This document shows positions 1 through 64,000 of a stretch of 64,000 bases of DNA, piece after piece. Positions within the stretch are counted from its first letter, which is position 1; each line of letters starts with the position of its first letter. Where the stretch lies: positions 281 through 64,280 of the forward strand of contig JAHHTZ010000008.1 in NCBI GenBank assembly GCA_020024285.1, read 5' to 3'. Source of the DNA: Oscillospiraceae bacterium (GTDB lineage: Bacteria; Bacillota; Clostridia; Oscillospirales; Ruminococcaceae). The position numbers were made by a program, and so were the translations under genes. The notes below the pieces were generated by a model that worked only from the letters and a program-made list of their open reading frames with translations, was not told the origin of the DNA and ran no database searches.

Positions 1-8
1 CAAAGAAA

Positions 9-881
9 GTGAGGTCTACCAAGGTGAGGCATAAAAGTACATTTCGCAGCTCACCGCGCCGGAGTCCGCAGACAATCGCCACGTTATCGATTCTGGCAGT
101 TTCATTTGCTGTGGCACTGGGTGGTGCCTATTATTGGGATTCTGTTCAGCAGAAGGACGGCAATGAAATGATTTCGGTGCAGGAAGAAGAGAAAGAAAAT
201 ATGGATGCACAAGATCCTCCTGCTCCCAAGGAAAAATCGGAAGAACCTGCGGCACAGCCCGAAGAGCAAACCCCGACCACGGTCGTTGCGGCGTGTGACT
301 GGGTAGACAGTGCTTACTTTACAGATGCTGCATTTGTGGGAGATTCTCTGACGCAGGGCATCCAGCTTTATGAGATCATGGATACCAATGTTGTTGCAAA
401 TCGCGGGATCAATCTCAGCTCCGTGATGGACCCCGAAAAGATCCCGACAGCCAACGGTCCCAGCAGTGTTTTCAAGGAACTGGAGCGCATCCAGCCAAAG
501 AAAATCTATATCCTGCTTGGGGCAAACGACATAAGCTGGAGAGATGAAACAAATTTTAAGAATGCCTATGGAAATCTTGTGGATGAGGTGAAAAAACAGC
601 ACCCGGATGCGCTTTTGTACCTTCAGTCCATGCTGCCTGTGACAGAGGAGTATTCCAACAAGGACAACGGCATCAGCAACGAAAAATTGACCCACTACAA
701 CGAACTGATTTTGCAGATCGCAGAGGAAAAGGGAGCCTACTATCTCGACGTGGCTTCCTGCCTTCGGGATGAAAGCGGCGCGCTGCCTTCCGATGTCAGC
801 CCGGACGGGATGCATCTGAATGCTCCGACCTACCGCAAATGGTTCGACTATCTGAAAACTCATGTGGTGCAAGAAGCATAA
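9..881 (+). CDS. membrane-anchored SGNH/GDSL-family hydrolase
   Basis: N-terminal TM segment (IATLSILAVSFAVALGGAYYW). SGNH blocks FVGDSLTQG, GANDI and DGMHLN are present. The start is uncertain because the GTG at 9 sits at the window edge and the frame is open to position 1. Confidence 0.75.
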   Translation: MRSTKVRHKSTFRSSPRRSPQTIATLSILAVSFAVALGGAYYWDSVQQKDGNEMISVQEEEKENMDAQDPPAPKEKSEEPAAQPEEQTPTTVVAACDWVDSAYFTDAAFVGDSLTQGIQLYEIMDTNVVANRGINLSSVMDPEKIPTANGPSSVFKELERIQPKKIYILLGANDISWRDETNFKNAYGNLVDEVKKQHPDALLYLQSMLPVTEEYSNKDNGISNEKLTHYNELILQIAEEKGAYYLDVASCLRDESGALPSDVSPDGMHLNAPTYRKWFDYLKTHVVQEA

Positions 882-890
882 GGAGGAACA

Positions 891-1367
891 ATGATGAAAC
901 AGTTTGGTAAAGTGATGGCTTTGGCTTTGGGCCTTGTGATGATCCTGGGATTTTCCGGGTGCGGAAAATCGGAATACATCTCGTTTGATGATGTACACAA
1001 CGACCTGATCGAAAATGTGGACTTTGGGGACAACATGGCTGAGATGAGCGACAAAGCACTGGAAAACTTCTACTTTGTTTACGATAAAGACATTCTCGAA
1101 GATTATGTGATCTACATGGATTCTTCCAATGCAACACCGAATGAGATCGCCCTGTTCCGCCTCAAAAAGGAAAGCGACGTCACCACAATGGAAACCATTG
1201 TGAAAAACCGCATCAACGATTTGAAGGTTGGATTTGTGGACTACAATCCGGACGAAATGTACAAGCTCGAAAATGCAGTTGTAAAAACAAAAGACAACTA
1301 TGTGATGATGGTCATCAGCAACGACAACAAAAAAGCAGCCGAGATCATCAATAAATATCTCAAATAG
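891..1367 (+). CDS. lipoprotein, DUF4358-like
   Basis: AAGGAGGA RBS just upstream. Signal peptide with lipobox (LGFSGC). The family assignment is from memory of similar clostridial lipoproteins. Confidence 0.65.
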   Translation: MMKQFGKVMALALGLVMILGFSGCGKSEYISFDDVHNDLIENVDFGDNMAEMSDKALENFYFVYDKDILEDYVIYMDSSNATPNEIALFRLKKESDVTTMETIVKNRINDLKVGFVDYNPDEMYKLENAVVKTKDNYVMMVISNDNKKAAEIINKYLK

Positions 1368-1384
1368 CAGAGAAATCGGTTAAG

Positions 1385-1424
1385 AAAAAGCGGGATCGAA
1401 GTTTACTTCGATCCCGCTTTTTTG
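1385..1424. terminator. bidirectional rho-independent terminator
   Basis: Near-perfect hairpin aaagcgggatcgaagt/acttcgatcccgcttt followed by a T-run, lying between convergent genes. Confidence 0.65.
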
Positions 1425-1453
1425 AGCAGATACAGGAGATTTTATCGATCCTG

Positions 1454-2263
1454 TTAGTCGTATTCCTTTGTATTGAGTGCAAAAATCAGGCTGTATGCTC
1501 CGCACAGGGCAGCGAGCACCCATTGCGACATGGGGAGCGTGGAAACCTTTTGCAGAGTAAAAAGCTGGCTGAGTCCAAGAAGGATGCCGCACAGCGCACC
1601 GGAAAATCCGAAAGCCGTGAGATACCGCACCCCTTTTACCGGGTTGATTTGGCGGATGATGCGCGCCTGCCCGAGAAGGAAGAGCGAGAAAAACAGCAAA
1701 GTCAAAAGCCACAGCACACGGTCAGAAAAATCGGCGATCTGCGGATATGCCATAAATTGCTGGGCGCAATAAACGATTGCCCAGACGGACGGCATCAGCA
1801 GGGCAGCCGTTCTGCGCACCGGCTTTCCTCCGGAATAGCCCATCGCAAAGGAAAAGAAGGTGGCAGACGCTGCAAGACCCAGGAAGAGAAAGAGCAGCCT
1901 TCCGAGAGCAGGCAGCAGGTGGGCGGTGAGATAGGAAAGCGGGTCCTGCCATTCCATCAAAAGCCGCAAAAAGCGCCAGAACGACATCGCGGACTGAAGC
2001 AGGACAGCAGCGCCCATCACAAGCGAGGCAGCCGATAAAACCGGCTTGTTTTTTGGCTCAAACGAAGCAGGGCGCATCCGAAACATGCCATAGCCGACCA
2101 TGATGACCAGACACAACAGCAGCAGCGTATTGTACAAAGGGACGGTGAAGCTGTTGGAATCATAGAATCCGGTTGCAGGGTCGATGCCGCGGAACACCAG
2201 AAAAATACGCAAGGGCAGGCACACAGCCAAACCGATGATAAAGAAATATTTACTCCAGTTCAT
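1454..2263 (-). CDS. polytopic membrane protein, unknown function
   Basis: Long ORF with many hydrophobic segments. ATG at 2263 (MNWSKYFF...) follows an AGGAG. The track start at 2272 is a TTG placed too close to the RBS. Confidence 0.6.
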   Translation of the reverse strand: MNWSKYFFIIGLAVCLPLRIFLVFRGIDPATGFYDSNSFTVPLYNTLLLLCLVIMVGYGMFRMRPASFEPKNKPVLSAASLVMGAAVLLQSAMSFWRFLRLLMEWQDPLSYLTAHLLPALGRLLFLFLGLAASATFFSFAMGYSGGKPVRRTAALLMPSVWAIVYCAQQFMAYPQIADFSDRVLWLLTLLFFSLFLLGQARIIRQINPVKGVRYLTAFGFSGALCGILLGLSQLFTLQKVSTLPMSQWVLAALCGAYSLIFALNTKEYD

Positions 2264-2411
2264 ATTATACAACTCCTAATAATCAAGCGATATACAGCGT
2301 AAATTATAACACGGAACCCTCTCTTTGTATAGAGGAACTTCGCGCACAGCGACATATTTAAGGGACAGGCTGAATAAACTGAAACCATCAAGCAGGATGG
2401 GAGGAAGTTTT

Positions 2412-3467
2412 ATGCGATTTTATGGGATCTGCATCTTGATGCTCACGGCGGTGCTGATCGTGCTGCCTTTGCTTACACAGGAAAATCAGCCGCAGGCGCT
2501 GCAAAACGAGGAGGTGTTTTCTGAGGAAAAACCCCTCGTCGCTTTGGTGAGCGACTGGGAACAGCAGCCGCTTGCACTTCCTAAAGTGGAGCAGGAGTTA
2601 TCAAAGGTGCATGTTCGCAAAAAGCAGCTTCAAATAAAAAATGCTTCGACCGGGAAAAATGAGCGCATGGATTTGGAGGATTTTGTAAAGGGCGCCGTTT
2701 GCAGCGAGATGCCGGCAACCTTCCACATCGAGGCGCTCAAGGCGCAGGCGGTCAGCGCGCGGACATGGGCGTGTTATCAGCAGCAGTGGCAGGAAAAACA
2801 TCCCGACCCCAAATTATCCGGTGCAGATTTTCAGTCCGACCCCGACAACTGGAAGGGTTATGTGACAAAAAAGCAGGCCAAGGAACGCTTTCAGGATCAC
2901 TTTGAGGAATGGTGGGGGCTGATCGCTCAGGCAGCAGAGGAAACAAAGGGACAGATCATGTGCTGGGAGGATGAGCCGATCGCGGCGGCATACCATGCCA
3001 TCAGTCCCGGACGCACGGAGGATGCATACAATGTATGGGGGAGAAGCATCCCATATCTAAAGCCGGTCCCAAGCCGCGGGGATCAGCTTGCACCGGGATA
3101 TGAAGAAACAAAAACCGTATCGCAGCAGGAGATGAAAGAGCTTCTCAAGGGCTTCGGAGCAGTCCTCGGCGACGACCCTTCCACATGGATCAAGATCGAA
3201 AGCCGCTCTCCCGGCGGATTTGTTTTGAATATGACAGTAGGAGGTGCCGCGATAAGCGGGCTCAATTTTCGCGAAAAATGCGCCCTGCGCTCGAGCTGCT
3301 TTACCATCGATTACCGCAACGGGACGTTTTCCATCACCACACAGGGATATGGACATGGCGTGGGACTCAGCCAGTACGGGGCGGATTTTATGGCACGTCA
3401 GGGCAGCAGCTATCAGGAGATCCTCGAACATTACTACCCAGGCGCGAAACTCTGTCAAATGAATTGA
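2412..3467 (+). CDS. spoIID: stage II sporulation protein D (SpoIID/LytB-domain lytic transglycosylase)
   Basis: SpoIID-type motifs (VSARTWA..., AAYHAISPGRTED, GYGHGVGLSQYGA). N-terminal TM anchor. GGGAGGAAG RBS before the ATG at 2412. Confidence 0.85.
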   Translation: MRFYGICILMLTAVLIVLPLLTQENQPQALQNEEVFSEEKPLVALVSDWEQQPLALPKVEQELSKVHVRKKQLQIKNASTGKNERMDLEDFVKGAVCSEMPATFHIEALKAQAVSARTWACYQQQWQEKHPDPKLSGADFQSDPDNWKGYVTKKQAKERFQDHFEEWWGLIAQAAEETKGQIMCWEDEPIAAAYHAISPGRTEDAYNVWGRSIPYLKPVPSRGDQLAPGYEETKTVSQQEMKELLKGFGAVLGDDPSTWIKIESRSPGGFVLNMTVGGAAISGLNFREKCALRSSCFTIDYRNGTFSITTQGYGHGVGLSQYGADFMARQGSSYQEILEHYYPGAKLCQMN

Positions 3468-3492
3468 AATTTTATGAAAACGAAAAATATAA

Positions 3493-3520
3493 TTGACTTT
3501 TGCGTTTGATTTGATATAAT
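3493..3520 (+). promoter_or_regulatory. sigma-A-type promoter candidate for the arsR/ATPase operon
   Basis: TTGACT, a 16-nt spacer, then TGaTATAAT (extended -10). Confidence 0.45.
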
Positions 3521-3533
3521 GAAATCAGAACAC

Positions 3534-3550
3534 ATGAATAGATGTTCATA
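3534..3550. promoter_or_regulatory. ArsR/SmtB-type operator candidate 1
   Basis: Imperfect inverted repeat ATGAATA-GA-TGTTCAT just downstream of the -10. Confidence 0.4.
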
Positions 3551-3603
3551 TATAATAAAAATGACCCCTTCCGAATGAGGAAGGGGATTTTCAGAACAAA
3601 TAT

Positions 3604-3620
3604 ATGAATAAATGCTCATA
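3604..3620. promoter_or_regulatory. ArsR/SmtB-type operator candidate 2
   Basis: Imperfect inverted repeat ATGAATA-AA-TGCTCAT with TATAT flanks, located 18 nt upstream of the arsR ATG. Confidence 0.4.
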
Positions 3621-3637
3621 TATAGAATGGAGGCATT

Positions 3638-4033
3638 ATGGAAGAGGAAAAAAAATGTCCGTATACAGGGGACGAGGAAGTGTGCCTGGAGTGCCACCAC
3701 CATTTGGCACTTGTCAATAAAATGCGCAATCAGATGCCAAGTCAGGACGAGCTGGAACGAACAGCAGAACTTTTTAAGGTTTTCGGCGATCCGACGAGGA
3801 TGCAGATTTTGATGGCGCTGCTGTATCAGGAGATGTGTGTCTGCGATATCAGCGACCTTTTGGGAATGTCGCAATCTGCAATTTCGCATCAGCTGCGCCT
3901 GCTGCGCTCCAGCAGATTGGTCAAAAACCGACGCGAAGGAAAATCGATTTACTATTCGCTTGATGACAGCCATGTAGAAACCATCATCGCACAAGGCTTA
4001 GAGCATACACGACATGGAGAACGCAAGCAGTGA
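3638..4033 (+). CDS. ArsR/SmtB-family metal-sensing transcriptional repressor (CadC/CzrA-like)
   Basis: Winged-helix signature ELFKVFGDPTRMQILMAL...CVCDISDLLGMSQSAISHQLRLLR. N-terminal Cys/His cluster. GGAGG RBS. Confidence 0.9.
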   Translation: MEEEKKCPYTGDEEVCLECHHHLALVNKMRNQMPSQDELERTAELFKVFGDPTRMQILMALLYQEMCVCDISDLLGMSQSAISHQLRLLRSSRLVKNRREGKSIYYSLDDSHVETIIAQGLEHTRHGERKQ

Positions 4034-4069
4034 TTTGGAGCAATCTTTTTTTGAAAGGGAGGATCAAGA

Positions 4070-6769
4070 ATGAAAAATAAGAACGAATTGGATCAAATAA
4101 AGGAGCACCACAAGCACGGCGAAGAGGAGGATTGCGGCTGTGCATTGTGCCAGATGAAGCATCTGGGCGTGGACGAAGAAGATGAAACTTGCCACGAGCA
4201 CGAGCATTGTCATCACGATCACGAGCACTGCCACCATGACCACGCGCATTCCCACGACGAAGAGGACGACTGCGGCTGTGCGCTGTGCCAGATGAAGCAT
4301 TTGGGCGTGGAAGAGGAAGATGAAACCTGCCACGAGCATGAGCACTGCAACCATGACCATGAGCATTGCCACCATGACCACGAGCATTGCCATCACGACC
4401 ACGCTCATTCCCACAACGAAGAGGAGGACTGCGGCTGTGCATTGTGCCAGATGAAGCATCTGGGCGTGGACGAGGAAGATGAAACCTGCCACGAGCATGA
4501 GCATTGCCATCACAATCACGAGCACTGCCACCATGACCATGAACACTGCCACCACGAGCACTGCCATCATGACCACGCACATTCCCACGACGAAGAGGAC
4601 GACTGCGGCTGTGCACTGTGCCAGATGAAGCATCTGAGCGTGGAAGAGGAAGATGAAACTTGCCACGAGCATGAGCACTGCCATCACGACCACGAGCACT
4701 GCCACCATGACCACGCACATTCCCACGACGAAGAGGACGACTGCGGCTGTGCGCTGTGCCAGATGAAGCATCTGGGCGTGGACGAAGAAGATGAAACTTG
4801 CCACGAGCACGAGCACTGCCACCATGACCACGCACATTCCCACAACGAAGAGGAGGACTGCGGCTGTGCGCTGTGTGAGATGAAGCGTACCTCCGTTTCC
4901 CACCCGGAAGAACAGAAGAAAAAAGCAGCGAAATGGACCGAACAGAAGATCCTGGCGGTTCTTGCAGGAGCTTCTGCGGTTGTGATCGCCTTCGGGTTTC
5001 TTGGCATCCCTCAATGGCTCAAAGCGGCTTTGTATCTTGTTTTGATCCTCCTTTGGGGCGGTCCCCTGCTCAAGCGCGGGGTATCGAGCCTGCGCCGCAT
5101 GAGCCTCGACGAAAATATGCTGATGAGCATTGCAGTGGTTGCCGCATTTGTGCTTGGAGAATATTTTGAAGCACTGATGGTGACGATCCTGTTTCGCATC
5201 GGGGAGTTTTTGGAAGAAAAAGCGGTCAAGAAAAGCCGCAAGGATATTGCACACGCGGTCAATATTCGTCCGCAGAAGGCCAATCGAATCAACAAACAGG
5301 GAGAAGTGCAGGAAATTGCATCGCGCTCCCTCAAAATCGGAGATACCATCCAAATCAAGGTGGGGGATCGTGTTCCGGTAGACTGCCGCATCCTCAAGGG
5401 AGAATCCACGATGGACCGCTCTGCCATCACCGGCGAATCCGTGGCGGTCGGCGTTCAGGAGGGCGATGTCCTGCTCTCCGGAGAGGTGAATCTGTCCGGC
5501 GTTCTGACCTGCCGCTGCGAGAGCACATTCGAAAATTCTACTGCGAGCCGCATCATCCAAATGGTGGAGGAATCCGTGGCTCAAAAGGGAAAAACAGAAA
5601 AGCTCATCACACGCTTTGCAAAATTCTATACCCCGATCGTGGTGGTGCTTGCTGTGATCACAGCCGTCCTTCCGCCGCTCCTCGGCTATGGCAGATTCTC
5701 CGACTGGACCATCCGCGCCCTTGTGTTCCTCGTTGCGTCCTGTCCGTGCGCCCTCGTGATCTCCGTCCCGCTGGCATTTTTCTCCGGGGTTGGAGCAATC
5801 TCCAAGCAGGGCGTCATCATCAAGGGAACAAAGTTCCTCGAGCCGCTGTCCAAGGTGGACTGCGTTGTCTTTGATAAAACAGGGACGCTTACCACCGGAG
5901 AGCTGACGGTTTCTGACGCAGAACCGCTGGACGAACGGTACGACTTTCGCGCGATTACTGCCCTTGCAGAGAGCTTCAGCAGCCATCCTGTGGCGCAGGC
6001 GATTTGCAGGGACTTTGGAAAAAGCAGCATCCCGCAGGAGGAAGTTTCAAACGCACAGGAGATGGCAGGCAAGGGTGTATCGCTTATCTGGCAGGGAAAA
6101 CGCGTTCTGTGCGGCTCTGCCCGCCTGATGCAGGAGCATGGCATCGACCTTGGCAAAGCACCGCAGGCGAATGTCTATACCGCGGTGGACAATACCCTGA
6201 TCGGCACAGTTACCCTGTCCGATATCCCGCGCAGCGACGCTGCCCAGACGCTTAAAACGCTCAAAGCACTCGGCGTGAAGAAGACAGTGATGCTCACAGG
6301 CGACGGCGCCGCTTCCTCCGAAGCGGTGAAGCAGCTTGTCGGAGCGGATGAGGTGCATTTTGGGCTGATGCCGCAGGACAAAGCACAGATCCTCGGAAAA
6401 ATCAAACAGGAAGGAAGGACTGTCGCATTTGTGGGCGACGGGATCAACGATGCACCGGTCATCGCTGCCGCAGATGTCGGATTTGCAATGGGTCTTGGTA
6501 CCGATGCTGCCATCGAATCGGCGGACGGTGTCCTGATGTCCAACAGTCTGTCTGCCCTTGCAAGGGTGATCAGCATTTCCCGCCGGACCCTGCGCGTTGT
6601 AAAGGGAAACATCCTGTTCATCCTCCTTTCCAAGTTTCTTGTTATGGCATTGGGCGTTGCAGGCTTTGCACCGATGTGGCTGGCAGTGTTTGCTGATGTG
6701 GGTGTCTCCATCGTCACCGTATTCACCAGCGTCCGTATTTTGAAAACAAACCAGCAGAGCGCATTATAA
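4070..6769 (+). CDS. heavy-metal translocating P1B-type ATPase, Zn/Cd/Pb-like, with a repeat-rich His/Cys N-terminal domain
   Basis: TGES, the CPC motif (ASCPCALVIS), DKTGTLT and GDGINDAP are all present. N-x7-K and DVG motifs in the last two TM helices resemble the P1B-2 subgroup. AGGGAGGA RBS. Confidence 0.92.
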   Translation: MKNKNELDQIKEHHKHGEEEDCGCALCQMKHLGVDEEDETCHEHEHCHHDHEHCHHDHAHSHDEEDDCGCALCQMKHLGVEEEDETCHEHEHCNHDHEHCHHDHEHCHHDHAHSHNEEEDCGCALCQMKHLGVDEEDETCHEHEHCHHNHEHCHHDHEHCHHEHCHHDHAHSHDEEDDCGCALCQMKHLSVEEEDETCHEHEHCHHDHEHCHHDHAHSHDEEDDCGCALCQMKHLGVDEEDETCHEHEHCHHDHAHSHNEEEDCGCALCEMKRTSVSHPEEQKKKAAKWTEQKILAVLAGASAVVIAFGFLGIPQWLKAALYLVLILLWGGPLLKRGVSSLRRMSLDENMLMSIAVVAAFVLGEYFEALMVTILFRIGEFLEEKAVKKSRKDIAHAVNIRPQKANRINKQGEVQEIASRSLKIGDTIQIKVGDRVPVDCRILKGESTMDRSAITGESVAVGVQEGDVLLSGEVNLSGVLTCRCESTFENSTASRIIQMVEESVAQKGKTEKLITRFAKFYTPIVVVLAVITAVLPPLLGYGRFSDWTIRALVFLVASCPCALVISVPLAFFSGVGAISKQGVIIKGTKFLEPLSKVDCVVFDKTGTLTTGELTVSDAEPLDERYDFRAITALAESFSSHPVAQAICRDFGKSSIPQEEVSNAQEMAGKGVSLIWQGKRVLCGSARLMQEHGIDLGKAPQANVYTAVDNTLIGTVTLSDIPRSDAAQTLKTLKALGVKKTVMLTGDGAASSEAVKQLVGADEVHFGLMPQDKAQILGKIKQEGRTVAFVGDGINDAPVIAAADVGFAMGLGTDAAIESADGVLMSNSLSALARVISISRRTLRVVKGNILFILLSKFLVMALGVAGFAPMWLAVFADVGVSIVTVFTSVRILKTNQQSAL
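4120..4880 (+). repeat. in-frame tandem repeats encoding His/Cys/Asp/Glu-rich modules
   Basis: tgcggctgtgc (CGC of DCGCALC) recurs at 4133, 4271, 4430, 4604, 4742 and 4859. Unit lengths are 138, 159, 174, 138 and 117 nt. The differences come from gain or loss of HEHCHHD-type sub-repeats. Confidence 0.9.
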
Positions 6770-6873
6770 ACAAAAAATACTGTGCAATTTGTGTATTTTT
6801 TTGTTTGTGTTCTGTAAAAAAATCCAGTATAATGGACGTAAGCAATCACTTATCTGAAAGGAAGATGGAAAAG

Positions 6874-7164
6874 ATGAAAGCATTTGACGTAGTTAAAAAT
6901 GAAGCATTGGACGTTGATTACGATGGCTTTGTTCAGATCATGGAATCCGGACGTCAGGTAGACGTATTCCTGCCGGAAGAGAAAACAGACTCGGACGGTT
7001 ATCTTACATGGGATGTTGAGCATTGGAGCACCACTGCACCGGGCAAATTCATCCGCACCTATACACTCAAGGGCCGTGTGCTCAGAGATTACACCATGCA
7101 CAATGCTTATGACCTGAAAACAGACTTCCATCCGGAACTTGCTGTTAAAATCGAAATCAGCTAA
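6874..7164 (+). CDS. small hypothetical cytoplasmic protein
   Basis: ORF preceded by AAAGGAAG. ATGs at 6865 and 6874 are both possible starts. No recognisable motifs. Confidence 0.5.
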   Translation: MKAFDVVKNEALDVDYDGFVQIMESGRQVDVFLPEEKTDSDGYLTWDVEHWSTTAPGKFIRTYTLKGRVLRDYTMHNAYDLKTDFHPELAVKIEIS

Positions 7165-7185
7165 TGATCGAATCATCAAACATAA

Positions 7186-7222
7186 AAGAGGAGCGATACC
7201 GCGTATCGCTCCTCTTTTTTTG
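7186..7222. terminator. bidirectional rho-independent terminator
   Basis: Hairpin agaggagcgatac/gtatcgctcctct followed by a T-run, between convergent genes. Confidence 0.65.
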
Positions 7223-7239
7223 GATTGCTGCTCTTGCAA

Positions 7240-8217
7240 TCAGCTTTTTTGTCCTGTATGGATGGGGTGCGCCATCGTAGCAAGCGCCTGATCGGAGGTG
7301 GTGGGGTCGTTTGCGCTGTCCGAGAGGACGATCAGCTCACTGGAGGAATTTTCAAAGCGTTCTGCCAGTGCCGATGCCACCTCCGTCGTGGTGGCGCGCA
7401 GCGTGCGCAGGGAGAGGGTGTCCTCCTCGATGCGAAAATAGATCGAAACCCACAGGCGGCGCCCCGTGCGGGTGATGTCGTAGAATGCCGGCTGAAAACG
7501 GTGGCGCAGCAAAATAGCATCACACACGGATTTTACCTCATCGACAAGGCTCTCCTCCGGGGCAAAGAGAAAGACGTCGCAGATGGCGTGCCACAGCATC
7601 ACAAGGGACGGGGGCAGCGTCAGCAGGATGATGACGACGGCAATCAGCTGGTCAAAATAAGGGGAGAGAAAGGCAAGCGGCGTGCGGTCGAGAAAGGTGG
7701 AAGCGAAAAACGCCGCCGCCATCCCGACGCTGTAGATGATGTCCTGCCGCCAGCCCAGCAGCTCCGCCTTGACCGTCGGGGAGGAGAGCGAGCGGTTGAG
7801 ATAGCGCATCCAAAGATAGACAAGGGCGCTCGCCGCTCCAAGCACGAGCTGAAGGAGGGTGATCTGGATGCTGTCTACGGAGTTTCCCCCCGAAAGCGCA
7901 AGCTCGATGCTGCTTACAGAGAGGGTCACCGTCACGGAGAGCATCATGAAGCCCTTGATGATGACAAAGATGGATTCCACCTGCAAAAATCCATAGGGGC
8001 GTTTTTCGGAGATGGGCGTCTGAAACAGCGGTGTGAGGAACAGGGTGAGGATGATGATGACAAGCTCTGATGCATCGTAGGCGGCGTCCATGAGGACCGA
8101 CTGCGAATGCGTATAGATGGCGCAGATGAGCTCCACCACGGCAAAGCCAAGCCCTGCGAGGAAGGAGATCCACAGGATATTTTTTTCGTTTTGTATGGTG
8201 TCTGTGCGAGCGGGCAT
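7240..8217 (-). CDS. cation diffusion facilitator (CDF) family metal efflux transporter
   Basis: MPARTDTIQNEKN... begins six TM helices plus a C-terminal cytoplasmic domain typical of CDF. AAAGAAAGAAGG lies upstream of the ATG at 8217. The longer track ORF extending to 8895 is rejected. Confidence 0.82.
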   Translation of the reverse strand: MPARTDTIQNEKNILWISFLAGLGFAVVELICAIYTHSQSVLMDAAYDASELVIIILTLFLTPLFQTPISEKRPYGFLQVESIFVIIKGFMMLSVTVTLSVSSIELALSGGNSVDSIQITLLQLVLGAASALVYLWMRYLNRSLSSPTVKAELLGWRQDIIYSVGMAAAFFASTFLDRTPLAFLSPYFDQLIAVVIILLTLPPSLVMLWHAICDVFLFAPEESLVDEVKSVCDAILLRHRFQPAFYDITRTGRRLWVSIYFRIEEDTLSLRTLRATTTEVASALAERFENSSSELIVLSDSANDPTTSDQALATMAHPIHTGQKS

Positions 8218-8502
8218 ATCGAGCCTTCTTTCTTTTGATCTCTCGAAAAAGGGGGAGATCCCCCGGTCGGGTGGGAAAATACAGCATGGCAGCATCCGCC
8301 GATTTTTTCCGGTCCTGCCGCGGGGCAGGAGCAAACAGGCTGTCATAGCCGCAGCGGATGCGGTTATTATAGCACAAAAACAGCCTGGAAAAAAGAACAT
8401 CATGCCGAATAACGATAAAATAAGAGGAAGAAAAGCTATGACAGCGAGCGGCTTTGTGCTATCATAGGTGCAAAGCATCAAAATCGAAACGGAGGGAGCA
8501 GG

Positions 8503-9036
8503 ATGTTCCTTTACACGAAACGCCTTGAGCTTCGCAGGATTCGGGAAGATGACTGGGAGAGTGTACAAAAAATCTGGGAGGATTTTGGACGGTCGGACTA
8601 TGCGCAGTACGATAAACCGCACGGCACACAGAGCGACGAAGTCCGTGCAAGGATCGCGCGTTGGGCAAACGAAGCCCACAGCCACGAACATTACTTTTTT
8701 GCTGTCTGCCTTGAAGCGAACATGATCGGGTACGCTGCCTTCAATAAACGGGAGGATTCCTACGAGCTTGGCTACTGCTTTCACTCGGACTATTTCGGAA
8801 ATGGCTACGCAAAGGAAAGCCTTCTTGCGCTCTTTGCGTATCTTCGCACACAGGGGGTCAGGAAAATCACCGCCGGAACTGCGCTTTTGAACCATCCCTC
8901 CGTGCGGCTCCTTCGTTCACTGGGATTTGAGCAGATCGGGGAGGAGGACGTATCGTTCTATCAGGATGCACAGGGGAACGACATCGTCTTTCGGGGTGGT
9001 GTGTTTGCATTGATGATCGAAGAAATGCAGAAATGA
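8503..9036 (+). CDS. GNAT-family N-acetyltransferase (RimJ/RimL-like)
   Basis: N-terminus TKRLELRRIREDDWESV and the GNAT core ...GYCFHSDYFGNGYAKESL.... GGAGGGAG RBS. Confidence 0.82.
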   Translation: MFLYTKRLELRRIREDDWESVQKIWEDFGRSDYAQYDKPHGTQSDEVRARIARWANEAHSHEHYFFAVCLEANMIGYAAFNKREDSYELGYCFHSDYFGNGYAKESLLALFAYLRTQGVRKITAGTALLNHPSVRLLRSLGFEQIGEEDVSFYQDAQGNDIVFRGGVFALMIEEMQK

Positions 9037-9154
9037 TTTTTCCCGAAGAAGCACGAGGCAAATACAGAGAACATTCCAGCCGAGCCCAAGATAACAACAG
9101 GGAAAGAAAAAATCCATGCAAAGTTTTGCATGGATTTTTCTGTACAGCAAACAA

Positions 9155-10456
9155 TTATTTGAGCCGAACCTCCACCACGGTATCGATCGGGTCGGGGAGG
9201 AGCGGGCTTGCCCCGAAGGACACGAACACGAGATCGCGGTAGTTGGAGGTGATCCATCCCTCGTCCACGCGCAGCTCGCTGCCGTCGCGCAGCAGGCGGA
9301 TGGATTCCACCTGCTCGCGGCGGATGCCCGGCAAATAAACATAGCCGATCTGCGGCTCCATCACATGGTAATAGAGGCGCTTTCCGTCGCGGGAGGCGGT
9401 GATCCTGCCGTATTCGGGCTTATCCAGCTCGGCGCAGCCGCAGCCGATGAGGGAAGCGCGGTTGCGGCTCATCCATCTGCCGACTTCGTGCAGGATGGCG
9501 CAGGATTCCTCCGGAATCTTTCCCCTTGCGTCCGGTCCCACATTGAGGATCATGTTTCCGCCCTTGCTGACGCATTCCACCAGCTTTTTGATGATCATGT
9601 CTGCCGGCTTATAGTTGTGGTCGGCGGCGCAGTAGCCCCAGTTGCCGTTCATGGTGACGCAGGCTTCCCACACGGCGCGTTCCCCGGTTTCGCCGAAGAT
9701 GCCCTTAGGCGGGATGAGCTGCTCGGGGCTGACAAAGTCGCCGCAGTAGTCGGTCGGATGCGCCGTCACAAGCGAGCCGAGTCCTTCTCCGCTGACCTCC
9801 AGACGGTTGTTGAGGATGATGTCCGGCTGATAGGTGCGCACCATTTCCACAAGCTCCTGTGCGCGCCAGGTGTCGCAGGTCATGTTGTCGTAGGAAAAAT
9901 CGAACCACATGATGTCGAGCTTTCCGTAGTTGGTGCACAGCTCCTTGATCTGCCCGTGCATATATTTGAGGTAGCGGTCGAAGCAGCGGTTTTCGTTGCT
10001 GTATTTGGGATCGAGGCGCATCGGGTGGATCTTGTCGCCGTAGTGGGGGTAATCGGGGTGATGCCAGTCGAGCAGGGAATAGTACAGCCCCACGCGGATG
10101 CCCTCTGCGCGGAACGCTTCGAGAAATTCCGCAACAAAATCGCGTCCGCAGCAGACCTTGGAGGAAAAGTCGGTGTATTTTGTATCGAACAGGCAGTAGC
10201 CGTCGTGGTGCTTTGCGGTGAGCACCGCGTACTGCATCCCGGCTTCCTTTGCTGATTTTGCCCAGGTTCGCATGTCGCAGCTGTCGGGCTGGAATTCGTA
10301 CTTGAGCGGCTCATAGTCTTCCAGCGGGATCTGTTCGATGGAGCGCACCCACTCTCCGCGTGCAGGAATGGCATACAGCCCCCAGTGGATAAACATGCCA
10401 AAACGGGCATTGGTAAACCATTGAACCCGTTTGTTGTAGATGTTGCGGTCAAACAT
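9155..10456 (-). CDS. alpha-L-fucosidase, GH29
   Basis: GH29 N-terminal signature RFGMFIHWGLYAIPA and HHDGYCLFDT. ATG at 10456 lies one codon inside the track start (TTG). Confidence 0.9.
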   Translation of the reverse strand: MFDRNIYNKRVQWFTNARFGMFIHWGLYAIPARGEWVRSIEQIPLEDYEPLKYEFQPDSCDMRTWAKSAKEAGMQYAVLTAKHHDGYCLFDTKYTDFSSKVCCGRDFVAEFLEAFRAEGIRVGLYYSLLDWHHPDYPHYGDKIHPMRLDPKYSNENRCFDRYLKYMHGQIKELCTNYGKLDIMWFDFSYDNMTCDTWRAQELVEMVRTYQPDIILNNRLEVSGEGLGSLVTAHPTDYCGDFVSPEQLIPPKGIFGETGERAVWEACVTMNGNWGYCAADHNYKPADMIIKKLVECVSKGGNMILNVGPDARGKIPEESCAILHEVGRWMSRNRASLIGCGCAELDKPEYGRITASRDGKRLYYHVMEPQIGYVYLPGIRREQVESIRLLRDGSELRVDEGWITSNYRDLVFVSFGASPLLPDPIDTVVEVRLK

Positions 10457-10804
10457 CAAATCAAACCTTTCCGAATAAAGTTGTGTCAGCTTGATTATAC
10501 AATAGAAGTGATCGCCAAAAAAGATGTTTTTGTGAAAAATTTTTTACCCTATAAAAAAATGCAGGATGGAGCCGCAAAACAGAAAAGGAAAAGGAAGGAT
10601 TTCCTGCAAAACGAAAAAAATTGTCATATTATCACAAATAGAGCAAGATTTTACTTTCATTTTACAGAGGAATGTGCTACAATGAAAGAGCTTGTACAGG
10701 CGGATTTTTCCGTTTCTGATGGGAGAGCAAGAGAAGATCCGACCGGGATATACCGACCTGTGTTTGTATAAAATAGCGTAAATTTATGCTTTGGAGGTAT
10801 TATC

Positions 10805-11191
10805 ATGTATAACTTGGACCATTGCATTTTTGTAACGAACAACGACCGCGTGATGGAAAAATTCGGGGAAAGCGCAGGGGAAGTGCGCCTTCTTGAGGAT
10901 TACCGCGACGTTCTTGTTGCAGCGCGCGACCTCATCTATGCCGGGCACAAGCTGCTCACCCATCCGCAGGCCTCAAGCCTCAAGCCCAATCAGACCCCGT
11001 ACCGCACCGTTTTGCTGTATGGAGAAACGGGAGAGCTCGACAGCGAGGCGGTCATGCTGATCGAACAAGCTATCGAAAACTTCGACAAATGGCAGGAGAT
11101 CCGCCAGACCCCGCAATACGATCCCAAAATTGCCAACGACTACAAAACCATCGATCTTTCCATGATCGAAAATATTATTCCAAAATTATAA
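10805..11191 (+). CDS. grdX: GrdX-family protein (accessory protein of glycine-type reductase loci)
   Basis: About 128 aa, containing ...FVTNNDRV... and GHKLLTHPQASSLKPNQTPYRTVLL, which match my memory of GrdX proteins. Genomic context with GrdE/GrdB homologues supports the call. Confidence 0.65.
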   Translation: MYNLDHCIFVTNNDRVMEKFGESAGEVRLLEDYRDVLVAARDLIYAGHKLLTHPQASSLKPNQTPYRTVLLYGETGELDSEAVMLIEQAIENFDKWQEIRQTPQYDPKIANDYKTIDLSMIENIIPKL

Positions 11192-11204
11192 GGACCAGTA
11201 CGAT

Positions 11205-11915
11205 ATGTTTATTGATATTCCCGAATGCGCCCCACGCACTTTTTTTAAGAACCTCAAGCGAAAAGACTACATCGAAAAAGCATCCCAGATCATCCGCAGC
11301 GAAGGCACACAGGCGGTGAGCATCCGCCGCATGGCAAAGGAGCTTGACTGCTCCACCACGGCGATGTACCGCCATTTTCAAAACCTCGACGAGCTGCTGT
11401 TTTATGCACATCTGAGCGACCTCAACACCTATATCGCAAATCTCGAGGAAAAGGTGCCCACATGGAACTCAATGTGGGATGTTCACTTTGGCATCTGGGA
11501 GCTTTACTCGGACCAGGCGTTTCGAAAGCCGGAGGCGTTTGAGCTGATTTTTTACCGCAATCTCAACAAGGATCTCGGCTCTGCTTTGGAGGAATATTAC
11601 GAGATGTTCCCGGAAACCATCGTCAATGTCACCCCGCTCATCAAGGAGATGCTGCAAATTCCGGGCTATTATGAGCGCGATTATCATATCCTGATGCACC
11701 TTGTGGAGCACGGCTTGATCACGCCGGAGAATGCGAAAAAAATCAATCACATTGAGTGCAATCTCTTCCTCGGGTATTTCAAATACGTTCAGGATACCGG
11801 GATTTCTGAAGAAGATGTGCCGAACCTTGTGGCGCAGTTTATGGCAGAGGTCAAGGAGATCATCTCCCTGTACCAGCTTTCGGATATGCAAAGCGCCGCA
11901 AACGGACTTCTTTAA
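11205..11915 (+). CDS. TetR/AcrR-family transcriptional regulator
   Basis: N-terminal HTH region IIRSEGTQAVSIRRMAKELDCSTTAMYRHFQNLDELL. Starts 13 nt after grdX. Confidence 0.85.
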   Translation: MFIDIPECAPRTFFKNLKRKDYIEKASQIIRSEGTQAVSIRRMAKELDCSTTAMYRHFQNLDELLFYAHLSDLNTYIANLEEKVPTWNSMWDVHFGIWELYSDQAFRKPEAFELIFYRNLNKDLGSALEEYYEMFPETIVNVTPLIKEMLQIPGYYERDYHILMHLVEHGLITPENAKKINHIECNLFLGYFKYVQDTGISEEDVPNLVAQFMAEVKEIISLYQLSDMQSAANGLL

Positions 11916-12338
11916 ACCGAAACACACGACCACCATACGCCTTGTGCATGGTGGCTGTTTTTTTATACTTTTTACAATATCACGAAGCCTTAGCGCTTCC
12001 GGCAGGACTTCCTGATCCAAAACCGAACGCAAATTTTCGGATGGATCAGGGGGTCTTTTTTTCTGTTTTCACTTTTTTGTTTTCAAAATCAAGGGGCAGG
12101 GAGGAAAAAAATTCGGAATAAAAATCGCTTGGAGCGATTATTTTTTTGCAGAGCGGCTAAAATCATGTGAAAAAAATATGAACAAAAAGCAAGGAAAAAA
12201 TTAACTATTATCACTTAACAATTTTTCGTCAATGAAAATTGGGCGCCGATCTTTGTTATTTTTATTTGACAAGTTGGCGAATTTTACTGATACAAAGTAT
12301 CAATTTACAATAAAAATAATAAGTTATCGCTAAAACTA

Positions 12339-12367
12339 TTGAAAATTGCCGTGATAACATTTATAAT
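12339..12367 (+). promoter_or_regulatory. sigma-A-type promoter candidate for the Na+ symporter gene
   Basis: TTGAAA, a 17-nt spacer, then TATAAT, about 70 nt upstream of the ATG. Confidence 0.5.
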
Positions 12368-12435
12368 CAAGCCAAAGATTAATCTTGTTCGTCAAATGTC
12401 TGAAAAATATTGTTAAGGTGGAAGGAGTGCGTTTT

Positions 12436-13806
12436 ATGAGTAACAATGTACAGAACCAACCAAAACAATGGAACTCACGGTTTGGTTATATCATGGTAGC
12501 TGCCGGAGCAGCCATCGGTTTGGGAAACATCTGGAAATTCCCGTACTTGGCTTACCGCGGAGGCGGCGGCATTTTCCTGCTGGTCTATATTTTGATTATT
12601 GCTGTAATGGCACACCCGATGGTTGAAATGGAAACCGCAATCGGCAGACACGGTAAATCCGATACCGTTTCCGTTTACGAGAAGATCAACAAAAAATGGG
12701 GCTTTGTTGGTTGGATGGCAAATATTTGTACGCTGATGATCAATATGTTCTACGTCGTAGTCGGCGGCTGGGTGCTCAAATATGCGGCTCAGTTTATCGT
12801 CAGCGGCGATTTTGGAAACGATACCGCGATGTTCTACAACAACTACATCGCACAGCCGGTCGAGCCAATCATTTGGACCTTTATCCTGATGGCATTCTGC
12901 TCGTTCCTGCTGCTCTTCGGAATCACCGAGATCGTAGAAAAGGTTACAAAGGTCATCATGCCTGCACTGTTTATCATGCTGATCGTCTGCGGCGTTTACG
13001 CCTGCTTCAGCACAGAGGGCGCAATCGAAGGTCTGAAATACTACCTGCTGCCCGAACCAAAGAATTTCTCGATCAAAGTATTCGCGGACGCTGCAACTCA
13101 GGTTCTGTTCTCCGTTGGTATCGGCTGGGGTATCTTTACCACCCTCGGTGCCAATGTTCCGGACAAAAACAACCTTAAAAGCGATGCGATCCTCGTTTCG
13201 ATCTGCGATACCATGGCTGCGATCCTTGCAGGCTTCGTTGTCATCCCGTCCGCTTACGGCGCCGGCGTTGACCTGCAGGCGGGTCCAAGACTGCTGTTTG
13301 AAGTAATGGCCGGCATCTTCTCCAGAGTACCGGGCGGACGCTTCATCGGTGCATTCTTCTTTATCGCCGTTGCATTTGCTGTAATCTCCTCGCTGTTCAC
13401 CTTCTTTGAAATCTCCATGAAGACCTTTGAAGTGAAGCTGAACATGGGACGCAAAAAAGCAGTTGCTGTTGTTTCGCTCATCATCTTCATCGGAAGCATC
13501 CTCGTGTCCCTCAACTTCGGCGTGATGAAGAGTCTGGTGCTTCCATGGCCTCACATGTCCGGCATTCAGTGGTATGGTCTGTTTGACTGGTTCGATTGCT
13601 TTACCGCATACGTTCTTCTGCCTGCCGGCTGTCTGTTTACCTGCATGTTCGTTGCAAAGGTTTGGAAATTCGATGCCTATGAAAAAGAGCTTACTGCAAA
13701 CGGCCGTGACGGCAAGCTGAAGCCTTACGACAAATTCCTGGTTAAGTATGTCGTTCCTGCTTTCATGCTCATCATCATTTTGAATGTATTCGGCGTGATC
13801 CAATAA
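12436..13806 (+). CDS. sodium-dependent transporter, neurotransmitter:sodium symporter (NSS/SNF) family
   Basis: NSS signature GLGNIWKFPYLAYRGGGG and about 11-12 TM helices. GGTGGAAGGAG RBS before the ATG at 12436. Confidence 0.9.
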   Translation: MSNNVQNQPKQWNSRFGYIMVAAGAAIGLGNIWKFPYLAYRGGGGIFLLVYILIIAVMAHPMVEMETAIGRHGKSDTVSVYEKINKKWGFVGWMANICTLMINMFYVVVGGWVLKYAAQFIVSGDFGNDTAMFYNNYIAQPVEPIIWTFILMAFCSFLLLFGITEIVEKVTKVIMPALFIMLIVCGVYACFSTEGAIEGLKYYLLPEPKNFSIKVFADAATQVLFSVGIGWGIFTTLGANVPDKNNLKSDAILVSICDTMAAILAGFVVIPSAYGAGVDLQAGPRLLFEVMAGIFSRVPGGRFIGAFFFIAVAFAVISSLFTFFEISMKTFEVKLNMGRKKAVAVVSLIIFIGSILVSLNFGVMKSLVLPWPHMSGIQWYGLFDWFDCFTAYVLLPAGCLFTCMFVAKVWKFDAYEKELTANGRDGKLKPYDKFLVKYVVPAFMLIIILNVFGVIQ

Positions 13807-13863
13807 AAAATATTATTTGAGGGCAACATCCGGATTTTTCAGACAGTACACACGATTCGATCA

Positions 13864-13894
13864 AAAGAGCTGCCCTGCGGGCAGCTCTTTTTTC
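13864..13894 (+). terminator. rho-independent terminator
   Basis: Hairpin aaagagctgccc-tgc-ggggcagctcttt type stem followed by a T-run. Confidence 0.7.
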
Positions 13895-14040
13895 TATGAT
13901 GCAGTTAAAAAAGCCTCATATCTCCGCAGGATGCACAAAAGCGCGGCGGAATTTCCGGGGTGAAACTATAAAAACTGCTTAAACCATGCGATATTATGTG
14001 AACAAAGCAACCAAAGTTTAATAATTTGATAAAATGCAGG

Positions 14041-14069
14041 TTGAATATCGCGATAACATATGATATATT
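14041..14069 (+). promoter_or_regulatory. sigma-A-type promoter candidate for the grdE-like/grdB-like pair
   Basis: TTGAAT, a 17-nt spacer, then TATATT. The spacer contains the palindrome TATCGCGATA. Confidence 0.45.
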
Positions 14070-14168
14070 GAACATAAAGGTTAACGCGATAATCTTCACG
14101 CCCAAACCCCGAAAAATATGTCATTTATACGGAGATACGTTCAACCTACGAAAAGGAGGTACACATTC

Positions 14169-15458
14169 ATGAAGTTGGAATTAGGTAAAATCTTCATCAA
14201 GGATATCCAGTTTGGTGACAAAACATATGTCGAGAAAGGTGTTCTCTATGTAAACAAGGCAGAGGTAGAGGCTCTTGTACTGGAAGATGACAAACTTGCA
14301 GCGTGTCATCTTGAGATTGCAAGACCCGGCGAATCTGTTCGAATCACTCCGGTAAAAGACGTCATCGAACCACGCGTAAAGGTTTCCGGCGGCGGCGAAA
14401 TCTTCCCCGGCGTGATCGGCAAGGTAAGCCCGACCGTCGGCAGCGGCAGGACCCATGCGCTCGAAGGCTGCTGCGTTGTTACAGTTGGTAAGATCGTAGG
14501 CTTCCAAGAAGGCGTGATCGATATGAGCGGTCCGGCTGCAAAATACTGCCCCTTCTCCAAAACCTGCAACCTCTGCGTTGTGATGGAGCCAAACGGCGAG
14601 CTGGAAACACACGTTTATGAAAAAGCTGCAAGAATGGCAGGACTGAAGGTTGCGACCTATCTCGGTCAGGCTGCAAAAGAGCTGGAGCCCGACGAGATCC
14701 AGACCTTCGAAACAAAACCTGTATTCGAGCAGGCTGCCATGTACCCGAATCTTCCAAAAGTAGGTTATATCCACATGCTTCAGTCCCAGGGTCTGCTGCA
14801 TGATACTTATTACTACGGCGTGGATGCAAAACAGCTGGTTCCAACCATCATGTATCCAACCGAAATCATGGATGGCGCGATCGTATCCGGCAACTGCGTT
14901 GCTCCCTGTGACAAGGTAACCACCTTCCACCATCTGCACAATCCGGTAATTGAAGACTGCTTCAAGCATCACGGAAAGGATATCAACTTTATGGGCGTTA
15001 TCCTGACCAATGAGAACGTGTTCCTCGCAGACAAAGAGCGTCACTCCGATATGGTTGCAAAGCTCTGCCAGTGGATGCAGCTGGACGGCGTGCTCATCAC
15101 CGAGGAAGGCTACGGCAACCCGGATACCGACCTGATGATGAACTGCCACAAGGTAGAGCTTGCAGGCACAAAGGTTGTTCTCATCACCGATGAGTTCCCA
15201 GGCAAAGACGGAAAATCCCAGTCCCTGGCTGATACCTGCAAAGAGGCAGATGCACTTTCCTCCTGCGGACAGGGCAATGCGACCCTCCAGTTCCCTGCAA
15301 TGGATCATGTGATCGGTACACAGGATTACATCGAGATGCAGATCGGCGGCTGGGCAGGATGCGTAAATTCGGACGGCAGCTTTGAAGCAGAGCTGCAGAT
15401 CATCATTGCATCCACCATCGCAAATGGTTATAACCATCTTGCTGCAAGAGGTTACTAA
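14169..15458 (+). CDS. glycine/sarcosine/betaine reductase component B alpha/beta proprotein (GrdE/GrdG/GrdI family)
   Basis: N-terminus MKLELGKIFIKDIQFG.... 429 codons. Asn-Cys (SGN|CV) at residues 242/243, where GrdE proproteins self-cleave to form a pyruvoyl group. AAAGGAGG RBS. Confidence 0.85.
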   Translation: MKLELGKIFIKDIQFGDKTYVEKGVLYVNKAEVEALVLEDDKLAACHLEIARPGESVRITPVKDVIEPRVKVSGGGEIFPGVIGKVSPTVGSGRTHALEGCCVVTVGKIVGFQEGVIDMSGPAAKYCPFSKTCNLCVVMEPNGELETHVYEKAARMAGLKVATYLGQAAKELEPDEIQTFETKPVFEQAAMYPNLPKVGYIHMLQSQGLLHDTYYYGVDAKQLVPTIMYPTEIMDGAIVSGNCVAPCDKVTTFHHLHNPVIEDCFKHHGKDINFMGVILTNENVFLADKERHSDMVAKLCQWMQLDGVLITEEGYGNPDTDLMMNCHKVELAGTKVVLITDEFPGKDGKSQSLADTCKEADALSSCGQGNATLQFPAMDHVIGTQDYIEMQIGGWAGCVNSDGSFEAELQIIIASTIANGYNHLAARGY

Positions 15459-15478
15459 TTCAGGAAGGAGATATCATT

Positions 15479-16783
15479 ATGGCTAAATTTAGAGTAGTAC
15501 ATTATATGAATCAGTTCTTCGCTGGTTTGGGCGGTGAAGACAAAGCGGATCTTCGTCCTGAAATTCGAGAATCCGTGGTAGGTCCCGGCATGGCTTTGAA
15601 GGAAGCACTCGGAGAAAACTATGAAATCGTTGCAACCGTGATCTGCGGCGACAACTATTTCGGCGAAAACCTCGAAGAAGCAACCGACACCATTCTCAAA
15701 ATGGTGGAAAAATATAAACCGGACGTATTCGTAGCAGGTCCTGCATTCAACGCAGGTCGTTACGGTGTAGCTTGCGGAACCATCTGTAAAGCAGTGGAAG
15801 AACGCCTCGGCGTTCCAACCGTTACCGGTATGTACGTAGAGAATCCGGGCGTTGATATGTTCCGCAAGGACGTTATTATCGTAGAAACCGGAAACTCCGC
15901 TGCAAAAATGGGCACAGCAATGCCAAAGCTCAGCGCACTTGTTAAGAAGATGGCAAACAAGGAAGAAATCCTTGGTCCAAAAGAGGAAGGCTATCTCGAG
16001 CGCGGCATACGCGTAAACTACTTCGCAGAAAAACGCGGCTCTGAGCGTGCGGTTGAGATGCTCGTGAAAAAACTCAAAGGCGAAGCATTTGAAACCGATC
16101 TTCCGATGCCGGTATTCGACCGTGTTGATCCTGCCGAACCAATCAAAGATATCAAAAAAGCTAAAATCGCTGTGGTTACCTCCGGAGGTATCGTTCCGCA
16201 GGGCAACCCGGATCACATCGAATCCTCCAACGCAACCAAATGGGGCAAATACGACATCACCGGAATGGATCGCCTTTCCCCTGAGAAATTTACCACCATC
16301 CACGGCGGTTATGACAGACAGTTTGCAATGCAGAATCCAAACGTGGTAGTACCTCTGGATGCACTTCGCCAGCTGGAAAAAGAGGGCGAATTCGGTGAGC
16401 TGGTGAACTACTTCTGCGCTACCACTGGTACCGGTACTGCAACCGCATCGGCTGCAAAATTCGGCTCTGAAATCGGTAAAATGCTCCTCGACGAACACGT
16501 TGACGGCGTAATCCTGGTATCGACCTGAGGTACCTGCACACGTTGCGGCGCAACGATGGTAAAAGGTATTGAAAAATACGGTATCCCGGTTGTACATATG
16601 GCAACCGTTGTTCCGATCTCTCTGACGATCGGTGCAAACAGAATCATCCCAGGCGTTGGTATCCCATATCCAATCGGTGATCCAACTCAGGGCGAGGCAG
16701 ACAGCTACAAGATCCGTGTTAAAATGGTGAAGAAGGCTTTGCAGGCTCTTCAGACCCCAGTTACAGAACAAACCGTTTTCTAA
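15479..16783 (+). CDS. selenoprotein B of glycine-type reductase (GrdB/GrdF/GrdH family) with in-frame UGA (Sec)
   Basis: Track ORFs 15479..16528 and 16556..16783 share one frame and are separated only by the TGA at 16526..16528. Read-through gives ...VILVST-U-GTCTRCGATMVKGIEKYGIPVVHM, the UxxCxxC motif of selenoprotein B, for 434 codons in total. Confidence 0.85.
16526..16555 (+). other. UGA(Sec) codon plus candidate SECIS hairpin
   Basis: TGA at 16526, then hairpin cgttgc-ggc-gcaacg at 16541..16555, starting 12 nt after the UGA. That position is appropriate for a bacterial SECIS. Confidence 0.55.
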
Positions 16784-16809
16784 TCTAATACATCCCGAAC
16801 AAAACAAAG

Positions 16810-16851
16810 AGAATCCGCCGCAGTGCTGCATAGCACTGCGGCGGATTCTCT
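16810..16851 (+). terminator. strong hairpin terminator after the selenoprotein B gene
   Basis: Perfect 19-bp stem gagaatccgccgcagtgct / agcactgcggcggattctc with loop gcat. The T-tract is weak. Confidence 0.7.
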
Positions 16852-17110
16852 GCCGTGCGGCAGTCCTCCGAGGATTTGGGGGGAAAGGAATGAGCAGAAA
16901 ATTGCAGTTTCCTTCCTTTTTAAATGTAGTTCATACGAAGCACAGCACAGCACGGCACGGCATGGACAGCACCAACAGCACAGACCGAACAGAGCGGGAA
17001 ACAAAAGTTTCCTTCCTTTTAAATAGAGAAAAAGGAAGAGGATAAAAATAGTCACAATTCTTACCGAAAACCGGCAAAAAATCAGTAATTTTTCTTTTTC
17101 TACTTTTTCT

Positions 17111-17138
17111 TTACGAATATGACAAAATATGCTATACT
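17111..17138 (+). promoter_or_regulatory. promoter candidate for the MCP gene (long leader)
   Basis: TTACGA, a 16-nt spacer, then TGcTATACT (extended -10). It would give a leader of about 200 nt. Confidence 0.4.
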
Positions 17139-17349
17139 GTTGTATGCAAGATGAGTATGCGTCGATCCGATTCAGCCTGTGCTTTAGAAGGATGAACGAG
17201 GGACCTTTCCGCATGGAAAGGTCCATTCAGCTGCTGATTTCGACAATCAGGAAGAAAAAGGGAGGAACGTCTGATTTTTGCATCCTGTGTGACGATGCAG
17301 ATACCTGCATCCGGTCACTTATCTTTACTGATGAAGAAGGGAGTATCTT

Positions 17350-19050
17350 ATGAAAAAAGCAATGAAACAATCCACCATGGTCATCATCCTGAACATTGTA
17401 TCGGTCATTCTTCTGGTGGGCGTTGCAGCTTGTTTCTTCTTTTCAAGAGCTTACAACGGCCGTATTGACACTGCAAATCAGGAACGCTTTGATCTGACCT
17501 ACAATGCCAACCGTTTTGTAGACGGCTCGGCAACCCTGACAAATGAAGTCCGTGCGTATGCCGCCACCGCAGATCGTGTCCATTATGACAACTACTGGGA
17601 CGAAATCAACAATCAGAAAAACCGCGACATCGGTGTGGAGAATATGCGCAAAATCGGCATCACCGAGGAAGAAGAAGCAATGATCTCCAGCATGTCCAAT
17701 ATTTCCAACCAGCTTGTACCGCTGGAAGAGCGGTCGATGGCTCTCACAGAGGAAGGAAATATAGAAGAAGCCATCCACAGTGTCTATGATGATCAGTATG
17801 AATCTGCAATCAGAGAGATCCGCAAGCTCCAAAATAACTTCCTTCAGACGCTCGATACCCGTACCGCCAGTGAGATCCAGCGTTTGCAGACCATTTGCAC
17901 CCTCTTCAGCAATCTGGTTGCTATCTTTATCTGTGCGCTGATCGTGCTTCAGTTCGTTCAGACCCGCCTTGTCAAGAAAAAGCTCCTCAAACCGATGATT
18001 CGCATTCAGAAGGAAATGATGGAAATTTCCAAGGGCAACATCTCCTCCGAATTTGAATTAAAAGAGGACAGCTCCGAGATCGGAATGCTCATTGGCTCCA
18101 TCCACCAGACCAAGGAGGAGCTCAAACGCTACATCGGGGATATTTCCGAGCAGCTTTCTGAAATGGCACAGGGCAACATGACCCTCACACAGAAGATCGA
18201 ATACATCGGCGATTTTAAACCGATCCAGAAATCGATGGAGATCATCCTTGACTCCATGAACACCACCCTCACCGAAATCGACACGACCGCATCCCTCGTC
18301 GACAACCATGCAGATCAGGTTTCTTCCGGTGCACAGGCTCTGGCACAGGGCGCAACGGAGCAGGCAGGCACCATTCAGGAGCTTTCCTCCACCATCAATC
18401 TCCTGACAGAGCAGATGCATGATATTGCAGATAATGCGAAGGTGACAAGAGAATCCACCGAAGAAGCTGCCAATACACTCAATATGAGCAACAGCAAGAT
18501 GACAGAGATGCAGGAGGCAATGAAAGAAATTTCCACCTCCTCCGAAGAAATCGGAAAAATCATCAAAACCATCGAGGACATTGCGTTCCAGACCAATATC
18601 CTTGCGCTCAACGCCGCAGTGGAAGCTGCCCGTGCCGGTACAGCCGGAAAAGGCTTTGCCGTTGTTGCGGATGAGGTGCGCAGCCTTGCAAACCGAAGCC
18701 AGGAGGCATCCAAGAGCACCGCAGCCCTCATCGAGCGTTCTGCTCAGGCAGTAACAAAGGGCGAATTGCTCGTAGAAGAAACCGCGAAGGCACTCAGCGT
18801 CCTTGTGGAGCAGACCAAGTCCTCCACCGAGCACGTCGATGCCATCGCAGCACAGTCCGAGGAACAGGCAAATTCTCTCAATCAGGTAAACATCGGTGTC
18901 GAGCAGATTTCCAGCGTGGTTCAGACAAACTCTGCAACCTCCGAGGAAAGTGCTGCCTCTGCATCGGAGCTTTCCTCCTACTCCAACCAGCTCAAACGTC
19001 TGGTGAATACGTTCCATCTTCGTTCCAACAGCGTCGATCTGCTCCAGTAG
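17350..19050 (+). CDS. methyl-accepting chemotaxis protein
   Basis: Two TM helices flank a sensor domain of about 150 aa. HAMP region present. Conserved signalling hairpin [19 protein letters not shown]...[13 protein letters not shown]. Confidence 0.9.
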
Positions 19051-19065
19051 ACGCCGCTTTTCTCA

Positions 19066-19100
19066 AAAACCCCCTGATGCAATATGCATCAGGGGGTTTT
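19066..19100 (+). terminator. rho-independent terminator
   Basis: Hairpin ccccctgatgca / tgcatcaggggg followed by TTTT. Confidence 0.75.
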
Positions 19101-19341
19101 GCATTGCGAAAAAAGGCAATCAAAACAATAGGCTAAAATGTGCAGGAAATCGGGGTACTTCGCCCAAATTTTCTATAATATGACAAAATCGAGAAAAGAC
19201 ACTGGATGGATTTGGAAGAATCGTTGACTTTTTCCTTTGGCACTGGTATAACTAACAAATAGAACGTATTGCAGTGCATCTTTAATGTAGACTGAAATGG
19301 TATTGATTCGCTGCAAGAAGGAAAGGATGGGAAGCGAAAGC

Positions 19342-22300
19342 ATGAGATCATTTATTGCCTACTTGGTTGCGTTTTCTATGACGGCATCCATAGCAGCGCA
19401 AGCACTGACACCTGTGGTATCCGCCGCAGAACCTCCATCGTCCCAAACGGCTGTGGAGCAAAACGGGGAAACCGACCCTGCAAAGCAGGAAAACACCGAA
19501 GCATCCTCCAAAGAGGAACCAAAGGACCCTGCACCGCAGGAAAATCCACAAAACGACAAACAGGAACAAGCTCAGCCAAACGGTGAGGCATCCGCACCGG
19601 ACAGCCAAAATCCCGATGCGCAGGGCAACCCGGCACAGCCCGGCACCCCTTCTGAGGGCGGCACCCCGGATGCACAGCCCGGTACCCCTTCTGAGGGCAC
19701 TGCTCCGAATGCACAGCCCGGCACCCCGGCTGAAGGCACTGCTCCGGATACACAGTCCGGCACCCCTTCTGAAGGCACCGCTCCGAATGCACAGCCCGGT
19801 ACTCCTGCCGAGGGTGAAGCGGCACAGCCTGGCACCCCGATGATCCCGCTGACCCCCGCAGCCAAAATCCAGGAGCAGACCGCGGTGCTCCCAACGGTAA
19901 ACGGCGGCGCAGCAGTATCGATCCATGCTGCCGCACCGATCGCGAAGGACGTTTCCTTCACCGTTTCGGTTTCGGGCGAGAAGGAGGACTCCAAGCAAGT
20001 CACCCTCAAGGGAAACGCGGATGATTCGATGGTGCAGGCAAGGTTTCGGGACCTTCCCGACGGCAGCTATGAGGTGACGGTATCCGCACCCGGATTTGCC
20101 ACCTACACCCAGTCTGTCACCGTACAGAGCGGCATGCTCAGTGAGCTGACCCTCTATACCGCAGAGCTGCGCGGCTACAGCGAAGCTGCAGCACATCCCG
20201 GCGTTCTTCGCCTCGGTGACACAAACGGCGACGGGAAAGTGAGCAAACAGGACGTCGATACGATGCTCGAAGCCATGAAGAACGGCTCGGTCGGCGTCTG
20301 CGACCTCAACGGCGACGGGGAAGTGAACCTCATCGACCTTGAGTATCTCGCATCCAGCCTCACCGACCGCGGCGAGCAGAAAAAAGACATTCACTCCACC
20401 GTGCGCTCCCTGGCGATACAGGAGGCAGTAAAAGCCGAAGCACAGGCAAACGTGAGCGGCAACCTCGACGAGCTCCTCAACGGAAGCAAGGTATCCCTTG
20501 CGCCATCCAATGGGGACGTGAGCGACAGCAACCCGATCCGCGTCGATTTTCACTTTGCAGGCTCCACCAAGGAGGAGCTGCCGAAATTGGATGGGATGCT
20601 CGTGGAATCCCCAAATGAAAAGGGCATCGCAGCAGGCTCTGTCCTTGTCACCTACGTTGACGAAAACGGGCAGGAGCAGACGATGGAGCTTGCGATCCGC
20701 GACGAATCCGCAAGAATGATGACGATGAGCCTTGGTGGTTCCGTCACCCGCCTGAGTGATGGCAGCTTGCAGGTCAACTTCGGCAATCAGATCGCAGTGA
20801 AGAAGATCACTCTCACGATCACAGACACACAGAGCAATAACTTAGCTGAAATTTCCAAAGTGGAATTTGTAAACGGGATGGAAAATCGCATTCCTGCCCC
20901 GGAGATGGACATCCCGCAGGGACTGTCTGCAAAGGCAGGCGACAAACGCCTGACCCTCAGCTGGAATCCATCCACCAACGTGACCGCATACGAGCTGGAA
21001 ATCACAGGTCCTGCAAAGAACGGCAGCGACAACGAAGTCATGACCCTTCGCACCACTGCGACCCAGATCCAGATCAGCTCCATCAACAACAAAAAGCTCA
21101 TCAACAATCGGGAATATACCATCAAGATCCAGTCCCTCAACGGCAGCTGGAAGAGCGGATGGAGCGACCCGATCACCGCAGTACCGAAGGTGAGCGGCAA
21201 GCCGGAGAAGCCGGACAACGTGGAGGCAGTGGGCGGCTATCGCTCCATTGAGGTGAGCTGGAAAAACATGGACGATACCGACAGCTACACCGTACTGTAT
21301 CAGCCCGCGGACGGCAGCGAGCCATACAAGCAGGCAGTTACAAAGCTCGAACGCAACCGCTATAAAATCGAAGGTCTGACGGACAACACCGAATACCGCG
21401 TTGTGGTATACGGCACCAACGACCTCGGCGACGGTCCGCAGAGCACACCGGCACTTGCCACCACAAGAAGCCTTGTGGATGCATGGATGCCTTCTTACCG
21501 ACTCATCAATACACCAAACGGAAAAGGTCAGCTGACAGCACACATCAAAAATGCTCAGAAGCTGCGCGGCTCCAGTGCGAAAATGATGGGCAGCACTCTG
21601 GACAAGGAGGACTCCGACACCGCACTCGGTGTATTGGACAGCGACCAGAGCTCCTACTACTATGTTGCAGACTGGGATGACGGTGTTCACTACGGCAACG
21701 GCGGCAGCGAGGTCAAGACAGACCGCGGTATCCGCGTGACCTTCGATCAGGAATTCGAGTTTGGCGCAATCGCATTTGCCGAACCGGAAAACGGCGCCAT
21801 CAATCAGGTGCGCGTCAACTATCTGGACAAATCGAGCGGCGAAATGAAGCCGATCAAAAACATCCGCCTCAGCGTCAAGATGGACAAAAACAACCGCAGA
21901 CACTTCTATGCTGCGTTTGATGAGAAAATCGTGACCGATCAGCTTCAGCTGTGCACCGCAACCGGAAACACAAACAGCATCAAGATCGCGGAGCTTCGCT
22001 TCTATGGCTACGACAGCCTCTACAGCGACATCATGAACCTCTATGAGGATGTATACCACACCGAGCTCAAGCCGGAAGTGGACGAAGCGAAAATCAACGA
22101 GCTGCAAACCCGACTCAATACTCCGGAGCAGGCAAGCGGCGAATGCCACCCGGAACAGGAGATCCTCCAGCGTGAAATCGATACTGCGCGCAAGATTCTC
22201 GGCAGCCAGAACCTCAACCGCGTCATCGATGTAAAACCTTCCCTCAGCGCGACAGCGAAGGGACGCAGCGACAGTAAGCTCGGCTTCACCGGGCTCAACG

Positions 22301-24960
22301 ACTGGCAGCCGCTGGGCGTAACGGTTGGGGCAGGCGAGAGCTTCACCGTCTATGTCGGTCATCCGAACAAGCGTGTGGGCGACCGCACCGACCTCAAAAT
22401 CGTATTCACCCAGTACAATGCAGAATCCGGCAAATTCATGCAGGAAACAAATTACCTCAAAATCGGTGAAAACGTGATGACCGCTCCTGCCATCGTCAGC
22501 AAGGACTTTGAGCGCGGCGGCTCGGTTTACATCCGCTACACCGGCAGCAATCAAAACGATCAGTACGGGGTGCGTGTCGACGGCGGCACGAAGATCCCAA
22601 TGCTCGACCTGTATCAGGTGACCGATGAGGCAGAGCGCCTCAAACGCACCAAGGAATACGTGGAAGAGCTGGAAGCCTACGTTGCAAACCTCTCTGCACA
22701 GCATGACCTCCTGCATCAGGGCAGCGAGAACGCAAACATCAACAAACCGTACAAAGAGGAGGAATGCATCCTCGGTGCCACCGAGCTGCTCACCGACCGC
22801 ATGCTCTTCTCCGTTTCTGCAAAACGGATGCTCGCAGGACTCGGCGGCGGCAGCGCGGACGACAAGGCAAGAAAGCTCAACGATTCCATGCAGGCGATGG
22901 ACGACATGATGGTGCTCTTCTACCAGCATAAGGGTCTTACCGACGGTGCTTCGAACGCCATCGATCAGACTCCGTCCCAGCACCTCAACATCCGCTATAT
23001 GCGTATGTTTGCAGGCGCATTCATGTATGCATCCGGCAACCACATCGGCATCGGCTGGGGCTCTGTTCCCGGAATGGCAGGCGGTGTTCCCGTCAAAGCG
23101 GACGCTAAGGGCAAATATCAGTCCGGCAATCTGTTCGGCTGGGGCATCGGCCACGAGATCGGTCACGACATCAACCAAGGCAGCTATGTCATCGCCGAAG
23201 TGACCAACAACTACTTTGCACAGCTTGCCAACTACAAGAACGGTCCAGCCCGCTTCACCTATGACAAGGTGTACGACAAGGTGACCTCCAATACCGTGGG
23301 CAGGGACGAAAACCTCTTCACCCAGCTTGCAATGTTCTGGCAGCTGCGCCTTGCATACGACAACTACTATCCATACAAAACATTCGATACAGAACGCGAA
23401 GTATTCGATAATCTCTTCTTTGCCCGCGTGGATACCTTCTCAAGAACGCCTTCCCGCGCAACCGAGGGATTGGCTGATCCGAAACCGCTCAAGCTCACCG
23501 GCGATGCAGAGCAGAACTTCATCCGTCTGAGCTCTGCTGCGGCACAGAAGGACCTGAGCGAATTCTTCACCCGCTGGGGCTGGATTCCAACCGAGGAAAC
23601 AAAAGCCTTCATCGGTCAGTGGCCAAAGGAAACACGCGCCATCTTCTACGGCAACGATGCCGTACAGTCCTACCGCATCGAAAACCCGAACGGAGCGACC
23701 TTTGAAAATAAAATCGTCCTCCATGCATCCGAGGTCACCCTCACACAGGGCAACGATGCAAACGGTCTTGAACAGAATCAGGTGAAGCTCGATATTCGCC
23801 CATCCTCTGCTGATTCCATGCTCTTTGGCTATGAAATCAGCCGCACCACCATTTCCGGCGGTGCAGAGCACACCGAGGCAGTCGGCTTTGTACCGGCATC
23901 CTCCGACGGCAGCGCATCCTTTACGGATACGGTGACCACCATCAACAACCGCACCTTTACCTACCAGATCACACCGATCGACCAGTACCTTGTCAGAGCA
24001 AATTCCGCTCAGATGAAGCAGATCAAGATCGCGCACGACGGCAGCCACGACAAGAGCGGCTGGACTTTGAGCACCAACATGGTTTCCGATCAGGATACCG
24101 CAGAAAACCACGATGACGAGAACCCGGATTCCGGCATGGATCAAAATGCAGGAAACGGCGGGAAGAAGTCTGCAATCGGACTTGCTGCTGACAACCGACT
24201 CGACACCACCTACAACGGAACTGCGGCAGGCGGCGATGCTCAGATCGAAGTGCAGTTTAACCGTCCGCTCAATGTGACAGGCTTTAAGCTCAGCACCGCA
24301 CAGAGCGGTCTGACCGTGGAGGCAGAGCTTCTCGAAAACGGGAAATGGACCGCAGTTTCCCTCAGCGCATCTAATGCAGGGAACAACGAGGTCGTATACT
24401 TTACGAACGACGAAGGCTGGATTCGCACCGGCAATTCGACCGCGCTGCGCCTGACCTTCAAGGGCGCACAGAGCGTGAGCCTCAGTGAGCTGAGTGTGCT
24501 CGGTCCGACCGGCGACAACGTAGAGCATATGAGGGACGGCATCGGCATCCTCAAGGCAGACTACGTCTACGACAAGGAGCTTTACAGCACAAGCGGACAG
24601 AAGGACGGCTTCATCCCGAAGGATTCCGTCGTATTTATGGGGACATACAAGGGCAACCCCGCTTACAACGCCGTGATCCTCTACGATGAAAACGGAAAGA
24701 TCGTGGGTGCAAACGGAACCTCCGAACAGATCATCCTTGCTCCCGTACCGGACAAGGGCGACCTGGGCACCACCTCCGACGGACGCTGGGTATACTGGAT
24801 CGCGAAGGATGCCCCAAGACCGAAGCGCGTGCGCGCAGAGCTTTACCGCGTTGACGATGCCCTCACAAACAAAGGACAGCGCCATGTCAGCGATACCGAA
24901 TGGGCAGAGGTTCCGGGAACACTTCCGGAACTCACCATCGCTTCCGACTCTCAAAACTAA
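19342..24960 (+). CDS. giant secreted multidomain protein: Pro-rich repeats, dockerin, 2x FN3, M60-like (enhancin-like) zinc metallopeptidase, discoidin/CBM-like C-terminal modules
   Basis: Signal peptide MRSFIAYLVAFSMTASIAAQA. Dockerin repeats DTNGDGKVSKQD and DLNGDGEVNLID. FN3-like segments (LTLSWNPSTNVTAYELEI, IEVSWKNMDDTDSYTVLY). HEIGH at nt 23152..23166 followed by AEVTNNYF, as in M60-like gluzincins. Confidence 0.85.
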   Translation: MRSFIAYLVAFSMTASIAAQALTPVVSAAEPPSSQTAVEQNGETDPAKQENTEASSKEEPKDPAPQENPQNDKQEQAQPNGEASAPDSQNPDAQGNPAQPGTPSEGGTPDAQPGTPSEGTAPNAQPGTPAEGTAPDTQSGTPSEGTAPNAQPGTPAEGEAAQPGTPMIPLTPAAKIQEQTAVLPTVNGGAAVSIHAAAPIAKDVSFTVSVSGEKEDSKQVTLKGNADDSMVQARFRDLPDGSYEVTVSAPGFATYTQSVTVQSGMLSELTLYTAELRGYSEAAAHPGVLRLGDTNGDGKVSKQDVDTMLEAMKNGSVGVCDLNGDGEVNLIDLEYLASSLTDRGEQKKDIHSTVRSLAIQEAVKAEAQANVSGNLDELLNGSKVSLAPSNGDVSDSNPIRVDFHFAGSTKEELPKLDGMLVESPNEKGIAAGSVLVTYVDENGQEQTMELAIRDESARMMTMSLGGSVTRLSDGSLQVNFGNQIAVKKITLTITDTQSNNLAEISKVEFVNGMENRIPAPEMDIPQGLSAKAGDKRLTLSWNPSTNVTAYELEITGPAKNGSDNEVMTLRTTATQIQISSINNKKLINNREYTIKIQSLNGSWKSGWSDPITAVPKVSGKPEKPDNVEAVGGYRSIEVSWKNMDDTDSYTVLYQPADGSEPYKQAVTKLERNRYKIEGLTDNTEYRVVVYGTNDLGDGPQSTPALATTRSLVDAWMPSYRLINTPNGKGQLTAHIKNAQKLRGSSAKMMGSTLDKEDSDTALGVLDSDQSSYYYVADWDDGVHYGNGGSEVKTDRGIRVTFDQEFEFGAIAFAEPENGAINQVRVNYLDKSSGEMKPIKNIRLSVKMDKNNRRHFYAAFDEKIVTDQLQLCTATGNTNSIKIAELRFYGYDSLYSDIMNLYEDVYHTELKPEVDEAKINELQTRLNTPEQASGECHPEQEILQREIDTARKILGSQNLNRVIDVKPSLSATAKGRSDSKLGFTGLNDWQPLGVTVGAGESFTVYVGHPNKRVGDRTDLKIVFTQYNAESGKFMQETNYLKIGENVMTAPAIVSKDFERGGSVYIRYTGSNQNDQYGVRVDGGTKIPMLDLYQVTDEAERLKRTKEYVEELEAYVANLSAQHDLLHQGSENANINKPYKEEECILGATELLTDRMLFSVSAKRMLAGLGGGSADDKARKLNDSMQAMDDMMVLFYQHKGLTDGASNAIDQTPSQHLNIRYMRMFAGAFMYASGNHIGIGWGSVPGMAGGVPVKADAKGKYQSGNLFGWGIGHEIGHDINQGSYVIAEVTNNYFAQLANYKNGPARFTYDKVYDKVTSNTVGRDENLFTQLAMFWQLRLAYDNYYPYKTFDTEREVFDNLFFARVDTFSRTPSRATEGLADPKPLKLTGDAEQNFIRLSSAAAQKDLSEFFTRWGWIPTEETKAFIGQWPKETRAIFYGNDAVQSYRIENPNGATFENKIVLHASEVTLTQGNDANGLEQNQVKLDIRPSSADSMLFGYEISRTTISGGAEHTEAVGFVPASSDGSASFTDTVTTINNRTFTYQITPIDQYLVRANSAQMKQIKIAHDGSHDKSGWTLSTNMVSDQDTAENHDDENPDSGMDQNAGNGGKKSAIGLAADNRLDTTYNGTAAGGDAQIEVQFNRPLNVTGFKLSTAQSGLTVEAELLENGKWTAVSLSASNAGNNEVVYFTNDEGWIRTGNSTALRLTFKGAQSVSLSELSVLGPTGDNVEHMRDGIGILKADYVYDKELYSTSGQKDGFIPKDSVVFMGTYKGNPAYNAVILYDENGKIVGANGTSEQIILAPVPDKGDLGTTSDGRWVYWIAKDAPRPKRVRAELYRVDDALTNKGQRHVSDTEWAEVPGTLPELTIASDSQN
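19633..19848 (+). repeat. 39-bp in-frame tandem repeat (AQPGTPSEGTAPN-type linker)
   Basis: gcacagccc recurs at 19633, 19672, 19711, (19750, variant), 19789 and 19822. Confidence 0.85.
20203..20365 (+). other. type I dockerin module inside the M60-like protein
   Basis: Two Ca-binding loops matching DxNxDGxxxxxD, spaced about 30 aa apart (GDTNGDGKVSKQDVDTML ... CDLNGDGEVNLIDLEYL). Confidence 0.8.
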
Positions 24961-24990
24961 TGCCCGAACCGATTGCAAAAGGAGAGAACC

Positions 24991-26442
24991 ATGAAGAAAC
25001 AAATCAAAAGCTTGATCGTTGCCGCGGTGATGGCATTCGTCCTGCCCTTGCAGGCGTTTGCCGTGTCCACGGATGCAGCGGCGAGCTTTCAGGAGAATGG
25101 CAATCAGGCAAACGTGTCTGTTACGCTCCAGCATCCCGATGCCGGAGCGGGCGTGACCGCTCTTGAGATGACATTCCATCTCGAAGCGATGGCAGGCTCT
25201 TTGAATCAGGCACAGCTGAGCTTCGATTTTAACGAATCACTCCCCGGAACGGTCAAGGAACACCGCTTCAATCCACAGGACAACACCCTCAAGGTGTATG
25301 TTGCAGGTGCCGAGGACGGCATCTTCCGCAATGACACCGTGAACCTTGGCACCATCAGGCTCGAAAGCAGCAGCGGCGAGCGCATTCAGCTCAAGGTCGT
25401 GACCGGAACCACCGCACCCGATGCACAGCTGAGCGACGACCTCAAGCTGCTCACCGGAGGGACCACGATGCGCTCGATGGCGATGGAGGAAAGCTCGGCT
25501 CTCCTCAACGCCGAGGGCAGCAGCCAGACCCCCGACCGTCCGTCCCGTCCATCCCGTCCGAACGACCGCGACGACGATGACGATGATGACGACGACCTCC
25601 GCCCATCCAGACCGAGCCGCCCCAATAAGCCATCGAAAAACGACAAGCCGCAGGATATAGAGGAAGCTGTAAAGCCAACGACCCCACCTCCTGCGTCCCA
25701 GCAGCCAAGCGCCCCGACAAACAGCGCAAATGCAGCAGGCAGCTCTGCCGCTTTTGCAGACAATGTGTACAGCGAAGCACAGCTCAAAGATGAATTTGCA
25801 AAGGGCGATGTTGTGGAGCTTGATGTGACACAGCGCACAAAGCTCAGTGACAAAGCGTTTGAAATGCTCAAAGAGAAGAAGGGTTCGCTCCTCAAGCTCG
25901 TGGGCAGGGACTACACCTGGATCTTTGATTCCAAGGAAATCAAAAATCCTTCCGTTGCAGGCGGGATCTTTGACAGCGCAGTATCCTTCACCGTCAGCGC
26001 GGAGCTTGACGCAGCCATCCAAACATTTGCAGGGGATGTGCCGTATCTCGTCTTTGAAACCGCATACAGCGGCGAGCTTCCGGGCAAGACAGTCCTCCGG
26101 CTCCAGCTCGACAAGGATACCTATGCAGGCAAGACCCTCTACGTCTACCATCAGCCGCAGCCGGGAGAGCCGACCGAGATCGCACAGGTGACGGCAGACG
26201 AAAACGGCATTGTCGAGATTTCGATGGAGCATTGCTCCGTATACTTCCTCACCACGGAACAGATCAAAGCCGGGGAAGAGGATTCCAAAGAAACAGCACA
26301 GCCAATCGAACCGTCCGAGCCGGCGCAGACCCCTGCGCAGGAGGAGGGCGTTTCGATGGGGCTTGTCCTCACCATCGTGGCAGCTATTCTGATCATTGCC
26401 GCAGGTGCCGGAATCTACTTCTATCGAAACAAGAAAGCATAA
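24991..26442 (+). CDS. membrane-anchored surface protein with N-terminal cohesin-like domain
   Basis: AAAGGAGAG RBS and a signal peptide. N-terminal beta-rich domain of about 140 aa with a cohesin-like pattern (ANVSVTLQHPDAGAGVTALEMTFHLE...LGTIRLES). PSRPSRP-D9-PSRPSRP linker. C-terminal TM anchor (LVLTIVAAILIIAAGAGIYFY) followed by RNKKA. Confidence 0.6.
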   Translation: MKKQIKSLIVAAVMAFVLPLQAFAVSTDAAASFQENGNQANVSVTLQHPDAGAGVTALEMTFHLEAMAGSLNQAQLSFDFNESLPGTVKEHRFNPQDNTLKVYVAGAEDGIFRNDTVNLGTIRLESSSGERIQLKVVTGTTAPDAQLSDDLKLLTGGTTMRSMAMEESSALLNAEGSSQTPDRPSRPSRPNDRDDDDDDDDDLRPSRPSRPNKPSKNDKPQDIEEAVKPTTPPPASQQPSAPTNSANAAGSSAAFADNVYSEAQLKDEFAKGDVVELDVTQRTKLSDKAFEMLKEKKGSLLKLVGRDYTWIFDSKEIKNPSVAGGIFDSAVSFTVSAELDAAIQTFAGDVPYLVFETAYSGELPGKTVLRLQLDKDTYAGKTLYVYHQPQPGEPTEIAQVTADENGIVEISMEHCSVYFLTTEQIKAGEEDSKETAQPIEPSEPAQTPAQEEGVSMGLVLTIVAAILIIAAGAGIYFYRNKKA

Positions 26443-26450
26443 TCAAAAAA

Positions 26451-26484
26451 GGCATTTTGCGTGGCGCGCAAAATGCCTTTTTTT
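26451..26484 (+). terminator. rho-independent terminator
   Basis: Hairpin ggcattttgcg / cgcaaaatgcc followed by a T7 run. Confidence 0.75.
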
Positions 26485-26613
26485 ATGAAAAATATCGCAG
26501 GATCGGGAAAAGGATATTGAAAATTAAAAAAATAATCAGTATAATGAGAAAAAATGCTCGAAGGGAGCACAGCCCGCAAAGGCTTCAGATGACGCAGAAA
26601 AAGGAGAGATATT

Positions 26614-27396
26614 ATGATAAAAACGAACCTGTTTGACAGTACCCCCGTTCACAAGATCGTGGATTCGGCAGGATGCTTTTCGGTGCTCGAATACGAAAAG
26701 GACATTTCTGTCACACCCGGCAGCGCAGTGACTGCCTATTATTCCTCCCAGATGAATATTCGCAAAAGACAGGTCGTTGCAAACCTCGACGGAAACGGCG
26801 TCGTTCTTCAGTCGGGAGCTATGCAGATGATGATCGGTGCCGTGCGCACTGCAACCAATGTCAAGGGCGCAACCGACCTGATGAAAAAATTTGTGGGCAG
26901 CAAGGTGACCGGAGAAAGCGCCATCAAGCCGCGCTATGACGGCAAGGGTCTGCTTGTTTTGGAGCCTACCTACCGCTATATCCTGTTCCAGAACCTTGCG
27001 GACTGGAAGGGCAGCCTCGTCATCGAGGACGGACTGTTCCTCGCCTGTGACGACAGCGTCGATATGAAGGTAGCATCAAGAAAGAGCATTTCTTCCGCAG
27101 TTTTGGGCGGAGAGGGACTGTTCAACACCTCCCTGAGCGGTTCGGGCATTGTCGTATTGGAAAGCCCCGTCCCCGCAGAGGAGCTGATCGTGGTGGAGCT
27201 CGACCAGGACATGATCCGCATCGACGGCAACATGGCGATTGCATGGTCGAGCACCCTCGAATTCACGGTAGAAAAAGCAACCAGCACCCTCATCGGCTCG
27301 GCAGCATCGGGCGAGGGCTTTGTGAATGTTTACCGCGGGACCGGACGCATTTTGATTGCACCGGTTGCTCAAAACAGACCCGTCCCAACCCCGTAA
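26614..27396 (+). CDS. AIM24-family protein (DUF124)
   Basis: The length and pattern (...GGEGLFNTSLSGSGIVVLES...GEGFVNVYRGTGRILIAP) match my memory of the AIM24/TIGR00266 family. Confidence 0.75.
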   Translation: MIKTNLFDSTPVHKIVDSAGCFSVLEYEKDISVTPGSAVTAYYSSQMNIRKRQVVANLDGNGVVLQSGAMQMMIGAVRTATNVKGATDLMKKFVGSKVTGESAIKPRYDGKGLLVLEPTYRYILFQNLADWKGSLVIEDGLFLACDDSVDMKVASRKSISSAVLGGEGLFNTSLSGSGIVVLESPVPAEELIVVELDQDMIRIDGNMAIAWSSTLEFTVEKATSTLIGSAASGEGFVNVYRGTGRILIAPVAQNRPVPTP

Positions 27397-27400
27397 TATC

Positions 27401-27432
27401 AAAAAGCCCCCGACCTTCGGTCGGGGGCTTTG
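27401..27432. terminator. bidirectional terminator
   Basis: Hairpin agcccccgacc-ttcg-ggtcgggggct flanked by an A-run and a T-rich stretch. Confidence 0.7.
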
Positions 27433-27437
27433 CTATG

Positions 27438-27599
27438 CTATCGTGTGACAACGGGCTTGCCTTCCTCATCGAGCAGCGGCGTAAAGCCGGATGCATTGCC
27501 GTCGCGGTGAAAGAGATAATTTACCCCGGTCTGTGTATCCACCCAGATTTCTGTGACCGTGACCATCCCCTGGCTGTAAACCTTTTCAAAGCGGTTCAT
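27438..27599 (-). CDS. small protein (53 aa), DUF6440-like
   Basis: Absent from the ORF track because it is under 60 aa. AGGGAGGA RBS. Product is MNRFEKVYSQGMVTVTEIWVDTQTGVNYLFHRDGNASGFTPLLDEEGKPVVTR. The pattern ...TGVNYLF...G..TPLLD.DGKP matches my memory of this family. Confidence 0.6.
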   Translation of the reverse strand: MNRFEKVYSQGMVTVTEIWVDTQTGVNYLFHRDGNASGFTPLLDEEGKPVVTR

Positions 27600-27825
27600 A
27601 GAATCGATCCTCCCTTTTTTTCATGATTATAGCATACGCAATCGGAAAAGACAATAGCGCTTGTTTTTATCCATAAAACTGCAAATTTAAAACATTTTCA
27701 CCATGATTTTCGGAGGATTCGACTAAAAATATAGAAGTATTGCACGATAATTAAATTGACAACCATCAAACAATGTGTTACATTGGAGAAGGCAATCAAA
27801 CTTGATTCAAGGAAAGGTGATTACA

Positions 27826-29043
27826 ATGAAAGCATACGAAAGATTACTCCGCTATGTCACGATCAAAACACCTTGCGACGAAGGCTGCGACGCTACCCCA
27901 AGCTCAAAGGCTCAGTTCGAGCTGGCAAAGGTGCTGTACGACGAGCTTAAAGCACTGGGCGTAGAGGACGTTACCCTCACCGATCACTGCTTTGTTTACG
28001 CAAAGATCCCTGCAACGAAGGGACTCGAAAACAAGACGAAGATCGGCTTCATCGCGCATATGGACACCGTTCCGGAATTTTGTGAAAACGAGATCCGCCC
28101 CGTGATCACAGAAAACTATAACGGCGAGGATCTCCCGCTTGGAACGAGCGGTCGTGTCCTGCGCGTGAAGGATTTCCCGCATCTGCCCTCCCTCAAGGGA
28201 AGGACGCTCATCACCTCCGATGGCACCACCATCCTCGGCGTGGACGACAAAGCAGGAATTTCTGAAATCATGACGATGGTTGAGCGCCTCAAAGAGGAAA
28301 ACATCGCGCACGGTCCGCTGCGGATCGCCTTCACACCGGACGAAGAGAAGGGCACCGGCGCAAACTCCTTCGATATCGACTTCTTCGATGCCGATTATGC
28401 ATACACCCTCGACGGCGACACGGAGGGCGAGATCCAGTATCAGAACTTCAACGCCTGCGAAGCCATCTTTGAAGTAAACGGCGTCAATGTTCATCCGGGC
28501 TCGGCTAAGGATGTGATGATCAACGCCGTTCTCGTAGCCTGCGAAATCAACAATATGCTCCCCGGCTGCGAAACACCAAGACATACTTCCGAATACGAGG
28601 GCTTCTATCATCTTTTGAGCATCCATGGCGACGAAGGCTTTGCAAAATCGGAATATATCATCCGCGACCACGACGAACATTCCTTTGCGGCAAGAAAAGC
28701 CACCCTGCGCCACATCGAAAAAATTATGAACGAAACATGGGGCGAGGGGACGGTAAAGCTCACCATCAACGACGAATACCGCAACATGGAGTGCATCGTG
28801 GAACAGTGCATGCAGCTGATTGAGAATGCAAAAGAGGCTGCAAAGGAAGTCGGCATCGAGCCGCTCGTTTGCCCGATCCGCGGCGGTACGGACGGCTGCA
28901 AGCTCTCCTTCCGCGGTCTGCCCTGCCCGAACCTCGGCGTAGGCGGTCATGGCTACCACGGTCCATACGAGCACGCTACCGCAGAGGGTATGGACAAAGC
29001 AACCGACATGACCGTTGCTCTTGTTAAGATCTTCGCAAAATAA
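27826..29043 (+). CDS. pepT: peptidase T (tripeptide aminopeptidase, M20B)
   Basis: N-terminus MKAYERLLRYV.I.T, plus IGFIAHMDTVPE and the GVDDKAG motif. 405 aa. Confidence 0.9.
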   Translation: MKAYERLLRYVTIKTPCDEGCDATPSSKAQFELAKVLYDELKALGVEDVTLTDHCFVYAKIPATKGLENKTKIGFIAHMDTVPEFCENEIRPVITENYNGEDLPLGTSGRVLRVKDFPHLPSLKGRTLITSDGTTILGVDDKAGISEIMTMVERLKEENIAHGPLRIAFTPDEEKGTGANSFDIDFFDADYAYTLDGDTEGEIQYQNFNACEAIFEVNGVNVHPGSAKDVMINAVLVACEINNMLPGCETPRHTSEYEGFYHLLSIHGDEGFAKSEYIIRDHDEHSFAARKATLRHIEKIMNETWGEGTVKLTINDEYRNMECIVEQCMQLIENAKEAAKEVGIEPLVCPIRGGTDGCKLSFRGLPCPNLGVGGHGYHGPYEHATAEGMDKATDMTVALVKIFAK

Positions 29044-29062
29044 TCGACCCAATCAAAGCACA

Positions 29063-29094
29063 AAAGGCAGTCAGGGAATCTGACTGCCTTTTGT
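29063..29094. terminator. bidirectional terminator
   Basis: Hairpin aaaggcagtcag-ggaat-ctgactgccttt followed by TT. Confidence 0.7.
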
Positions 29095-29288
29095 TATCTC
29101 CTCTTTTTTGGGGAAGGATCGAAACACAGCGCGAAAAATTCAGGATACCAAATATTTCTCCCAAAAAATTTACCGATAGAAAAAAGATTCGGATTCGTTT
29201 TCGCACAAAGTGGGAAAAATCAAACAGGATGCCGTGCGTTTTATCAAAGCACGGATTGTATCAATACTTCCTTTTATGAGAAATTATT

Positions 29289-30740
29289 CTATTTGCATTC
29301 CTTGAGCACTTCAAGCAGGAAGTCCCAAACGCGCTTTACCGAGTCGAGATCCATCGACTCATCCGGGGTATGAACATCTCTCAGGTCCGGCCCGATGGAG
29401 ATGCAGTCGAGGTTTTCGACCTTCTGTGTGAACATTCCGCACTCCAGTCCCGCATGGATGGCTTCGATGACAGGCTCTTTGCCGTACTGCTTTTTGAATA
29501 CGGAGATCATCAGGTCCTTGAGCGGAGATTCTGCCTTGTATTCCCAGCCCGGATAGTAGCCGTCAAAGGTGGTCGTGCCGCCGAAGGAAGCTGCCGTACC
29601 TGCAACCTTGTCCGCAAGGAAGTAGATCCTGCTGTCCACGGCACTTCGGATGCCGGCGGTGAGGCGCAGGGAGCCTTCCTCTGTTTTGAGGACACCGAGG
29701 TTCAGGGAGGATTCTACGAGTCCGGGAATCTCCATGCTCATGGCGTAGATGCCCTGTGGGTAGATGAGCAGGATGCTGTAAACGCGGAAGGTGGTGTCTT
29801 TGTCGAAGGCGCGGACCTCCTGCTTGCCCTGAGGCTGTGCCGTGATCTCAACGGCTGGGTCGGTCACCTTGCATTCGTGCGCCACCGTGCTGTGGATGCG
29901 CTCGATGATGGAAAGAACCTTCTTTGCCTGTGCACCGCAGGGAACCACGATGGTTGCAGCGCATTCCTTGGTGATGACGTTGTCCGCGTTGCCGCCGTTG
30001 ATCGTTACGATACGGAAGGACACTTCCTTTGCAAGCTCGTACAAAACGCGTCCCATCAGAATATTGGCGTTAAGACGCTCTTTGTTGATCTCGCCGCCGG
30101 AATGTCCGCCCTGAAGTCCGCTGACCTTCAGCTCGAACACCTCGCCGGACCGCGTTTCGTAGGAGAGCGGGAGGGAGCTTTGCGCGGTGATGCCGCCTGC
30201 GCAGCTTACGGTGAAGATGCCCTCCTCCTCGGAGTCGAGGTTGATGAGCTTTCTTGATTTGAGCATGGAAATATCGATTGCCTCTGCACCGAAGAGGCCC
30301 GTTTCTTCATCGGTTGTAAAGATGCATTCGAGCCGTGGATGCTCAATGTCGCTGCTGTCCAGCAGAGCCATCTCCATTGCGACGGCGATGCCGTTGTCTG
30401 CGCCGAGTGTGGTGCCGTCTGCTGTGAGGATCGATCCGTTGAGCTTGAGCCGGAGCGGGTCCTTTGTGAAGTCGTGGTTTGATTCCTTCACTTTTTCGCA
30501 CACCATGTCCATATGACCCTGAAGCATGATCGGTTCTGCGTTTTCATATCCTTTGGTAGCTTCTTTGATGATGATAACATTGTTGGATGCATCCTGAATC
30601 ACCTCGAGCTTGCGCTGCTTTGCAAATGCTACAAGGTGGTCGCTGAGTGCCTTTTCGTTTTTGGAGCCGTGCGGGATCTCGCAGATTTCTTCAAAAAATC
30701 CAAGCACGTTTTTCGGTTCGATCTGATCTAAAATTCTCAT
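29289..30740 (-). CDS. pepD: aminoacyl-histidine dipeptidase (Xaa-His dipeptidase, M20C)
   Basis: N-terminus ...EPKNVLGFFEEICEIPHGSKNEKALSDHL.... Also GHMDMV and TLGADNGIAVA. 483 aa. Confidence 0.9.
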   Translation of the reverse strand: MRILDQIEPKNVLGFFEEICEIPHGSKNEKALSDHLVAFAKQRKLEVIQDASNNVIIIKEATKGYENAEPIMLQGHMDMVCEKVKESNHDFTKDPLRLKLNGSILTADGTTLGADNGIAVAMEMALLDSSDIEHPRLECIFTTDEETGLFGAEAIDISMLKSRKLINLDSEEEGIFTVSCAGGITAQSSLPLSYETRSGEVFELKVSGLQGGHSGGEINKERLNANILMGRVLYELAKEVSFRIVTINGGNADNVITKECAATIVVPCGAQAKKVLSIIERIHSTVAHECKVTDPAVEITAQPQGKQEVRAFDKDTTFRVYSILLIYPQGIYAMSMEIPGLVESSLNLGVLKTEEGSLRLTAGIRSAVDSRIYFLADKVAGTAASFGGTTTFDGYYPGWEYKAESPLKDLMISVFKKQYGKEPVIEAIHAGLECGMFTQKVENLDCISIGPDLRDVHTPDESMDLDSVKRVWDFLLEVLKECK

Positions 30741-31064
30741 GGTAAGAGCACCTCCGTCAATGATTTGAATGAGCTGGGAACTATTATTTTACAATAAGAA
30801 ATAATGAATAAAAAAGGCAAAAAATCCCCAATCTCATTACAGATATTATTTTAACACAAATGTGCAAAAAGTTCAACGAATTTTGTAATACATAAAATAT
30901 TTTCAATTTTTACCAGGAATATTCCGGGAGTTTTTGGGATATAATACAAAATATCCGAGGTTTCTTGTTGACTTACTGACAGCGATATGTTATGTTTGTA
31001 TAGGGGTATCCCGGAAGCAGAAATATTGCATAAAAAAATTTGTGCGAATTATGGGGAGGTACTT

Positions 31065-32570
31065 ATGTCTACTACAAAGAAAAAACTCTCGTTTCCGTCG
31101 GCAATCACGGTGCTGTTTATCGTATTGATTTTGGCAGCATTGCTGACCTACATGGTCCCGGCGGGCAAATACGCAAAAATGATCTATGATGCAGATGCAA
31201 ACGTATTTGAGATCACATCACCATCCGGTGAAGTTACCACCATGCCGCCGACGCAGGAAACGCTGGACACCCTGGGTGTGACCGGCAGCCTTGACAAATT
31301 CCTCGACGGAAGCCTGCACAAGCCGGTTGCCATCCCTGGAAGCTACGAGCGGGTTGCACAGCAGCCGCAGGGCTTCTTTGAAACCATCAAATCACCTGTT
31401 TCCGGTATCTATGAAACCATCGACATCATCCTGTTTGTCTTTATCCTCGGCGGCATCATCGGTGTGCTCAACCACATGGGCGCATTCAGCGCCGGCATCG
31501 GTGCCCTGTCGAAGATCACAAAGGGCAAGGAGTTTATCCTCATCATCTTCATCACCACCCTGATCGCCGCAGGCGGCACCACATTCGGGCTTGCGGAGGA
31601 AACCATCGCACTCTACCCGATCATGGTTCCTGTATTCCTCGCAGCAGGGTATGATGCGATCACCTGTATCGCGTCGATCTACCTCGGCTCGTGCATCGGT
31701 ACCATGTTCTCCACCATCAACCCGTTCTCCATCGGGGTTGCGTCCAACGCTGCCGGCATCAGCATGGCAAACGGGATGGGCTTTCGAACCGTCGGCTTGA
31801 TCGGTGCCACTGCCCTCACGATCATCTATATCCTTATTTATGCGAAAAAGGTAAAAGCAGATCCGAGCAAATCCCTCTGCTATGACCAGCTGCAGGAACA
31901 TCAGAAAAAATACGGCATCGCAGGGGAAGCTCCGAAATTTACAGGCAGAATGAAGCTGTCGCTCATGATCTTCGGTCTTACCTTCGCCGTTCTTGTCTGG
32001 GGTCTTGTTTCCCAGCACTGGTGGTTCGACTCCATGACTGCGCTTTTCCTCGGATGCAGCATCCTTCTCGCATTCGTCACCGGCATCCCGGAAAAAGATT
32101 ATGTTGACCAGTTTATCGCAGGTGCAGGCGACCTCATGGGTGTTGCCCTCGTTGTAGGCGTTGCCCGTGCGGTGAATATCCTGCTCGAAAACGGTCTGGT
32201 ATCCGATACCATCCTCAACTTCTTCTCCAATTCCATCGCAGGCATCAATCCGGTGCTCTTCATCGTTTTGATGATGCTGGTGTTTATCGTTCTGGGCTTC
32301 TTCATCAACTCCTCCTCCGGTCTTGCCACCCTGTCCATCCCAATCATGGCACCGCTGGCAACCGCAGTCGGTGTCAACAGAGAGGTCATCATCTCCGCCT
32401 ATGTATTCGGTCAGGGTCTGATTTCCTTCATCACCCCAACCGGCTTGATTTTGGCAACTCTTGCAATGGTCGATATTTCCTTTGACAAATGGCTCAAATT
32501 CGTTATGCCGATCATGGGCATCATCGCTGGATTCAGCGGAATCCTCTTAGTTGTACAGGTTTTGGTATAA
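31065..32570 (+). CDS. YfcC-family (DcuC-like/C4-dicarboxylate anaerobic carrier-type) transporter
   Basis: MSTTKKKLSFPSAITVLFIVLILAALLTYMVPAGKY... and a polytopic topology typical of YfcC proteins. GGGGAGG RBS. Confidence 0.8.
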   Translation: MSTTKKKLSFPSAITVLFIVLILAALLTYMVPAGKYAKMIYDADANVFEITSPSGEVTTMPPTQETLDTLGVTGSLDKFLDGSLHKPVAIPGSYERVAQQPQGFFETIKSPVSGIYETIDIILFVFILGGIIGVLNHMGAFSAGIGALSKITKGKEFILIIFITTLIAAGGTTFGLAEETIALYPIMVPVFLAAGYDAITCIASIYLGSCIGTMFSTINPFSIGVASNAAGISMANGMGFRTVGLIGATALTIIYILIYAKKVKADPSKSLCYDQLQEHQKKYGIAGEAPKFTGRMKLSLMIFGLTFAVLVWGLVSQHWWFDSMTALFLGCSILLAFVTGIPEKDYVDQFIAGAGDLMGVALVVGVARAVNILLENGLVSDTILNFFSNSIAGINPVLFIVLMMLVFIVLGFFINSSSGLATLSIPIMAPLATAVGVNREVIISAYVFGQGLISFITPTGLILATLAMVDISFDKWLKFVMPIMGIIAGFSGILLVVQVLV

Positions 32571-32577
32571 CGCACTC

Positions 32578-32616
32578 AAAAACCTCTGCCGCACAGCGAT
32601 GCGGCAGAGGTTTTTT
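32578..32616 (+). terminator. rho-independent terminator
   Basis: Hairpin aacctctgccgca / tgcggcagaggtt followed by a T6 run. Confidence 0.75.
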
Positions 32617-32760
32617 GTATTGACTTGCTTTTTTTCAATGATATAATAGGAACATAAACAGAAAACTGCGGGATTTTCTGCCGTATTGTTGTAACAAATG
32701 CTTAAAAGCAGCGGCAGCAGACCCCGCAAAAAATCTTGCAGGGGAAGGAAGTTTTTAACA

Positions 32761-34551
32761 ATGAAATCAGTGAAAGAACGCCTGAGCGCGCTGCGCGCTG
32801 CGATGGCACAGGCAAACTGTGATGCATATATCATGCCGACGAGCGACCCGCACGCCAGCGAATATGTTCCGGCGCATTTTACGACATGGGAATATTTTTC
32901 CGGATTTTACTGCGAAAATGCAAACCTTGTTGTGACAGCAGACGAAGCTGCCATGTGGGTGGATGGAAGATTCTTCGGTGCAGCGGACACCGCCTTGCAG
33001 GGCACCGGCATCGAGAGCATGCACATGGGCGTGAAGGGCGTGCCGACGGTGGACGCGTGGCTCAAGGAGCATCTGGGCAAGGGGAAGGTGCTGGGCTGCT
33101 GCGCGCAGACCATGCCGCTGAGTCAGTCACGCAAGCTCGAAAAGACCTGCGAATCGGTGGGCGCATCCTTGCAGGATCTTCCGCAGATCATCGACGACGT
33201 GTGGGGAGAGGATCGCCCCGCGCTGCCTGCAACGCCTGTTTGGACGCTTGACGTCAAATATTCCGGCAGAACAGCCAAGGAAAAGCTCGCCATCCTGCGC
33301 GGGAAGCTGGCGGAGAAAACATGCACCGCTATGGTCATCACACGCCTTGACAGCATCGCATGGCTCCTCAACCTGCGCGCATCCGACGTGGAAGATACTC
33401 CGTATGCGCTCGCGTTCTGCTATGTGGACGAAGAACACGCAGTCCTCTTTCTCGACGAAAGCCGTGTGCCCCAGTCGGTGAAGGAGGAGCTGGGACGTGC
33501 AAAGGTGGAGCTTCGCGCTTATGAAGCAATGCCCTCCTACCTTGCAGCAGTACAGAAGGATGAAACCGTCCTCATCGATGCCGAGAGCCTCAACGCCTCG
33601 CTCTACCATGCGGTATGCGGCAATCCGCACTACACCGTGGTGGAAGCAGACGACCCGATCGTGATGCTCAAAGCAATCAAAAACGATACGGAGCTTTCCT
33701 GCACCCGTCAGGCACACCTCAACGACGCCGTTGCAATGGTGCGCTTTCAGATGGAGCTGGAGGAATGCCTCAAGAACAAAAAATCCCTGCGCGAAACCGA
33801 CATCGACACCATCCTGCACAAATACCGCAGCAGCAACGAGAACTTCCTGACGGAGAGCTTCCCGACCATCGCCGCCTACGGAGCGAATGCCGCAATGATG
33901 CACTATGCGCCGAAGGTGGGGAGCGATGCCGCCATCGAGAACAAGGGCTTCCTCCTTGTGGACAGCGGTGCGACCTATTATGACGGGACCACCGACATCA
34001 CACGCACCTACCCCGTGGGCGAGGTATCCGAGGAGGAAAAGCTCGCCTACACCCGCGTGCTGCGCGCGCACATCGATATTGCGATGGCAGTATGGCTCGA
34101 GGGCGCAACCGGCGGCGAGCTTGATATGATCGCGCGCCAGCCGCTGTGGCGCCACATGATCGACTACCGCTGCGGCACAGGACACGGCGTTGCCCATGTC
34201 GGAACCGTCCACGAGGACCCGCAGCAGATCCGCCCGCACAACAAGATCGTGTTTGAGCCGGGAATGGTCATCACCGACGAACCGGGCATCTATGAGGAAG
34301 GCATCGTCGGCGTGCGCATCGAAAACGAGCTTCTCTGCACGCAGGCAGGCGAAAACCAGTACGGAAAATTCCTGCGCTTTGAGCCGATCACCTACGTTCC
34401 GATCGCAGTGAGCTGCGTCCTCCTCGACGAGCTGACCCGTGAGGAAAAAGCATGGCTCAACGAGTATCATGCACAGGTACTCGAAAAGCTCAGTCTGCTC
34501 CTTCGCGAGGAGGAATGCGCCTGGCTTCGTGAAAAGTGCGCTGCCATCTAA
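32761..34551 (+). CDS. Xaa-Pro aminopeptidase (aminopeptidase P family, M24B)
   Basis: N-terminus MKSVKERLSALRAAM...DAYIMPTSDPHASEY. M24 metal-ligand region DSGATYYDGTTDITRT, GTGHGVAHVG and EPGIYEEG..GVRIEN. Confidence 0.9.
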   Translation: MKSVKERLSALRAAMAQANCDAYIMPTSDPHASEYVPAHFTTWEYFSGFYCENANLVVTADEAAMWVDGRFFGAADTALQGTGIESMHMGVKGVPTVDAWLKEHLGKGKVLGCCAQTMPLSQSRKLEKTCESVGASLQDLPQIIDDVWGEDRPALPATPVWTLDVKYSGRTAKEKLAILRGKLAEKTCTAMVITRLDSIAWLLNLRASDVEDTPYALAFCYVDEEHAVLFLDESRVPQSVKEELGRAKVELRAYEAMPSYLAAVQKDETVLIDAESLNASLYHAVCGNPHYTVVEADDPIVMLKAIKNDTELSCTRQAHLNDAVAMVRFQMELEECLKNKKSLRETDIDTILHKYRSSNENFLTESFPTIAAYGANAAMMHYAPKVGSDAAIENKGFLLVDSGATYYDGTTDITRTYPVGEVSEEEKLAYTRVLRAHIDIAMAVWLEGATGGELDMIARQPLWRHMIDYRCGTGHGVAHVGTVHEDPQQIRPHNKIVFEPGMVITDEPGIYEEGIVGVRIENELLCTQAGENQYGKFLRFEPITYVPIAVSCVLLDELTREEKAWLNEYHAQVLEKLSLLLREEECAWLREKCAAI

Positions 34552-34554
34552 TAA

Positions 34555-34589
34555 AAAACGGAGTGTATCGCATCGATACACTCCGTTTT
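34555..34589. terminator. bidirectional terminator
   Basis: Hairpin aaaacggagtgtatcg / cgatacactccgtttt between convergent genes. Confidence 0.75.
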
Positions 34590-34606
34590 GGCATGTTGGG
34601 GAAAGG

Positions 34607-35683
34607 TCAGCTGTTTTTGATGTGCAGGGTCTGGGTCGGGAAGGCGAAGGAGCAGCCTTCTTCCTCCACGATCTTCATGACTTCGAGGTTCACGGCTTCC
34701 TTCACCTTCTGATAGGGCGCGAAGGCTGTTTCCGTGGAAAAATAGAGAATGGAGATTTCAAGGCTCGAATCGAGGAAGGCGTTGAAGTTCACCACGGCGC
34801 TGCCCGGCACCACGCCTTCATGATCCTGAAGCAGCTCCTCAATGCGCGCAACACAGCGGCGCAGCTGTTCGCTCGTGGTGCCGTATTCTACCCCCACCGA
34901 GAAGGTGACGCGGCGTTTTTCCATGCGGCTCCAGTTGGTGATGGGCTGGCTTGTGAGGGTGGAGTTTGGCACCACGACCTGTGCATTTGTGAAGGTGCGG
35001 ATGCGTGTGCTGCGAAAGGTGATGTCCTCCACAACGCCCTCGATGGTCGGGGTCTGAATCCAGTCCTCCACGGAGAACGGGCGGTCAAGCAGGATCACAA
35101 GTCCGCTGAACAGATTGGATGCGGTGTCCTGTGCAGCAAGGGCGAAGGTCAGACCGCCAAGTCCAAGACCGGTGATGAGTGCGGTGACTTCGACGCCTGC
35201 CTCCGAGAGCATGATGATGACGGCGAATGCCACGATCAGCACCTTGACCGCCTTGTTGAGGAAGGTGATGAGTGTCTTGCTCAGGTTTACATTGAGCTGC
35301 TCGCCAATGGTTTGATTGGCACTGAACACCCACTTTGACGCCGAATCCCAAAAGCGCAGCAGCACCCAGGTGATAAGGGCGATGATGGCGATGCGAAAGG
35401 CGTGGTTGACAAGCGGATAGCCGTATACGCCGAGGATGCTCAGGGCAAGATATGCCCCAAAAAGCGCGAACATGGAGTGGCAGGGGACAAGGGTCTGCTT
35501 GATGTCATCGAGCGAGATCCACTCTTTGCGGTGGCAGAGGATGCGGTGGAGGATCTTCGCAATCAGGCTTGTGAGGCGCTGCTTGAGCCCCCACAGTGCC
35601 AAAAATACAAGGACAGCAGCACCGATGCGGATGAAAAACAGATATTCAAGCAAAAATTCGGGGATGAGCGATTCAAAGAACAT
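34607..35683 (-). CDS. mechanosensitive ion channel (MscS family)
   Basis: Pore and beta-domain signature ALITGLGLGGLTFALAAQDTASNLFSGLVILLDRPFSVEDWI...EGVVEDITFRSTRIRT. GAGAGGAG RBS before the ATG at 35683. Confidence 0.85.
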   Translation of the reverse strand: MFFESLIPEFLLEYLFFIRIGAAVLVFLALWGLKQRLTSLIAKILHRILCHRKEWISLDDIKQTLVPCHSMFALFGAYLALSILGVYGYPLVNHAFRIAIIALITWVLLRFWDSASKWVFSANQTIGEQLNVNLSKTLITFLNKAVKVLIVAFAVIIMLSEAGVEVTALITGLGLGGLTFALAAQDTASNLFSGLVILLDRPFSVEDWIQTPTIEGVVEDITFRSTRIRTFTNAQVVVPNSTLTSQPITNWSRMEKRRVTFSVGVEYGTTSEQLRRCVARIEELLQDHEGVVPGSAVVNFNAFLDSSLEISILYFSTETAFAPYQKVKEAVNLEVMKIVEEEGCSFAFPTQTLHIKNS

Positions 35684-35825
35684 AAAAAAACTCCTCTCAT
35701 TGATGGATGGGGACGACCCCAACCCATTATACGGCATTCTATGAGAAAAACAAGATGGTAAAAAGCAAAAACGGATGGGGGAATCCCCATCCGTTTTGCA
35801 TCAGCGCGTCAGAAAACGGGGTCTG

Positions 35826-36833
35826 TTATTTTTCCTTCGGAGCATCCTGCTTCGGTTCGCTCGGCGCACCGGCGGGCGGATTCTTCTTTGGAGCAGGGGG
35901 AAGCTTCGCTTTTTTGCGGCGCAGCTTGCGGATCAGCAGGACAATCAGGACGATCACAACTGCAACGATCAGCAGGATCGGGCTGTCTGCAATCAGGAAG
36001 ATCAAAAATTCCTCCGCAAAGATGCGGATGCGGTAGAGAGAATCCCGGAAGCCGGAGGAAATGCGCTCGCCGAATGTTTCGGAGCTGACGTCGCTCATCC
36101 TCTTTACCTCATGGACGCTGAGGGTGACAGTGCTGTAATCGATGAGATCGTCGTAGCGGCGCAGGGTGGAGGCATAGCCATCGAGCTGGTAATGCAGCTC
36201 GGACAGGCGCGCTTCCAGCTGGATGATATCTTCAAGCCGGGTCGCCTGCTTGAGCAGCTCGAGGAGCTTTTGCTCTTCAAGCTCGAGGGTTTGCTTGCGC
36301 GCCTCGTTGTCGGCGTAATCGAGGGTGATGTTTTCGCTCCATTTGCTGGTGTCTGTCACATTGCCGATGGTGCCGACCTGATTGAGGAACGCGTCAAGAT
36401 TTTTTGTCGGGATGCGCACGGTGTAGCTGCCGCCGCGCGCCATGTTCTGACCATTGAGTCGCTTGCCGCCGTAGGTTTCGGAGCTTTCGATAAAGCCCTC
36501 ATATTCCTTGACGGATTCGTTCATCTTTTCGATGAGCTCGTCGTAGTTGAGGGTTTCGACACTGACGCTGGCGCGCCAGATGAGCTTGATGTTTTTTTCC
36601 TGCATCGGCTCCATCGGTGCGGCGGAATCGATGCCCATGCCGCGATCCCCGTCGGGGGTGCCTTCACCCGGCGGCGCAGCCGGTGCAGCGGAATCCATCA
36701 TCGACTCGCTGCTTTCCGGCATTGCCTCATTTTTGCTCATGTCCATGCCCGACGATGCGCCGCAGGCACTGAGCATCAGGCACAGCGCAAGGGTAAGGGC
36801 GGCAAGAGAAGAAGTAAACGACCGTTTCATCAT
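35826..36833 (-). CDS. DUF4349-domain lipoprotein
   Basis: Lipobox (LMLSAC), a central coiled-coil, and a C-terminal TM helix plus basic tail. AAGGAGG RBS. Family name is from memory. Confidence 0.75.
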   Translation of the reverse strand: MMKRSFTSSLAALTLALCLMLSACGASSGMDMSKNEAMPESSESMMDSAAPAAPPGEGTPDGDRGMGIDSAAPMEPMQEKNIKLIWRASVSVETLNYDELIEKMNESVKEYEGFIESSETYGGKRLNGQNMARGGSYTVRIPTKNLDAFLNQVGTIGNVTDTSKWSENITLDYADNEARKQTLELEEQKLLELLKQATRLEDIIQLEARLSELHYQLDGYASTLRRYDDLIDYSTVTLSVHEVKRMSDVSSETFGERISSGFRDSLYRIRIFAEEFLIFLIADSPILLIVAVVIVLIVLLIRKLRRKKAKLPPAPKKNPPAGAPSEPKQDAPKEK

Positions 36834-37096
36834 AGAACCTCCTTATCAACCGTTTGTTTTTTGCGGGAGCGTCCTGCAAAGGGGCGCTCCGGCGGGATTT
36901 TCGGTACTGATTTCACTTTAATAGTATCATATCGGGGAGATATTACTTCACAAAAAGAAAATAATTGGAGGATGATACAAAAGTTTTCGGAAAATTTATA
37001 CATTACAAATCAAAAAGTCCGGCAGCAATCTACACAAAAGGGAAATAATAGTGTATTATTTAAAAGCAGAAAAAACGTGCGAAGGAGGAAGCGTCC

Positions 37097-38572
37097 ATGA
37101 GAGCAAGCGGAATTTTAATGCACATCAGCAGTCTGCCCCAGTCCTGCGGGATCGGCACCCTCGGGCGGGAAGCGTACCGCTTTGTGGATTTTTTGCAGCA
37201 GTCCCACCAGAAATATTGGCAGGTGCTGCCGCTGTGTCCGACGGAGGAAGGGGATTCGCCCTATCAGTCGAGCTGTGTGTTCGCCGGAAACCCCTATTTC
37301 ATCGACCTTGACTTTTTGCAGAAGGAAGGGCTTTTGCTCAAGGAGGAAATCGAGGGGAGCTGGGGGGACGATGCGCAGCAGGTGGATTTTGAGCTGCTGC
37401 GCCGGAGAAGGCTCCCCGTGCTGTATCGGGCATATCAGCGCTTTCGCCCGAACGCAGGATACCGCCGCTTTTGCCGCCTGAATGAAGGCTGGCTTTGCGA
37501 CTACGCCCTCTTCTGCGCCCTGCGCGAGCAGTACGGCGCCCCGTGGACCGCATGGAGCGAGCCGCTTCGCACACGCGATAAAAAGGCGCTCAAACAGGCA
37601 TCGGAGGAGCTTGTTTTACACATCGATTTTTATAAATTTTTGCAGTTTAAGTTCTATGAGCAGTGGGGCTATCTCAAGCGGTATGCCAACCGCCACGGCA
37701 TCAAAATCATCGGGGATCTGCCCATCTATGTGGCGGCGGACAGCTGCGACGTCTGGGCAAATCAGGAGCTGTTTTGGCTCGATTCGGACGGCTGCCCCAC
37801 CGCTGTGGCAGGCTGTCCGCCCGATGCGTTTTCGGCTGAGGGGCAGCTGTGGAACAATCCGCTCTACCGCTGGGACCGCATGAAGCGATCGGGCTATCGC
37901 TTTTGGGTGGAGCGGGTGCGTCAGGCGCAGACGCTCTTCGATGTCATCCGCATCGACCACTTCCGCGGACTGGAGAGCTATTATTCCATCCCGGCAGGCG
38001 ATCCCACCGCCGAGCACGGACACTGGGAAAAGGGTCCCGGTGTGCGCCTGTTCCGCGCCATCGAGCGCAAACTCGGCAGGGTGGAGTTTTTGGCGGAGGA
38101 CCTCGGGATGCTCACCCCGCAGGTGCACGAGCTGAGAGAGCGGCTTAAAATGCCGGGGATGCGCATCTTGCAGTTTGCCTTTTCGCTCGATGAGGAGAGC
38201 ACCTACCTTCCGCACAACTGCATCGAAAATACCGTAGTATATACAGGAACACACGACAATAACACGGCGCTTGGCTGGTTTGACAGCCTGAGCGCGCCGG
38301 AGCAGCAGTTTGTCCTGCGCTATATCCGTGCGAAAGACCGCAGCGAACTGAGCTGGGCACTCATCGGGGCGGCATGGGGCAGCACGGCACAGCTTGCCGT
38401 TGCGCAGATGCAGGATGTGCTCGACCTTGGGGCGCAGGCGCGGATGAATACCCCTGCCACCGTGGGTCAAAACTGGAAATGGCGGATGCTGCCGGGGGCG
38501 GCAGATTGTTCGCTTGCCCATCGGCTTGCAGAGCTTACCGATCTGTATTTTCGCAGCAGGAACGAGAGATAG
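37097..38572 (+). CDS. malQ: 4-alpha-glucanotransferase (amylomaltase, GH77)
   Basis: N-terminus RASGILMHISSLP. Also DLPIYVA.DS.DVW and IRIDHFRG motifs. Confidence 0.92.
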   Translation: MRASGILMHISSLPQSCGIGTLGREAYRFVDFLQQSHQKYWQVLPLCPTEEGDSPYQSSCVFAGNPYFIDLDFLQKEGLLLKEEIEGSWGDDAQQVDFELLRRRRLPVLYRAYQRFRPNAGYRRFCRLNEGWLCDYALFCALREQYGAPWTAWSEPLRTRDKKALKQASEELVLHIDFYKFLQFKFYEQWGYLKRYANRHGIKIIGDLPIYVAADSCDVWANQELFWLDSDGCPTAVAGCPPDAFSAEGQLWNNPLYRWDRMKRSGYRFWVERVRQAQTLFDVIRIDHFRGLESYYSIPAGDPTAEHGHWEKGPGVRLFRAIERKLGRVEFLAEDLGMLTPQVHELRERLKMPGMRILQFAFSLDEESTYLPHNCIENTVVYTGTHDNNTALGWFDSLSAPEQQFVLRYIRAKDRSELSWALIGAAWGSTAQLAVAQMQDVLDLGAQARMNTPATVGQNWKWRMLPGAADCSLAHRLAELTDLYFRSRNER

Positions 38573-38587
38573 AGGAGGGACCTTCCA

Positions 38588-40945
38588 ATGAAACAATGCA
38601 ATCGAATGGAACCGATCGAGCTGCTTCTTCGTGCAGCAACGGGCGGCACACTCAAAACAGCAACGAGCCGCCAGCGCTATGAAGCGCTGTGCGCCGAGCT
38701 GATGGCGGAAATTGCGCCCGTCTGGGAAGAAACCGAGGAAAAACAGCAGCACCAAAAGCGCGCGTACTATATTTCGGCAGAATTTCTGATGGGGCGCGCC
38801 ATCTACAACAATCTCTTTGCGCTGCGCGCGCTGGAGGACGTGAAGCAGGAATGGAAGGAAGCAGGATTTCGCCCCGAGGAGTGGGAGCAGGAGGAGGACG
38901 CAGCGCTCGGAAACGGGGGACTTGGCAGGCTTGCCGCGTGTTTCCTCGATTCGGCGGCGACCCTGCATCTGCCGCTGGATGGCTACGGCATCCGCTACCG
39001 CTTCGGATTGTTCCGCCAGAGCATCGGCAACGGCATTCAAAAGGAAGAACCGGACGACTGGACCCGCGCAGGCGACCCGTGGTCCGTGCGCTGCGAGGAG
39101 GATTCGGTCACCATCTACTTTGCAGGGCAGACGGTTCGCGCCGTGCCCTACGATATGCCGATACTCGGCTTTGGGGGCAAGTGCGTCAACACGCTGCGCC
39201 TGTGGCAGAGCGAACCGATCTGCCCGCTGGACCTCAACGCCTTCAACGACCAAAACTATGCAGAAGCCTTCCGCGAGCAGGAGCAGGCACAGCGCATTTC
39301 TCAGGTGCTGTATCCGAACGATACCACCGACGACGGAAAGATCCTGCGCCTAAAGCAGGAATACTTCCTCGTGAGTGCATCGCTTCAGGACCTCATGAAA
39401 CGCTACAAAGCCGTACATGGAAAAGACTTTGCGTCCTTGGGGGACTGGATCGCCGTCCAGCTCAACGACACCCACCCTGTCCTTGCCATCCCGGAGCTTG
39501 TGCGCATCCTTCTGATGGAGGACGTGGAATGGGACGATGCGGTGCAAATTACAAGGAAGGTCTTTTCCTATACAAACCACACCGTGATGGCGGAGGCGAT
39601 GGAAAAATGGAACGTGGAGCTCTTTACCTCCGTATTGCCGCATATTTATCAAATCATCTGCTCGCTCGATGACACGCTCAAAAAGGAGCTGACCGAAAAG
39701 AACCTCGCGCCGCAACGCTTTGGGGAATATGCCCTCATCGACGGGGGAGAGGTCCACACGGCGCGCCTTGCATCCTATATGAGCCACCGGATCAACGGCG
39801 TTGCAAAAATCCATACCGAAATCCTTAGAGAATCCGTCCTTGCGCCGTGGGCGACGCTCTATCCCGAACGGATCATCAATGAAACAAACGGCATCACGCC
39901 GCGCCGCTGGATCGGGCTGTGCAATCCGCAGCTCTCCGCCCTCATCACAAGGCTTTTGGGGGACGACGGCTGGCTCACCGACCTTTCCCGCCTGGGAGAG
40001 CTCAAACAATATGCAAACGATGACAACATCATCCGCGAATTTTTGCAGATCAAACAGCAGAAAAAGGAGGAGCTGTGCGCCTTTATGCAGCAAAAGGAGC
40101 GCGCCACCCTCGATGCGTCCTCGATGTTTGATATTCAGGTCAAGCGCTTCCATGAATATAAGCGTCAGACCATGAACGCACTGGGACTTTTGATGATTTA
40201 CTTTCGGCTCAAGGACCATAAGCTCGAACACTTCCAGCCGATGACCGTCCTCTTCGGCGGAAAGGCGGCGTCGGGCTATCGCCGCGCAAAGGCTGCCATC
40301 AAGCTCATCCGCGAGATCGCCGTCCTCATCAACACCGACCCCGAGATGCAGGGAAAGCTCAAGGTCGTGTTTGCCATCGACTATAACGTGTCCTATGCGG
40401 AGAAGATCATCCCTGCGGCAGACGTTTCGGAGCAGATTTCCACTGCCGGCACGGAGGCATCCGGTACGAGCAACATGAAGTTTATGGCAAACGGTGCCGT
40501 CACCCTTGGGACGATGGACGGCGCAAACATCGAGATCGTGGAGCAGGCAGGGGAAGAAAACAACTACATCTTCGGCATGCGCGCCAAAGAGGTGCAGAAA
40601 TTGAAGGGCAGCTACGACCCCAAAGCTCTCTGCGCGCAGGACGAGGAGATCCGCCGCGTGCTCGATGCCCTTGTGGACGGGACGCTCGAGGATTCGGGCG
40701 GGATGCTGCGTGAGCTGCACGATTCCCTGCTGGAACCCACCTACAACGACGCCGACCACTATATGGTGCTGGCAGACCTCAAGCCGTATGTCGAGGCAAG
40801 ACTGCGCGCCAACCGCGACTATGATGACAAGCTCTCCTTTGGCAGAAAATGCTGGAACAACCTTTCCTCCTGCGGGATATTTTCGAGTGACCGCACCGTT
40901 CTCGGCTATGCCAAGGATATCTGGAGGATCGAACCGCTTTTCTAA
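38588..40945 (+). CDS. glgP: glycogen/maltodextrin phosphorylase (GT35)
   Basis: PLP-lysine motif EASGTSNMKFMANGA, plus GNGGLGRLAACFLDS. 785 aa. Confidence 0.95.
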   Translation: MKQCNRMEPIELLLRAATGGTLKTATSRQRYEALCAELMAEIAPVWEETEEKQQHQKRAYYISAEFLMGRAIYNNLFALRALEDVKQEWKEAGFRPEEWEQEEDAALGNGGLGRLAACFLDSAATLHLPLDGYGIRYRFGLFRQSIGNGIQKEEPDDWTRAGDPWSVRCEEDSVTIYFAGQTVRAVPYDMPILGFGGKCVNTLRLWQSEPICPLDLNAFNDQNYAEAFREQEQAQRISQVLYPNDTTDDGKILRLKQEYFLVSASLQDLMKRYKAVHGKDFASLGDWIAVQLNDTHPVLAIPELVRILLMEDVEWDDAVQITRKVFSYTNHTVMAEAMEKWNVELFTSVLPHIYQIICSLDDTLKKELTEKNLAPQRFGEYALIDGGEVHTARLASYMSHRINGVAKIHTEILRESVLAPWATLYPERIINETNGITPRRWIGLCNPQLSALITRLLGDDGWLTDLSRLGELKQYANDDNIIREFLQIKQQKKEELCAFMQQKERATLDASSMFDIQVKRFHEYKRQTMNALGLLMIYFRLKDHKLEHFQPMTVLFGGKAASGYRRAKAAIKLIREIAVLINTDPEMQGKLKVVFAIDYNVSYAEKIIPAADVSEQISTAGTEASGTSNMKFMANGAVTLGTMDGANIEIVEQAGEENNYIFGMRAKEVQKLKGSYDPKALCAQDEEIRRVLDALVDGTLEDSGGMLRELHDSLLEPTYNDADHYMVLADLKPYVEARLRANRDYDDKLSFGRKCWNNLSSCGIFSSDRTVLGYAKDIWRIEPLF

Positions 40946-40995
40946 GGCGGAGCATCTTCCGAACGCCAAAAACAAGGAGGGGACAACGCAACGCT

Positions 40996-42288
40996 ATGGA
41001 AGGCAAAAAACAACATCCTGCCGCCTCCCACCGCGATCGTCTTATGCTGCTGTGTGCATTGACGATGGTGGCAGTGGCGCAGCTCAACATCAATCTCATC
41101 ATCAACGGATTTAAAATATCGCTCGGTGTCATCTTCTTCCCGGTGTTTTATTTTCTCATCGAAGATTTTCGCACCGTGTTTGTCACGATGATCGTGGCAC
41201 CGGGGGTGCTTTTTCTGCGCGCCCTCCTCGCCTGGGCGACCAAATTTTCACTGGGGGAATCGATCCTCAACAATGCGCCCGAAATGATCTTCTATCTTCT
41301 ATACGGCGTGCTGTTTTGGATGCTCACCAAAAAGCTCGATTTTCGCAAATACCATCTGAGCCACTTCCTCTACCTCATGGGCATCGACTTCCTCTCCAAC
41401 CTCGGGGAGCTGCTGGTGCGCCTTGGGGGAGGCATCCTCGATGCGCAGATTTTGCAGCGCATCGCTGTGGTGGCGGTGGGGCGCTCCCTTCTGGCGGCGC
41501 TTATCATCGGGGCATTTTCTCTCTACAGCGACCTCACCCTGCGCCGCGACGAGCGCGAGCGGTACAAAAAGCTGCTGTTTTTGGTGTCGCAGATGAAGGG
41601 GGAGCTTATCTGGATGAACAAGAACACCGCCGCCATCGAAAAGACGATGGCGATCTCCTACCAGCTGTACAACGAACTGTCGCAAAGCTCGGAGCCGCAG
41701 CTGGCGCAGAAGGCGCTCACCGTGGCAAAGGACGTGCACGAGGTGAAAAAGGAATATAAGCTCATCATCAAGGGACTGTCCGAAGCGCTCAACACCGAGA
41801 TTCAGGAGAAGGGGATGTGGATCTCCTACCTGCTGGAAATTTTGCAGGAGGGGACAGAGCATCTGTGCGAATCCCTCCAAAAGCAGGCGCATCTTGAGGT
41901 GGTATGCACCGATGATTTTTACACCAATCAGCACTACTACCTCATGTCCATCCTGCGAAACCTGCTGACAAATGCGCTCGAAGCGCTGGAGGAGGGCGAG
42001 GCGCACCTTTTGCTGTGCGTGGAAAAGGCAGGGGACGAAATCGTCTTTTCGGTGGAGGACGACTGCGGCGGCATCGAGGAAGAATATCTCGAGCTCATCT
42101 TCCATCCCGGATTTTCGACGAAGTTCAGCGAAACAACGGGGGAAGTCAACCGCGGGCTGGGGCTCCCGCTTGTCCATGATATGGTGACACAGAAGCTGGG
42201 AGGGACCATCACCGTCCAGCCAAAACCGGGCGGGACCCGCTTTGAAATCAGGATACCGGCAGAAAAACTGGAGGTAATACAGGAATGA
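40996..42288 (+). CDS. membrane sensor histidine kinase (GlnK/YcbA-like)
   Basis: About 5-6 N-terminal TM helices. H-box-like AKDVHEVKKEY. HATPase_c motifs (NLLTNALEA, DDCGGI, GLGLPLV). The start (40996 or an internal ATG) is uncertain. Confidence 0.8.
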   Translation: MEGKKQHPAASHRDRLMLLCALTMVAVAQLNINLIINGFKISLGVIFFPVFYFLIEDFRTVFVTMIVAPGVLFLRALLAWATKFSLGESILNNAPEMIFYLLYGVLFWMLTKKLDFRKYHLSHFLYLMGIDFLSNLGELLVRLGGGILDAQILQRIAVVAVGRSLLAALIIGAFSLYSDLTLRRDERERYKKLLFLVSQMKGELIWMNKNTAAIEKTMAISYQLYNELSQSSEPQLAQKALTVAKDVHEVKKEYKLIIKGLSEALNTEIQEKGMWISYLLEILQEGTEHLCESLQKQAHLEVVCTDDFYTNQHYYLMSILRNLLTNALEALEEGEAHLLLCVEKAGDEIVFSVEDDCGGIEEEYLELIFHPGFSTKFSETTGEVNRGLGLPLVHDMVTQKLGGTITVQPKPGGTRFEIRIPAEKLEVIQE

Positions 42289-43154
42289 AATTATATCTGA
42301 TCGACGACGATGACAACGTTTGCCGCATCCTCAAAATCCTCATTGAGAAGAAAAAGCTCGGGGAAGTGTGCGGCATGGCATCCAACGGACTGGATGCGCT
42401 GGAGGACCTTGCGTACATCACCCCCGACATTGTCATCGTAGATTTGCTGATGCCGCTCATGGACGGCATCACCTTTGTAAAAAAGGCGAAGGAGAGCTAC
42501 CCGGAGCTGAGCTTCATCATGCTCTCGCAGGTGGACAGCAAGGAGATGGTTTCGCAGGCGTATCAAAGCGGCATCACCTTCTTCATCCAAAAGCCCGTCA
42601 ACGGCGTGGAGGTGGAGCGTGTGCTCCTGAGCGTCATCGAAACCATCAAGATGCGCCGCACCTTCAATCAGGTGCAGTCGCTTTTGGGGCTGGAACCGGC
42701 AGCGGCAAGCCAGCTCATCGATGAGCTGGGAAAACCGGCAGTGTCAAGGGAAGAAAAACCGTATATGAAGAAGATGCGCTCCATCCTGCAAACGCTGGGC
42801 ATCCTCGGCGAGAGCGGCAGCGGCGATATCCTCACAGTGGGGGAATATATCATCGAGCAAAACTCTGAGGACGGGCGCTTTTCGGTTTCCGATCTGTGCA
42901 GCCGCTTTTCCCCCGCAAACCCCAAGGCGATGGAGCAGCGCATCCGCCGCGCCGTGGCGTCAGGGCTTACAAACCTTGCCAATATGGGCATCGAAACCTA
43001 CGGCAGCGAAACCTTCAACGAGCTGGCAGGAAGCCTTTACAGCTTTGAGCAGATCCGCCGCGAGATGGATTATATCCGCGGAAAATCCGACCTGCACGGC
43101 AAGGTGTCACTGAAAAACTTCATCAATGCACTCGTCTTTGCAAGCACCAATTAA
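42285..43154 (+). CDS. response regulator with YcbB/GlnL-type output domain
   Basis: Overlaps the kinase stop (ATGA). REC domain (LIDDD...VDLLMPLMDG...K). The C-terminal non-canonical output domain resembles GlnL (YcbB). Confidence 0.78.
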   Translation: MKLYLIDDDDNVCRILKILIEKKKLGEVCGMASNGLDALEDLAYITPDIVIVDLLMPLMDGITFVKKAKESYPELSFIMLSQVDSKEMVSQAYQSGITFFIQKPVNGVEVERVLLSVIETIKMRRTFNQVQSLLGLEPAAASQLIDELGKPAVSREEKPYMKKMRSILQTLGILGESGSGDILTVGEYIIEQNSEDGRFSVSDLCSRFSPANPKAMEQRIRRAVASGLTNLANMGIETYGSETFNELAGSLYSFEQIRREMDYIRGKSDLHGKVSLKNFINALVFASTN

Positions 43155-43186
43155 GCCTCTTGTGCATCGCGCAAAGGGGCGCAGCG

Positions 43187-43222
43187 CAAAAATCCCCGGC
43201 ACAGAACGTGCCGGGGATTTTT
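43187..43222. terminator. bidirectional terminator
   Basis: Hairpin aaaaatccccggcac-agaac-gtgccggggattttt. Confidence 0.75.
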
Positions 43223-43265
43223 GCATTAGGATGTAATGACAACAGATAAAGATGGAATTGTTAAA

Positions 43266-44321
43266 TTATGCTTCCTCTGCAACACCGGCTGCATCGGGAA
43301 GGCAGGACTCCTTCTTGGCAGCGGATTTTTTGGCTTCCAGACGGCTGAAGACCATACCGCCTACATAGCCTGCGGCAAGACCGCCCAGAGCAGCCAGTAC
43401 CAGTGCGCAGATCACGTTGAATGCAGGGTTAAATCCGAACGGGGCAATCATACCGGGGATCGGGGAAGCAGTGCCGGGTGCGTTGTTCACGATGCCGAAG
43501 GCTGCTGCTGCAAGTCCAGCCAGACCGCCGCCGAAGAAGTTGGAAACGAAGATCGGGATCGGGTGAGCGGTGATGATGTGTGCCTGGGTGAGTGGTTCGA
43601 GCATAACCGCGATCATGTTGCTGCGGTCGCCGTATTTCATTTTGTGGAAGATCATGCCGTTTGTGAAGGAACCGCCGAAGCATGCGATGGCTGCGATACC
43701 CATAGGAAGACCGGTCAGACCGAGCATTGCGGTGAGTGCCATCGAGCTCAAAGGAGAGGTGCAGATCATCTTCATGATGCCGCCGAGGAGGAAGCCCATC
43801 ACGATCGGGGACTGCTCGGCTGCTGCGGAGATGGTGCCGCCGATGAGGTTCAAAACGGAGCTGACAGCCGGGTCCACGGCAACGGCAATCAGACGAGCCA
43901 GCGGAGCCACGGTGAGTGCGCCGAGGATGACGTCAAGACCGGTGGGCAGATATTTTTCAATGTAAGGAGAGATCAAACCGATTGCATAGCCTGCGATGAA
44001 GCCCGGCAGGATGCCGAAGCCGCCGCATGCAAGACCGCCCACAAGAGCGAATACCGGGTTTGCACCCATTGCGATCGGAACCATAGTGGCTGCTGCCACA
44101 CCGGACAGGCTGCCGGATACAGAGCCGACCTGTGCAAGGAAGGAGATCCCAAGCAGGTCGCCGGTGATGAACTTGTGGACTGCCTCGATCAGAAACGATG
44201 CTACCGCAGCATTTGCCATACCGGACATCGCCTGAGAGCCTTTTGGACATTTTAGACTAAATACAGAAAACATTGCAAGTGTCAAAAGCAAAAATCCCAT
44301 TCCAGATAAAATTGTAAGCAT
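43266..44321 (-). CDS. polytopic permease, stand-alone PTS EIIC-like (EIIC_2-type)
   Basis: About 10 TM helices, rich in Gly and Ala. Resembles orphan 'PTS transporter subunit IIC' proteins of Clostridia, from memory. No EIIA, EIIB or HPr gene is nearby. Confidence 0.5.
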   Translation of the reverse strand: MLTILSGMGFLLLTLAMFSVFSLKCPKGSQAMSGMANAAVASFLIEAVHKFITGDLLGISFLAQVGSVSGSLSGVAAATMVPIAMGANPVFALVGGLACGGFGILPGFIAGYAIGLISPYIEKYLPTGLDVILGALTVAPLARLIAVAVDPAVSSVLNLIGGTISAAAEQSPIVMGFLLGGIMKMICTSPLSSMALTAMLGLTGLPMGIAAIACFGGSFTNGMIFHKMKYGDRSNMIAVMLEPLTQAHIITAHPIPIFVSNFFGGGLAGLAAAAFGIVNNAPGTASPIPGMIAPFGFNPAFNVICALVLAALGGLAAGYVGGMVFSRLEAKKSAAKKESCLPDAAGVAEEA

Positions 44322-44719
44322 TTTTTGTATCCTCCTATTACATTTTGGTATCTCGTGTTGTGTTTCATTTTCTGATTGTGATTATAATGACGAGACTCAA
44401 AAAACTACAGAAAGTTACAAAAAAATACTTGTCAATTTTTTGTCAATCTATCACTTTGTCAAATTACGTTATCTGAATCCTGCATAAACGAACAAACTAT
44501 ACAAAGAAAAGCCCGGATTCCACCGCGTCTTCTCAGGAAAAATTTGCAAGCTCACTGTAAGAGGGATGCAAAAAGGAAATTTGTGTTTTTTTATCAGACA
44601 ATAGGACTTGAAGCGGTGCCGAGCGAAAAAAATGCAAAAACAAAAAAGAGAAGCCGAAGCTCCTCTTTTTTGAAAGGAATAGGGGAAAAATAAAACATAG
44701 AAGAACGCAATTTAATTTC

Positions 44720-47362
44720 CTACGCAAGTGCGCCGCTTGTGATGATGATATCACCGCCCATGTTTGTTGTGAAGTGAACAAATCCATGGGAGTCAATGGT
44801 ATAGTTTACGTTGCGCATTGCATTGTAGGTATTTGTAGCACGGTCGTAGCGGTAGAATTTCAGTGCATTTTTGTCCATACCGCTGAGATCTGCCTTTACA
44901 GCTGCACGCACCGGCATTCCGAAGCTGCCGCTGTGGGACAGGGTAACGACCTCAAGATTATTGCTGAAATATTTATGGAAAATCTTCTCAACAGACTGTG
45001 CTGCTTTGGAAGAGGTGCTGATACCCAGCTTGATCTCGCCTTTAAGGTTTGCAGCCTTTTGTGCATCAAGATAAAGACGTCCTTCTGTCACGCCCTTCAC
45101 CACGGTATCTGCCATGAGGGTGGCTTGTCCGCCTTTTTTCGCTGCTGCCTGTGCCATATCCCTGAGGGTTGCAGAGGATACTGTTTTTGCATTTTCTACA
45201 AGAACAGAAGCGTTTTTGTTTTCGGAGTTTAGCATTTCCTTTATTTTTGCTGCAACTTTATTTGTATTTACGGTTCCGTCTTTATTGACGTTTGCAGAGG
45301 TTTTCTCAGCTCTCGATACGGAAGATCTGCGTGTTTCGCTGTCACGATCATGAGAAGAGCTGTGATGCTCTTTGTTGCTGCTGCTTCCGCCGTTATTGCT
45401 GCTGCTTCCGCCGGAGGAACCCTTGTCCTCGTTTACGGTGAGGGTAAAGCTGGATTCTTTTGTGCCTTTTTTCGTAGCTTTGTCCGTAGCGGTTACAGTA
45501 ATGTTGTAAACACCTGGCTGCAATTTCTGGGCGAGCATTAGTTGTTTGCCCTCTACCTTGAACATTTTCATATCTACTGGCTCGTTGCCACGCATTACCT
45601 TAGTCACAGCGTAAAGGACATTCTCGTATGGCTGGGAATCGGTACCTGTTGCAGAGAGGGTGCTCAGAGAGGTGCCCTCTTTGTTTTTAGAATCGGAAAC
45701 AGCGAAGGAAGCGTTTGTCGAAGTCATGCTAAAGCCATCGAGAGTTACATTATAATCAGGGTCAAAGTTAAAGGTGAGCGTACCCCCTTGCCCGCCATCT
45801 GCGGATGTTCCCTTGACTGTAACGACGTAGGTTCCTTTTTCAGTCAATGCCTTTTCGACTTTCAACTCATCGCCTTTAACCTTAAAGCTGCCTTTGTGAT
45901 CGCCACTTCCGTTCAATTTGGCAGAAATGACTTCGTATGTTACATCACCAATGTAGGTATTGCCACCGCTATCCTGCGCTTTGAGTACAGCAAGGGTCTT
46001 TCCGACAGGTGCTTTGGTAACAGGATTCTCCAATGCATGGGTATCAACAAAAATTTTCTCAAATTTTACGTTGCTCTGGCCGGTTACCGTGAGGTCAAAG
46101 GTTGCAGTGGCTGGATGTGCCTGTCCATCTTTGGTGACCTTGACTGTGATTTTGTACTTGCCCGCAGGAGTTGGATTCCAAATTTTGAGCCCATTTTTGT
46201 CTGCGGTAAAGTAGCCTTGCCTAGTAACGTCAGCACCATCTTTGGTTGCGGTAACATCGTATGTAAGGTCAGACAGGATGTCTTGATTAAGCTGATTTTT
46301 TACAGTAATATCTGCGAGCTTTACTTTTTCTTGAGTATCATTGACATTAATGCTGTTCTTTTGCTCTCCGAAGGTAACGCTGGCAGCTTCTTCTGTAAAT
46401 GTAACATCGTATGTATTTTCATTCAAGGCATAGAGTAATGTAGAATCCTCTGCGTTGAGTCCGGTAAAGTCGACTTTATATGTTTTTCCCAGTTCAAATT
46501 CTTTTTCATCACCCAGCCAAACTTCGAATTTGCTGTTATGGACAGACAAACGACCCACACCGCCTACAGAAGAACCGGTGGCTGCGTCTTTCACATCGAC
46601 AAAAGTCGAAAGGGCAGTTAATCTGTAGTCAAGCCAAGCCTGATCTTCCTCAGTCATATTCTCAACATCAAACTCAACGATACCATACTTCTTATTTGTT
46701 GAATTTTTGATGACACGAGGATTGGAAAGAGTAATTGTCTTTTTATCCGGCGTGGTAAACTCAATCGTTTTGAGCTTATGTTTTCCTGCCTCATCCACCA
46801 GTTCTTCGGAAAATGTGATGGTGTATGCTTTATCTGCCTGAAGGAAGTTCTTTGTTTCCAAGATGAGAGTACCTTTCTCGACCCGTGCAGACAGCACAAT
46901 AGGATCACTCTCCGTTCCCTGTCCCTTCACAGTTATCTTACCACCCTTTGCTGCTTCCTCCACTTTTTGTGCAAGACTGTTGAGTGCATCGGAGTCTGTA
47001 GGGGTCAGTTTGATAATGTGACCTGTTGGACTTCCTGTTTTGTCCTTTACAATTTTAGCCATTTTATCAAATGTCAAATCCTGCGCCATTGCTGCCGGCA
47101 GTGCAGCGTCTGTTTCCGATACAGTCCTCATAGCAGGGGTGACATCCACGCCGCTGTCAACCTCTGACTGTCCCTGCTGTGCGGGGGCAGCAGCCTCACC
47201 ATCGGAAACAACCGCTCCGCTTTCCTTGGAGGGCACAGAAGCTTCCTCAGAGGATGCAGGAGCTTCCCCGGAGAGTGCAGGGGCAGGATCTTCTGCTACT
47301 GTCGAAACTGCCATGGAAGCCAGCATCGAAACGACCAGAAGCATAGAAAGCGTTTTTTTCAT
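44720..47362 (-). CDS. large secreted surface protein with tandem Ig-like repeats and a C-terminal module shared with the 24991..26442 protein
   Basis: Signal peptide MKKTLSMLLVVSMLASMAVSTVA. At least three Ig-like repeats of about 90 aa (...GKYKITVKVTKDG..., ...GTYVVTVKGTSADG..., ...GVYNITVTATDKAT...). A Ser/Gly/His-rich linker follows. Confidence 0.8.
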   Translation of the reverse strand: MKKTLSMLLVVSMLASMAVSTVAEDPAPALSGEAPASSEEASVPSKESGAVVSDGEAAAPAQQGQSEVDSGVDVTPAMRTVSETDAALPAAMAQDLTFDKMAKIVKDKTGSPTGHIIKLTPTDSDALNSLAQKVEEAAKGGKITVKGQGTESDPIVLSARVEKGTLILETKNFLQADKAYTITFSEELVDEAGKHKLKTIEFTTPDKKTITLSNPRVIKNSTNKKYGIVEFDVENMTEEDQAWLDYRLTALSTFVDVKDAATGSSVGGVGRLSVHNSKFEVWLGDEKEFELGKTYKVDFTGLNAEDSTLLYALNENTYDVTFTEEAASVTFGEQKNSINVNDTQEKVKLADITVKNQLNQDILSDLTYDVTATKDGADVTRQGYFTADKNGLKIWNPTPAGKYKITVKVTKDGQAHPATATFDLTVTGQSNVKFEKIFVDTHALENPVTKAPVGKTLAVLKAQDSGGNTYIGDVTYEVISAKLNGSGDHKGSFKVKGDELKVEKALTEKGTYVVTVKGTSADGGQGGTLTFNFDPDYNVTLDGFSMTSTNASFAVSDSKNKEGTSLSTLSATGTDSQPYENVLYAVTKVMRGNEPVDMKMFKVEGKQLMLAQKLQPGVYNITVTATDKATKKGTKESSFTLTVNEDKGSSGGSSSNNGGSSSNKEHHSSSHDRDSETRRSSVSRAEKTSANVNKDGTVNTNKVAAKIKEMLNSENKNASVLVENAKTVSSATLRDMAQAAAKKGGQATLMADTVVKGVTEGRLYLDAQKAANLKGEIKLGISTSSKAAQSVEKIFHKYFSNNLEVVTLSHSGSFGMPVRAAVKADLSGMDKNALKFYRYDRATNTYNAMRNVNYTIDSHGFVHFTTNMGGDIIITSGALA

Positions 47363-47627
47363 TTTAAAATTCCTCCTATTTTGTAGAACACTTTATTCTC
47401 ACCCCTATTCTATCACACAGAGTTACGTTCTTTCAATGAAATTTTTCCCAAATACCTCGGGGGCAAACTTTAATTTTTGGGAACGATTTTCCAAAACCGT
47501 GGTGACTACAGGCAGGAAAAAATGCTGATCCTGCGGTGTACAGGCAAAGCACCCTTCCCCCTGCCATAAACATAGATAAGGAAGAATCCTGCATTTTTCT
47601 AAAAACTATCGGAAAGGACGGATCGTT

Positions 47628-48014
47628 ATGATGACCACATTGCTGATGGCTTTGTCGAATATGGTGCTGTTTGCGCTGCATATCCCTGCCATCGGCTCAT
47701 TCCCAAAGCCCCTGAGCAAGGAGGAGGAACAGGACTGCCTGAAGCGGCTCAAGGAGGGCGACGAAGAGGCGAAGGCGACCCTCATCGAGCACAACCTGCG
47801 TCTGGTGGCGCACATCATCAAAAAATACTATTCCACCTACCGCGAGCAGGAGGACCTCATCTCCATCGGGACCATCGGGCTCATCAAGGCAGTTTCGAGC
47901 TTTGATTACACGAAGGGGACGAAGTTTTCGACCTATGCGTCCAAATGTATCGAAAATGCTATCCTATCATCAGCGAACGGGAAACCCCCATTTACACAGT
48001 GCAGAGAAATATGA
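47628..48014 (+). pseudogene. sigK: 5' segment of sigK (pro-sigma-K): pro-sequence and regions 1.2-2.4 only, either split or truncated
   Basis: GSFPKPLSKEEEQ..., IEHNLRLVAHIIKKY and DLISIGTIGLIKAV...KFSTYASKCIEN are sigma-K hallmarks. Similarity ends right after ...CIEN (about nt 47958), and an unrelated 18-codon tail runs to a stop. Regions 3 and 4 are found nowhere in the window. Confidence 0.7.
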
Positions 48015-48082
48015 TAGAATGGCACTAAAACAGGCGCATAGAACAGCAGGAATGTGCGATCCGATCAAAGGGAGGGATTTTT

Positions 48083-48646
48083 TTGGCAAACACAACGAAG
48101 CGCGCGCTCGAAGCATCGCTCAAAAAGCTGATGCTCAAAAAGCCGCTCGACAAAATCACCATCGGGGACCTCACCGCCGACTGCGGCATCAGCCGGATGG
48201 CATTTTACTATCATTTTAAGGATATTTACGATCTGGTGGAATGGGTGTGCTTTGAGGATGCAAGACAGGCACTTCAGGGGAAAAAGACCCACGACACCTG
48301 GCAGGAGGGGCTGCTTCAGATTTTTGAAGTCGTGCTGGAAAACAAACCCTTCGTTCTCAACGCCTATCACTGTATAAACCGCGAGCAAATGGAGAATTAT
48401 TTATTTGCACTCACTTATCGCCTGATCCGCGATGTGGTGGAGGAAAAGAGCGGCGGGCTTGCAATCTCCGAGGACGATAAGGCGTTCATTGCGGATTTTT
48501 ACAAGTACAGCTTTGTCGGGGTGATGCTCGACTGGATCAAGCGGGGCATGAACGACGATTATCAGGAGCTGGTGCGAAAAATCACCACCACGCTGTACGG
48601 CAGCATGGCAAATTCCATCCGCAACTTTGTTTCAAATTCACAATAA
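48083..48646 (+). CDS. TetR-family regulator (DhaS-like)
   Basis: TTG start after AAAGGGAGGGA. HTH region ITIGDLTADCGISRMAFYYHFKDIYDLVEW. Confidence 0.82.
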   Translation: MANTTKRALEASLKKLMLKKPLDKITIGDLTADCGISRMAFYYHFKDIYDLVEWVCFEDARQALQGKKTHDTWQEGLLQIFEVVLENKPFVLNAYHCINREQMENYLFALTYRLIRDVVEEKSGGLAISEDDKAFIADFYKYSFVGVMLDWIKRGMNDDYQELVRKITTTLYGSMANSIRNFVSNSQ

Positions 48647-48729
48647 AAAATCGAGCGGCTGTCCCTATGCGGCTGCATTTTTCCACCATCCCGACACCCT
48701 GCGGTGCAAAGTTTTTACAATCTGTGCCT

Positions 48730-48750
48730 GATGATAAGCTTTTTATCATC
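48730..48750. promoter_or_regulatory. candidate TetR operator
   Basis: Perfect 8-bp-arm inverted repeat GATGATAA-gcttt-TTATCATC between the tetR and oleate hydratase genes. Confidence 0.4.
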
Positions 48751-48851
48751 GGCGCCGCTTTGTAAATTGCGCAAACGCAAAATGAGCGATAAGATAGGGT
48801 CATAGAAAAACCATCGGCAATGTGTGAAATCTTGGAAAGGCGGTTATTTTT

Positions 48852-50822
48852 ATGGCGAATACTCTTCCGGCAATCGCCGCAGCCGCAGCCGTTCTTGCAG
48901 GTGCAGGAGCTGCCGCAGCGGTGGCAAAGAAAAAGAAGGACAGCACAGGAGCTATGACAGTAAAACATACACAAAAGGGAAGTTCCTACCGCAATACAGA
49001 GCTTGGTGCTCACGAAAAAAACAGCAAGGGCATCTATTACACCAACGGCAACTTTGAGGCGTTTGCGCGCCCCGAAAAGCCGCAGGGCGTAGAGAACAAA
49101 CACGCCTATATCGTCGGCAGCGGACTTGCCGCCCTTTCGGCAGCGTGCTTCCTTGTGCGTGACGCACAGATGGAAGGCTCAAAAATCCACATCCTTGAAG
49201 CGATGGACGTTCCGGGCGGAGCCTGCGACGGCATCAACGACCCAAGCCGCGGCTATATCATGCGCGGCGGCCGCGAGATGGAAAACCACTTCGAGTGTCT
49301 GTGGGATCTGTTCCACAGCATCCCGTCCCTTGAGATTCCGGGGGCATCGGTGCTGGACGAATTTTACTGGCTCAATAAGCACGACCCCAACTACTCCCTG
49401 TGCCGTGCCACCGTCAACCGCGGCGAGGATGCCCACACCGACGGAAAATTCAACCTCAGCCAAAAGGCATGTATGGAGATCGTCAAGCTCTTTCTGACAA
49501 GGGACGAGGATCTCTACGACAAAACCATCGAGGATGTATTCGATGACGAAGTGTTCCAATCCACCTTCTGGCTCTACTGGCGCACCATGTTCGCCTTTGA
49601 AAACTGGCACAGCGCCCTTGAGATGAAGCTCTACTTCCAGCGATTCATCCACCATATCGCAGGTCTGCCTGATTTCAGCGCACTCAAATTCACCCGGTAC
49701 AACCAGTATGAATCCCTCATCCTGCCGATGGTGAAATACCTTGAAGCTGCCGGCGTGGACTTCCAGTACAACACCGAGGTGACAAACGTCCTCTTTGACA
49801 TCGACGGCACAAGAAAAGTGGCAACTGCCATCGAATGCAAGGTAAAGGGCGTGGAAAAAGGCATCCTCCTCACCGAAAATGACATGGTATTTGTCACAAA
49901 CGGAAGCTGCACCGAGGGCACCATCTACGGCGATCAGGACCATGCACCGAATGGCGATGCCGAAGTGCGCACCAGCGGCTGCTGGAACCTGTGGAAGAAC
50001 ATCGCAAAGCAGGACCCGGCGTTCGGCCGTCCCGAAAAATTCTGCTCTGACATTGCAAAGACCAACTGGGAATCTGCCACCATCACCACCCTCGACGACG
50101 CCATCCTCCCATATATCACAAACATCTGCAAGCGCGATCCGCGCACCGGCAAGGTCGTAACGGGCGGCATCGTGAGCTGCAAGGATTCCAAATGGCTGAT
50201 GAGCTGGACCATCAACCGTCAGGGTCAGTTCAAGGAACAGTCTCCGGAGCAGGTTTGCGTCTGGGTTTACGGACTCTTTACCGACGTTCCCGGCGACTAT
50301 ATCAAAAAACCGATGCGCGAATGCACCGGTAAGGAGATCACCGAGGAATGGCTCTACCACCTCGGCGTTCCGGTGGAGGACATCCCGACCCTCGCAGAGC
50401 ACAGCGCAGTCTGCGTGCCGACCATGATGCCGTATATCACCGCATTCTTCATGCCGCGCACAAAGGGCGACCGCCCCGACGTGATCCCGGACGGCTGTGT
50501 GAACTTTGCGTTCCTCGGTCAGTTTGCCGAAACACCGCGCGACACCGTCTTTACCACCGAATACTCCGTGCGCACCGCAATGGAGGCAGTATACGGTCTG
50601 CTTCATGTGGACCGCGGCGTTCCGGAGGTATGGGGCAGCGTCTATGACGTGCGCGAGCTGCTCAAAAGCTCCGTGTGCCTGATGGACGGCAAATCTCCGC
50701 TGGAGATCCCTCTGCCGGGACCGGTGAACCTCATCAAAAAGCCGATGCTCAAGGCAATCAAGGGGACCGTCATCGAAAAGCTGCTGCGTCAGTATCACAT
50801 CATCAAAAAGGGAATGCTCTAA
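48852..50822 (+). CDS. ohyA: oleate hydratase (MCRA-family FAD-dependent fatty-acid hydratase)
   Basis: AYIVGSGLAALSAACFLVRD FAD fold. Also GGREMENHFECLWDLF and other MCRA-type blocks. 656 aa. Confidence 0.9.
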   Translation: MANTLPAIAAAAAVLAGAGAAAAVAKKKKDSTGAMTVKHTQKGSSYRNTELGAHEKNSKGIYYTNGNFEAFARPEKPQGVENKHAYIVGSGLAALSAACFLVRDAQMEGSKIHILEAMDVPGGACDGINDPSRGYIMRGGREMENHFECLWDLFHSIPSLEIPGASVLDEFYWLNKHDPNYSLCRATVNRGEDAHTDGKFNLSQKACMEIVKLFLTRDEDLYDKTIEDVFDDEVFQSTFWLYWRTMFAFENWHSALEMKLYFQRFIHHIAGLPDFSALKFTRYNQYESLILPMVKYLEAAGVDFQYNTEVTNVLFDIDGTRKVATAIECKVKGVEKGILLTENDMVFVTNGSCTEGTIYGDQDHAPNGDAEVRTSGCWNLWKNIAKQDPAFGRPEKFCSDIAKTNWESATITTLDDAILPYITNICKRDPRTGKVVTGGIVSCKDSKWLMSWTINRQGQFKEQSPEQVCVWVYGLFTDVPGDYIKKPMRECTGKEITEEWLYHLGVPVEDIPTLAEHSAVCVPTMMPYITAFFMPRTKGDRPDVIPDGCVNFAFLGQFAETPRDTVFTTEYSVRTAMEAVYGLLHVDRGVPEVWGSVYDVRELLKSSVCLMDGKSPLEIPLPGPVNLIKKPMLKAIKGTVIEKLLRQYHIIKKGML

Positions 50823-50830
50823 GATATTGC

Positions 50831-50869
50831 AAAAGCAGCACTCCTCCGAACAGGAGGAGTGCTGCTTTT
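50831..50869. terminator. bidirectional terminator
   Basis: Hairpin gcagcactcctcc-gaaca-ggaggagtgctgc with A and T flanks. Confidence 0.75.
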
Positions 50870-51325
50870 CTATTGGTCTGAATTTTTGATGGTGTATCGG
50901 TATTCGCTGCTGCCAAAGAGTGTTTCGTCCAGCTCATAGACGGTGAAGGTCGTTCCGTCAAACTTCATCCGACCCTGACTGCTCTGCACGACAATGCCGT
51001 TTTCCACCTTATGGAAGGCGGCAAGATGACCCGTCAGATGGACCTCATACGACTGCCAGTCCTCGCCCGATTTGAAGCAGGCTGTCACGTTGGCGATCCT
51101 GCTGCTTTTTTCCGGGACCATCCTTGCGACAAGATAGCTGTTCCCATCGTCGGAAACCCAGGTGTCTTCCGACGACCAGGGACCCTCGTTGATGAGATAA
51201 TCCGCAAAACGGTGGTTCCCGTTCCATGCGTGGATCAGATAGGCGTAACAGCCTACCGCAACGAGCACGGCAATCACAAGCACGGCGGAAATCGTTCCGA
51301 CGATGATTTTTGTTTTCTTTTTCAT
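50870..51325 (-). CDS. membrane-anchored hypothetical protein
   Basis: MKKKTKIIVGTISAVLVIAVLVAVGCYAY anchor followed by a soluble domain of about 120 aa. No known motif recognised. Confidence 0.55.
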   Translation of the reverse strand: MKKKTKIIVGTISAVLVIAVLVAVGCYAYLIHAWNGNHRFADYLINEGPWSSEDTWVSDDGNSYLVARMVPEKSSRIANVTACFKSGEDWQSYEVHLTGHLAAFHKVENGIVVQSSQGRMKFDGTTFTVYELDETLFGSSEYRYTIKNSDQ

Positions 51326-51355
51326 CAAGATCATCCTTTCTAAGATCACACGGCA

Positions 51356-51598
51356 TTACGGTTTTGATTCCTTGCTGCGGATGATGACTTTAACAATCAG
51401 CGCAGCAGCGATCACCACAGCGGTAATTACTCCATAGATAATGATGCTCGTAACCCATGGAGCCGATTGGGAAGCAGGATATTTTTTTGCATTCAAAAAA
51501 ACATATGCTCCGTGTCCGATAAAAACGCCAATGCAGCATCCGATGATGGTATTTAATATCCGATTGATTTTCTTACCATATTTTTTCATCAGGTTCAT
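51356..51598 (-). CDS. small two-TM membrane protein
   Basis: 80-aa ORF with two hydrophobic helices, immediately upstream of the previous gene on the same strand. Confidence 0.5.
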   Translation of the reverse strand: MNLMKKYGKKINRILNTIIGCCIGVFIGHGAYVFLNAKKYPASQSAPWVTSIIIYGVITAVVIAAALIVKVIIRSKESKP

Positions 51599-51780
51599 CC
51601 TTTCTGCATCGTTTCAAAATCCCCGCAAAAACAAAGCCTCTATACGGATGATTATAGCACAGTTTCAGAGAAAGGAAAGGCTTATCACAGAAAAAGGCGC
51701 AGGGGCAGATTCGGTGGAAATTTTCCGCTTTGTGTGGTATACTCTTTGTAACAGAAGCACAGAAAACGGAGGGATTTGCA

Positions 51781-52224
51781 ATGACAGTGGAAAACCGTGC
51801 CGCATTAAACGGCATGAGCAGGCTTTTGGCATGGGGGCTGGCACTCTGGATGGTGCTGTCCCTTGCGGGATGCGGCAGCGGCGGGGAGATCGGCAGCATG
51901 AAGGTAACCCCGTGGGAGTCCGAGCTTTACTCGGAGCAGGAGGTTCAATCGGCAATCGATACAGCCGCCGACTACTTTAAGAAGGAATTTTCCGGCTGTA
52001 CGCTCACCGAGATCACCTATGCAGGCGACGAAGAGAGTGAGAAGGAGGCGCAGTATGCGCTCAAAAACGGCGCAGATGAAGTCATCGTCCTTGTTTCGAG
52101 CTTTACGGTGGATGAATCGGGCGGGGACGGCTCTCTCAATCCGAACAGCACCTACAGGAATTTTCAGTGGATCTTGATTCGCAAAAACGGCGGAAGCTGG
52201 CAGCACTTCGACCACGGATATTAA
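51781..52224 (+). CDS. hypothetical lipoprotein
   Basis: GGAGGGA RBS. Signal peptide and lipobox (VLSLAGC). Its last 45 codons begin a 150-bp tandem repeat array. Confidence 0.65.
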   Translation: MTVENRAALNGMSRLLAWGLALWMVLSLAGCGSGGEIGSMKVTPWESELYSEQEVQSAIDTAADYFKKEFSGCTLTEITYAGDEESEKEAQYALKNGADEVIVLVSSFTVDESGGDGSLNPNSTYRNFQWILIRKNGGSWQHFDHGY

Positions 52225-52525
52225 ATAGAAGCGTACCTCCTTGTTTCGAGTGTTGCGGTGGATGAATCGGGCGGGGATGGCTCGCTCAATCCAAACAGCA
52301 CCTACAGGAATTTTCCGTGGATTTTGATTCGCAAAAACGGCGGCAGCTGGCAGCACTTCGACCACGGATATTAAATAGAAGCGCACCTCCTTGTTTCGAG
52401 CGTTGCGGTGGATGAATCGGGCGGGGACGGCTCGCTCAATCCGAACAGCACCTACAGGAATTTCCAGTGGATCTTGATTCGCAAAAGCGGCGGCAGCTGG
52501 GAGCACTTTGAGCATGGAGATAAAA
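52088..52525 (+). repeat. three tandem copies (period 150 bp) of the lipoprotein gene 3' end
   Basis: tccttgtttcgag recurs at 52088, 52238 and 52388. Copies 1 and 2 each end in ...HFDHGY-TAA (stops at 52222 and 52372). Copy 3 diverges at its end (...WEHFEHGDKTKQ) before the terminator. Confidence 0.9.
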
Positions 52526-52531
52526 CAAAAC

Positions 52532-52564
52532 AGAAGGCAGCACGGGTTCTCCGTGCTGCCTTCT
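52532..52564. terminator. bidirectional terminator
   Basis: Hairpin agaaggcagcacgg-gttct-ccgtgctgccttct. Confidence 0.7.
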
Positions 52565-52602
52565 GTCTGTCAAATTTACTTTGGGGTGAGAGGGGGGGAG
52601 GC

Positions 52603-53505
52603 TTAGTCTGCTGCGGCGCAGATGCCGGCGATGGTGCCGTCTGCAACGGCGGTGGATACCTGACGCACCGCCTTTATGCGGATATCGCCTGCCGCGTATA
52701 CGCCGGGGATGGCAGTTTCCATTTTTTCGTTTGTTGGGATAAAGCCGTCCTCAAGGGTGAGTTCGGTATAAAGTGCGGTGTTCGGCAGAGTACCTGCATA
52801 CACAAAGATGCCGCAGCCTGCATCCTCGATGGTTTCGATGGCGCCTGTTTTTTCGTCGGAGATTTCAAGCGACTGCACCTGATCGACGCCGTATACCGCA
52901 TGAAGTCTGGAATGCAGACACAGGGAGATGTTCGGGGTCTGCGCCACCTTATCACGGAATTCCGCAATGCAGCCGAGCTGATCTTCAAAGTGGATGATGG
53001 TCACCTTGGCACCGAATTTTGCAAGGTAGAGCGCTTCCTTCACCGCGCCGTCGGCTCCGCCCACTACGTAGATGTTTTTGCCGCGGTACAGTTCGGCGTG
53101 TTTTGCAGCATTCATCGACATTCCCTTGCCGGCAAGCTCTGCTTCGCCGGGGATCGCAAGCTTTCTTGGGGACGTTCCGTTTGCAAGGATGACTTTTTGT
53201 GCTTCGTAGATTTTTTGTGCGGTGTGGATCTTCTTCGTTTTGCCCATCAGCTCCACCGAGGTGACCTCTGTGTTTACGATCTCGATGCCGGAGCGCTCTG
53301 CCTGCTCCTTCAGACGCCGGGAGAAGGTGTCGCCCGTTTCCGCTTCGATGACCGATGCATAGTGGGTGACGGTGGATACCTTCCCGATCAGTCCGCCCAC
53401 TGCGTTTTTCTCCAGAATCACCGTTTTCCTTCCGCGGCTGACCGCATAGATCCCGGCACTGATCCCCGCCGGACCTGCTCCGATAATTACAACATCATAC
53501 ATCAT
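52603..53505 (-). CDS. thioredoxin-reductase-like FAD/NAD(P)-dependent oxidoreductase lacking the CxxC redox centre
   Basis: AAAAAGGAGGAG RBS. Start MMYDVVIIGAGPAGISAG. Second dinucleotide fold YVVGGADGAVKEALYL, and GVYAAGD. Where TrxB carries CATC, this protein reads MNAAK. Confidence 0.85.
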   Translation of the reverse strand: MMYDVVIIGAGPAGISAGIYAVSRGRKTVILEKNAVGGLIGKVSTVTHYASVIEAETGDTFSRRLKEQAERSGIEIVNTEVTSVELMGKTKKIHTAQKIYEAQKVILANGTSPRKLAIPGEAELAGKGMSMNAAKHAELYRGKNIYVVGGADGAVKEALYLAKFGAKVTIIHFEDQLGCIAEFRDKVAQTPNISLCLHSRLHAVYGVDQVQSLEISDEKTGAIETIEDAGCGIFVYAGTLPNTALYTELTLEDGFIPTNEKMETAIPGVYAAGDIRIKAVRQVSTAVADGTIAGICAAAD

Positions 53506-53644
53506 GTTCGCTCCTCCTTTTTGAATCTGCCTTTTTGTTCTACCCATACTATACTGCGCACACTTCACTTTGTAAAATTATAATAATTGATATTATGATA
53601 AAAATAGCTTATCATAGACAGCAGAAGAAAGTGAGGTGCCGATC

Positions 53645-54631
53645 ATGCTTGACTATCGTATGGAAACTTTTTTGGCTGTGTGCAAATACATGAACTTTAC
53701 CCACGCCGCACAGGAGCTGAATCTGACGCAGCCTGCCGTGTCCCAGCACATCCAGTATCTGGAGAAAAAATACGAATCGCCGCTTCTCATCCGCGAGAAC
53801 AAAAAGCTCTCCCTCACACCGGCAGGGGAGATCCTGCGCTCTGCGCTGGAAACCATGCGAAACGACGAAAATACCATGAAAAAGCGCATGAAGGAGAGCC
53901 TGTGTGCCAAGAAGCTCATCACCTTCGGCGTGACGATGACCATCGGGGAATACGCCATCCTGCCTGCACTTGCAAAGCTCATCCACGCGCACCCCGACAC
54001 CGATTTTTACATCCGATACGGCAACACGCAGACGCTGCTGTCGTACCTGTATGAGGGGAACATCGATTTTGCGGTGGTGGAGGGGTATTTTAAGGAGGAG
54101 CAGTACAACAAGCGCGTCTTTCGCAACGAGCAGTATATCGCCGTCTGCGCGGCGGGGCATCGCTTTGCGCAGGAGATCCGCTGTCTGCGCGACCTCACAG
54201 GCGAGCGCCTTCTGGTGCGGGAGCTGGGCTCCGGCTCGCGCGCCATCCTCTCAAGGACGCTTGCTGTCAACAACCTCTCCATTCAGGACTTTGGAGGGAT
54301 CGTCGAGGTGGAGAACATCCACACGCTGGTGTCGCTGCTGCTGGAGGACTGCGGCATCACCTTTTTGTATCAGTCCGCCGTGGAGCAGGAGCTGCGAAAA
54401 GGCACCATCCAAAAGATTTTGCTCTCGGATTTTTCCATGAGCCACGACTTTACCTTCATCTGGAACAAGGACAGCATCTTTTCGGGAGAATACGATCATA
54501 TCTTTGACGAGCTGTGCGAGAATACGCCCGCACAGGACGACCCATTGGAAGAAGCCGTCTGCACTGCACAAAATTGGGACGAGCAGGAGGATGGCTGCGA
54601 CCTTGGGAAGAATTTTTCGAGGTTTGAATAA
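53645..54631 (+). CDS. LysR-family transcriptional regulator
   Basis: HTH region METFLAVCKYMNFTHAAQELNLTQPAVSQHIQYLEKKY. Divergent from the TrxB-like gene. Confidence 0.85.
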   Translation: MLDYRMETFLAVCKYMNFTHAAQELNLTQPAVSQHIQYLEKKYESPLLIRENKKLSLTPAGEILRSALETMRNDENTMKKRMKESLCAKKLITFGVTMTIGEYAILPALAKLIHAHPDTDFYIRYGNTQTLLSYLYEGNIDFAVVEGYFKEEQYNKRVFRNEQYIAVCAAGHRFAQEIRCLRDLTGERLLVRELGSGSRAILSRTLAVNNLSIQDFGGIVEVENIHTLVSLLLEDCGITFLYQSAVEQELRKGTIQKILLSDFSMSHDFTFIWNKDSIFSGEYDHIFDELCENTPAQDDPLEEAVCTAQNWDEQEDGCDLGKNFSRFE

Positions 54632-54649
54632 CGGTGCAGACGGCATAAC

Positions 54650-54685
54650 AAAACGAGGCGCAGCCGAAAGGCTGCGCCTCGTTTT
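54650..54685. terminator. bidirectional terminator
   Basis: Hairpin aaaacgaggcgcagcc-gaaa-ggctgcgcctcgtttt. Confidence 0.8.
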
Positions 54686-54689
54686 GTTG

Positions 54690-55220
54690 TTACAGAGCTG
54701 CCCCGCTGTCCTCCTGCGAGAGCATCCGAAGGCAGGCGTTCAAATAGATCATATGGCAGACGGCGGTGATCGCGCTCCTCAGCATCTCCTTTTCTATGGA
54801 GGAGGTCACTCCCACATCGTCGATCGAATCCTTGAGCCCAAAGCAGCAGCCCAAAACATTCTCGATCTCAAGGCAGAAATAGTCGTACGCCGTTTGCTCG
54901 CAGTAAGCTGTTTTCTGAAGCGAAAACAGCTTGCTGATGTGTTCGAGCGGGGCGGCATGCTTTAAGACGGCGATGCAGATGAGGTGGGCGATGTGCGGTG
55001 CCTTGTAGAGCTTGTTTACGGGATTTGGCACCAGCCCCTGCTTGACGTAGTTGCGCACCATCGAGCCTGTGATTTCGATGCAGCCGAGTTGTTTGAGGCA
55101 TTGATTGATATATTTGACGGTCTGTTCGAGATAAAGTCCAACGTTTGGCAGCTCGGCGTATCTTGGCAGACGAAACCCACGCATCCAATCTGCCAACGCC
55201 TGTTTTAATTTTGTATCCAT
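54690..55220 (-). CDS. DUF1836-domain protein
   Basis: LPRYAELPNVGLYLEQTVKYIN...ITGSMVRNYVKQGLV matches my memory of DUF1836. The start is taken as MDTKLK. Confidence 0.65.
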   Translation of the reverse strand: MDTKLKQALADWMRGFRLPRYAELPNVGLYLEQTVKYINQCLKQLGCIEITGSMVRNYVKQGLVPNPVNKLYKAPHIAHLICIAVLKHAAPLEHISKLFSLQKTAYCEQTAYDYFCLEIENVLGCCFGLKDSIDDVGVTSSIEKEMLRSAITAVCHMIYLNACLRMLSQEDSGAAL

Positions 55221-55410
55221 AGCTTTATTATAAAAAAATTTTTGCAAAAGTCAACGCTGCAAAAAAGTGCTTGACGAATGAGAGGATGCATGATACCATA
55301 ATACAGGTTTTTAAAAAACCTCTAACAGAGTAGAAGAAACCTCGATGCCCTGCGGTCTGCGCAGGAAATCGAAATTTTGTGAGCATCCAAACAAAAAAGG
55401 AGTTATAACA

Positions 55411-56634
55411 ATGGAAAAAACAAGCACGATGTCCCGTGCAAAGAAAATCACGCTCGCTGTGATCGGCGTGCTGCTTTTGATTGTCTTGGTTCTTGGGATC
55501 ACCGTTTATGCAGTATGGCACAACGAGCTTTCCACCCTTCAAAGCATCCGCCTTCTGCGCGAGCGCAACGACGAGCACCTCGACGGAGCCGTTTACACGA
55601 TGCACGTCAAGGGGGGATTTTACCTCGATGAATTCATCGAGCAGGGCGGCGTCAAAAACGACAGCGAGCTGATCGCCTTCATCACCAACAACATCACAAA
55701 AGGGCTCCTTGATATGAGCTTCGACGCGCCGGAGATCGCCTGCTCCTCCTTCACGGCAACGGCAGAAAACGGCGACCGTCTCTTCGCACGCAACTATGAC
55801 CTCAAAAAGACGAACACCTGCCTTGTCTTTACCGAAGCGCAAAACGGACGCCATGCCACCATATCGAGCGTCGATCTCCACTTTCTCGGCATTTCCCCCG
55901 ACCACAACATGGAAAAATTGATGGACAAGGTGACAGCGCTTGCAGCACCGTATATCCCGCTGGACGGCATCAACGATGCCGGCGTGAGCTGCGGGGTGTA
56001 CATGACGACACAGGGCGGGGAAGAAACCGTCGCAACCGACCAAAATACCGACAAGCCGGACTTTACCTCCACAACGCTCCTGCGCCTCATCCTCGACTAT
56101 GCAGACAGCGTGGAGGATGCCGTGCAGATCGCATCGTCCTTTGACCTGCACGACTCCGCAAAGACCTCCTACCACTACATGGTGGCAGATGCAACCGGAA
56201 AGAGCGCCATCCTCGAATGGGTAGCAGGTACCGACTCCACCGACAACGACGGCAGCCGCCGCGAGCTTGTTGTGACCTATCACGACGACGATGCCCACAT
56301 CGGGGAGCGCGAGGGCGCAACAGACTATCAGGTCATCACGAACTTCATCATCCAGCCGGGCTACTATGAAGGCTCGGAAAAAGAGGACAAGAAGGGCGTA
56401 GACCGCTACGAAAAGCTCTATGAGGAGCTGGAAAAAACAAACGGCATCGTCGCAGACGAGAGTGCCGCCATGCAGATCCTGAGCACCGTGGGCAGAAGGA
56501 GCTGGAACAACGACGACAAAAACAGCTGCACCATCCACAGCGTTGTCTACAACATGACAAAGCGCACCGTGCAGTGGGTCCCGAACGAAAACTACGACGA
56601 CCCAAGCGCCGTGTATGAATTTTCGTTTTCCTAA
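55411..56634 (+). CDS. membrane-anchored linear amide C-N hydrolase (choloylglycine hydrolase/Ntn, C59-like)
   Basis: AAAAGGAG RBS and an N-terminal TM anchor. Candidate nucleophile Cys111 (nt 55741) in IA|CSSFTA, with Arg at +16 and Asp at +19 (FARNYD). This matches the Cys2/Arg18/Asp21 spacing of BSH/PVA enzymes. Confidence 0.72.
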   Translation: MEKTSTMSRAKKITLAVIGVLLLIVLVLGITVYAVWHNELSTLQSIRLLRERNDEHLDGAVYTMHVKGGFYLDEFIEQGGVKNDSELIAFITNNITKGLLDMSFDAPEIACSSFTATAENGDRLFARNYDLKKTNTCLVFTEAQNGRHATISSVDLHFLGISPDHNMEKLMDKVTALAAPYIPLDGINDAGVSCGVYMTTQGGEETVATDQNTDKPDFTSTTLLRLILDYADSVEDAVQIASSFDLHDSAKTSYHYMVADATGKSAILEWVAGTDSTDNDGSRRELVVTYHDDDAHIGEREGATDYQVITNFIIQPGYYEGSEKEDKKGVDRYEKLYEELEKTNGIVADESAAMQILSTVGRRSWNNDDKNSCTIHSVVYNMTKRTVQWVPNENYDDPSAVYEFSFS

Positions 56635-56864
56635 ATCATAAAACAGCAAAAGATAAACTTAGAATCATCTTTCCTTAAAACAGACAGGCGGAGCGCACCG
56701 TAGATCGATGCGCTCCGCCTGTTCCTGCGTATGGCAGCAGGCACCAAAAGCTGTCGTCAGGATCGCCAAAAAAACAGCGGATCGCTTTATTTTTCTGGAA
56801 AAACAGCCGATATATAGAGTATAGGAGCTGTGCAATCATTTCTATACTGAAAGGAGCATACAAA

Positions 56865-57332
56865 ATGACGATCCATGATATTGCAAGAATGATGGTGAGC
56901 AGAGAACGCTTTCAGCGTCAAAGCTCGGAGCCGAAGCTAAAAAACGGCTCGCTGCCTCCAAAGGGTCATGTGAATCCCTATTGTCCCGAAGGCATGGACA
57001 TTACCGGAATGAAAGAGTCTGACTTCAAATTCATCCCTGTATCCAAAGACGCAGAGCAGCAGATGAAGGATATTGCGTTCAGCCAGATGAAAAATAATTA
57101 TGGAATGACAGGTGAACGTGGGGATGTGGCAGAAGCAGTTAAGGCTTATTTATCCAAAATCCCTGCAAAAGATCGCATCAATGCCGGATGGACATTAAAT
57201 CATGTTTATCAGGCAGAAGCTCGAAAGTTATCTGACTTTATAAAATCCCGTGTTCCCGGCTGGCAGCATGGGCAGGTCTTTGATACCAGCATCCTGGACG
57301 AATACAAGCAGGGCATCGATATCATGGCGTAA
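56865..57332 (+). CDS. hypothetical protein
   Basis: 155-aa ORF after an AAAGGAG RBS. No confident family assignment. Confidence 0.5.
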   Translation: MTIHDIARMMVSRERFQRQSSEPKLKNGSLPPKGHVNPYCPEGMDITGMKESDFKFIPVSKDAEQQMKDIAFSQMKNNYGMTGERGDVAEAVKAYLSKIPAKDRINAGWTLNHVYQAEARKLSDFIKSRVPGWQHGQVFDTSILDEYKQGIDIMA

Positions 57333-58006
57333 TGGGGGATGCCTTCGCTCTCATTCAAAGCATCCGAAACGAATCCAGAGAGCATCGATACGATGGGGAG
57401 CCGCACAAGGAAGGGATGCGCTCTCTCCATTATTTCATACAGGAGGAAGATAATGTGCGGCAAATCGATTTTACTCCATCCGAGCACTATAAAAACTCAT
57501 TGAAACCATTGGACAAAGAACGCTTGATCCCTTACAATTTACCGGATGATATATTCAATTTTTTAACCCAGACAGGGCTGCCAGTTGATACAAGCTTTGA
57601 ATTTAATGCAAACATATCCATTACATTTTGTGCGTTTCCCGTTCTAAAGAAATATCCATATCTTCAGCATGACTATCTATATTTTGCAAGTATGGAGGAA
57701 ATGGGAGAGCTATCGATCGATCTGCACTCCAAAGATGTATTCCAGTATGTAGATCAATACATGCCGCATAGCTTAGTGAATTCGAGTATAGAGAAGTTCA
57801 TAGAATCTTTAGGCATGTGGTTAACGTTTTACCCGCAATTTCAGAGTTATATGGAAGAAATGTACGAGGAAGATCCATGCTTCAGCCTTTTTGAAGATGA
57901 TGAAATACTCAGGCTGATGAGCAATAAAATAAAAGAACTTGATCCATATTCTATGAAATATCAAAAATTCTTTTGGAGCAGGATGTGTGAAGCGGATCTA
58001 TTTTGA
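57332..58006 (+). CDS. hypothetical protein, possibly a SUKH/SMI1-KNR4-like immunity-type protein
   Basis: ORF in a visibly AT-richer stretch. The more likely start is the GTG at 57455, preceded by CAGGAGGAAG. Resemblance to SUKH-type proteins is weak (YNLPDDIFNFLTQTGLP... and an acidic C-terminus). Confidence 0.4.
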   Translation: MGDAFALIQSIRNESREHRYDGEPHKEGMRSLHYFIQEEDNVRQIDFTPSEHYKNSLKPLDKERLIPYNLPDDIFNFLTQTGLPVDTSFEFNANISITFCAFPVLKKYPYLQHDYLYFASMEEMGELSIDLHSKDVFQYVDQYMPHSLVNSSIEKFIESLGMWLTFYPQFQSYMEEMYEEDPCFSLFEDDEILRLMSNKIKELDPYSMKYQKFFWSRMCEADLF

Positions 58007-58184
58007 AGCACTCACACCCCATTGAATCAAAAAGCCTGAGTTAACATGGGAGGTGCTGTCCCGCCAAAGGGAAAAGGCAGCGCAAACAGGCTTGCGGCTG
58101 TGTCAAAATCACCAGTTTGGCAGGCGCATTTGATGGGGGATGCACAGACTTTTGCAGGCACAAGGACAAAGCCCGGTTTTTGCA

Positions 58185-58213
58185 TTGCAGGCAAACCTGA
58201 TTTATACTATAAT
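58185..58213 (+). promoter_or_regulatory. sigma-A-type promoter candidate
   Basis: TTGCAG, a 17-nt spacer, then TATAAT, about 30 nt upstream of the ATG at 58242. Confidence 0.45.
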
Positions 58214-58241
58214 GATTGAAATTAGGCATTGAGGTGGTTTT

Positions 58242-59399
58242 ATGGTTCGATCCAAGCATATTAAAACCTCTGAGGTCCAGCTGTGGCGCAAGCGGAAAAA
58301 TTGGGGCTATGCACTGCCGCTCGTGCTGCTGTTGCTGCTGGGCTTGTGGCTCATCCCCAAATGGACCCGTTCGGGATTTGCCATAGACGGGATCGCGCTG
58401 CTCCTCCTTGCGCTGCTTACGCTCTTTGCTTCGGTGCCCTGCTGTCTGATTTGGAACGCGATTTGCCGCCAAAAATGGAAAAACGCGCTGCATCGAACGG
58501 AATTTGATGCAAAACAGGACCTTGAGTATTACCGCGACAAGCTCACAGAGCTTTCGCCGGCACAGATCAGCCTGCTCACCGATTTGAAGCTCGAACGGAA
58601 AAAGGACCTGGCGGCGACCCTCTTAAAATTGCAGCTCAACGGTGTGATCGCCATTCAGGATGGCTGCGTGAGCATAGCCGATGTCCCAGAGGATTCGCTT
58701 TGCACCAGCGATCGGCTGCTTTTGCGGTATCTAAAAGAGCATCCCCGGCTTTCGGACGAAACCTCGGACGGGCTGGCACACTGGGAGAGAGCGGCGTTGG
58801 AGGAGGCAGCCGAGGGCGGCTTCTTCCGGGGGAAGGAGCTATCCAAAAAGCACGGATTTCGCAGGAGCGGCTGCCTGCCCACGATTTTGGCTTTTGTGCT
58901 GATGCTGGTGCTGCTGTTCAACAAGGACACTGCATACTTTAACGAGGTGTCACAGTGCGTGGAGAATGCATCGTCAGAGGTGTCCAACCAATATTTTGTG
59001 CAGATGATGACAAAGGATGTCCGCTTTGCCCGCGGCGTGATTTGGACGGTGCTCGGCTCTGTGGCGGGGCTGTTCTTTCTGGCATACCCTCTGACAGCGG
59101 CGGCGCGCGGCTTTTTGCAGACCTCGGCAGAAAAACAGCTTAACATCGAGCGCACCGCCAAGGGGATGGAATATACCGAATATGTCTACGGTCTTAAAAA
59201 TTTCATCCACGACTTTTCTAATCTGTCTGAGGTCCAGCAGGAGCAGCTCATTTTGTGGGATGACTTTTTGATTTATGCTGTTGTACTGGAGGAAAACACG
59301 CGGATTTTGGATGAGATCTTCCGGCAAAGAAATGGGGAAGCGCGCACAGCGTGTGCCTATTCTTCCCTAAAAGCGCTGGACGAAAGGAGCTTTTTATGA
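58242..59399 (+). CDS. DUF2207-like membrane protein
   Basis: Several TM helices. The C-terminal block GLKNFIHDFSNLSE...LILWDDFLIYAVVL resembles DUF2207 proteins, which typically pair with LemA. Confidence 0.6.
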   Translation: MVRSKHIKTSEVQLWRKRKNWGYALPLVLLLLLGLWLIPKWTRSGFAIDGIALLLLALLTLFASVPCCLIWNAICRQKWKNALHRTEFDAKQDLEYYRDKLTELSPAQISLLTDLKLERKKDLAATLLKLQLNGVIAIQDGCVSIADVPEDSLCTSDRLLLRYLKEHPRLSDETSDGLAHWERAALEEAAEGGFFRGKELSKKHGFRRSGCLPTILAFVLMLVLLFNKDTAYFNEVSQCVENASSEVSNQYFVQMMTKDVRFARGVIWTVLGSVAGLFFLAYPLTAAARGFLQTSAEKQLNIERTAKGMEYTEYVYGLKNFIHDFSNLSEVQQEQLILWDDFLIYAVVLEENTRILDEIFRQRNGEARTACAYSSLKALDERSFL

Positions 59400-59950
59400 A
59401 ACCGATGATTCTTGTGCTTGCAGCTGCTGCGGTGCTGCTGGTGGTTTATGTGATCTGCGGCTACAACCGCTTTGTGAAGCTGAGGAACCGGGTGCGCGAT
59501 CAGCAGGCCCAGATCGACGTGCAGACAAAGCGCCGCTGCGACCTGATCCCCAACCTGATCGAAACGGTGAAGGGCTGTGCAAACTTTGAAAGATCCACGC
59601 TGGACGCGGTGGTTTCGGCACGGAGCAGCCTTTTGAACGGCAGCAGCCCCGCCGAAAAGGATGCGGCAGATGCCGCCCTCACCTCGGCACTGCATCACCT
59701 GATTGCCGTGTCCGAAGGCTATCCGGACTTAAAGGCAAGCGCCAATTTTGCTTCGCTGCAAAAAGAGCTGTCCGAAACGGAGGACAAAATCGCAAAGGCG
59801 CGGCAGTTCTATAACGACACAGTGCTCAAATACAACGATGCGATCGAGGTTTTCCCCGCCTCTCTGGTGGCAAAGCTCACCGGATTCGGCAAGATCGAAT
59901 TCCTGAAAGCGGCAGAATTCGAAAGGGAAGCTGTGAAGGTTCAGTTTTAG
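59396..59950 (+). CDS. lemA: LemA-family protein
   Basis: ATGA overlap with the upstream gene. TM anchor followed by YNRFVKLRNRVRDQQAQIDVQTKRRCDLIPNLIETVKG and ...ARQFYNDTVLKYNDAIEVFP. Confidence 0.9.
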   Translation: MKPMILVLAAAAVLLVVYVICGYNRFVKLRNRVRDQQAQIDVQTKRRCDLIPNLIETVKGCANFERSTLDAVVSARSSLLNGSSPAEKDAADAALTSALHHLIAVSEGYPDLKASANFASLQKELSETEDKIAKARQFYNDTVLKYNDAIEVFPASLVAKLTGFGKIEFLKAAEFEREAVKVQF

Positions 59951-60421
59951 ATCAAACAGTAAATTCAAATTTGGAGCAGCACCCCATCTTTCAGGCAGCA
60001 GGACCGGATGCCCGAAAGATGGGGTGCTTGTTCTGTCAAACGACTGCACCAAGCCTTCCAAAGCGTGTGCCCTGATTTGCAGAGCAATATGAAATTTTAA
60101 GCAGAGCGGTGCGGCATCCGCGGCGGTAAGTTTACAATTTCTCTCTTCCCATCCAAAGATGGATGCTCTATAATAAAGTCAGAGATGACCGGACGAAGGG
60201 ACGCGTTTTTGCAAAAGAATGTGCAGCCGATGCTTTGAAAAGGCTCGGCACCGGCGCAGAACACCATGCTGTCTATGCGGCTGCATTTGCTGGAGCAGCG
60301 GTTCTTCGCGATAGAAACAGAGGCTCTCCGTTCACCTTTGGGAAAATCGGGAGATATCCTGCGGTGCTTATGGATCGATCGAGCACACGCTTTTCATATT
60401 ATTTTTAAGGAGGATACAAAA

Positions 60422-61405
60422 ATGAGAGTATTATTTTACGGCGGCACCTACGCACAAGTGTTTTTCAAAGGACACCTGCACCTTTTGGACGAGGCAGGAG
60501 TGGAGTATGATTTGGTGGAACCGGGTACACCGGAGGCTTTGGCAGAGGTCAGCAAGGGTCACGATGCTGTCATCACCTTCTTCCCTCTGCGCGAGGAGGC
60601 AGTCAATTCTCTGGCGGATTCCGTAAAGGCAATCATTGTTACGTCGATCGGCTATGACAACATTGATATGGAGGCTGCCAGCAAGCGCGGCATCATGGTG
60701 TGCAACATTCCCGACTACTGCATCGAAGAGGTTGCACTGCACTCGGTTACGCTGATCCTGTGCGCTTTGCGCAACATCTGCCAATATGACCGCACGATCC
60801 GCAGCGGCGGCTGGAAAGACCGTTCGATGCTGTGCGGCAGAGCACATCACCGCATGTCTACACTGACGATGGGCTTTTTAGGCTTTGGCGGGATCGGACG
60901 GATGGTTTGCAAGCAGATGTCGGGCTTTGGGGTAAAATTCGTAGCGTATGACCCATACGTTCCGGCAAGTGTTTTTGAGGAAATGGGGGTACAGCGCGTG
61001 GAAACCAAGGATGAGCTGTATGCAGTGTCCGATATTATCGGGGTTTATCTCATTTTAACCGATGAAACCTATCATCTCATCAACGAGGAAGCCATCGCCA
61101 AAATGAAGGATGATGTCATTTTGGTCAATACTGCCCGCGGTGCGATCATCGATTTGGACAGCGTGAAAAAGGGACTGAAATCCGGGAAAATCGGCGCGGT
61201 CGGCTTTGATACCTGGGAGCAGGAGCCGATCCCTGCGGATGACCCGATCCTTCAGGAGGACAATGCGACGATCACATCGCACTGTGCTTACTTCTCCATC
61301 GAGGCTGCAATCGATTTGCGTGTAAAATGCCTGACAACGGCGATCAATGTGTGCAAGGGAGAAATTCCGTATAACTGCGTAAACAAAAAAGCTCTGGGGC
61401 TGTAG
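60422..61405 (+). CDS. D-isomer-specific 2-hydroxyacid dehydrogenase family protein
   Basis: AAGGAGGA RBS. Motifs GFLGFGGIGRMV (GxGxxG), VNTARG and ...TSHCAY.... Confidence 0.85.
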   Translation: MRVLFYGGTYAQVFFKGHLHLLDEAGVEYDLVEPGTPEALAEVSKGHDAVITFFPLREEAVNSLADSVKAIIVTSIGYDNIDMEAASKRGIMVCNIPDYCIEEVALHSVTLILCALRNICQYDRTIRSGGWKDRSMLCGRAHHRMSTLTMGFLGFGGIGRMVCKQMSGFGVKFVAYDPYVPASVFEEMGVQRVETKDELYAVSDIIGVYLILTDETYHLINEEAIAKMKDDVILVNTARGAIIDLDSVKKGLKSGKIGAVGFDTWEQEPIPADDPILQEDNATITSHCAYFSIEAAIDLRVKCLTTAINVCKGEIPYNCVNKKALGL

Positions 61406-61572
61406 TGAGCATCGGCTCAATGCGCGTCCCCCGGTTTGCTGCGGCATCTATGCTGAACGGTTTGGCATCCCCTTTGTTTGCTCTCAGCGAGCGGGCAGGG
61501 GGGATGCCTTTGTAAATCAAGGGATGGAAAAATCGCGGCTGCTGTGGTAAACTGAATAAAAAATGCTGGGGG

Positions 61573-62259
61573 ATGGAGCTTGTGGAAGGGATACGGCAAC
61601 TGATAGAAAGAGGACTGATGGGCGCGGCTGTCATTGCAGGCGCATTGGCTGGATTTGCAGGCTTTTTGTTCCTGCTGTATCGTCTGATAAAGTGCATGCG
61701 CCCAAAAGAGGTGCGGCAGGCGGAGCAAAAAATTTTGTCCCATCGGTTTTATCCGCTTTCCGGGCGCGGCCGGATTGCTTACCTTATTCTTTGTCTGGAA
61801 CAAACATTGCAATGCTGCGGACAGGATCTTACGGCCTGGGAATGGATTTTGCGAAAGCTATGGTCGATCACAGATGATTCTCAAAGCAGCTGGATCGATG
61901 CCTGGCTGGACTGCGTCGGGGAGCTGCTTCCGAGCGCAGTTTTAAGAAACGACAAATCGGCAGAAAATGCACAGGCGAAAATACTTTATGAGCAAACCGG
62001 AGCTGCGATGATTGTCATAAACACGATACTCGATTGTGCTTATACGATCGTCTGCGAATGGTCGCCTGATACCGCTGCCCATGACCCGGACGCGCTGGGG
62101 AACCTGGACCGAGCGGAAGCGGCTATGGAAGAGTTCGGGATTTCGCTCCCATCGAATGAAAGCATACAAGCGCTGCTCTCAGAGCAAAAAAGTTCTTCCT
62201 TCGGAAAACCGTTCGATGGTCTGCGCTATTCCGTTCTGTCGCAGGGAAAAAATGCTTGA
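61573..62259 (+). CDS. hypothetical protein with N-terminal TM helix
   Basis: ORF only. The start is uncertain (61573 or ATG at 61618). No recognised motif. Confidence 0.45.
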   Translation: MELVEGIRQLIERGLMGAAVIAGALAGFAGFLFLLYRLIKCMRPKEVRQAEQKILSHRFYPLSGRGRIAYLILCLEQTLQCCGQDLTAWEWILRKLWSITDDSQSSWIDAWLDCVGELLPSAVLRNDKSAENAQAKILYEQTGAAMIVINTILDCAYTIVCEWSPDTAAHDPDALGNLDRAEAAMEEFGISLPSNESIQALLSEQKSSSFGKPFDGLRYSVLSQGKNA

Positions 62260-62715
62260 GGGCGAGGATGAAAGAAGAGCCGGAGCGGGAATATCAGCCC
62301 GCACCGTCCGGGCGCATAATCTCAACGTGCATCATCGTGCTCCTAAAACAGGAAGCGGCAAGCTGTTTAGAGCTTGCCGCTTCGCCGTTTTGCACTGCCT
62401 TGTCCTGTTTTGTTCAGTCGGTGCTTTTGTATTATGGAATTTGTTTGGGATGAAATTCTGTATATAAAAAGATGTTCAGCGCAGAAACTCATGACTTCGG
62501 AACAATGCAAAAGGTATTATCCCGAATGATAGTGATATCGTCTCACGGACATAAAATCTGCGCCGCCATAAAATTCATAGCGAATTTTCAACAATTACAA
62601 TTCGTTGCTATTTTCCAAAACGAAAAACCGCATCTGAACCATAAGACGGTTCAGTGAGCGACGATGGGTATGTTGTGTCTGGATGAAAAACACTGTTCTT
62701 GCAAGGGCAAAAAGG

Positions 62716-63825
62716 TTAGAGCAAGGCGACGGCGATTAAGATCACAAGTCCAACAACATTTGCCGCAGTGAATACAGCCAAAAAACGTCCCCCCTGCGAT
62801 TTGGGCCATGCCAGATACAGCTTCAACGTGATGAGACTGGCCAGAGATGCAATTGGGGTTCCCAGACCACCGATATTGACTCCCTCCAATAAGGGTTTCC
62901 ACGCATCCGTGAATGTGGACAGCAGCACAGCTGCCGGAACGTTGCTGATAATCTGACTGGCACCCACTGCGGTGAGCAGAGGGTTTCTGGCCAGAAGTTT
63001 CTGTAAGAAAATCCGCACGATCTCGATGCGGCCTAAATTCCCGGAAACAATGAAGAAACAAACAAAGGTGACCAGCAGCGCGTAGTCCACATCCGCCAAA
63101 ACATGCCAGTCCATAAATCCAATGACAAGGATCACCAAGACAGCTGCGATTCCATATGGGAGAACTCGAAAGACGGTGAGCAGACACAGGACGAACAAAA
63201 CAGCATACACCATAAGCTGTTTTGGAGTGCGGATCTGTCCCTCAAGTTCTGGTGCAGGAAGCTCCTTGGGGAGTATTGGAACAGCAGCCACTGCAAGACA
63301 CACCAGACTAATGAGGGTCAGCGGGAGCATGGCAGCAAAAAACGACTCAGCAGAGAGTTCATAGGTGGCATACAGAAAAAGATTCTGCGGATTTCCAACC
63401 GGAGTTGCCATGCTGCCCAAGTTTGCGGCAATGGTTTGCAGCACCAAAATCGGAATCGCTGCCGTTTGACACCCAATCTGCTCTAATAGCAGTAGTGTAA
63501 AAGGAACGAAGGTTAGTAGAGCTACATCGTTGGTCACGAGCATGGCAGCAAAAAAGGGCAGTAATATTAAAATCACACCCAGGGTCCTGCCGCCGCTGCT
63601 GTGCCGCAAAAGGACTGCCGCCAACCATTGAAATGTACCGCATCTCTGGAATCCGGCCACAACAGCCATCAAACACAGCAAAAGGCACAAAACCCTCAAA
63701 TCTATATATCCAAGGTAAGCGCCATCCGGTGGCACCAGAAGCATAGTAACCATGGCACACACAGCGGCAATGCACATGACTTTCTCTCGCTGCATCCAGA
63801 CGAATATTTTTTTTAGCACGATCAT
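62716..63825 (-). CDS. ArsB/NhaD-superfamily (YbiR/SLC13-like) anion permease
   Basis: Polytopic protein with ...GYIDLRVLCLLLCLMAVVAGFQ... and ...LGSMATPVGNPQNLFL..., typical of this permease superfamily. The start codon is uncertain. Confidence 0.72.
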   Translation of the reverse strand: MIVLKKIFVWMQREKVMCIAAVCAMVTMLLVPPDGAYLGYIDLRVLCLLLCLMAVVAGFQRCGTFQWLAAVLLRHSSGGRTLGVILILLPFFAAMLVTNDVALLTFVPFTLLLLEQIGCQTAAIPILVLQTIAANLGSMATPVGNPQNLFLYATYELSAESFFAAMLPLTLISLVCLAVAAVPILPKELPAPELEGQIRTPKQLMVYAVLFVLCLLTVFRVLPYGIAAVLVILVIGFMDWHVLADVDYALLVTFVCFFIVSGNLGRIEIVRIFLQKLLARNPLLTAVGASQIISNVPAAVLLSTFTDAWKPLLEGVNIGGLGTPIASLASLITLKLYLAWPKSQGGRFLAVFTAANVVGLVILIAVALL

Positions 63826-64000
63826 ACCTCCATCAATACACTTTAAGGTGCTTTTAATAAACCCAATCACAACACGCAGAAAATCCGCATTTTCTAACGG
63901 CTTCTTATAATGAATACAGCAGATGTGCAGAAACTTGAACGACAAACTTCCGATCTATGTATTTGATTGTTAGTACCTGAGTGGAATCTTTACAGCAATT

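What the first reader, a model, noticed from the sequence alone, without database searches (positions are those of the whole stretch)
10805..16851. Stand-alone substrate-specific 'protein B' selenoenzyme module (GrdX, TetR, NSS transporter, GrdE-like, GrdB-like) without grdA/grdC/grdD/trx
Five co-oriented genes form a compact unit: a GrdX homologue, a TetR regulator, a Na+-coupled NSS transporter, a 429-aa GrdE/G/I-family proprotein and a 434-codon GrdB/F/H-family selenoprotein. In characterised Stickland systems, protein B is the substrate-binding component. Three paralogue pairs are known: GrdE/B for glycine, GrdG/F for sarcosine and GrdI/H for betaine. Protein B needs selenoprotein A (GrdA), protein C (GrdC/D) and thioredoxin, and none of those is encoded in this 64-kb window. 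The Asn242|Cys243 self-cleavage site is conserved, which argues for a pyruvoyl-dependent enzyme acting on a primary or secondary amine rather than a quaternary one. A dedicated NSS importer and a local TetR suggest an inducible pathway for a specific imported amine, whose identity cannot be read from the sequence. It could be an additional substrate specificity plugged into a core Grd system encoded elsewhere, possibly for a substrate not yet described.
Basis: partly seen in the sequence, partly recalled or inferred. Interest (0 to 1): 0.78.

Follow-up and report, generated by a model that had tools for sequence, protein, structure and literature searches.

The report
TetR-controlled sarcosine-reductase protein B module
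This is an intact, selenium-dependent substrate-binding module of the glycine/sarcosine/betaine reductase system. It falls in the already-named sarcosine-reductase (GrdG/GrdF) family, and its gene layout is common in gut and oral anaerobes, so it is a well-preserved but largely ordinary member of a known system.

Summary
Five co-oriented genes are present: grdX, a TetR regulator, an NSS transporter, a 429-aa GrdE-family proprotein and a 434-aa GrdB-family selenoprotein. The selenoprotein has an in-frame UGA followed by an Rfam SECIS element. No grdA, grdC, grdD or trxA lies anywhere in the 64 kb.

The claim that the substrate is unreadable and possibly new is not supported. Both subunits pass NCBI's curated cut-offs for sarcosine reductase GrdG and GrdF. 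The alpha subunit is 73% identical to GrdG of Peptoclostridium (Eubacterium) acidaminophilum and groups with it in 100% of bootstraps. The beta subunit's placement is unresolved.

The layout grdX-tetR-grdG-grdF, with one of two mutually exclusive transporters, recurs in dozens of Lachnospiraceae, Oscillospirales, Peptacetobacter and Leptotrichia genomes. It is usually more than 10 kb from grdA/C/D. In two relatives the core grd operon and selA/selB lie 15-20 kb away. P. acidaminophilum itself has stand-alone grdG/F loci.

One thing appears new: a conserved palindromic operator, GTTATCGCGATWAC. It sits over the grdG promoter in 53 of 53 loci that have the TetR gene and is absent from 12 of 13 that lack it.

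Sarcosine as the substrate is inferred by homology only; no member of this gut clade has been assayed. Verdict: new member of a known kind, modest interest.

The parts
10805..11191 (+). grdX (128 aa), a GrdX-family protein of unknown function that travels with protein B genes
   Evidence: NCBIfam NF038093, 129.8 bits against cut-off 40. Present in 52 of 57 well-covered related loci.
11205..11915 (+). TetR-family regulator (236 aa), the predicted repressor of the grdG and NSS promoters
   Evidence: Pfam TetR_N, 26.7 bits against 24. Present in 45 of 57 related loci. Its presence tracks the operator motif: 53/53 with, 1/13 without.
11929..11964 (+). hairpin plus U-run; likely terminator of the grdX-tetR unit
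   Evidence: Fold -13.9 kcal/mol, z = -3.1, followed by UUUUUUU; also listed by the terminator scan.
12323..12367 (+). NSS promoter (-35 TTGAAA 12339-12344, -10 TATAAT 12362-12367) with an operator-like site GTTATCGCTAAAAC at 12323-12336 and a weaker site in the spacer
   Evidence: Promoter scan, 11 of 12 matches. The 12-mer matches with 2 mismatches at 12324-12335. Similar sites lie upstream of NSS in L003, L088 and L089.
12436..13806 (+). Na+-coupled NSS (SNF/LeuT-fold) transporter, 456 aa from ATG 12436; predicted substrate importer
   Evidence: Pfam SNF, 174 bits. Best PDB relative is the amino-acid transporter MhsT, 4us3, E = 2e-60. Orthologues are adjacent to grdG/F in 15 of 57 genome loci and are mutually exclusive with the 381-aa membrane protein. 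The same X-TetR-NSS-G-F order occurs in L089.
13866..13893 (+). intrinsic terminator of the NSS gene
   Evidence: 13-bp GC-rich stem plus UUUUUU; -22.3 kcal/mol, z = -5.5.
14041..14069 (+). grdG-grdF promoter (-35 TTGAAT 14041-14046, extended -10 TGaTATATT ending at 14069)
   Evidence: Promoter scan; sequence read.
14044..14057 (+). operator O1, AATATCGCGATAAC, in the spacer between -35 and -10
   Evidence: 12-mer core with 1 mismatch. The family-wide palindrome GTTATCGCGATWAC was derived from 115 sites.
14080..14093 (+). operator O2, GTTAACGCGATAAT, 36 bp centre-to-centre downstream of O1, just after the -10
   Evidence: 12-mer core with 1 mismatch. A two-site arrangement is typical of related loci.
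14169..15458 (+). grdG: protein B alpha proprotein (429 aa) with Asn242|Cys243 self-cleavage / pyruvoyl site
   Evidence: NCBIfam sarcosine_GrdG, 871.6 bits against 780. 73% identical to P. acidaminophilum GrdG. The SGNCVAPCDKV motif is shared with GrdG; GrdE has SGNCVSACDKN. Grouped with GrdG in 100% of bootstraps.
15479..16783 (+). grdF: protein B beta selenoprotein (434 aa), Sec350 in the motif ST-U-GTCTRCGAT
   Evidence: NCBIfam sarcosine_GrdF, 826.6 bits against 800. 65% identical to P. acidaminophilum GrdF. dN/dS 0.054 before and 0.046 after the UGA.
16526..16566 (+). UGA selenocysteine codon (16526-16528) and SECIS element (16529-16566)
   Evidence: Rfam RF01990 SECIS_4, 59.7 bits against 38, E = 1e-11. 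TGA is conserved in L002 and L003.
16808..16851 (.). perfect 20-bp hairpin after grdF; likely end of the transcription unit (no U-run on the + strand)
   Evidence: -45 kcal/mol, z = -8.7; terminator scan.

Best explanation
The locus encodes the substrate-specific 'protein B' of a Stickland-type reductase and belongs to the GrdG/GrdF (sarcosine reductase) family.

Proposed mechanism:
1. GrdG is made as a 429-aa proprotein. It cleaves itself between Asn242 and Cys243, which creates an N-terminal pyruvoyl group.
2. The pyruvoyl group binds the amine of the imported substrate, most likely sarcosine (N-methylglycine), as a Schiff base/iminium.
3. Sec350 of GrdF attacks the alpha-carbon. Methylamine is released and a carboxymethyl-selenoether is left.
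4. The carboxymethyl group is passed to selenoprotein A (GrdA).
5. Protein C (GrdC/D) converts it to acetyl phosphate, which can yield ATP. Thioredoxin and thioredoxin reductase re-reduce GrdA.

GrdA, GrdC/D, TrxA/B and the Sec-insertion machinery must be encoded outside this window, as they are in relatives.

The locus is organised as three transcription units: grdX-tetR, the NSS transporter gene, and grdG-grdF. The TetR protein is predicted to repress the transporter and grdG-grdF promoters. It would do so by binding the palindrome GTTATCGCGATWAC, which overlaps those promoters, and would release it when the substrate or a related ligand is present. The NSS symporter is predicted to import the substrate.

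Shown here: gene content; family assignment by curated models and by the alpha-subunit tree; intact Sec/SECIS and cleavage motifs; purifying selection; conservation of the module; co-variation of operator and TetR; core genes elsewhere in relatives.

Inferred: sarcosine as the substrate; the chemistry (taken from the E. acidaminophilum and C. sticklandii enzymes; my knowledge of the Andreesen-laboratory literature); TetR binding and its inducer; the transporter's cargo; the existence of core genes in this genome.
For: Family assignment:
- GrdG model 871.6 bits against 780, and GrdF model 826.6 against 800.
- The same GrdG model gives 881 to P. acidaminophilum GrdG2, but only 626 to a canonical GrdE and 333 to a GrdI-like protein.
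- Alpha identity is 73% to GrdG, 57-58% to GrdE and 39% to GrdI-like.
- Alpha bootstrap for gut clade + GrdG is 100%. Of 37 columns that discriminate GrdE from GrdG, 26 are GrdG-type and 7 GrdE-type.

Functional integrity:
- SECIS at 59.7 bits.
- N242|C243 conserved in 81 of 81 clade members, and the U-x-x-C-x-x-C motif is universal.
- dN/dS is 0.02-0.05, including the segment after the UGA.

A substrate distinct from glycine:
- The clade coexists with canonical GrdE/GrdB in Leptotrichia loci L013 and L027, and on the same contigs in two Clostridia MAGs.

Core genes elsewhere:
- Both MAG contigs carry grdE-grdB-trxB-trxA-grdA-fused grdCD, with selA-selB alongside and grdX at the head of the L086 copy, 15-20 kb from the module.
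- Directly downstream core genes occur in L004, L015 and L071.

Regulation:
- The operator is present in 53 of 53 TetR-containing loci and in 1 of 13 without TetR.
- The only two matches with at most 1 mismatch in the 64-kb window both lie at the grdG promoter.
- Operator-like sites occur upstream of NSS only where NSS has its own promoter inside the module.

Transporter:
- The NSS and the 381-aa membrane protein are mutually exclusive neighbours: 15 and 28 of 57 loci, never both.
- The 381-aa protein also follows grdF2 in P. acidaminophilum at 43% identity.
Against: - No member of this gut/oral subclade has been assayed. None was found in the searchable literature.
- The beta subunit does not clearly group with GrdF. 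Bootstrap is 52% for gut+GrdF against 43% for GrdF+GrdB, and discriminating columns split 9 to 6. Its GrdF score clears the cut-off by only 27 bits, and it also passes the GrdB model (629.9 against 602.2).
- Context differs from the archetype. There is no creatinase and no BCCT transporter, and the regulator is TetR rather than sigma-54 dependent.
- In Enterocloster-type loci this pair is the only protein B seen next to the core genes. That would also fit a glycine reductase.
- grdA/C/D, trxA and the sel genes could not be looked for in this genome beyond the window.
- The operator-TetR association counts related loci, which are not independent events.
Confidence: 0.68

Rival explanations
1. 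The gut/oral GrdG/F-like clade is a second type of glycine reductase protein B, not a sarcosine enzyme. 'Sarcosine' would then be an annotation carried over from the nearest characterised paralogue.
For: - The beta subunit passes the glycine GrdB model (629.9 against 602.2), and its tree position is unresolved.
- In L004, L015 and L071 the pair sits directly upstream of trxB-trxA-grdA-grdCD with no GrdE/B within 10 kb. L058 shows core genes plus this pair but no GrdE/B on its 10.7-kb contig.
- No sarcosine-generating enzyme such as creatinase is conserved nearby.
- The pyruvoyl site accepts both primary and secondary amines.
Against: - Alpha subunit: 100% bootstrap with GrdG, and 26 to 7 GrdG-type signature columns.
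- Canonical GrdE scores 626 on the GrdG model, against 872-886 for this clade.
- The clade coexists with a canonical GrdE/B in at least four genomes. That argues for non-redundant specificity.
- It shares the 381-aa membrane-protein neighbour with the P. acidaminophilum grdG2/F2 locus.
Confidence: 0.15
2. The clade reduces a substrate not yet described for Grd enzymes, such as another N-substituted glycine or a host- or diet-derived amine. It would be imported by the MhsT-like NSS or by the 381-aa membrane protein and sensed by the TetR protein.
For: - The clade is a distinct subfamily with 100% bootstrap, only 64-73% identical to the archetype.
- Regulator and transporters differ from the archetype.
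- The closest solved NSS relative carries hydrophobic amino acids.
- There is a precedent for new specificities in gut Lachnospiraceae. A Grd-like pair, finHI, is induced by riboflavin in C. scindens and is proposed to cleave a C-N bond (PMC13492142).
Against: - The motif around the pyruvoyl site is identical to GrdG.
- Only 1 of 170 alpha columns and 4 of 164 beta columns that are invariant across GrdE/B plus GrdG/F are changed in this clade. There is therefore no sign of a remodelled active site.
- The neighbourhood lacks the aldolase, dehydrogenase and RibF genes of the fin cluster.
- Three-paralogue genomes mirror the glycine/sarcosine/betaine trio of E. acidaminophilum.
Confidence: 0.12
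3. It is an orphan or decaying remnant acquired by horizontal transfer, with no proteins A and C in this genome, and so has no catalytic role.
For: - No grdA/C/D, trxA or sel genes lie in the 64 kb.
- The clade is scattered across distant taxa, including Lachnospiraceae, Oscillospirales, Leptotrichia and Peptacetobacter. That suggests transfer.
Against: - All five ORFs are intact, as are the SECIS and the Sec codon.
- dN/dS is 0.02-0.05, including the stretch after the UGA, which is only translated if Sec insertion works.
- The operator and promoters are conserved.
- 90% of related loci are equally 'alone' within 10 kb, yet relatives carry the core elsewhere.
Confidence: 0.05

Closest known systems
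Sarcosine reductase protein B (GrdG/GrdF) of Peptoclostridium (Eubacterium) acidaminophilum: megaplasmid loci EAL2_RS14510/14505 and EAL2_RS13375/13370
   Same: - Two-gene alpha/beta pair in the same order.
- Alpha 73% and beta 64-65% identical.
- Identical SGNCVAPCDKV cleavage motif and ST-U-GTCTRCGAT Sec motif.
- Passes the same NCBIfam models.
- Both P. acidaminophilum loci lie away from grdC/D and carry their own regulator and transporter. One of them has GrdX and the same 381-aa membrane-protein family that most gut loci have.
   Different: - The regulator is a TetR protein with a palindromic operator, not a sigma-54 activator with a sensor protein.
- The transporter here is an NSS, not a BCCT.
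- There is no creatinase-like M24 gene and no local grdA copy.
- The window pair belongs to a separate, well-supported gut/oral subclade.
- The beta subunit is no closer to GrdF than GrdF is to GrdB.
Glycine reductase protein B (GrdE/GrdB) in the canonical grdX-trxB-trxA-grdE-grdA-grdB-grdC-grdD operon (Acetoanaerobium/C. sticklandii type)
   Same: Same fold families, pyruvoyl Asn|Cys site, Sec motif, SECIS type and GrdX partner. It would use the same proteins A and C and the same thioredoxin system.
   Different: - Only 57-60% identical.
- Alpha is excluded from the GrdE clade in 100% of bootstraps.
- The signature is NCVAPCDKV rather than NCVSACDKN.
- It is not embedded in the core operon.
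- It coexists with true GrdE/B in several genomes.
Betaine reductase protein B (GrdI/GrdH) with a BCCT transporter
   Same: A substrate-specific protein B module with its own transporter that plugs into a shared core. It is found next to this clade in Leptotrichia, Faecousia and Dorea loci.
   Different: - 39% (alpha) and about 50% (beta) identity.
- GrdI-like proteins lack the Asn-Cys site (SGSFMP).
- The GrdH model scores 597 against a cut-off of 775, so it is not met.
finHI, the riboflavin-induced Grd-like pair of Clostridium scindens (PMC13492142)
   Same: A Grd-family alpha/beta pair in gut Lachnospiraceae, located away from the classical grd operon.
   Different: The neighbourhood is different (RibF-like kinase, aldolase, alcohol and aldehyde dehydrogenases, permeases). 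None of those genes is near this locus or conserved near its relatives.

Membership tests
Sarcosine reductase protein B (GrdG/GrdF) | Alpha subunit reaches the curated NCBIfam NF040793 (sarcosine_GrdG) cut-off | tested here: met
   871.6 bits against 780. Canonical GrdE scores 626 and GrdI-like 333 on the same model.
Sarcosine reductase protein B (GrdG/GrdF) | Beta subunit reaches the curated NCBIfam NF040794 (sarcosine_GrdF) cut-off and scores best on that model | tested here: met
   826.6 bits against 800. This is the best of the GrdF, GrdB (629.9) and GrdH (596.9) models, but the margin is narrow.
Sarcosine reductase protein B (GrdG/GrdF) | Groups phylogenetically with the biochemically defined E. 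acidaminophilum GrdG/GrdF rather than with GrdE/B or GrdI/H | tested here: inconclusive
   Alpha: 100% NJ bootstrap with GrdG. Beta: 52% with GrdF against 43% for GrdF+GrdB. Only NJ trees were built, and only one characterised species was available.
Sarcosine reductase protein B (GrdG/GrdF) | Asn|Cys self-processing site that gives a pyruvoyl group in the alpha proprotein | tested here: met
   Asn242-Cys243 in SGNCVAPCDKV, identical to P. acidaminophilum GrdG and conserved in 81 of 81 clade members. This is sequence-level evidence only; cleavage was not observed.
Sarcosine reductase protein B (GrdG/GrdF) | Selenocysteine in the beta subunit, encoded by UGA with a downstream SECIS | tested here: met
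   TGA at 16526-16528. Rfam SECIS_4 at 59.7 bits against 38. Post-UGA dN/dS is 0.046.
Sarcosine reductase protein B (GrdG/GrdF) | Sarcosine-dependent, protein A- and C-dependent formation of acetyl phosphate and methylamine | not testable with these tools
   No biochemical data for this clade were found in the searchable literature.
Sarcosine reductase protein B (GrdG/GrdF) | Genome also encodes GrdA, GrdC/D, thioredoxin and thioredoxin reductase, and selA/B/C/D | not testable with these tools
   Absent from the 64-kb window. The source genome could not be extended. These genes are present 15-20 kb away or adjacent in relatives.
Glycine reductase protein B (GrdE/GrdB) | Alpha subunit clusters with GrdE; beta is best explained by the GrdB equivalog TIGR01917 | tested here: not met
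   Alpha is 57-58% identical to GrdE and is never grouped with it (0% bootstrap). Beta passes TIGR01917 (629.9 against 602.2) but scores about 200 bits higher on GrdF.
Betaine reductase protein B (GrdI/GrdH) | GrdH model cut-off reached; the alpha subunit lacks the Cys of the cleavage site | tested here: not met
   GrdH scores 596.9 against 775. The Asn-Cys site is present here, whereas GrdI-like proteins have SGSFMP.
TetR-family repressor with palindromic operator | N-terminal TetR HTH domain, and a palindromic operator overlapping the target promoter | tested here: met
   TetR_N at 26.7 bits against 24. The 14-bp palindrome lies over the -35/-10 spacer and just downstream of the -10 and co-varies with the TetR gene. 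Binding and ligand were not tested.
NSS (SNF/LeuT-fold) Na+ symporter | Full-length match to PF00209 / NF037979 | tested here: met
   PF00209 at 174 bits; NF037979 at 125 bits against 50. MhsT matches over the full length, E = 2e-60. The substrate was not determined.
GrdX family | Match to NF038093 above the cut-off, and location next to protein B genes | tested here: met
   129.8 bits against 40. Adjacent to grdG/F in 52 of 57 loci and to grdE in L082 and L086.

The most novel reading that the evidence does not exclude
The gut/oral GrdG/F subclade may not be a sarcosine enzyme. It would instead reduce a different amine: glycine in organisms where it is the sole protein B, or an undescribed N-substituted glycine imported by the MhsT-like NSS or the uncharacterised 381-aa membrane protein. 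The TetR/GTTATCGCGATWAC switch would then be its dedicated sensor. The evidence leaves this open for three reasons. The beta subunit is not resolved with GrdF. The regulator, the transporters and the lack of a creatinase all differ from the archetype. No member of the clade has been assayed.
Probability: 0.25. Interest if true: 0.6.

Novelty: new member of a known kind. Interest (0 to 1): 0.3.

Why it matters
If the assignment is right, many common human gut and oral anaerobes can use sarcosine as a terminal electron acceptor. Carriers include Dorea, Sellimonas, Faecalicatena, Enterocloster, Peptacetobacter, Catonella, Johnsonella and Leptotrichia. Sarcosine arises from creatine and from choline/betaine breakdown. 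Its reduction would yield ATP through acetyl phosphate and release methylamine. That is relevant to gut nitrogen and methylamine budgets and to the selenium demand of commensals.

The practical value of this analysis is threefold:
- It shows that the locus is already covered by curated annotation and does not represent a new enzyme class.
- It defines a testable regulatory element: two TetR operators over the grdG promoter.
- It identifies two mutually exclusive candidate importers. Together with the operators, these would allow the substrate of this unassayed clade to be identified experimentally.

Tried and rejected
- Riboswitch or other cis-RNA control: an Rfam scan of the whole window found only the SECIS. 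No tRNA-Sec was found.
- Solved structures for the alpha subunit: none. Substrate-pocket comparison was therefore impossible.
- Extending the genome: exact-protein look-ups of both possible GrdG start sites found nothing. A look-up with the window's glycogen phosphorylase found only a 30-kb Logan contig. The search for grdA/C/D and sel genes in this genome could not be done.
- TrxB-like ORF at 52603-53568 as the missing thioredoxin reductase: rejected as a dedicated partner. It is below the TrxB cut-off, 36 kb away and on the opposite strand.
- M24 gene at 32698-34551 as a creatinase: rejected. Its domain set is that of aminopeptidase P, and it shows only a 66-residue, E = 0.12 match to the P. 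acidaminophilum creatinase-like protein.
- TetR autoregulation through the same operator upstream of grdX: not supported. It was found in 2 of 66 loci, which is background level.
- The 381-aa membrane partner: no Pfam, NCBIfam or PDB match.
- NSS exclusively linked to grd: not strictly. One abundant gut lineage (8 near-identical metagenome contigs) has the NSS orthologue without grd genes or operator within 6 kb.
- Literature: no experimental work on this clade, its TetR or its transporters was found.
- The first NJ run timed out and was repeated on a subset. No maximum-likelihood tree was possible with the installed tools.

Full report
**Observation**

- GrdX: NCBIfam NF038093, 129.8 bits against a cut-off of 40.
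- A TetR-family protein: Pfam TetR_N.
- An NSS/SNF transporter: Pfam PF00209, 174 bits.
- A 429-aa member of Pfam Gly_reductase: 661 bits.
- A GRDB-family protein: 577 bits.

The GRDB-family reading frame continues through an in-frame TGA at 16526-16528 to give 434 residues. Rfam's SECIS_4 model matches directly after the TGA, at 16529-16566, with 59.7 bits against a gathering score of 38.

tblastn with GrdA, GrdC, GrdD, TrxA and TrxB from two reference organisms finds no GrdA, GrdC, GrdD or TrxA in the 64 kb. Pfam annotation of about 40 further ORFs shows unrelated genes: a fucosidase, a chemotaxis receptor, an M60-like giant protein, peptidases, glycogen genes and others. The only partial exception is a TrxB-like flavoprotein at 52603-53568 on the minus strand. 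It falls below NCBI's thioredoxin-reductase cut-off.

**What the pair is**

NCBI's curated models place the two subunits in the sarcosine-reductase family.
- GrdG scores 871.6 bits (cut-off 780) and GrdF 826.6 (cut-off 800).
- The glycine GrdB model gives 629.9. The betaine GrdH model gives 596.9, below its cut-off.
- The GrdG model separates the classes cleanly. P. acidaminophilum GrdG2 scores 881 and other members of this clade 875-886. A canonical GrdE scores 626 and a GrdI-like protein 333.

A tblastn search of the plasmid collection hit the megaplasmid of Peptoclostridium (Eubacterium) acidaminophilum DSM 3953. To my knowledge, this is the organism in which the three substrate-specific protein Bs were defined. 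The annotated grdG there is 73% identical to the window's alpha subunit, and grdF is 65% identical to the beta subunit. GrdE and GrdB of Acetoanaerobium noterae and Leptotrichia are 57-60% identical. GrdI/H-like proteins are 39-51% identical.

In neighbour-joining trees rooted on the GrdI/H-like group, the window's clade plus P. acidaminophilum GrdG is recovered in 100% of 200 bootstraps for the alpha subunit. The beta subunit is unresolved: 52% with GrdF against 43% for GrdF+GrdB. Column signatures say the same. At 37 alpha positions that separate GrdE from GrdG, the clade has the GrdG residue at 26 and the GrdE residue at 7. For beta the split is 9 to 6.

The motif around the cleavage site, SGNCVAPCDKV, is identical to GrdG. 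It differs from GrdE (SGNCVSACDKN) and from GrdI-like proteins, which lack the Cys (SGSFMP).

**How common the layout is**

A scan of one genome per GTDB species found 538 relatives. The best 80 are 79-96% identical. They come from several groups:
- Lachnospiraceae: Dorea, Sellimonas, Faecalicatena, Enterocloster, [Clostridium] asparagiforme.
- Oscillospirales MAGs: Negativibacillus at 96% and Faecousia at 94%.
- Peptacetobacter.
- Oral Catonella, Johnsonella and Oribacterium.
- Leptotrichia.

NCBI already labels many relatives as sarcosine reductase component B.

Among 57 loci with enough flanking DNA:

| Feature | Loci (of 57) |
|---|---|
| GrdF | 57 |
| GrdX | 52 |
| TetR | 45 |
| NSS orthologue only | 15 |
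| 381-aa polytopic membrane protein only | 28 |
| Both transporters | 0 |
| Neither transporter | 14 |

The 381-aa membrane protein has no family assignment. The exact gene order of the window, X-TetR-NSS-G-F, recurs in a metagenome contig (L089).

Of 48 loci with about 10 kb on both sides, only 5 have any of GrdA/C/D nearby. P. acidaminophilum itself has two grdG/F loci away from grdC/D.
- One has a sigma-54 regulator, a BCCT transporter, a creatinase-like M24 gene and a grdA copy.
- The other has a sigma-54 regulator, GrdX and the same 381-aa membrane-protein family at 43% identity.

Being 'stand-alone' is therefore the normal state of this module.

**Is it functional, and where is the rest of the system?**

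Against the closest relative (L002), dN/dS is as follows:

| Segment | dN/dS |
|---|---|
| grdG | 0.02 |
| grdF before the UGA | 0.054 |
| grdF, 84 codons after the UGA | 0.046 |

The tail is therefore translated and Sec insertion is maintained. The TGA is conserved in L002 and L003, the two relatives checked directly.

This genome could not be extended beyond the window, but relatives are informative. In two MAGs the module lies 15-20 kb from a canonical cluster on the same contig. That cluster has the core genes grdE-grdB-trxB-trxA-grdA-fused grdCD in both, with selA-selB next to them and grdX at the head of the L086 copy. The second pair there is of the GrdE/B type. In Enterocloster-type loci, trxB-trxA-grdA-grdCD follow 2-3 kb downstream. 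In Leptotrichia the module sits between a full glycine reductase operon and a GrdI/H-like pair with a BCCT transporter. Because the clade coexists with true GrdE/B, it also argues that the clade's specificity is not glycine.

**Regulation (the new part)**

The window has three transcription units:
- grdX-tetR, ending at a hairpin with a U-run at 11929-11964.
- The NSS gene, with a promoter at 12339-12367 and a strong terminator at 13866-13893.
- grdG-grdF, with a promoter at 14041-14069 and a 20-bp hairpin at 16808-16851.

K-mer enrichment in the 330 bp upstream of grdG across 77 loci revealed a 14-bp palindrome, GTTATCGCGATWAC, usually in two copies. It is present in 53 of 53 loci that have the TetR gene and in 1 of 13 that lack it (Fisher p = 3e-12; the loci are related, so this overstates independence).

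In the window, the only two matches to the 12-bp core with at most 1 mismatch are at 14045-14056 and 14081-14092. The first lies in the -35/-10 spacer and the second just after the -10. A weaker site flanks the NSS promoter. Equivalent sites occur upstream of NSS only in loci where NSS has its own promoter inside the module. No such site precedes grdX.

The simplest reading is that TetR represses the grdG-grdF and NSS promoters and is released by a ligand. This is an inference; binding was not tested.

**Mechanism and confidence**

By homology with the E. acidaminophilum and C. sticklandii enzymes (my knowledge of the Andreesen-laboratory literature; no solved structure exists), the steps would be:
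1. GrdG self-cleaves to give a pyruvoyl group.
2. The pyruvoyl group binds the substrate amine.
3. Sec350 of GrdF takes over the carboxymethyl group and methylamine is released.
4. GrdA, GrdC/D and thioredoxin, encoded elsewhere, complete the reaction to acetyl phosphate.

I put about 0.68 on this module being a TetR-controlled sarcosine-type protein B.

The main uncertainty is the substrate, for four reasons:
- The clade is distinct from the only characterised GrdG/F.
- The beta subunit is not resolved with GrdF.
- Regulator and transporters differ from the archetype, and no creatinase is linked.
- No experiments on this clade were found.

A 2026 paper proposes a new C-N cleavage role for another Grd-like pair, finHI, in C. 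scindens (PMC13492142). New specificities in this family among gut Lachnospiraceae are therefore plausible. However, that pair's neighbourhood is unlike this one.

**Verdict**

The finding is real and well described. It is an intact member of a known, curated family in a common architecture, not a new enzyme class or an orphan. The predicted TetR operator and the two mutually exclusive candidate importers are useful handles for determining the substrate of this widespread but unassayed gut clade.

Noticed in passing
L010:12726-13871 (also L015:12702-13838, L083:12751-13866): A roughly 380-aa polytopic membrane protein with no Pfam, NCBIfam or PDB match follows grdF in 28 of 57 related loci and in one P. 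acidaminophilum grdG/F locus (43% identity). It never co-occurs with the NSS orthologue. It is probably an uncharacterised transporter family for the same substrate.
   Followed up: partly
L015:16903-19494; also L085:8001-10550 and L086:8001-10565: Protein C is encoded as a single fused GrdC-GrdD polypeptide of about 850-863 aa in Enterocloster asparagiformis and many Clostridia MAGs. The classical Peptostreptococcales operons have two genes.
   Followed up: no
L013 and L027 (Leptotrichia), whole loci: Three protein B paralogue pairs sit in one supercluster with trxB/trxA/grdA/grdC/grdD: GrdE/B, the GrdG/F-like clade, and a GrdI/H-like pair with a BCCT transporter. This mirrors the glycine/sarcosine/betaine trio of E. 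acidaminophilum, but in a Fusobacteriota genome. The GrdG/F copy is 86% identical to Firmicutes copies, which suggests horizontal transfer.
   Followed up: partly
window 40996-43154: A histidine kinase plus a YcbB (GlnL-type) response regulator. A homologous response regulator lies inside or beside the grdG/F locus in 9 relatives (Enterocloster and Peptacetobacter groups), between the membrane-protein gene and trxB. In the window it is 25 kb away, next to glycogen genes.
   Followed up: partly
window 52603-53568 (-): A thioredoxin-reductase-like flavoprotein, 41% identical to the grd-operon TrxB. At 254 bits it is below the NCBIfam TrxB cut-off of 343, and its best match is a putative AhpF-homologue model. 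My first Pfam pass tested the wrong strand here.
   Followed up: partly
window 19297-24960: A 1887-aa secreted-type protein with an M60/enhancin-like peptidase domain, FN3 repeats, a dockerin and a CarboxypepD_reg domain. It is possibly a mucin- or glycoprotein-degrading enzyme.
   Followed up: no
window 48083-50822: A second TetR regulator (TetR_C_8 type) directly upstream of an MCRA-family fatty-acid hydratase of 656 aa.
   Followed up: no
L090-L095, L101, L103 (human gut metagenome contigs): Eight near-identical contigs (92-99% nucleotide identity) carry a 75-76% identical NSS orthologue with no grd genes and no TetR operator within 6 kb. In at least one abundant gut lineage the transporter is therefore unlinked from the module.
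   Followed up: partly
window 27775-34551: A cluster of two M20 peptidases, a DcuC-family carrier and an aminopeptidase P-type M24 enzyme. This is a peptide/amino-acid catabolism neighbourhood. The M24 protein is not creatinase-like.
   Followed up: partly
window 16808-16851: A perfect 20-bp inverted repeat (-45 kcal/mol) after grdF. Its T-run is on the minus-strand side only, although no minus-strand gene converges on it.
   Followed up: no

What the first reader, a model, noticed from the sequence alone, without database searches (positions are those of the whole stretch)
19342..26442. Two-gene surface module: dockerin-bearing M60-like metalloprotease next to a membrane-anchored cohesin-like protein
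The ~1870-aa secreted protein combines a clear type I dockerin, two FN3 domains, an M60-like (enhancin-type) gluzincin core (HEIGH...E) and C-terminal carbohydrate-binding-like modules. M60-like peptidases are associated with mucin and glycoprotein degradation in host-associated bacteria. The next gene starts 31 nt downstream. It encodes a protein with a cohesin-like N-terminal beta-domain, a striking PSRPSRP-D9-PSRPSRP linker and a C-terminal TM anchor. Together they look like a minimal self-contained cohesin-dockerin system tethering a glycoprotease, rather than a cellulase, to the cell surface. With the GH29 fucosidase nearby, this points to host-glycan foraging.
Basis: partly seen in the sequence, partly recalled or inferred. 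Interest (0 to 1): 0.68.

Follow-up and report, generated by a model that had tools for sequence, protein, structure and literature searches.

The report
Glycoprotease with its own surface anchor
A gut Clostridia bacterium pairs a giant secreted mucin-type protease carrying a dockerin "plug" with a neighbouring membrane protein whose outer domain has the fold of the matching cohesin "socket". The same pair recurs in many gut bacterial species, but the socket is too divergent for standard annotation to recognise.

Summary
ORF1 (19342-24960, 1872 aa) has a signal peptide, a type I dockerin, two FN3 domains and an M60-like catalytic core (HEIGH...E) related to solved C. perfringens Zmp O-glycopeptidases. 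ORF2 (24991-26442, 483 aa) starts 30 nt downstream behind a strong RBS and is followed by a hairpin terminator.

ORF2's N-domain matches no cohesin profile and no PDB sequence. A high-confidence AlphaFold model (pLDDT 94) finds cohesins as its best structural matches, led by the non-cellulosomal C. perfringens cohesins (Foldseek TM 0.55-0.61).

The pair is a fixed module:
- In 84 of 85 loci from Oscillospiraceae, Lachnospiraceae and Gordonibacter, a member of this family lies directly downstream of the M60 gene.
- 85 of 86 M60 orthologues keep the dockerin.
- The partner's anchor is interchangeable: TM helix, LPXTG plus an adjacent sortase, or its own dockerin.
- Two genomes fuse the two proteins.

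Actual cohesin-dockerin binding was not tested, and a mirror-tree co-evolution test gave no signal. The proposed GH29 link is not supported.

Verdict: a surface-tethering cohesin-dockerin-type module dedicated to one glycoprotease. It is a new variant of a known kind, unannotated and apparently undescribed.

The parts
19342..24960 (+). ORF1: 1872-aa secreted multidomain M60-like (ZmpB-type) glycoprotease with an internal dockerin
   Evidence: ORF. Pfam domains. PDB sequence hits to C. perfringens Zmp O-glycopeptidases. Full-length orthologues at 40-62% identity among 278 reference-genome matches.
19342..19425 (+). Signal peptide of ORF1 (aa 1 to about 28)
   Evidence: Hydrophobic N-terminus MRSFIAYLVAFSMTASIAAQALTPVVSA, read from the sequence and conserved in orthologues. 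The cleavage site is inferred.
19633..19814 (+). 39-nt x 4.7 tandem repeat encoding the Pro/Gly/Thr-rich N-terminal linker (AQPGTPSEGTAPN repeats)
   Evidence: Tandem Repeats Finder.
19909..20187 (+). Ig-like beta-sandwich (CarboxypepD_reg/PEGA-like) preceding the dockerin
   Evidence: Pfam PF13620 (1.3e-06) and PEGA (2.9e-04), partial matches at aa 234-267. The domain boundaries are inferred.
20203..20367 (+). Type I dockerin (aa 288-342): two Ca-loop repeats, DTNGDGKVSKQD and DLNGDGEVNLID, each followed by a helix
   Evidence: PF00404 25.9 bits against a cut-off of 22.9. Ca-ligand positions are invariant in 5 orthologues. A dockerin HMM hits 85 of 86 orthologues.
20914..21465 (+). Two FN3 domains (aa ~525-708)
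   Evidence: PF00041, 2 stretches, E 6e-18.
21967..22677 (+). Region homologous to the pre-catalytic part of C. perfringens ZmpB (aa 876-1112)
   Evidence: phmmer against PDB, 7jfs_A residues 397-623, E 1.2e-20.
23110..24006 (+). M60-like catalytic domain and following domain (aa 1257-1555). HEIGH is at 23152-23166 and the third zinc ligand E1286 at 23197-23199.
   Evidence: PF13402 43.2 bits against a cut-off of 25.8. 5kdj/5kdn/6xsx/6xsz matches. The motif is invariant in orthologues.
24181..24390 (+). Weak F5/8 type C (CBM32-like) module
   Evidence: PF00754 E 0.2, below the cut-off in the window. Recorded on orthologues.
24978..24986 (+). Shine-Dalgarno AAAGGAGAG for ORF2
   Evidence: Read from the sequence.
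24991..26442 (+). ORF2: 483-aa type I membrane protein made of signal peptide, cohesin-like domain, acidic/Pro-rich stalk, extra beta-domain and C-terminal TM anchor
   Evidence: ORF. Alignment with homologues. Directly downstream of M60 in 84 of 85 loci.
25063..25518 (+). Cohesin-like N-terminal domain (aa 25-176)
   Evidence: AF2 pLDDT 94.1, pTM 0.88. Foldseek top hits are cohesins: 2vo8, 2jh2, 2w1n, 4dh2, 2ccl, 1ohz, 1aoh. No Pfam or PDB sequence match. 166 relatives in the exhaustive HMMER search.
25519..25755 (+). Low-complexity stalk (PSRPSRP-D9-PSRPSRP, then Pro/Ser/Ala-rich)
   Evidence: Sequence. pLDDT below 50. Replaced by PT- or PEATQK-type repeats in orthologues.
25756..26262 (+). 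Extra C-terminal domain (aa 256-424), function unknown, restricted to the window's clade
   Evidence: A local HMM finds it only in the window protein and the L001/L002/L014 and L004/L009 partners. Only a weak fold resemblance to glycosidase 'domain C', from a low-confidence model.
26350..26424 (+). C-terminal transmembrane anchor (aa ~454-478) followed by RNKKA
   Evidence: Hydropathy scan. Predicted helix 456-482.
26445..26483 (.). 17-bp perfect hairpin flanked by A- and T-runs: bidirectional intrinsic terminator closing the two-gene unit
   Evidence: Terminator scan and sequence. An 11/12 promoter for the next gene lies at 26517-26545.

Best explanation
This is a bicistronic surface-display operon. 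ORF1 is a secreted, roughly 200-kDa M60-like (ZmpB-type) O-glycoprotease with an internal type I dockerin near its N-terminus. ORF2 is a type I membrane protein that presents a very divergent cohesin-fold domain at the end of a long disordered stalk.

Proposed mechanism: both proteins are exported by Sec. ORF2 stays anchored by its C-terminal helix and its stalk spans the cell wall. The cohesin-like domain then binds the Ca2+-loaded dockerin of ORF1 and holds the glycoprotease on the cell surface, so peptides and glycans released from host or dietary O-glycoproteins stay close to the cell.

Shown here:
- the domain content of ORF1;
- the cohesin-like fold of ORF2;
- the operon structure;
- strict co-conservation of the dockerin and the cohesin-like gene;
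- interchangeable anchors on the partner.

Inferred, not shown:
- the physical cohesin-dockerin contact and its Ca2+ dependence;
- the substrate (O-glycoproteins such as mucin).
For: 1. Dockerin. It passes the Pfam cut-off, has two canonical Ca-loop plus helix repeats, and its Ca-ligand positions are invariant. It is present in 85 of 86 orthologues.
2. Fold of the ORF2 N-domain. The model has pLDDT 94. 19 of the top 22 Foldseek PDB hits are cohesins at probability 1.00, and the best are the C. perfringens cohesins of host-glycan hydrolases. An independent shallow-alignment model also ranks cohesins first.
3. Synteny. In 84 of 85 loci the family member is the next gene downstream on the same strand. 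In L049, the exception, the M60 ORF runs to the end of the retrieved locus. Flanking genes differ between lineages. Every informative look-up of family members, including the most divergent, was M60-adjacent.
4. Anchors. The cohesin-like domain is constant while the anchor is swapped: TM helix (most), LPXTG plus an adjacent sortase gene (L086), or a canonical C-terminal dockerin (L069, L078, L084). This is the architecture of anchoring and adaptor scaffoldins.
5. Fusions. Two genomes carry in-frame M60/cohesin-like fusions with no signal-peptide remnant.
6. Conservation. The most conserved strands are beta5 and beta6, which belong to the dockerin-binding sheet in canonical cohesins (textbook knowledge; equivalence of strand numbering is assumed).
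7. Operon. Strong RBS, terminator and a separate downstream promoter.
8. Window content. It holds exactly one dockerin and one cohesin-like ORF.
Against: - No sequence-level homology to cohesins, from Pfam on the window protein, from 93 relatives scanned, or from a family profile against all PDB sequences.
- Foldseek TM scores of 0.55-0.61 and rmsd of about 4.6 A indicate fold-level similarity only. They fall below the 0.65 TM-align threshold used for cohesin calling in PMC13463774.
- The model has 11 strands, against 9 in a classical cohesin.
- Mirror-tree test: the dockerin tracks the cohesin-like domain no better than other ORF1 regions (partial r 0.19, controls 0.03-0.34).
- No complex model or binding data.
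- The dockerin is internal and N-proximal, which is unusual.
- In the fused variants the dockerin and the cohesin-like domain are on one chain, so tethering cannot be the whole story there.
Confidence: 0.62

Rival explanations
1. ORF2 is a dedicated partner of the M60 protein, but it contacts a part of ORF1 other than the dockerin, or it binds the substrate (a CBM- or adhesin-like role for the beta-sandwich). The dockerin would then serve another purpose, such as Ca2+-dependent structural stabilisation or self-association.
For: - The partnership is proven by synteny and fusions, but the interface is not.
- The mirror-tree test shows no special dockerin/cohesin-like coupling. FN3 and C-terminal regions correlate at least as well.
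- Beta-jelly-roll folds similar to cohesins also occur in carbohydrate-binding modules. CBM3 is used as a look-alike negative control in PMC13463774.
- TM scores are moderate.
Against: - Cohesins dominate the Foldseek ranking, and the non-cohesin hits have a much lower TM (0.30-0.37).
- Both a dockerin and a cohesin-fold domain are conserved in every complete module examined.
- No CBM or adhesin family is detected in the domain.
Confidence: 0.2
2. The dockerin of ORF1 plugs into a different scaffoldin encoded elsewhere in the genome. ORF2 would be a separate co-transcribed surface protein.
For: - Only 64 kb of the genome is visible.
- In L069, L078 and L084 the partner itself ends in a canonical dockerin, so those genomes must hold other cohesins.
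- Many gut Clostridia genomes contain both Coh and Doc modules (PMC12997984).
Against: - The adjacency holds in 84 of 85 loci across two Clostridia families plus Gordonibacter, despite variable flanks.
- There are gene fusions.
- The cohesin-like family was found only next to M60 genes wherever context was available.
- No other dockerin or cohesin-like ORF occurs in the window, and only one of 85 loci has a second dockerin ORF in its flanks.
Confidence: 0.1
3. ORF2 is a membrane-tethered regulator of the protease, acting as an inhibitor, a maturation factor or a self-protection factor rather than a passive anchor.
For: - A dedicated one-to-one partner gene next to a large secreted protease would also fit an inhibitor or chaperone pairing (inference).
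- The cohesin-like domain is the fastest-evolving part of the module (mean p-distance 0.71 against 0.37 for the catalytic domain).
Against: - Replacement of the TM helix by LPXTG/sortase or by a dockerin points to an anchoring role, not a regulatory one.
- No similarity to known protease inhibitors or pro-domains was found.
Confidence: 0.05

Closest known systems
Single-cohesin anchoring proteins OlpA/OlpC of Clostridium (Acetivibrio) thermocellum (PDB 3ul4, 4dh2)
   Same: One cohesin on a cell-surface anchoring protein tethers an individual dockerin-bearing enzyme directly to the cell, with no multi-enzyme scaffold. Both structures are among the Foldseek hits.
   Different: - OlpA and OlpC are recognisable type I cohesins anchored by SLH modules, and they accept many cellulosomal dockerins.
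- Here the cohesin-like domain is invisible to sequence profiles.
- The anchor is a TM helix, or in some species LPXTG or a dockerin.
- The gene is hard-wired next to one client, an M60 glycoprotease with an internal rather than C-terminal dockerin.
Clostridium perfringens non-cellulosomal cohesin (X82)-dockerin complexes between host-glycan hydrolases (PDB 2vo8, 2jh2, 2w1n; Adams et al. 2008 as cited in PMC12997984)
   Same: - Best structural matches of the ORF2 domain.
- Cohesin-dockerin pairing is used by enzymes that attack animal glycoconjugates.
- The ORF1 catalytic domain is closest to C. perfringens ZmpA, ZmpB and ZmpC.
   Different: - In C. perfringens the cohesins sit on the glycoside hydrolases themselves and mediate enzyme-enzyme pairing.
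- Here the cohesin-like domain is on a non-catalytic membrane anchor, and the client is a peptidase.
Mucinolysome of Limousia (PMC12997984, 2026)
   Same: A cellulosome-type cohesin-dockerin system carries mucin-targeting enzymes, including dockerin-bearing peptidases, and is anchored to the cell by a single-cohesin anchoring scaffoldin.
   Different: - Limousia has 3-6 scaffoldins with up to 12 Pfam-detectable cohesins and dozens of dockerin enzymes.
- This module is one enzyme plus one anchor, with a cohesin that Pfam cannot see.
- It sits in different families (Oscillospiraceae, Lachnospiraceae).
- M60 is not mentioned in that paper.
Sequence-invisible cohesin families and TM-anchored single-cohesin scaffoldins in Ruminococcus (PMC13463774, 2026)
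   Same: Cohesins detectable only by predicted structure, some on proteins anchored by a C-terminal TM helix.
   Different: - Those belong to multi-component cellulosome or amylosome systems in Ruminococcus.
- They were called at TM-align >=0.65.
- No dedicated peptidase operon is described.
M60-like/PF13402 O-glycopeptidases (Nakjang et al. 2012, PMC3267712; ZmpA/B/C structures 5kdj, 6xsx, 6xsz)
   Same: - HEXXH...E gluzincin core with accessory FN3 and CBM32-like modules.
- Association with host-adapted microbes.
   Different: - Dockerin_1 was listed on only 2 M60-like proteins in 2012, without comment.
- No adjacent cohesin partner was described.

Membership tests
Type I dockerin (PF00404) | Profile match above the curated threshold | tested here: met
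   25.9 bits against a cut-off of 22.9, aa 291-338. Also listed (faint) for the identical protein in the public collection.
Type I dockerin (PF00404) | Two tandem ~22-residue segments, each an EF-hand-like Ca2+ loop (D-x-[DN]-x-[DN]-G-x-hydrophobic-x3-D) followed by a helix | tested here: met
   DTNGDGKVSKQD at aa 293-304 and DLNGDGEVNLID at aa 321-332. D293, N295, D297, G298, D304, D321, N323, D325, G326 and D332 are invariant in 5 orthologues. Present in 85 of 86 orthologues.
Type I dockerin (PF00404) | Ca2+-dependent binding to a cohesin | not testable with these tools
   No complex prediction or binding assay was available.
Cohesin (PF00963; types I-III) | Sequence-profile similarity to known cohesins | tested here: not met
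   No Pfam Cohesin hit for ORF2 at E<=1. None among the 25 families shown for 93 relatives. The family profile hits no PDB sequence. Public names never say cohesin.
Cohesin (PF00963; types I-III) | About 140-150-residue flattened beta-sandwich (jelly-roll) whose closest structural neighbours are cohesins | tested here: met
   Model pLDDT 94.1, all-beta. Foldseek: 19 of the top 22 PDB hits are cohesins, probability 1.00, E down to 1.5e-5. Repeated with a second model.
Cohesin (PF00963; types I-III) | TM-align score >=0.65 to a reference cohesin (criterion of PMC13463774), with a CBM3 negative control | tested here: inconclusive
   Foldseek TM is 0.55-0.61 for the best cohesins.
Cohesin (PF00963; types I-III) | Binds a dockerin | not testable with these tools
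   Only indirect support: co-conservation with a dockerin in 84-85 of 85-86 modules. The mirror-tree test was null.
Anchoring scaffoldin (functional class) | Non-catalytic secreted protein combining cohesin(s) with a cell-surface anchoring device | tested here: met
   Signal peptide, cohesin-like domain, stalk and TM helix. Orthologues use LPXTG plus sortase or a C-terminal dockerin. No catalytic domain detected.
M60-like peptidase (PF13402) | Profile match above threshold and an intact HEXXH...E zinc site | tested here: met
   43.2 bits against a cut-off of 25.8. HEIGH at 1271-1275 plus E1286, invariant in orthologues. Homology to solved ZmpA, ZmpB, ZmpC and BcM60C O-glycopeptidases.
M60-like peptidase (PF13402) | O-glycoprotein (mucin-type) peptidase activity | not testable with these tools
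   Inferred only from homology to characterised Zmp enzymes.
Cellulosome/mucinolysome sensu stricto | Scaffoldin with multiple cohesins assembling multiple dockerin-bearing enzymes | tested here: not met
   One cohesin-like domain and one dockerin in the 64 kb window. Most partners have a single copy, and two have two copies. The rest of the genome was not visible.

The most novel reading that the evidence does not exclude
The ORF2 N-domain founds a previously unrecognised, extremely divergent cohesin family with a single dedicated client. Together with the internal dockerin of a giant M60 O-glycoprotease it forms a hard-wired two-gene 'mini-mucinolysome'. The M60 protein matches at least 278 reference genomes, and the partner gene follows it in all 80 retrieved loci that extend past the M60 gene. 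The organisms are gut Oscillospiraceae and Lachnospiraceae, including genomes labelled Gemmiger, Fournierella, Faecalibacterium, Roseburia and Dorea, plus Gordonibacter (probably by transfer). If so, many abundant commensals not regarded as mucin specialists would display a mucin-type protease on their surface, and cohesin-dockerin biology would extend well beyond what sequence profiles detect.
Probability: 0.5. Interest if true: 0.72.

Novelty: new variant of a known kind. Interest (0 to 1): 0.6.

Why it matters
Cohesin-dockerin pairing is the classic way anaerobes build surface enzyme machines. It was extended to mucin degradation only in 2026, and in a single genus. This module would show a much simpler and far more widespread form: one glycoprotease and one dedicated anchor, conserved across many gut Clostridia species and annotated everywhere as 'hypothetical'.

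If binding is confirmed, it would do three things:
- add a new cohesin family that profile HMMs miss;
- identify a conserved, surface-displayed O-glycoprotease in abundant commensals, which bears on mucus turnover and host-microbe contact;
- provide a compact orthogonal cohesin-dockerin pair for protein-display engineering.

If binding is refuted, the strict M60/partner coupling would still need an explanation.

Tried and rejected
- **Word-indexed homologue searches with sub-domain queries.** The N-domain alignment and the C-domain returned nothing, not even the query's own protein. I treat these as uninformative, not negative. The exhaustive HMMER search replaced the first.
- **DNA-pattern seeding with the cohesin-like alignments.** It failed because no stretch is conserved enough. 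I seeded with the M60 protein instead.
- **Full-length AF2 model of ORF2 with a shallow alignment.** It was poor (pLDDT 53). I re-did the N-domain with a 71-sequence alignment.
- **Large multi-repeat relatives (P0013, P0017, P0075, P0096) as possible multi-cohesin scaffoldins.** Rejected. They are cadherin-like/RTX or otherwise unrelated proteins that match only part of the profile.
- **Mirror-tree and partial-correlation co-evolution test, dockerin against cohesin-like domain.** No specific signal.
- **Natural 'knock-outs' (M60 orthologues without a dockerin or without a partner).** None found among 85 loci. The only exceptions are a truncated ORF (L050) and a locus that ends at the M60 gene (L049).
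- **The GH29/fucosidase 'host-glycan foraging' link.** Rejected as a linkage argument (and the flanks).
- **Literature searches for M60 plus dockerin or cohesin.** No description of this module.

Full report
**1. What is in the window**

Two co-directional ORFs occupy 19342-26442.

ORF1 has 1872 aa counted from the ATG at 19342. Orthologue N-termini support that start. In order, its parts are:
- a signal-peptide-like N-terminus;
- a Pro/Gly/Thr-rich linker encoded by a 39-nt x 4.7 tandem repeat;
- an Ig-like module;
- a type I dockerin: PF00404, 25.9 bits against a cut-off of 22.9, aa 291-338;
- two FN3 domains (E 6e-18);
- a Peptidase_M60 domain: 43.2 bits against a cut-off of 25.8.

The zinc motif is HEIGH at aa 1271-1275 with E1286. 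By sequence, the nearest solved structures are the *Clostridium perfringens* O-glycopeptidases ZmpB, ZmpA and ZmpC and BcM60C. The proposed C-terminal carbohydrate-binding module is only a sub-threshold F5/8-type-C hit here, although that family is recorded on orthologues.

ORF2 (483 aa) starts 30 nt after the ORF1 stop, behind an AAAGGAGAG Shine-Dalgarno. A 17-bp perfect hairpin terminator follows it at 26445-26483. A separate 11/12 promoter for the next gene lies at 26517-26545. The pair is therefore a self-contained bicistronic unit.

ORF2 consists of:
- a signal peptide;
- an N-terminal domain (aa 25-176);
- the PSRPSRP-D9-PSRPSRP low-complexity stalk;
- a C-terminal TM helix.

**2. Is the ORF2 N-domain cohesin-like?**

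By sequence, no:
- Pfam and NCBIfam give nothing.
- phmmer against the PDB gives nothing relevant.
- A 71-sequence family profile hits no solved structure.
- Of 93 relatives scanned, none matched Pfam Cohesin among the 25 families listed.

By structure, yes at fold level:
- An exhaustive HMMER search found 166 relatives, which gave a deep alignment.
- With that alignment AlphaFold2 produced a very confident model: pLDDT 94.1, pTM 0.88, all-beta.
- Foldseek against the PDB returned cohesins for 19 of the top 22 hits at probability 1.00.
- The best hits are the non-cellulosomal *C. perfringens* cohesins of the GH33 and GH84C host-glycan hydrolases (2vo8, 2jh2, 2w1n; E about 1.5e-5, TM 0.55-0.61).
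- These are followed by type I and II cohesins, including the single-cohesin anchors OlpC and OlpA.
- Non-cohesin hits (DsbD-alpha, AvmM, adhesins) have a much lower TM (0.30-0.37).
- An independent, poorer full-length model also ranked cohesins first.

Caveats:
- TM 0.55-0.61 is below the 0.65 TM-align cut-off used in a recent structure-based cohesin census (PMC13463774).
- The model has 11 strands rather than 9.

**3. Comparative genomics**

Seeding with the M60 protein recovered full-length orthologues (40-62% identity) from 278 reference genomes. I analysed the best 80 loci. They come from:
- Oscillospiraceae: Gemmiger, Allofournierella/Fournierella, Pseudoflavonifractor, Subdoligranulum, Ruthenibacterium and a MAG labelled Faecalibacterium;
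- many Lachnospiraceae: Acetatifactor, Roseburia, Dorea, Kineothrix and *E. plexicaudatum* ASF492;
- two Gordonibacter genomes (Actinobacteria).

Results from these 80 plus the five loci fetched earlier, 85 in all:
- In 84 of 85 loci a member of the cohesin-like family is the next gene downstream on the same strand. In L049, the exception, the M60 ORF runs to the end of the retrieved locus.
- A dockerin HMM built from the module hits 85 of 86 M60 orthologues, always at the same N-proximal position. The exception is a truncated ORF.
- Flanking genes differ between lineages, so the pair travels as a unit.
- Every family member for which context could be retrieved sits behind an M60 gene. That includes the most divergent ones at 27-32% identity.
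- All 135 family domain sequences BLAST to an M60-adjacent partner.

The family therefore appears dedicated to this one client.

**4. What the partner's architecture says**

The N-terminal cohesin-like domain is constant, and what follows it varies:
- Most partners have a low-complexity stalk and a C-terminal TM helix, sometimes with a long Lys/Arg tail.
- In L086 the partner has two cohesin-like domains and an LPXTG motif, and a sortase gene follows it directly.
- In L069, L078 and L084 the anchor is replaced by the partner's own canonical C-terminal dockerin, which is the layout of an adaptor scaffoldin.
- A few partners end in FN3-like or Big_2-like domains.
- In L069 and L078 the cohesin-like domain is fused in frame to the C-terminus of the M60 protein, with no signal-peptide remnant. 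This is a Rosetta-stone fusion.

A constant receptor-like head on interchangeable anchoring devices is what anchoring scaffoldins look like. Within the domain, the most conserved strands are beta5 (V.EYRY) and beta6 (L.IY.AG). In canonical cohesins these strands belong to the dockerin-binding sheet. That statement comes from textbook knowledge and assumes the strand numbering is equivalent.

**5. What could not be shown**

- A mirror-tree test on 82 pairs gave r(Doc,Coh) = 0.73 and a partial r of 0.19. That is no higher than for control regions of ORF1 (0.03-0.34), so there is no specific co-evolution signal.
- All complete modules keep both elements, so there is no natural loss experiment.
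- The physical dockerin/cohesin-like contact remains an inference from fold, architecture and co-conservation. I put it at about 0.6.

**6. The GH29 argument**

A GH29 alpha-L-fucosidase exists at 9155-10459 on the minus strand (PF01120, 3e-82). It is about 9 kb away. Between it and the module lie TetR, a Na+ symporter, glycine-reductase genes and a chemoreceptor. No fucosidase appears in the flanks of the module in any locus whose genes were listed. It adds nothing to the interpretation.

**7. Relation to what is known**

- Cohesin-dockerin use outside cellulosomes is established. It is experimentally shown for the *C. perfringens* host-glycan hydrolase complexes and for the *R. bromii* amylosome (as cited in PMC12997984).
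- A 'mucinolysome' with dockerin-bearing glycosidases and peptidases was described in Limousia in 2026 (PMC12997984).
- Sequence-invisible cohesin families and TM-anchored single-cohesin scaffoldins were reported in Ruminococcus in 2026 (PMC13463774).
- The founding M60-like paper listed Dockerin_1 on two proteins, without comment (PMC3267712).
- I found no paper describing an M60-dockerin gene with an adjacent cohesin-like anchor.
- Public records name the partners 'hypothetical', 'FIVAR domain-containing' or 'Fibronectin type-III domain-containing'.

The closest functional analogue is the OlpA/OlpC type of single-cohesin anchor. The differences are a profile-invisible cohesin family, a one-to-one hard-wired client, an internal dockerin, and a peptidase rather than a glycosidase as cargo.

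**8. Verdict**

I classify the module as a new variant of a known kind. The mechanism type is familiar, but the cohesin family, its dedication to a single giant glycoprotease and its breadth across abundant gut commensals appear undescribed. Interest is 0.6.

Noticed in passing
window 15479-16780 (+), in-frame TGA at 16526-16528: The glycine/sarcosine/betaine reductase GrdB ORF (PF07355, 2e-173) stops at a TGA. The reading frame then continues as ...VST*GTCTRCGATMV..., which is the classic selenocysteine UxxCxxC context. This is almost certainly a Sec-encoding UGA and not a real stop.
   Followed up: partly
L069:9827-16156 and L078:288-6344 (rabbit-gut Lachnospiraceae MAGs): Genuine in-frame fusions: M60 protein, cohesin-like domain, PT-type linker, then a canonical C-terminal dockerin. 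There is no signal-peptide remnant at the junction. One chain therefore carries an internal dockerin, a cohesin-like domain and a second dockerin, which could allow self-association or daisy-chaining.
   Followed up: partly
L086:10001-12905: This partner has two cohesin-like domains and an LPXTG motif. A 181-aa sortase gene follows immediately, so this is a three-gene version of the module with covalent wall anchoring.
   Followed up: partly
L041 and L066 (Gordonibacter, Actinobacteria): The complete M60-dockerin plus cohesin-like module occurs in two Gordonibacter genomes at about 40% identity to the Clostridia versions. This suggests horizontal transfer between gut phyla.
   Followed up: no
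L021, L023, L024, L030, L040, L067, L077 partners (C-termini): In one Lachnospiraceae clade the partner's TM helix is followed by a 30-40-residue tail that is almost pure Lys/Arg (for example GKRKRKKKRRRARRKPPERKKRRRPVRRL). The same clade has a longer insert between the two dockerin repeats. The function of the tail is unknown.
   Followed up: no
window 25756-26262 (+), ORF2 aa 256-424: An extra folded domain lies between the stalk and the TM helix. It is found only in the window's clade (with L001/L002/L014 and L004/L009). It has no Pfam family, and a low-confidence model gives only a weak resemblance to the small beta-sandwich 'domain C' of glycosidases.
   Followed up: partly
window 44720-47362 (-): An 880-aa ORF with Cadherin and Y_Y_Y domain hits, so another large putative surface protein in the window. 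It has no dockerin or cohesin-like match.
   Followed up: no
window 57332-58006 (+): A SUKH-4 immunity-protein family ORF (PF14435, 2e-09). This hints at a polymorphic-toxin/immunity locus nearby.
   Followed up: no
window 9116-10255, 15455-16831, 35775-37100, 43236-44255, 52408-53583: Long ORFs with no family hit lie antisense to the real genes (GH29, GrdB, DUF4349, PTS EIIC, thioredoxin-reductase-like). They are shadow ORFs typical of this GC content, which is a caution for ORF-based reading of this window.
   Followed up: yes
tool behaviour: the search for homologous proteins returned no hits at all, not even the source protein, when queried with isolated domains (the N-domain alignment and the C-domain). 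Negative results from that tool for sub-domain queries should not be trusted.
   Followed up: partly

What the first reader, a model, noticed from the sequence alone, without database searches (positions are those of the whole stretch)
47628..64000. sigK is present only as its 5' segment: possible skin-like intervening element of at least 16 kb, or a sigK remnant
The ORF at 47628 encodes a typical pro-sigma-K N-terminus through region 2.4 (...STYASKCIEN). Homology stops abruptly at about nt 47958, and the ORF terminates after an unrelated 18-codon tail. The next gene (TetR) starts about 125 nt later, so a simple frameshift cannot explain the loss. No ORF encoding sigma regions 3-4 occurs on either strand in the remaining 16 kb. 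In Bacillus subtilis and Clostridioides difficile, sigK is interrupted by a 'skin' element that a recombinase excises in the mother cell. If the same applies here, everything from ~47958 to beyond the window end is element cargo. That cargo would include oleate hydratase, the CxxC-less TrxB-like/LysR pair, the Ntn hydrolase, an immunity-like gene, the DUF2207-like/LemA pair, a dehydrogenase and a permease. This would be a notably non-phage-like cargo. The insertion point, at the end of region 2, would also differ from the B. subtilis junction.
Basis: partly seen in the sequence, partly recalled or inferred. Interest (0 to 1): 0.7.

Follow-up and report, generated by a model that had tools for sequence, protein, structure and literature searches.

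The report
Sporulation sigK gene split by insertion
The gene for the late sporulation sigma factor SigK is cut in two here by an inserted DNA element at the recombinase target site that such elements commonly use in this bacterial group, so this is an ordinary new example of a well-known arrangement; its far end lies outside the window.

Summary
ORF 47628-48014 encodes a pro-SigK N-terminus through region 2.4 (…CIEN, codon 110), followed by an 18-codon unrelated tail. Neither strand of the 64-kb window holds sigma regions 3-4 or a large serine recombinase (LSR).

The break is a recognisable LSR attL site, not a random truncation:
- SigK homology ends at GAAAA|TGCTATCCTATC (crossover AA at 47955-47956).
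- The element-side half-site, TGCTATCCT, is the reverse complement of the AGGATAGCA motif that precedes the sigK 3' half in related genomes.
- In those genomes an LSR gene ends (…EDSK*) inside the same core.

Relatives show the same split at the same codon:
- 85 of the 120 nearest protein clusters.
- 15 of 80 related reference-genome loci.
- Two complete elements (9.7 and 7.2 kb), both with non-phage cargo.

Split 5' halves evolve under strong purifying selection.

Most likely this is the left ≥16 kb of a skin-like sigK-intervening element whose recombinase and 3' sigK half lie beyond the window. I could not reach that sequence, so a recently immobilised remnant is not excluded.

This is a new member of a known kind and of low interest.

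The parts
47628..47957 (+). sigK 5' segment: codons 1-110, covering the pro-sequence and sigma regions 1.2-2.4 and ending ...STYASKCIEN
   Evidence: NCBIfam SigK models, E ~1e-44. tblastn to SigK of relatives, 55-84% identity. dN 0.14-0.19 against saturated dS versus other split 5' halves.
47954..47958 (+). att core AAATG shared by target and element. The inferred crossover dinucleotide is AA at 47955-47956.
   Evidence: Alignment of attL (window, L001, L005, L034), attR (16 loci) and intact attB (8 loci).
47957..47990 (+). Element-side half-site of attL (P' arm), TGCTATCCTATCATC... The first 9 nt are the exact reverse complement of the AGGATAGCA that precedes the sigK 3' half in 8 related genomes. 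It matches L034 attL over gctatcctatc.
   Evidence: On the minus strand the arm reads TGA TGA TAG, so no recombinase gene reads through this end.
47958..48014 (+). 18-codon read-through tail plus stop (AILSSANGKPPFTQCREI*), encoded by element DNA
   Evidence: Among the nearest clusters, 85 of 120 have unrelated tails at the same codon.
47957..64000 (.). Left part (at least 16,044 bp) of the inserted element. It contains no recombinase, no phage, plasmid or conjugation genes, and no right end within the window.
48083..48646 (+). Cargo: TetR-family regulator
   Evidence: Pfam TetR_C_8 4.9e-35, TetR_N
48852..50822 (+). Cargo: oleate hydratase (MCRA family) with an N-terminal hydrophobic extension
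   Evidence: Pfam MCRA 3e-225
51730..52537 (+). Cargo: lipoprotein-like ORF (51730-52224) whose 3' end is triplicated as 150-nt tandem repeats (52088-52537)
52603..53568 (-). Cargo: pyridine nucleotide-disulphide oxidoreductase (TrxB-like)
   Evidence: Pfam Pyr_redox_2 1e-38
53636..54631 (+). Cargo: LysR-family regulator
   Evidence: Pfam HTH_1, LysR_substrate
54690..55247 (-). Cargo: DUF1836 protein
   Evidence: Pfam 8.6e-23
55345..56634 (+). Cargo: Ntn-hydrolase (AAT / choloylglycine-hydrolase-like)
   Evidence: Pfam AAT 4e-11, CBAH 1e-6
56865..58006 (+). Cargo: DUF3879-like ORF translationally coupled to a SUKH-4 immunity-type protein
   Evidence: Pfam; ATGA overlap at 57332
58242..59950 (+). 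Cargo: DUF2207_C membrane protein and LemA
   Evidence: Pfam
60266..61405 (+). Cargo: D-2-hydroxyacid dehydrogenase
   Evidence: Pfam 2-Hacid_dh_C 4.5e-49
62716..63945 (-). Cargo: CitMHS-family permease. A 94% nt-identical copy sits in unrelated flanks in a metagenome contig.
   Evidence: Pfam

Best explanation
The sigK gene of this Oscillospirales-type bacterium is interrupted after codon 110 (…CIEN) by a skin-like, sigK-intervening element that integrated through a large serine recombinase (LSR). The window holds the 5' sigK half, the left attachment site (attL, crossover AA at 47955-47956) and the first ~16 kb of the element. That DNA carries ordinary regulatory, metabolic and membrane genes.

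By analogy with related genomes, the recombinase gene should sit at the far (right) edge, with its stop codon inside the att core and the 3' sigK half (…EILMxFR…) directly after it.

In the sporulating mother cell the recombinase, probably helped by a directionality factor, would recombine attL with attR. This would excise the element as a circle and restore GAA AAT GAA ATC (…CIENEILM…), giving a full pro-sigma-K.

Shown here: the 5' half, the attL anatomy, its match to the family, and purifying selection on split 5' halves. Inferred: the existence of the 3' half and recombinase in this genome, and excision during sporulation.
For: 1. The break is at a specific site. All sigK homology ends at 47957-47969. 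The element side begins TGCTATCCT, the exact reverse complement of the AGGATAGCA that directly precedes AAT-GAR-ATH-YTN-ATG of the sigK 3' half in L020, L029, L031, L034, L036, L052, L055, L061 and L070. The inferred attP core is therefore the palindrome GAGGATAGCA-AA-TGCTATCCTC. A 9-nt match at a fixed position has a chance of about 4e-6.

2. Complete examples exist at the same codon. L005 is 9.7 kb, with the LSR at the left edge and the 3' half at 20059. L034 is 7.2 kb, with the LSR at the right edge and an attL (gctatcctatcc) nearly identical to the window's. LSRs of 569-604 aa lie directly upstream of the 3' half in L029, L031, L036, L037, L055, L062, L101 and L102.

3. The split is common. 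85 of the 120 nearest clusters have a non-SigK tail right after CIEN, mostly AIL[S/T]. 15 of 80 related GTDB representative loci are split at this codon.

4. The 5' half is intact and conserved: dN 0.14-0.19, dS saturated or 1.1, dN/dS below 0.2 against three other split 5' halves.

5. A 10-mer upstream, CATAAACATA, is identical to that upstream of intact sigK in L074 and L078.

6. The literature describes exactly this kind: skin elements of 2.6-48 kb that share only the SpoIVCA-like recombinase, which always sits at an edge and usually next to the 3' half (bioRxiv 10.1101/2022.02.25.481979).

7. A SpoIID-domain gene lies in the window.
Against: No 3' sigK half and no recombinase were found for this genome. 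The contig (87,149 bp; protein P0001) is not in the position index. It was not among the 80 loci returned from reference genomes. No 3' fragment on a contig of that length appeared among the 120 best C-terminal hits.

The 16 kb seen has host-like GC3 and no mobility genes at all, which would also fit a decayed element. Several Oscillospirales lineages have lost sporulation. The purifying-selection signal cannot resolve the terminal branch.
Confidence: 0.65

Rival explanations
1. Immobilised element or sigK remnant. The element did insert by the same recombinase route, but the recombinase and/or the 3' sigK half have since been lost or separated. In that case the 5' half is a young pseudogene in a lineage that no longer sporulates or that uses another sigK copy.
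For: No recombinase, 3' half or any mobility gene lies in 16 kb of element DNA. Cargo composition is host-like. The cargo is mosaic: the permease occurs at 94% nt identity in unrelated flanks. No partner fragment was identified.
Against: The 110-codon 5' half has no frameshift or stop and keeps all conserved SigK residues. The attL inner half-site is intact. The usual position of the recombinase is the far edge, which is simply outside the window. In every relative where both ends could be seen, the element was complete (L005, L034).
Confidence: 0.22
2. Non-canonical reconstitution. The two sigK halves are joined by a different geometry: inversion between inverted att sites, deletion of a very large host-like chromosomal block, or a recombinase supplied in trans from elsewhere in the genome.
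For: The cargo looks like ordinary chromosome. The whole sigK locus is inverted relative to a conserved 5'-nucleotidase neighbour between two related genomes (L087 versus L101), so local rearrangements around sigK do occur in this clade. Recombination between oppositely oriented attB and attP sites (DNA inversion) was among the recombination events set up in the E. coli plasmid assays for the C. difficile recombinase (PMC5025042).
Against: No relative examined shows inverted halves. All resolved cases are direct-orientation excision cassettes with their own LSR. No inverted 3' half lies in the 47 kb upstream.
Confidence: 0.08
3. Assembly artefact: a chimeric join in a metagenome-assembled contig placed unrelated DNA after a truncated sigK.
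For: The source is probably an unannotated MAG: the protein has no accession and forms a single-member cluster.
Against: The join falls exactly at the family's crossover dinucleotide and is followed by the family-specific half-site. A random chimera would not reproduce this.
Confidence: 0.03

Closest known systems
skin(Bs), the 48-kb sigK-intervening element of Bacillus subtilis, excised by SpoIVCA
   Same: sigK is split at the end of region 2.4. The B. subtilis-group 5' product P0275 (156 aa) diverges after CIENEI and the window after CIEN, about two codons apart. The recombinase is a large serine recombinase at an element edge. The 5' ORF reads into element DNA for a short tail.
   Different: In B. 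subtilis the recombinase sits next to the 5' half and the cargo is prophage-like. Here the left edge has no recombinase and the visible cargo is metabolic and regulatory. The crossover is offset by a few bp. Identity between these LSRs and SpoIVCA was not measured.
skin elements of 15 Firmicutes surveyed by Galperin et al. (bioRxiv 10.1101/2022.02.25.481979)
   Same: Sizes are 2.6-48 kb. Nothing is shared between elements except a SpoIVCA-like recombinase, which always lies at an edge and usually directly upstream of the 3' half. That is the architecture inferred here.
   Different: I did not determine whether that survey's 15 species include any with this attL/attR pair. The very high frequency of the split found here in this clade was not compared with that survey.
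Complete elements found here: Oscillospiraceae bacterium PP1C4 (L005, 9.7 kb) and Ruminococcaceae bacterium UBA1405 (L034, 7.2 kb)
   Same: Same codon, same AAATG core, same TGCTATCCT half-site, and non-phage cargo. L005 carries a sugar ABC transporter and a DeoR regulator. L034 carries an acyltransferase, flavin reductase, alpha/beta hydrolase and ferredoxin-domain protein.
   Different: Both are shorter than the ≥16 kb seen here and share no cargo with the window. L005 has its LSR at the left edge.
Non-prophage gene-intervening elements: B. cereus biovar anthracis island IV in sigK (PMC10745906) and gin in gerE (PMC5595907)
   Same: Sporulation-gene-intervening elements without phage genes, excised by serine recombinases during sporulation.
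   Different: Different insertion sites (sigK nt 195; gerE), different hosts (Bacilli), and cargo dominated by DNA-metabolism genes or several recombinases.
skin(Cd) of Clostridioides difficile (CD1231 recombinase plus CD1234 directionality factor; PMC5025042)
   Same: LSR-mediated excision of a sigK-intervening element. This is the model for a mother-cell-specific directionality factor, which may apply here.
   Different: Different site in sigK and opposite orientation. C. difficile SigK lacks a pro-sequence, whereas the window's 5' half has one.

Membership tests
skin-like (sigK-intervening) element | A sigK 5' segment that ends in-frame at an internal position and reads into foreign DNA | tested here: met
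   SigK homology covers codons 1-110, followed by an unrelated 18-codon tail.
skin-like (sigK-intervening) element | The junction is a recombinase attachment site: a short core shared with the target, flanked by an element half-site that is the inverted repeat of the other end | tested here: met
   core AAATG and P' arm TGCTATCCT, the reverse complement of the AGGATAGCA P arm of attR in related genomes. The window's own attR is unseen, so the inverted-repeat test is against family members, not its own partner.
skin-like (sigK-intervening) element | A matching sigK 3' segment elsewhere in the same genome | tested here: inconclusive
   Absent from the 64-kb window. The rest of the contig and genome was not retrievable.
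skin-like (sigK-intervening) element | An element-encoded SpoIVCA-like large serine recombinase at one edge | tested here: inconclusive
   Not at the left edge nor within 16 kb. The minus strand of the P' arm carries three stop codons. The right edge lies outside the window. In relatives the LSR is usually at the right edge.
skin-like (sigK-intervening) element | Precise excision in the mother cell restores sigK | not testable with these tools
   Needs PCR or long reads from sporulating cells.
skin-like (sigK-intervening) element | The host is an endospore former | tested here: inconclusive
   The only sporulation-associated gene seen in the window is a SpoIID-domain gene. Relatives with the same split include cultured Oscillospiraceae genera.
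Prophage / phage-derived skin | Phage structural, packaging or lysis genes in the element | tested here: not met
   No such Pfam or PHROG families in 47957-64000. No phage DNA similarity. Only the visible 16 kb was tested.
Decayed sigK pseudogene | Disabling mutations or relaxed constraint in the remaining fragment | tested here: not met
   The 110 codons are intact, and dN/dS is below 0.2 against three other lineages. A very recent loss cannot be excluded.

The most novel reading that the evidence does not exclude
The two sigK halves are separated by a large block of host-like, recombinase-free chromosome. sigK would then be rebuilt in the mother cell by a recombinase encoded elsewhere, or by inversion. 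Sporulation would thereby include a programmed deletion or rearrangement of ordinary metabolic and regulatory genes (oleate hydratase, TetR and LysR regulators, transporters) rather than removal of a mobile element.
Probability: 0.08. Interest if true: 0.6.

Novelty: new member of a known kind. Interest (0 to 1): 0.25.

Why it matters
For annotation, this ORF should not be called a pseudogene or a generic 'sigma-70 family' protein. It should be labelled the 5' half of a split sigK, with 47957 onward flagged as element DNA.

More broadly, the comparative data collected here indicate that one recombinase/att-site family occupies the same codon of sigK in a large share of Oscillospirales gut and rumen lineages, with highly variable non-phage cargo. 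That is a useful data point for two questions: how stable such developmental 'switch' elements are, and what they carry. It extends a well-established phenomenon rather than revealing a new one.

Tried and rejected
1. Fetching the rest of the source contig. Exact-protein look-ups of P0001 and three window proteins were all 'not on record'.

It returned 80 SigK loci but no permease hit.

3. C-terminal SigK protein search. None of the 120 listed fragments sits on an 87,149-bp contig. Two candidates from the nearest clade, P0142 and P0197, belong to other assemblies.

4. Metagenome scan with the permease, to extend past the window end. Close homologues (up to 94% nt) exist, but their flanks are unrelated and hold no LSR or sigK.

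5. Search of viral contigs for the inferred attP palindrome GGATAGCAAATGCTATCC. There were three hits, all plain hairpins with no recombinase nearby.

6. Search of the window for the predicted attR, allowing up to 3 mismatches: none.

7. A 16-nt inverted repeat between 47975-47990 and 57629-57644. It is not followed by the expected half-site, so it is chance.

8. Synteny test with relatives. No genes flanking sigK are shared at DNA or protein level, so synteny cannot decide.

9. Plasmid and phage DNA similarity of the cargo. Only the conserved core of oleate hydratase matched.

10. Upstream promoter alignment. It is too divergent to call a sigma-E/K promoter; only a shared CATAAACATA 10-mer was noted.
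Full report
**The observation.**
The ORF at 47628-48014 (+) encodes 128 aa. Residues 2-114 match the curated SigK models NF004471 (E 6.7e-45) and TIGR02846 (E 3.6e-44), over profile positions ~4-117 of 227-235. SigE and the other sigma models score clearly lower. The bit scores are about half the full-length cut-offs, as expected for half a protein. A B. subtilis SigK sequence written from memory aligns over residues 1-115 to 47631-47966 and nowhere else.

The 3' sigK half and the recombinase of a related complete element find nothing in the window. Profile HMMs built from 18 SigK C-terminal halves and from 10 recombinases, run with all filters off on six-frame translations, also find nothing (best E 0.53 and 1.5).

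**The nature of the break.**
DNA similarity to sigK of all relatives ends between 47957 and 47969. I aligned four left junctions (window, L001, L005, L034), sixteen right junctions and eight uninterrupted sigK genes.
- Uninterrupted genes read …TGY-ATH-GAR-AAT-GAR-ATH-YTN-ATG… (CIENEILM).
- Left junctions read …GAAAAT|GCTATCCT….
- Right junctions read …AGGATAGCAAAT|GAR-ATH….

The shared core is AAATG (window 47954-47958). The element arms on either side are reverse complements of one another, so the excised site would be the palindrome GAGGATAGCA-AA-TGCTATCCTC. Its non-palindromic central AA (window 47955-47956) is the anatomy expected of a large-serine-recombinase (LSR) site; that expectation is from general knowledge of these recombinases. 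The window's arm, TGCTATCCTATC, matches this consensus over its first 9 nt and is almost identical to the left arm of L034. The truncation is therefore a bona fide attL, not a deletion, frameshift or assembly accident.

**What relatives show.**
- In Oscillospiraceae bacterium PP1C4 (L005) the 5' half is followed by a 599-aa LSR (Resolvase/Recombinase/Zn_ribbon_recom) on the opposite strand, then a sugar ABC transporter, a DeoR regulator and, 9.7 kb on, the 3' half starting …NEVLMHFR.
- In Ruminococcaceae bacterium UBA1405 (L034) the element is 7.2 kb. It carries an acyltransferase, flavin reductase, alpha/beta hydrolase and ferredoxin-domain protein. Its 576-aa LSR sits at the right edge and its stop codon lies inside the att core (…CEDSK*).
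- LSRs of 569-604 aa sit directly upstream of the 3' half in L029, L031, L036, L037, L055, L062, L101 and L102.
- Of 80 reference-genome loci returned with the SigK C-terminal half, 15 lack the adjoining 5' half at exactly this codon. One further locus is interrupted elsewhere.
- Of the 120 nearest protein clusters to the window's ORF, 85 carry a non-SigK tail immediately after CIEN (mostly AILS or AILT), 10 end within three residues, and 22 continue as intact SigK.
- The closest relative (84% identity; L086) carries a different element at the same site, with RepA_N, ParM-like, IstB-like and STAND-NTPase genes.

Cargo is thus highly variable and generally not phage-like in this clade.

**Is this copy alive?**
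I could not reach the remainder of the 87,149-bp source contig.
- Exact look-ups failed.
- The single reference-genome scan returned no locus from it.
- A metagenome scan with the last gene of the window found close homologues, but in unrelated contexts.

Indirect evidence favours a functional split gene.
- The 110 codons are intact.
- Against three other split 5' halves, dN is 0.14-0.19 while synonymous sites are saturated or at dS 1.1, so dN/dS is below 0.2.
- The inner att half-site is intact.
- The missing recombinase is expected at the far edge. Published surveys report the recombinase always at an edge, usually next to the 3' half (bioRxiv 10.1101/2022.02.25.481979), and most loci seen here agree.
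- On the minus strand the window's arm reads TGA-TGA-TAG, so a left-edge recombinase like that of L005 was never the arrangement here. The architecture resembles L034.

Against this:
- Sixteen kb without a single mobility gene, and with host-like GC3, also fits an old domesticated or decaying element.
- Sporulation has been lost in several Oscillospirales lineages.
- The window offers only a SpoIID-domain gene as evidence for sporulation.

I put about 0.65 on an excision-competent element, 0.22 on a recent remnant, and the rest on unusual geometries or artefact.

**Comparison with what is known.**
This is the skin paradigm. In B. subtilis, sigK is rebuilt by SpoIVCA-mediated excision. In C. 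difficile, CD1231 does the same with the directionality factor CD1234 (PMC5025042). Further examples occur across Firmicutes (PMC4191935; bioRxiv 10.1101/2022.02.25.481979). Elements without phage genes are documented in B. cereus biovar anthracis sigK (PMC10745906) and in gerE (PMC5595907).

A B. subtilis-group 5' product (P0275: 156 aa, 118 member sequences, on ~4.15-Mb contigs) reads …ARCIENEI|VITKGG… The skin(Bs) junction is therefore only about two codons 3' of the one here. Other published elements do use different sites: nt 195 and 423 in the B. cereus group, and nt 427 for C. perfringens phage ΦS63.

**Verdict.**
The finding is real and correctly recognised. It is a new member of a known kind. 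The most useful by-products are the precise att-site model and the evidence that this site is occupied in a large share of related gut and rumen lineages.

Noticed in passing
window 52088-52537: Three tandem copies of a 150-nt unit (93% and 87% identity to the first). They duplicate the 3' end, including the stop codon, of the lipoprotein-like ORF 51730-52224.
   Followed up: no
L031, L034, L036, L055 (right edges of elements): The recombinase ORFs end …CEDSK* with the TGA stop inside the att core (GAGGATAGCAAATGA). Excision and circularisation would therefore change the recombinase C-terminus. In L005, where the recombinase is at the left edge on the opposite strand, the same arm again encodes …EDS….
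   Followed up: partly
L041 4621-10354 (uncultured Neglecta sp., CAJFMJ010000011.1): sigK appears interrupted at a different position (around SigK residues 60-65) by about 5 kb that contains a resolvase-like hit.
   Followed up: no
L080/L082 (JAFQCR010000010.1): Two apparently intact sigK copies lie in inverted orientation about 9.3 kb apart on one contig. This could be an inverted duplication or an assembly artefact.
   Followed up: no
L087 8401-10348 versus L101 3617-6080: An orthologous 5'-nucleotidase (82.5% aa identity) lies upstream of the sigK 5' half in one genome. In a related genome it lies downstream of the 3' half on the opposite strand. The whole sigK locus is therefore inverted relative to this neighbour.
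   Followed up: partly
window 62716-63945; L088 (RCNI01002463.1): The CitMHS permease gene has a 94% nt-identical copy in a metagenome contig whose flanks on both sides are unrelated to the window. This suggests mosaic accessory DNA.
   Followed up: partly
protein P0011 (ENA contig, 1943 bp): A 217-aa SigK-like protein, 83% identical to the window's 5' half, continues correctly past the junction (EILMHFRNKKK…). Its last ~60 residues look like a different sigma region 4. It may be a chimera or a recombinant.
   Followed up: no
window 2325-3467: A SpoIID-domain protein (Pfam 5.8e-20) is the only sporulation-associated gene seen outside sigK in the window.
   Followed up: no
window 47545-47554; L074 and L078 upstream of sigK: An identical 10-mer, CATAAACATA, lies upstream of the sigK start in the window and in two rabbit-gut MAGs with intact sigK. 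It may be part of a mother-cell-type -10 element.
   Followed up: no
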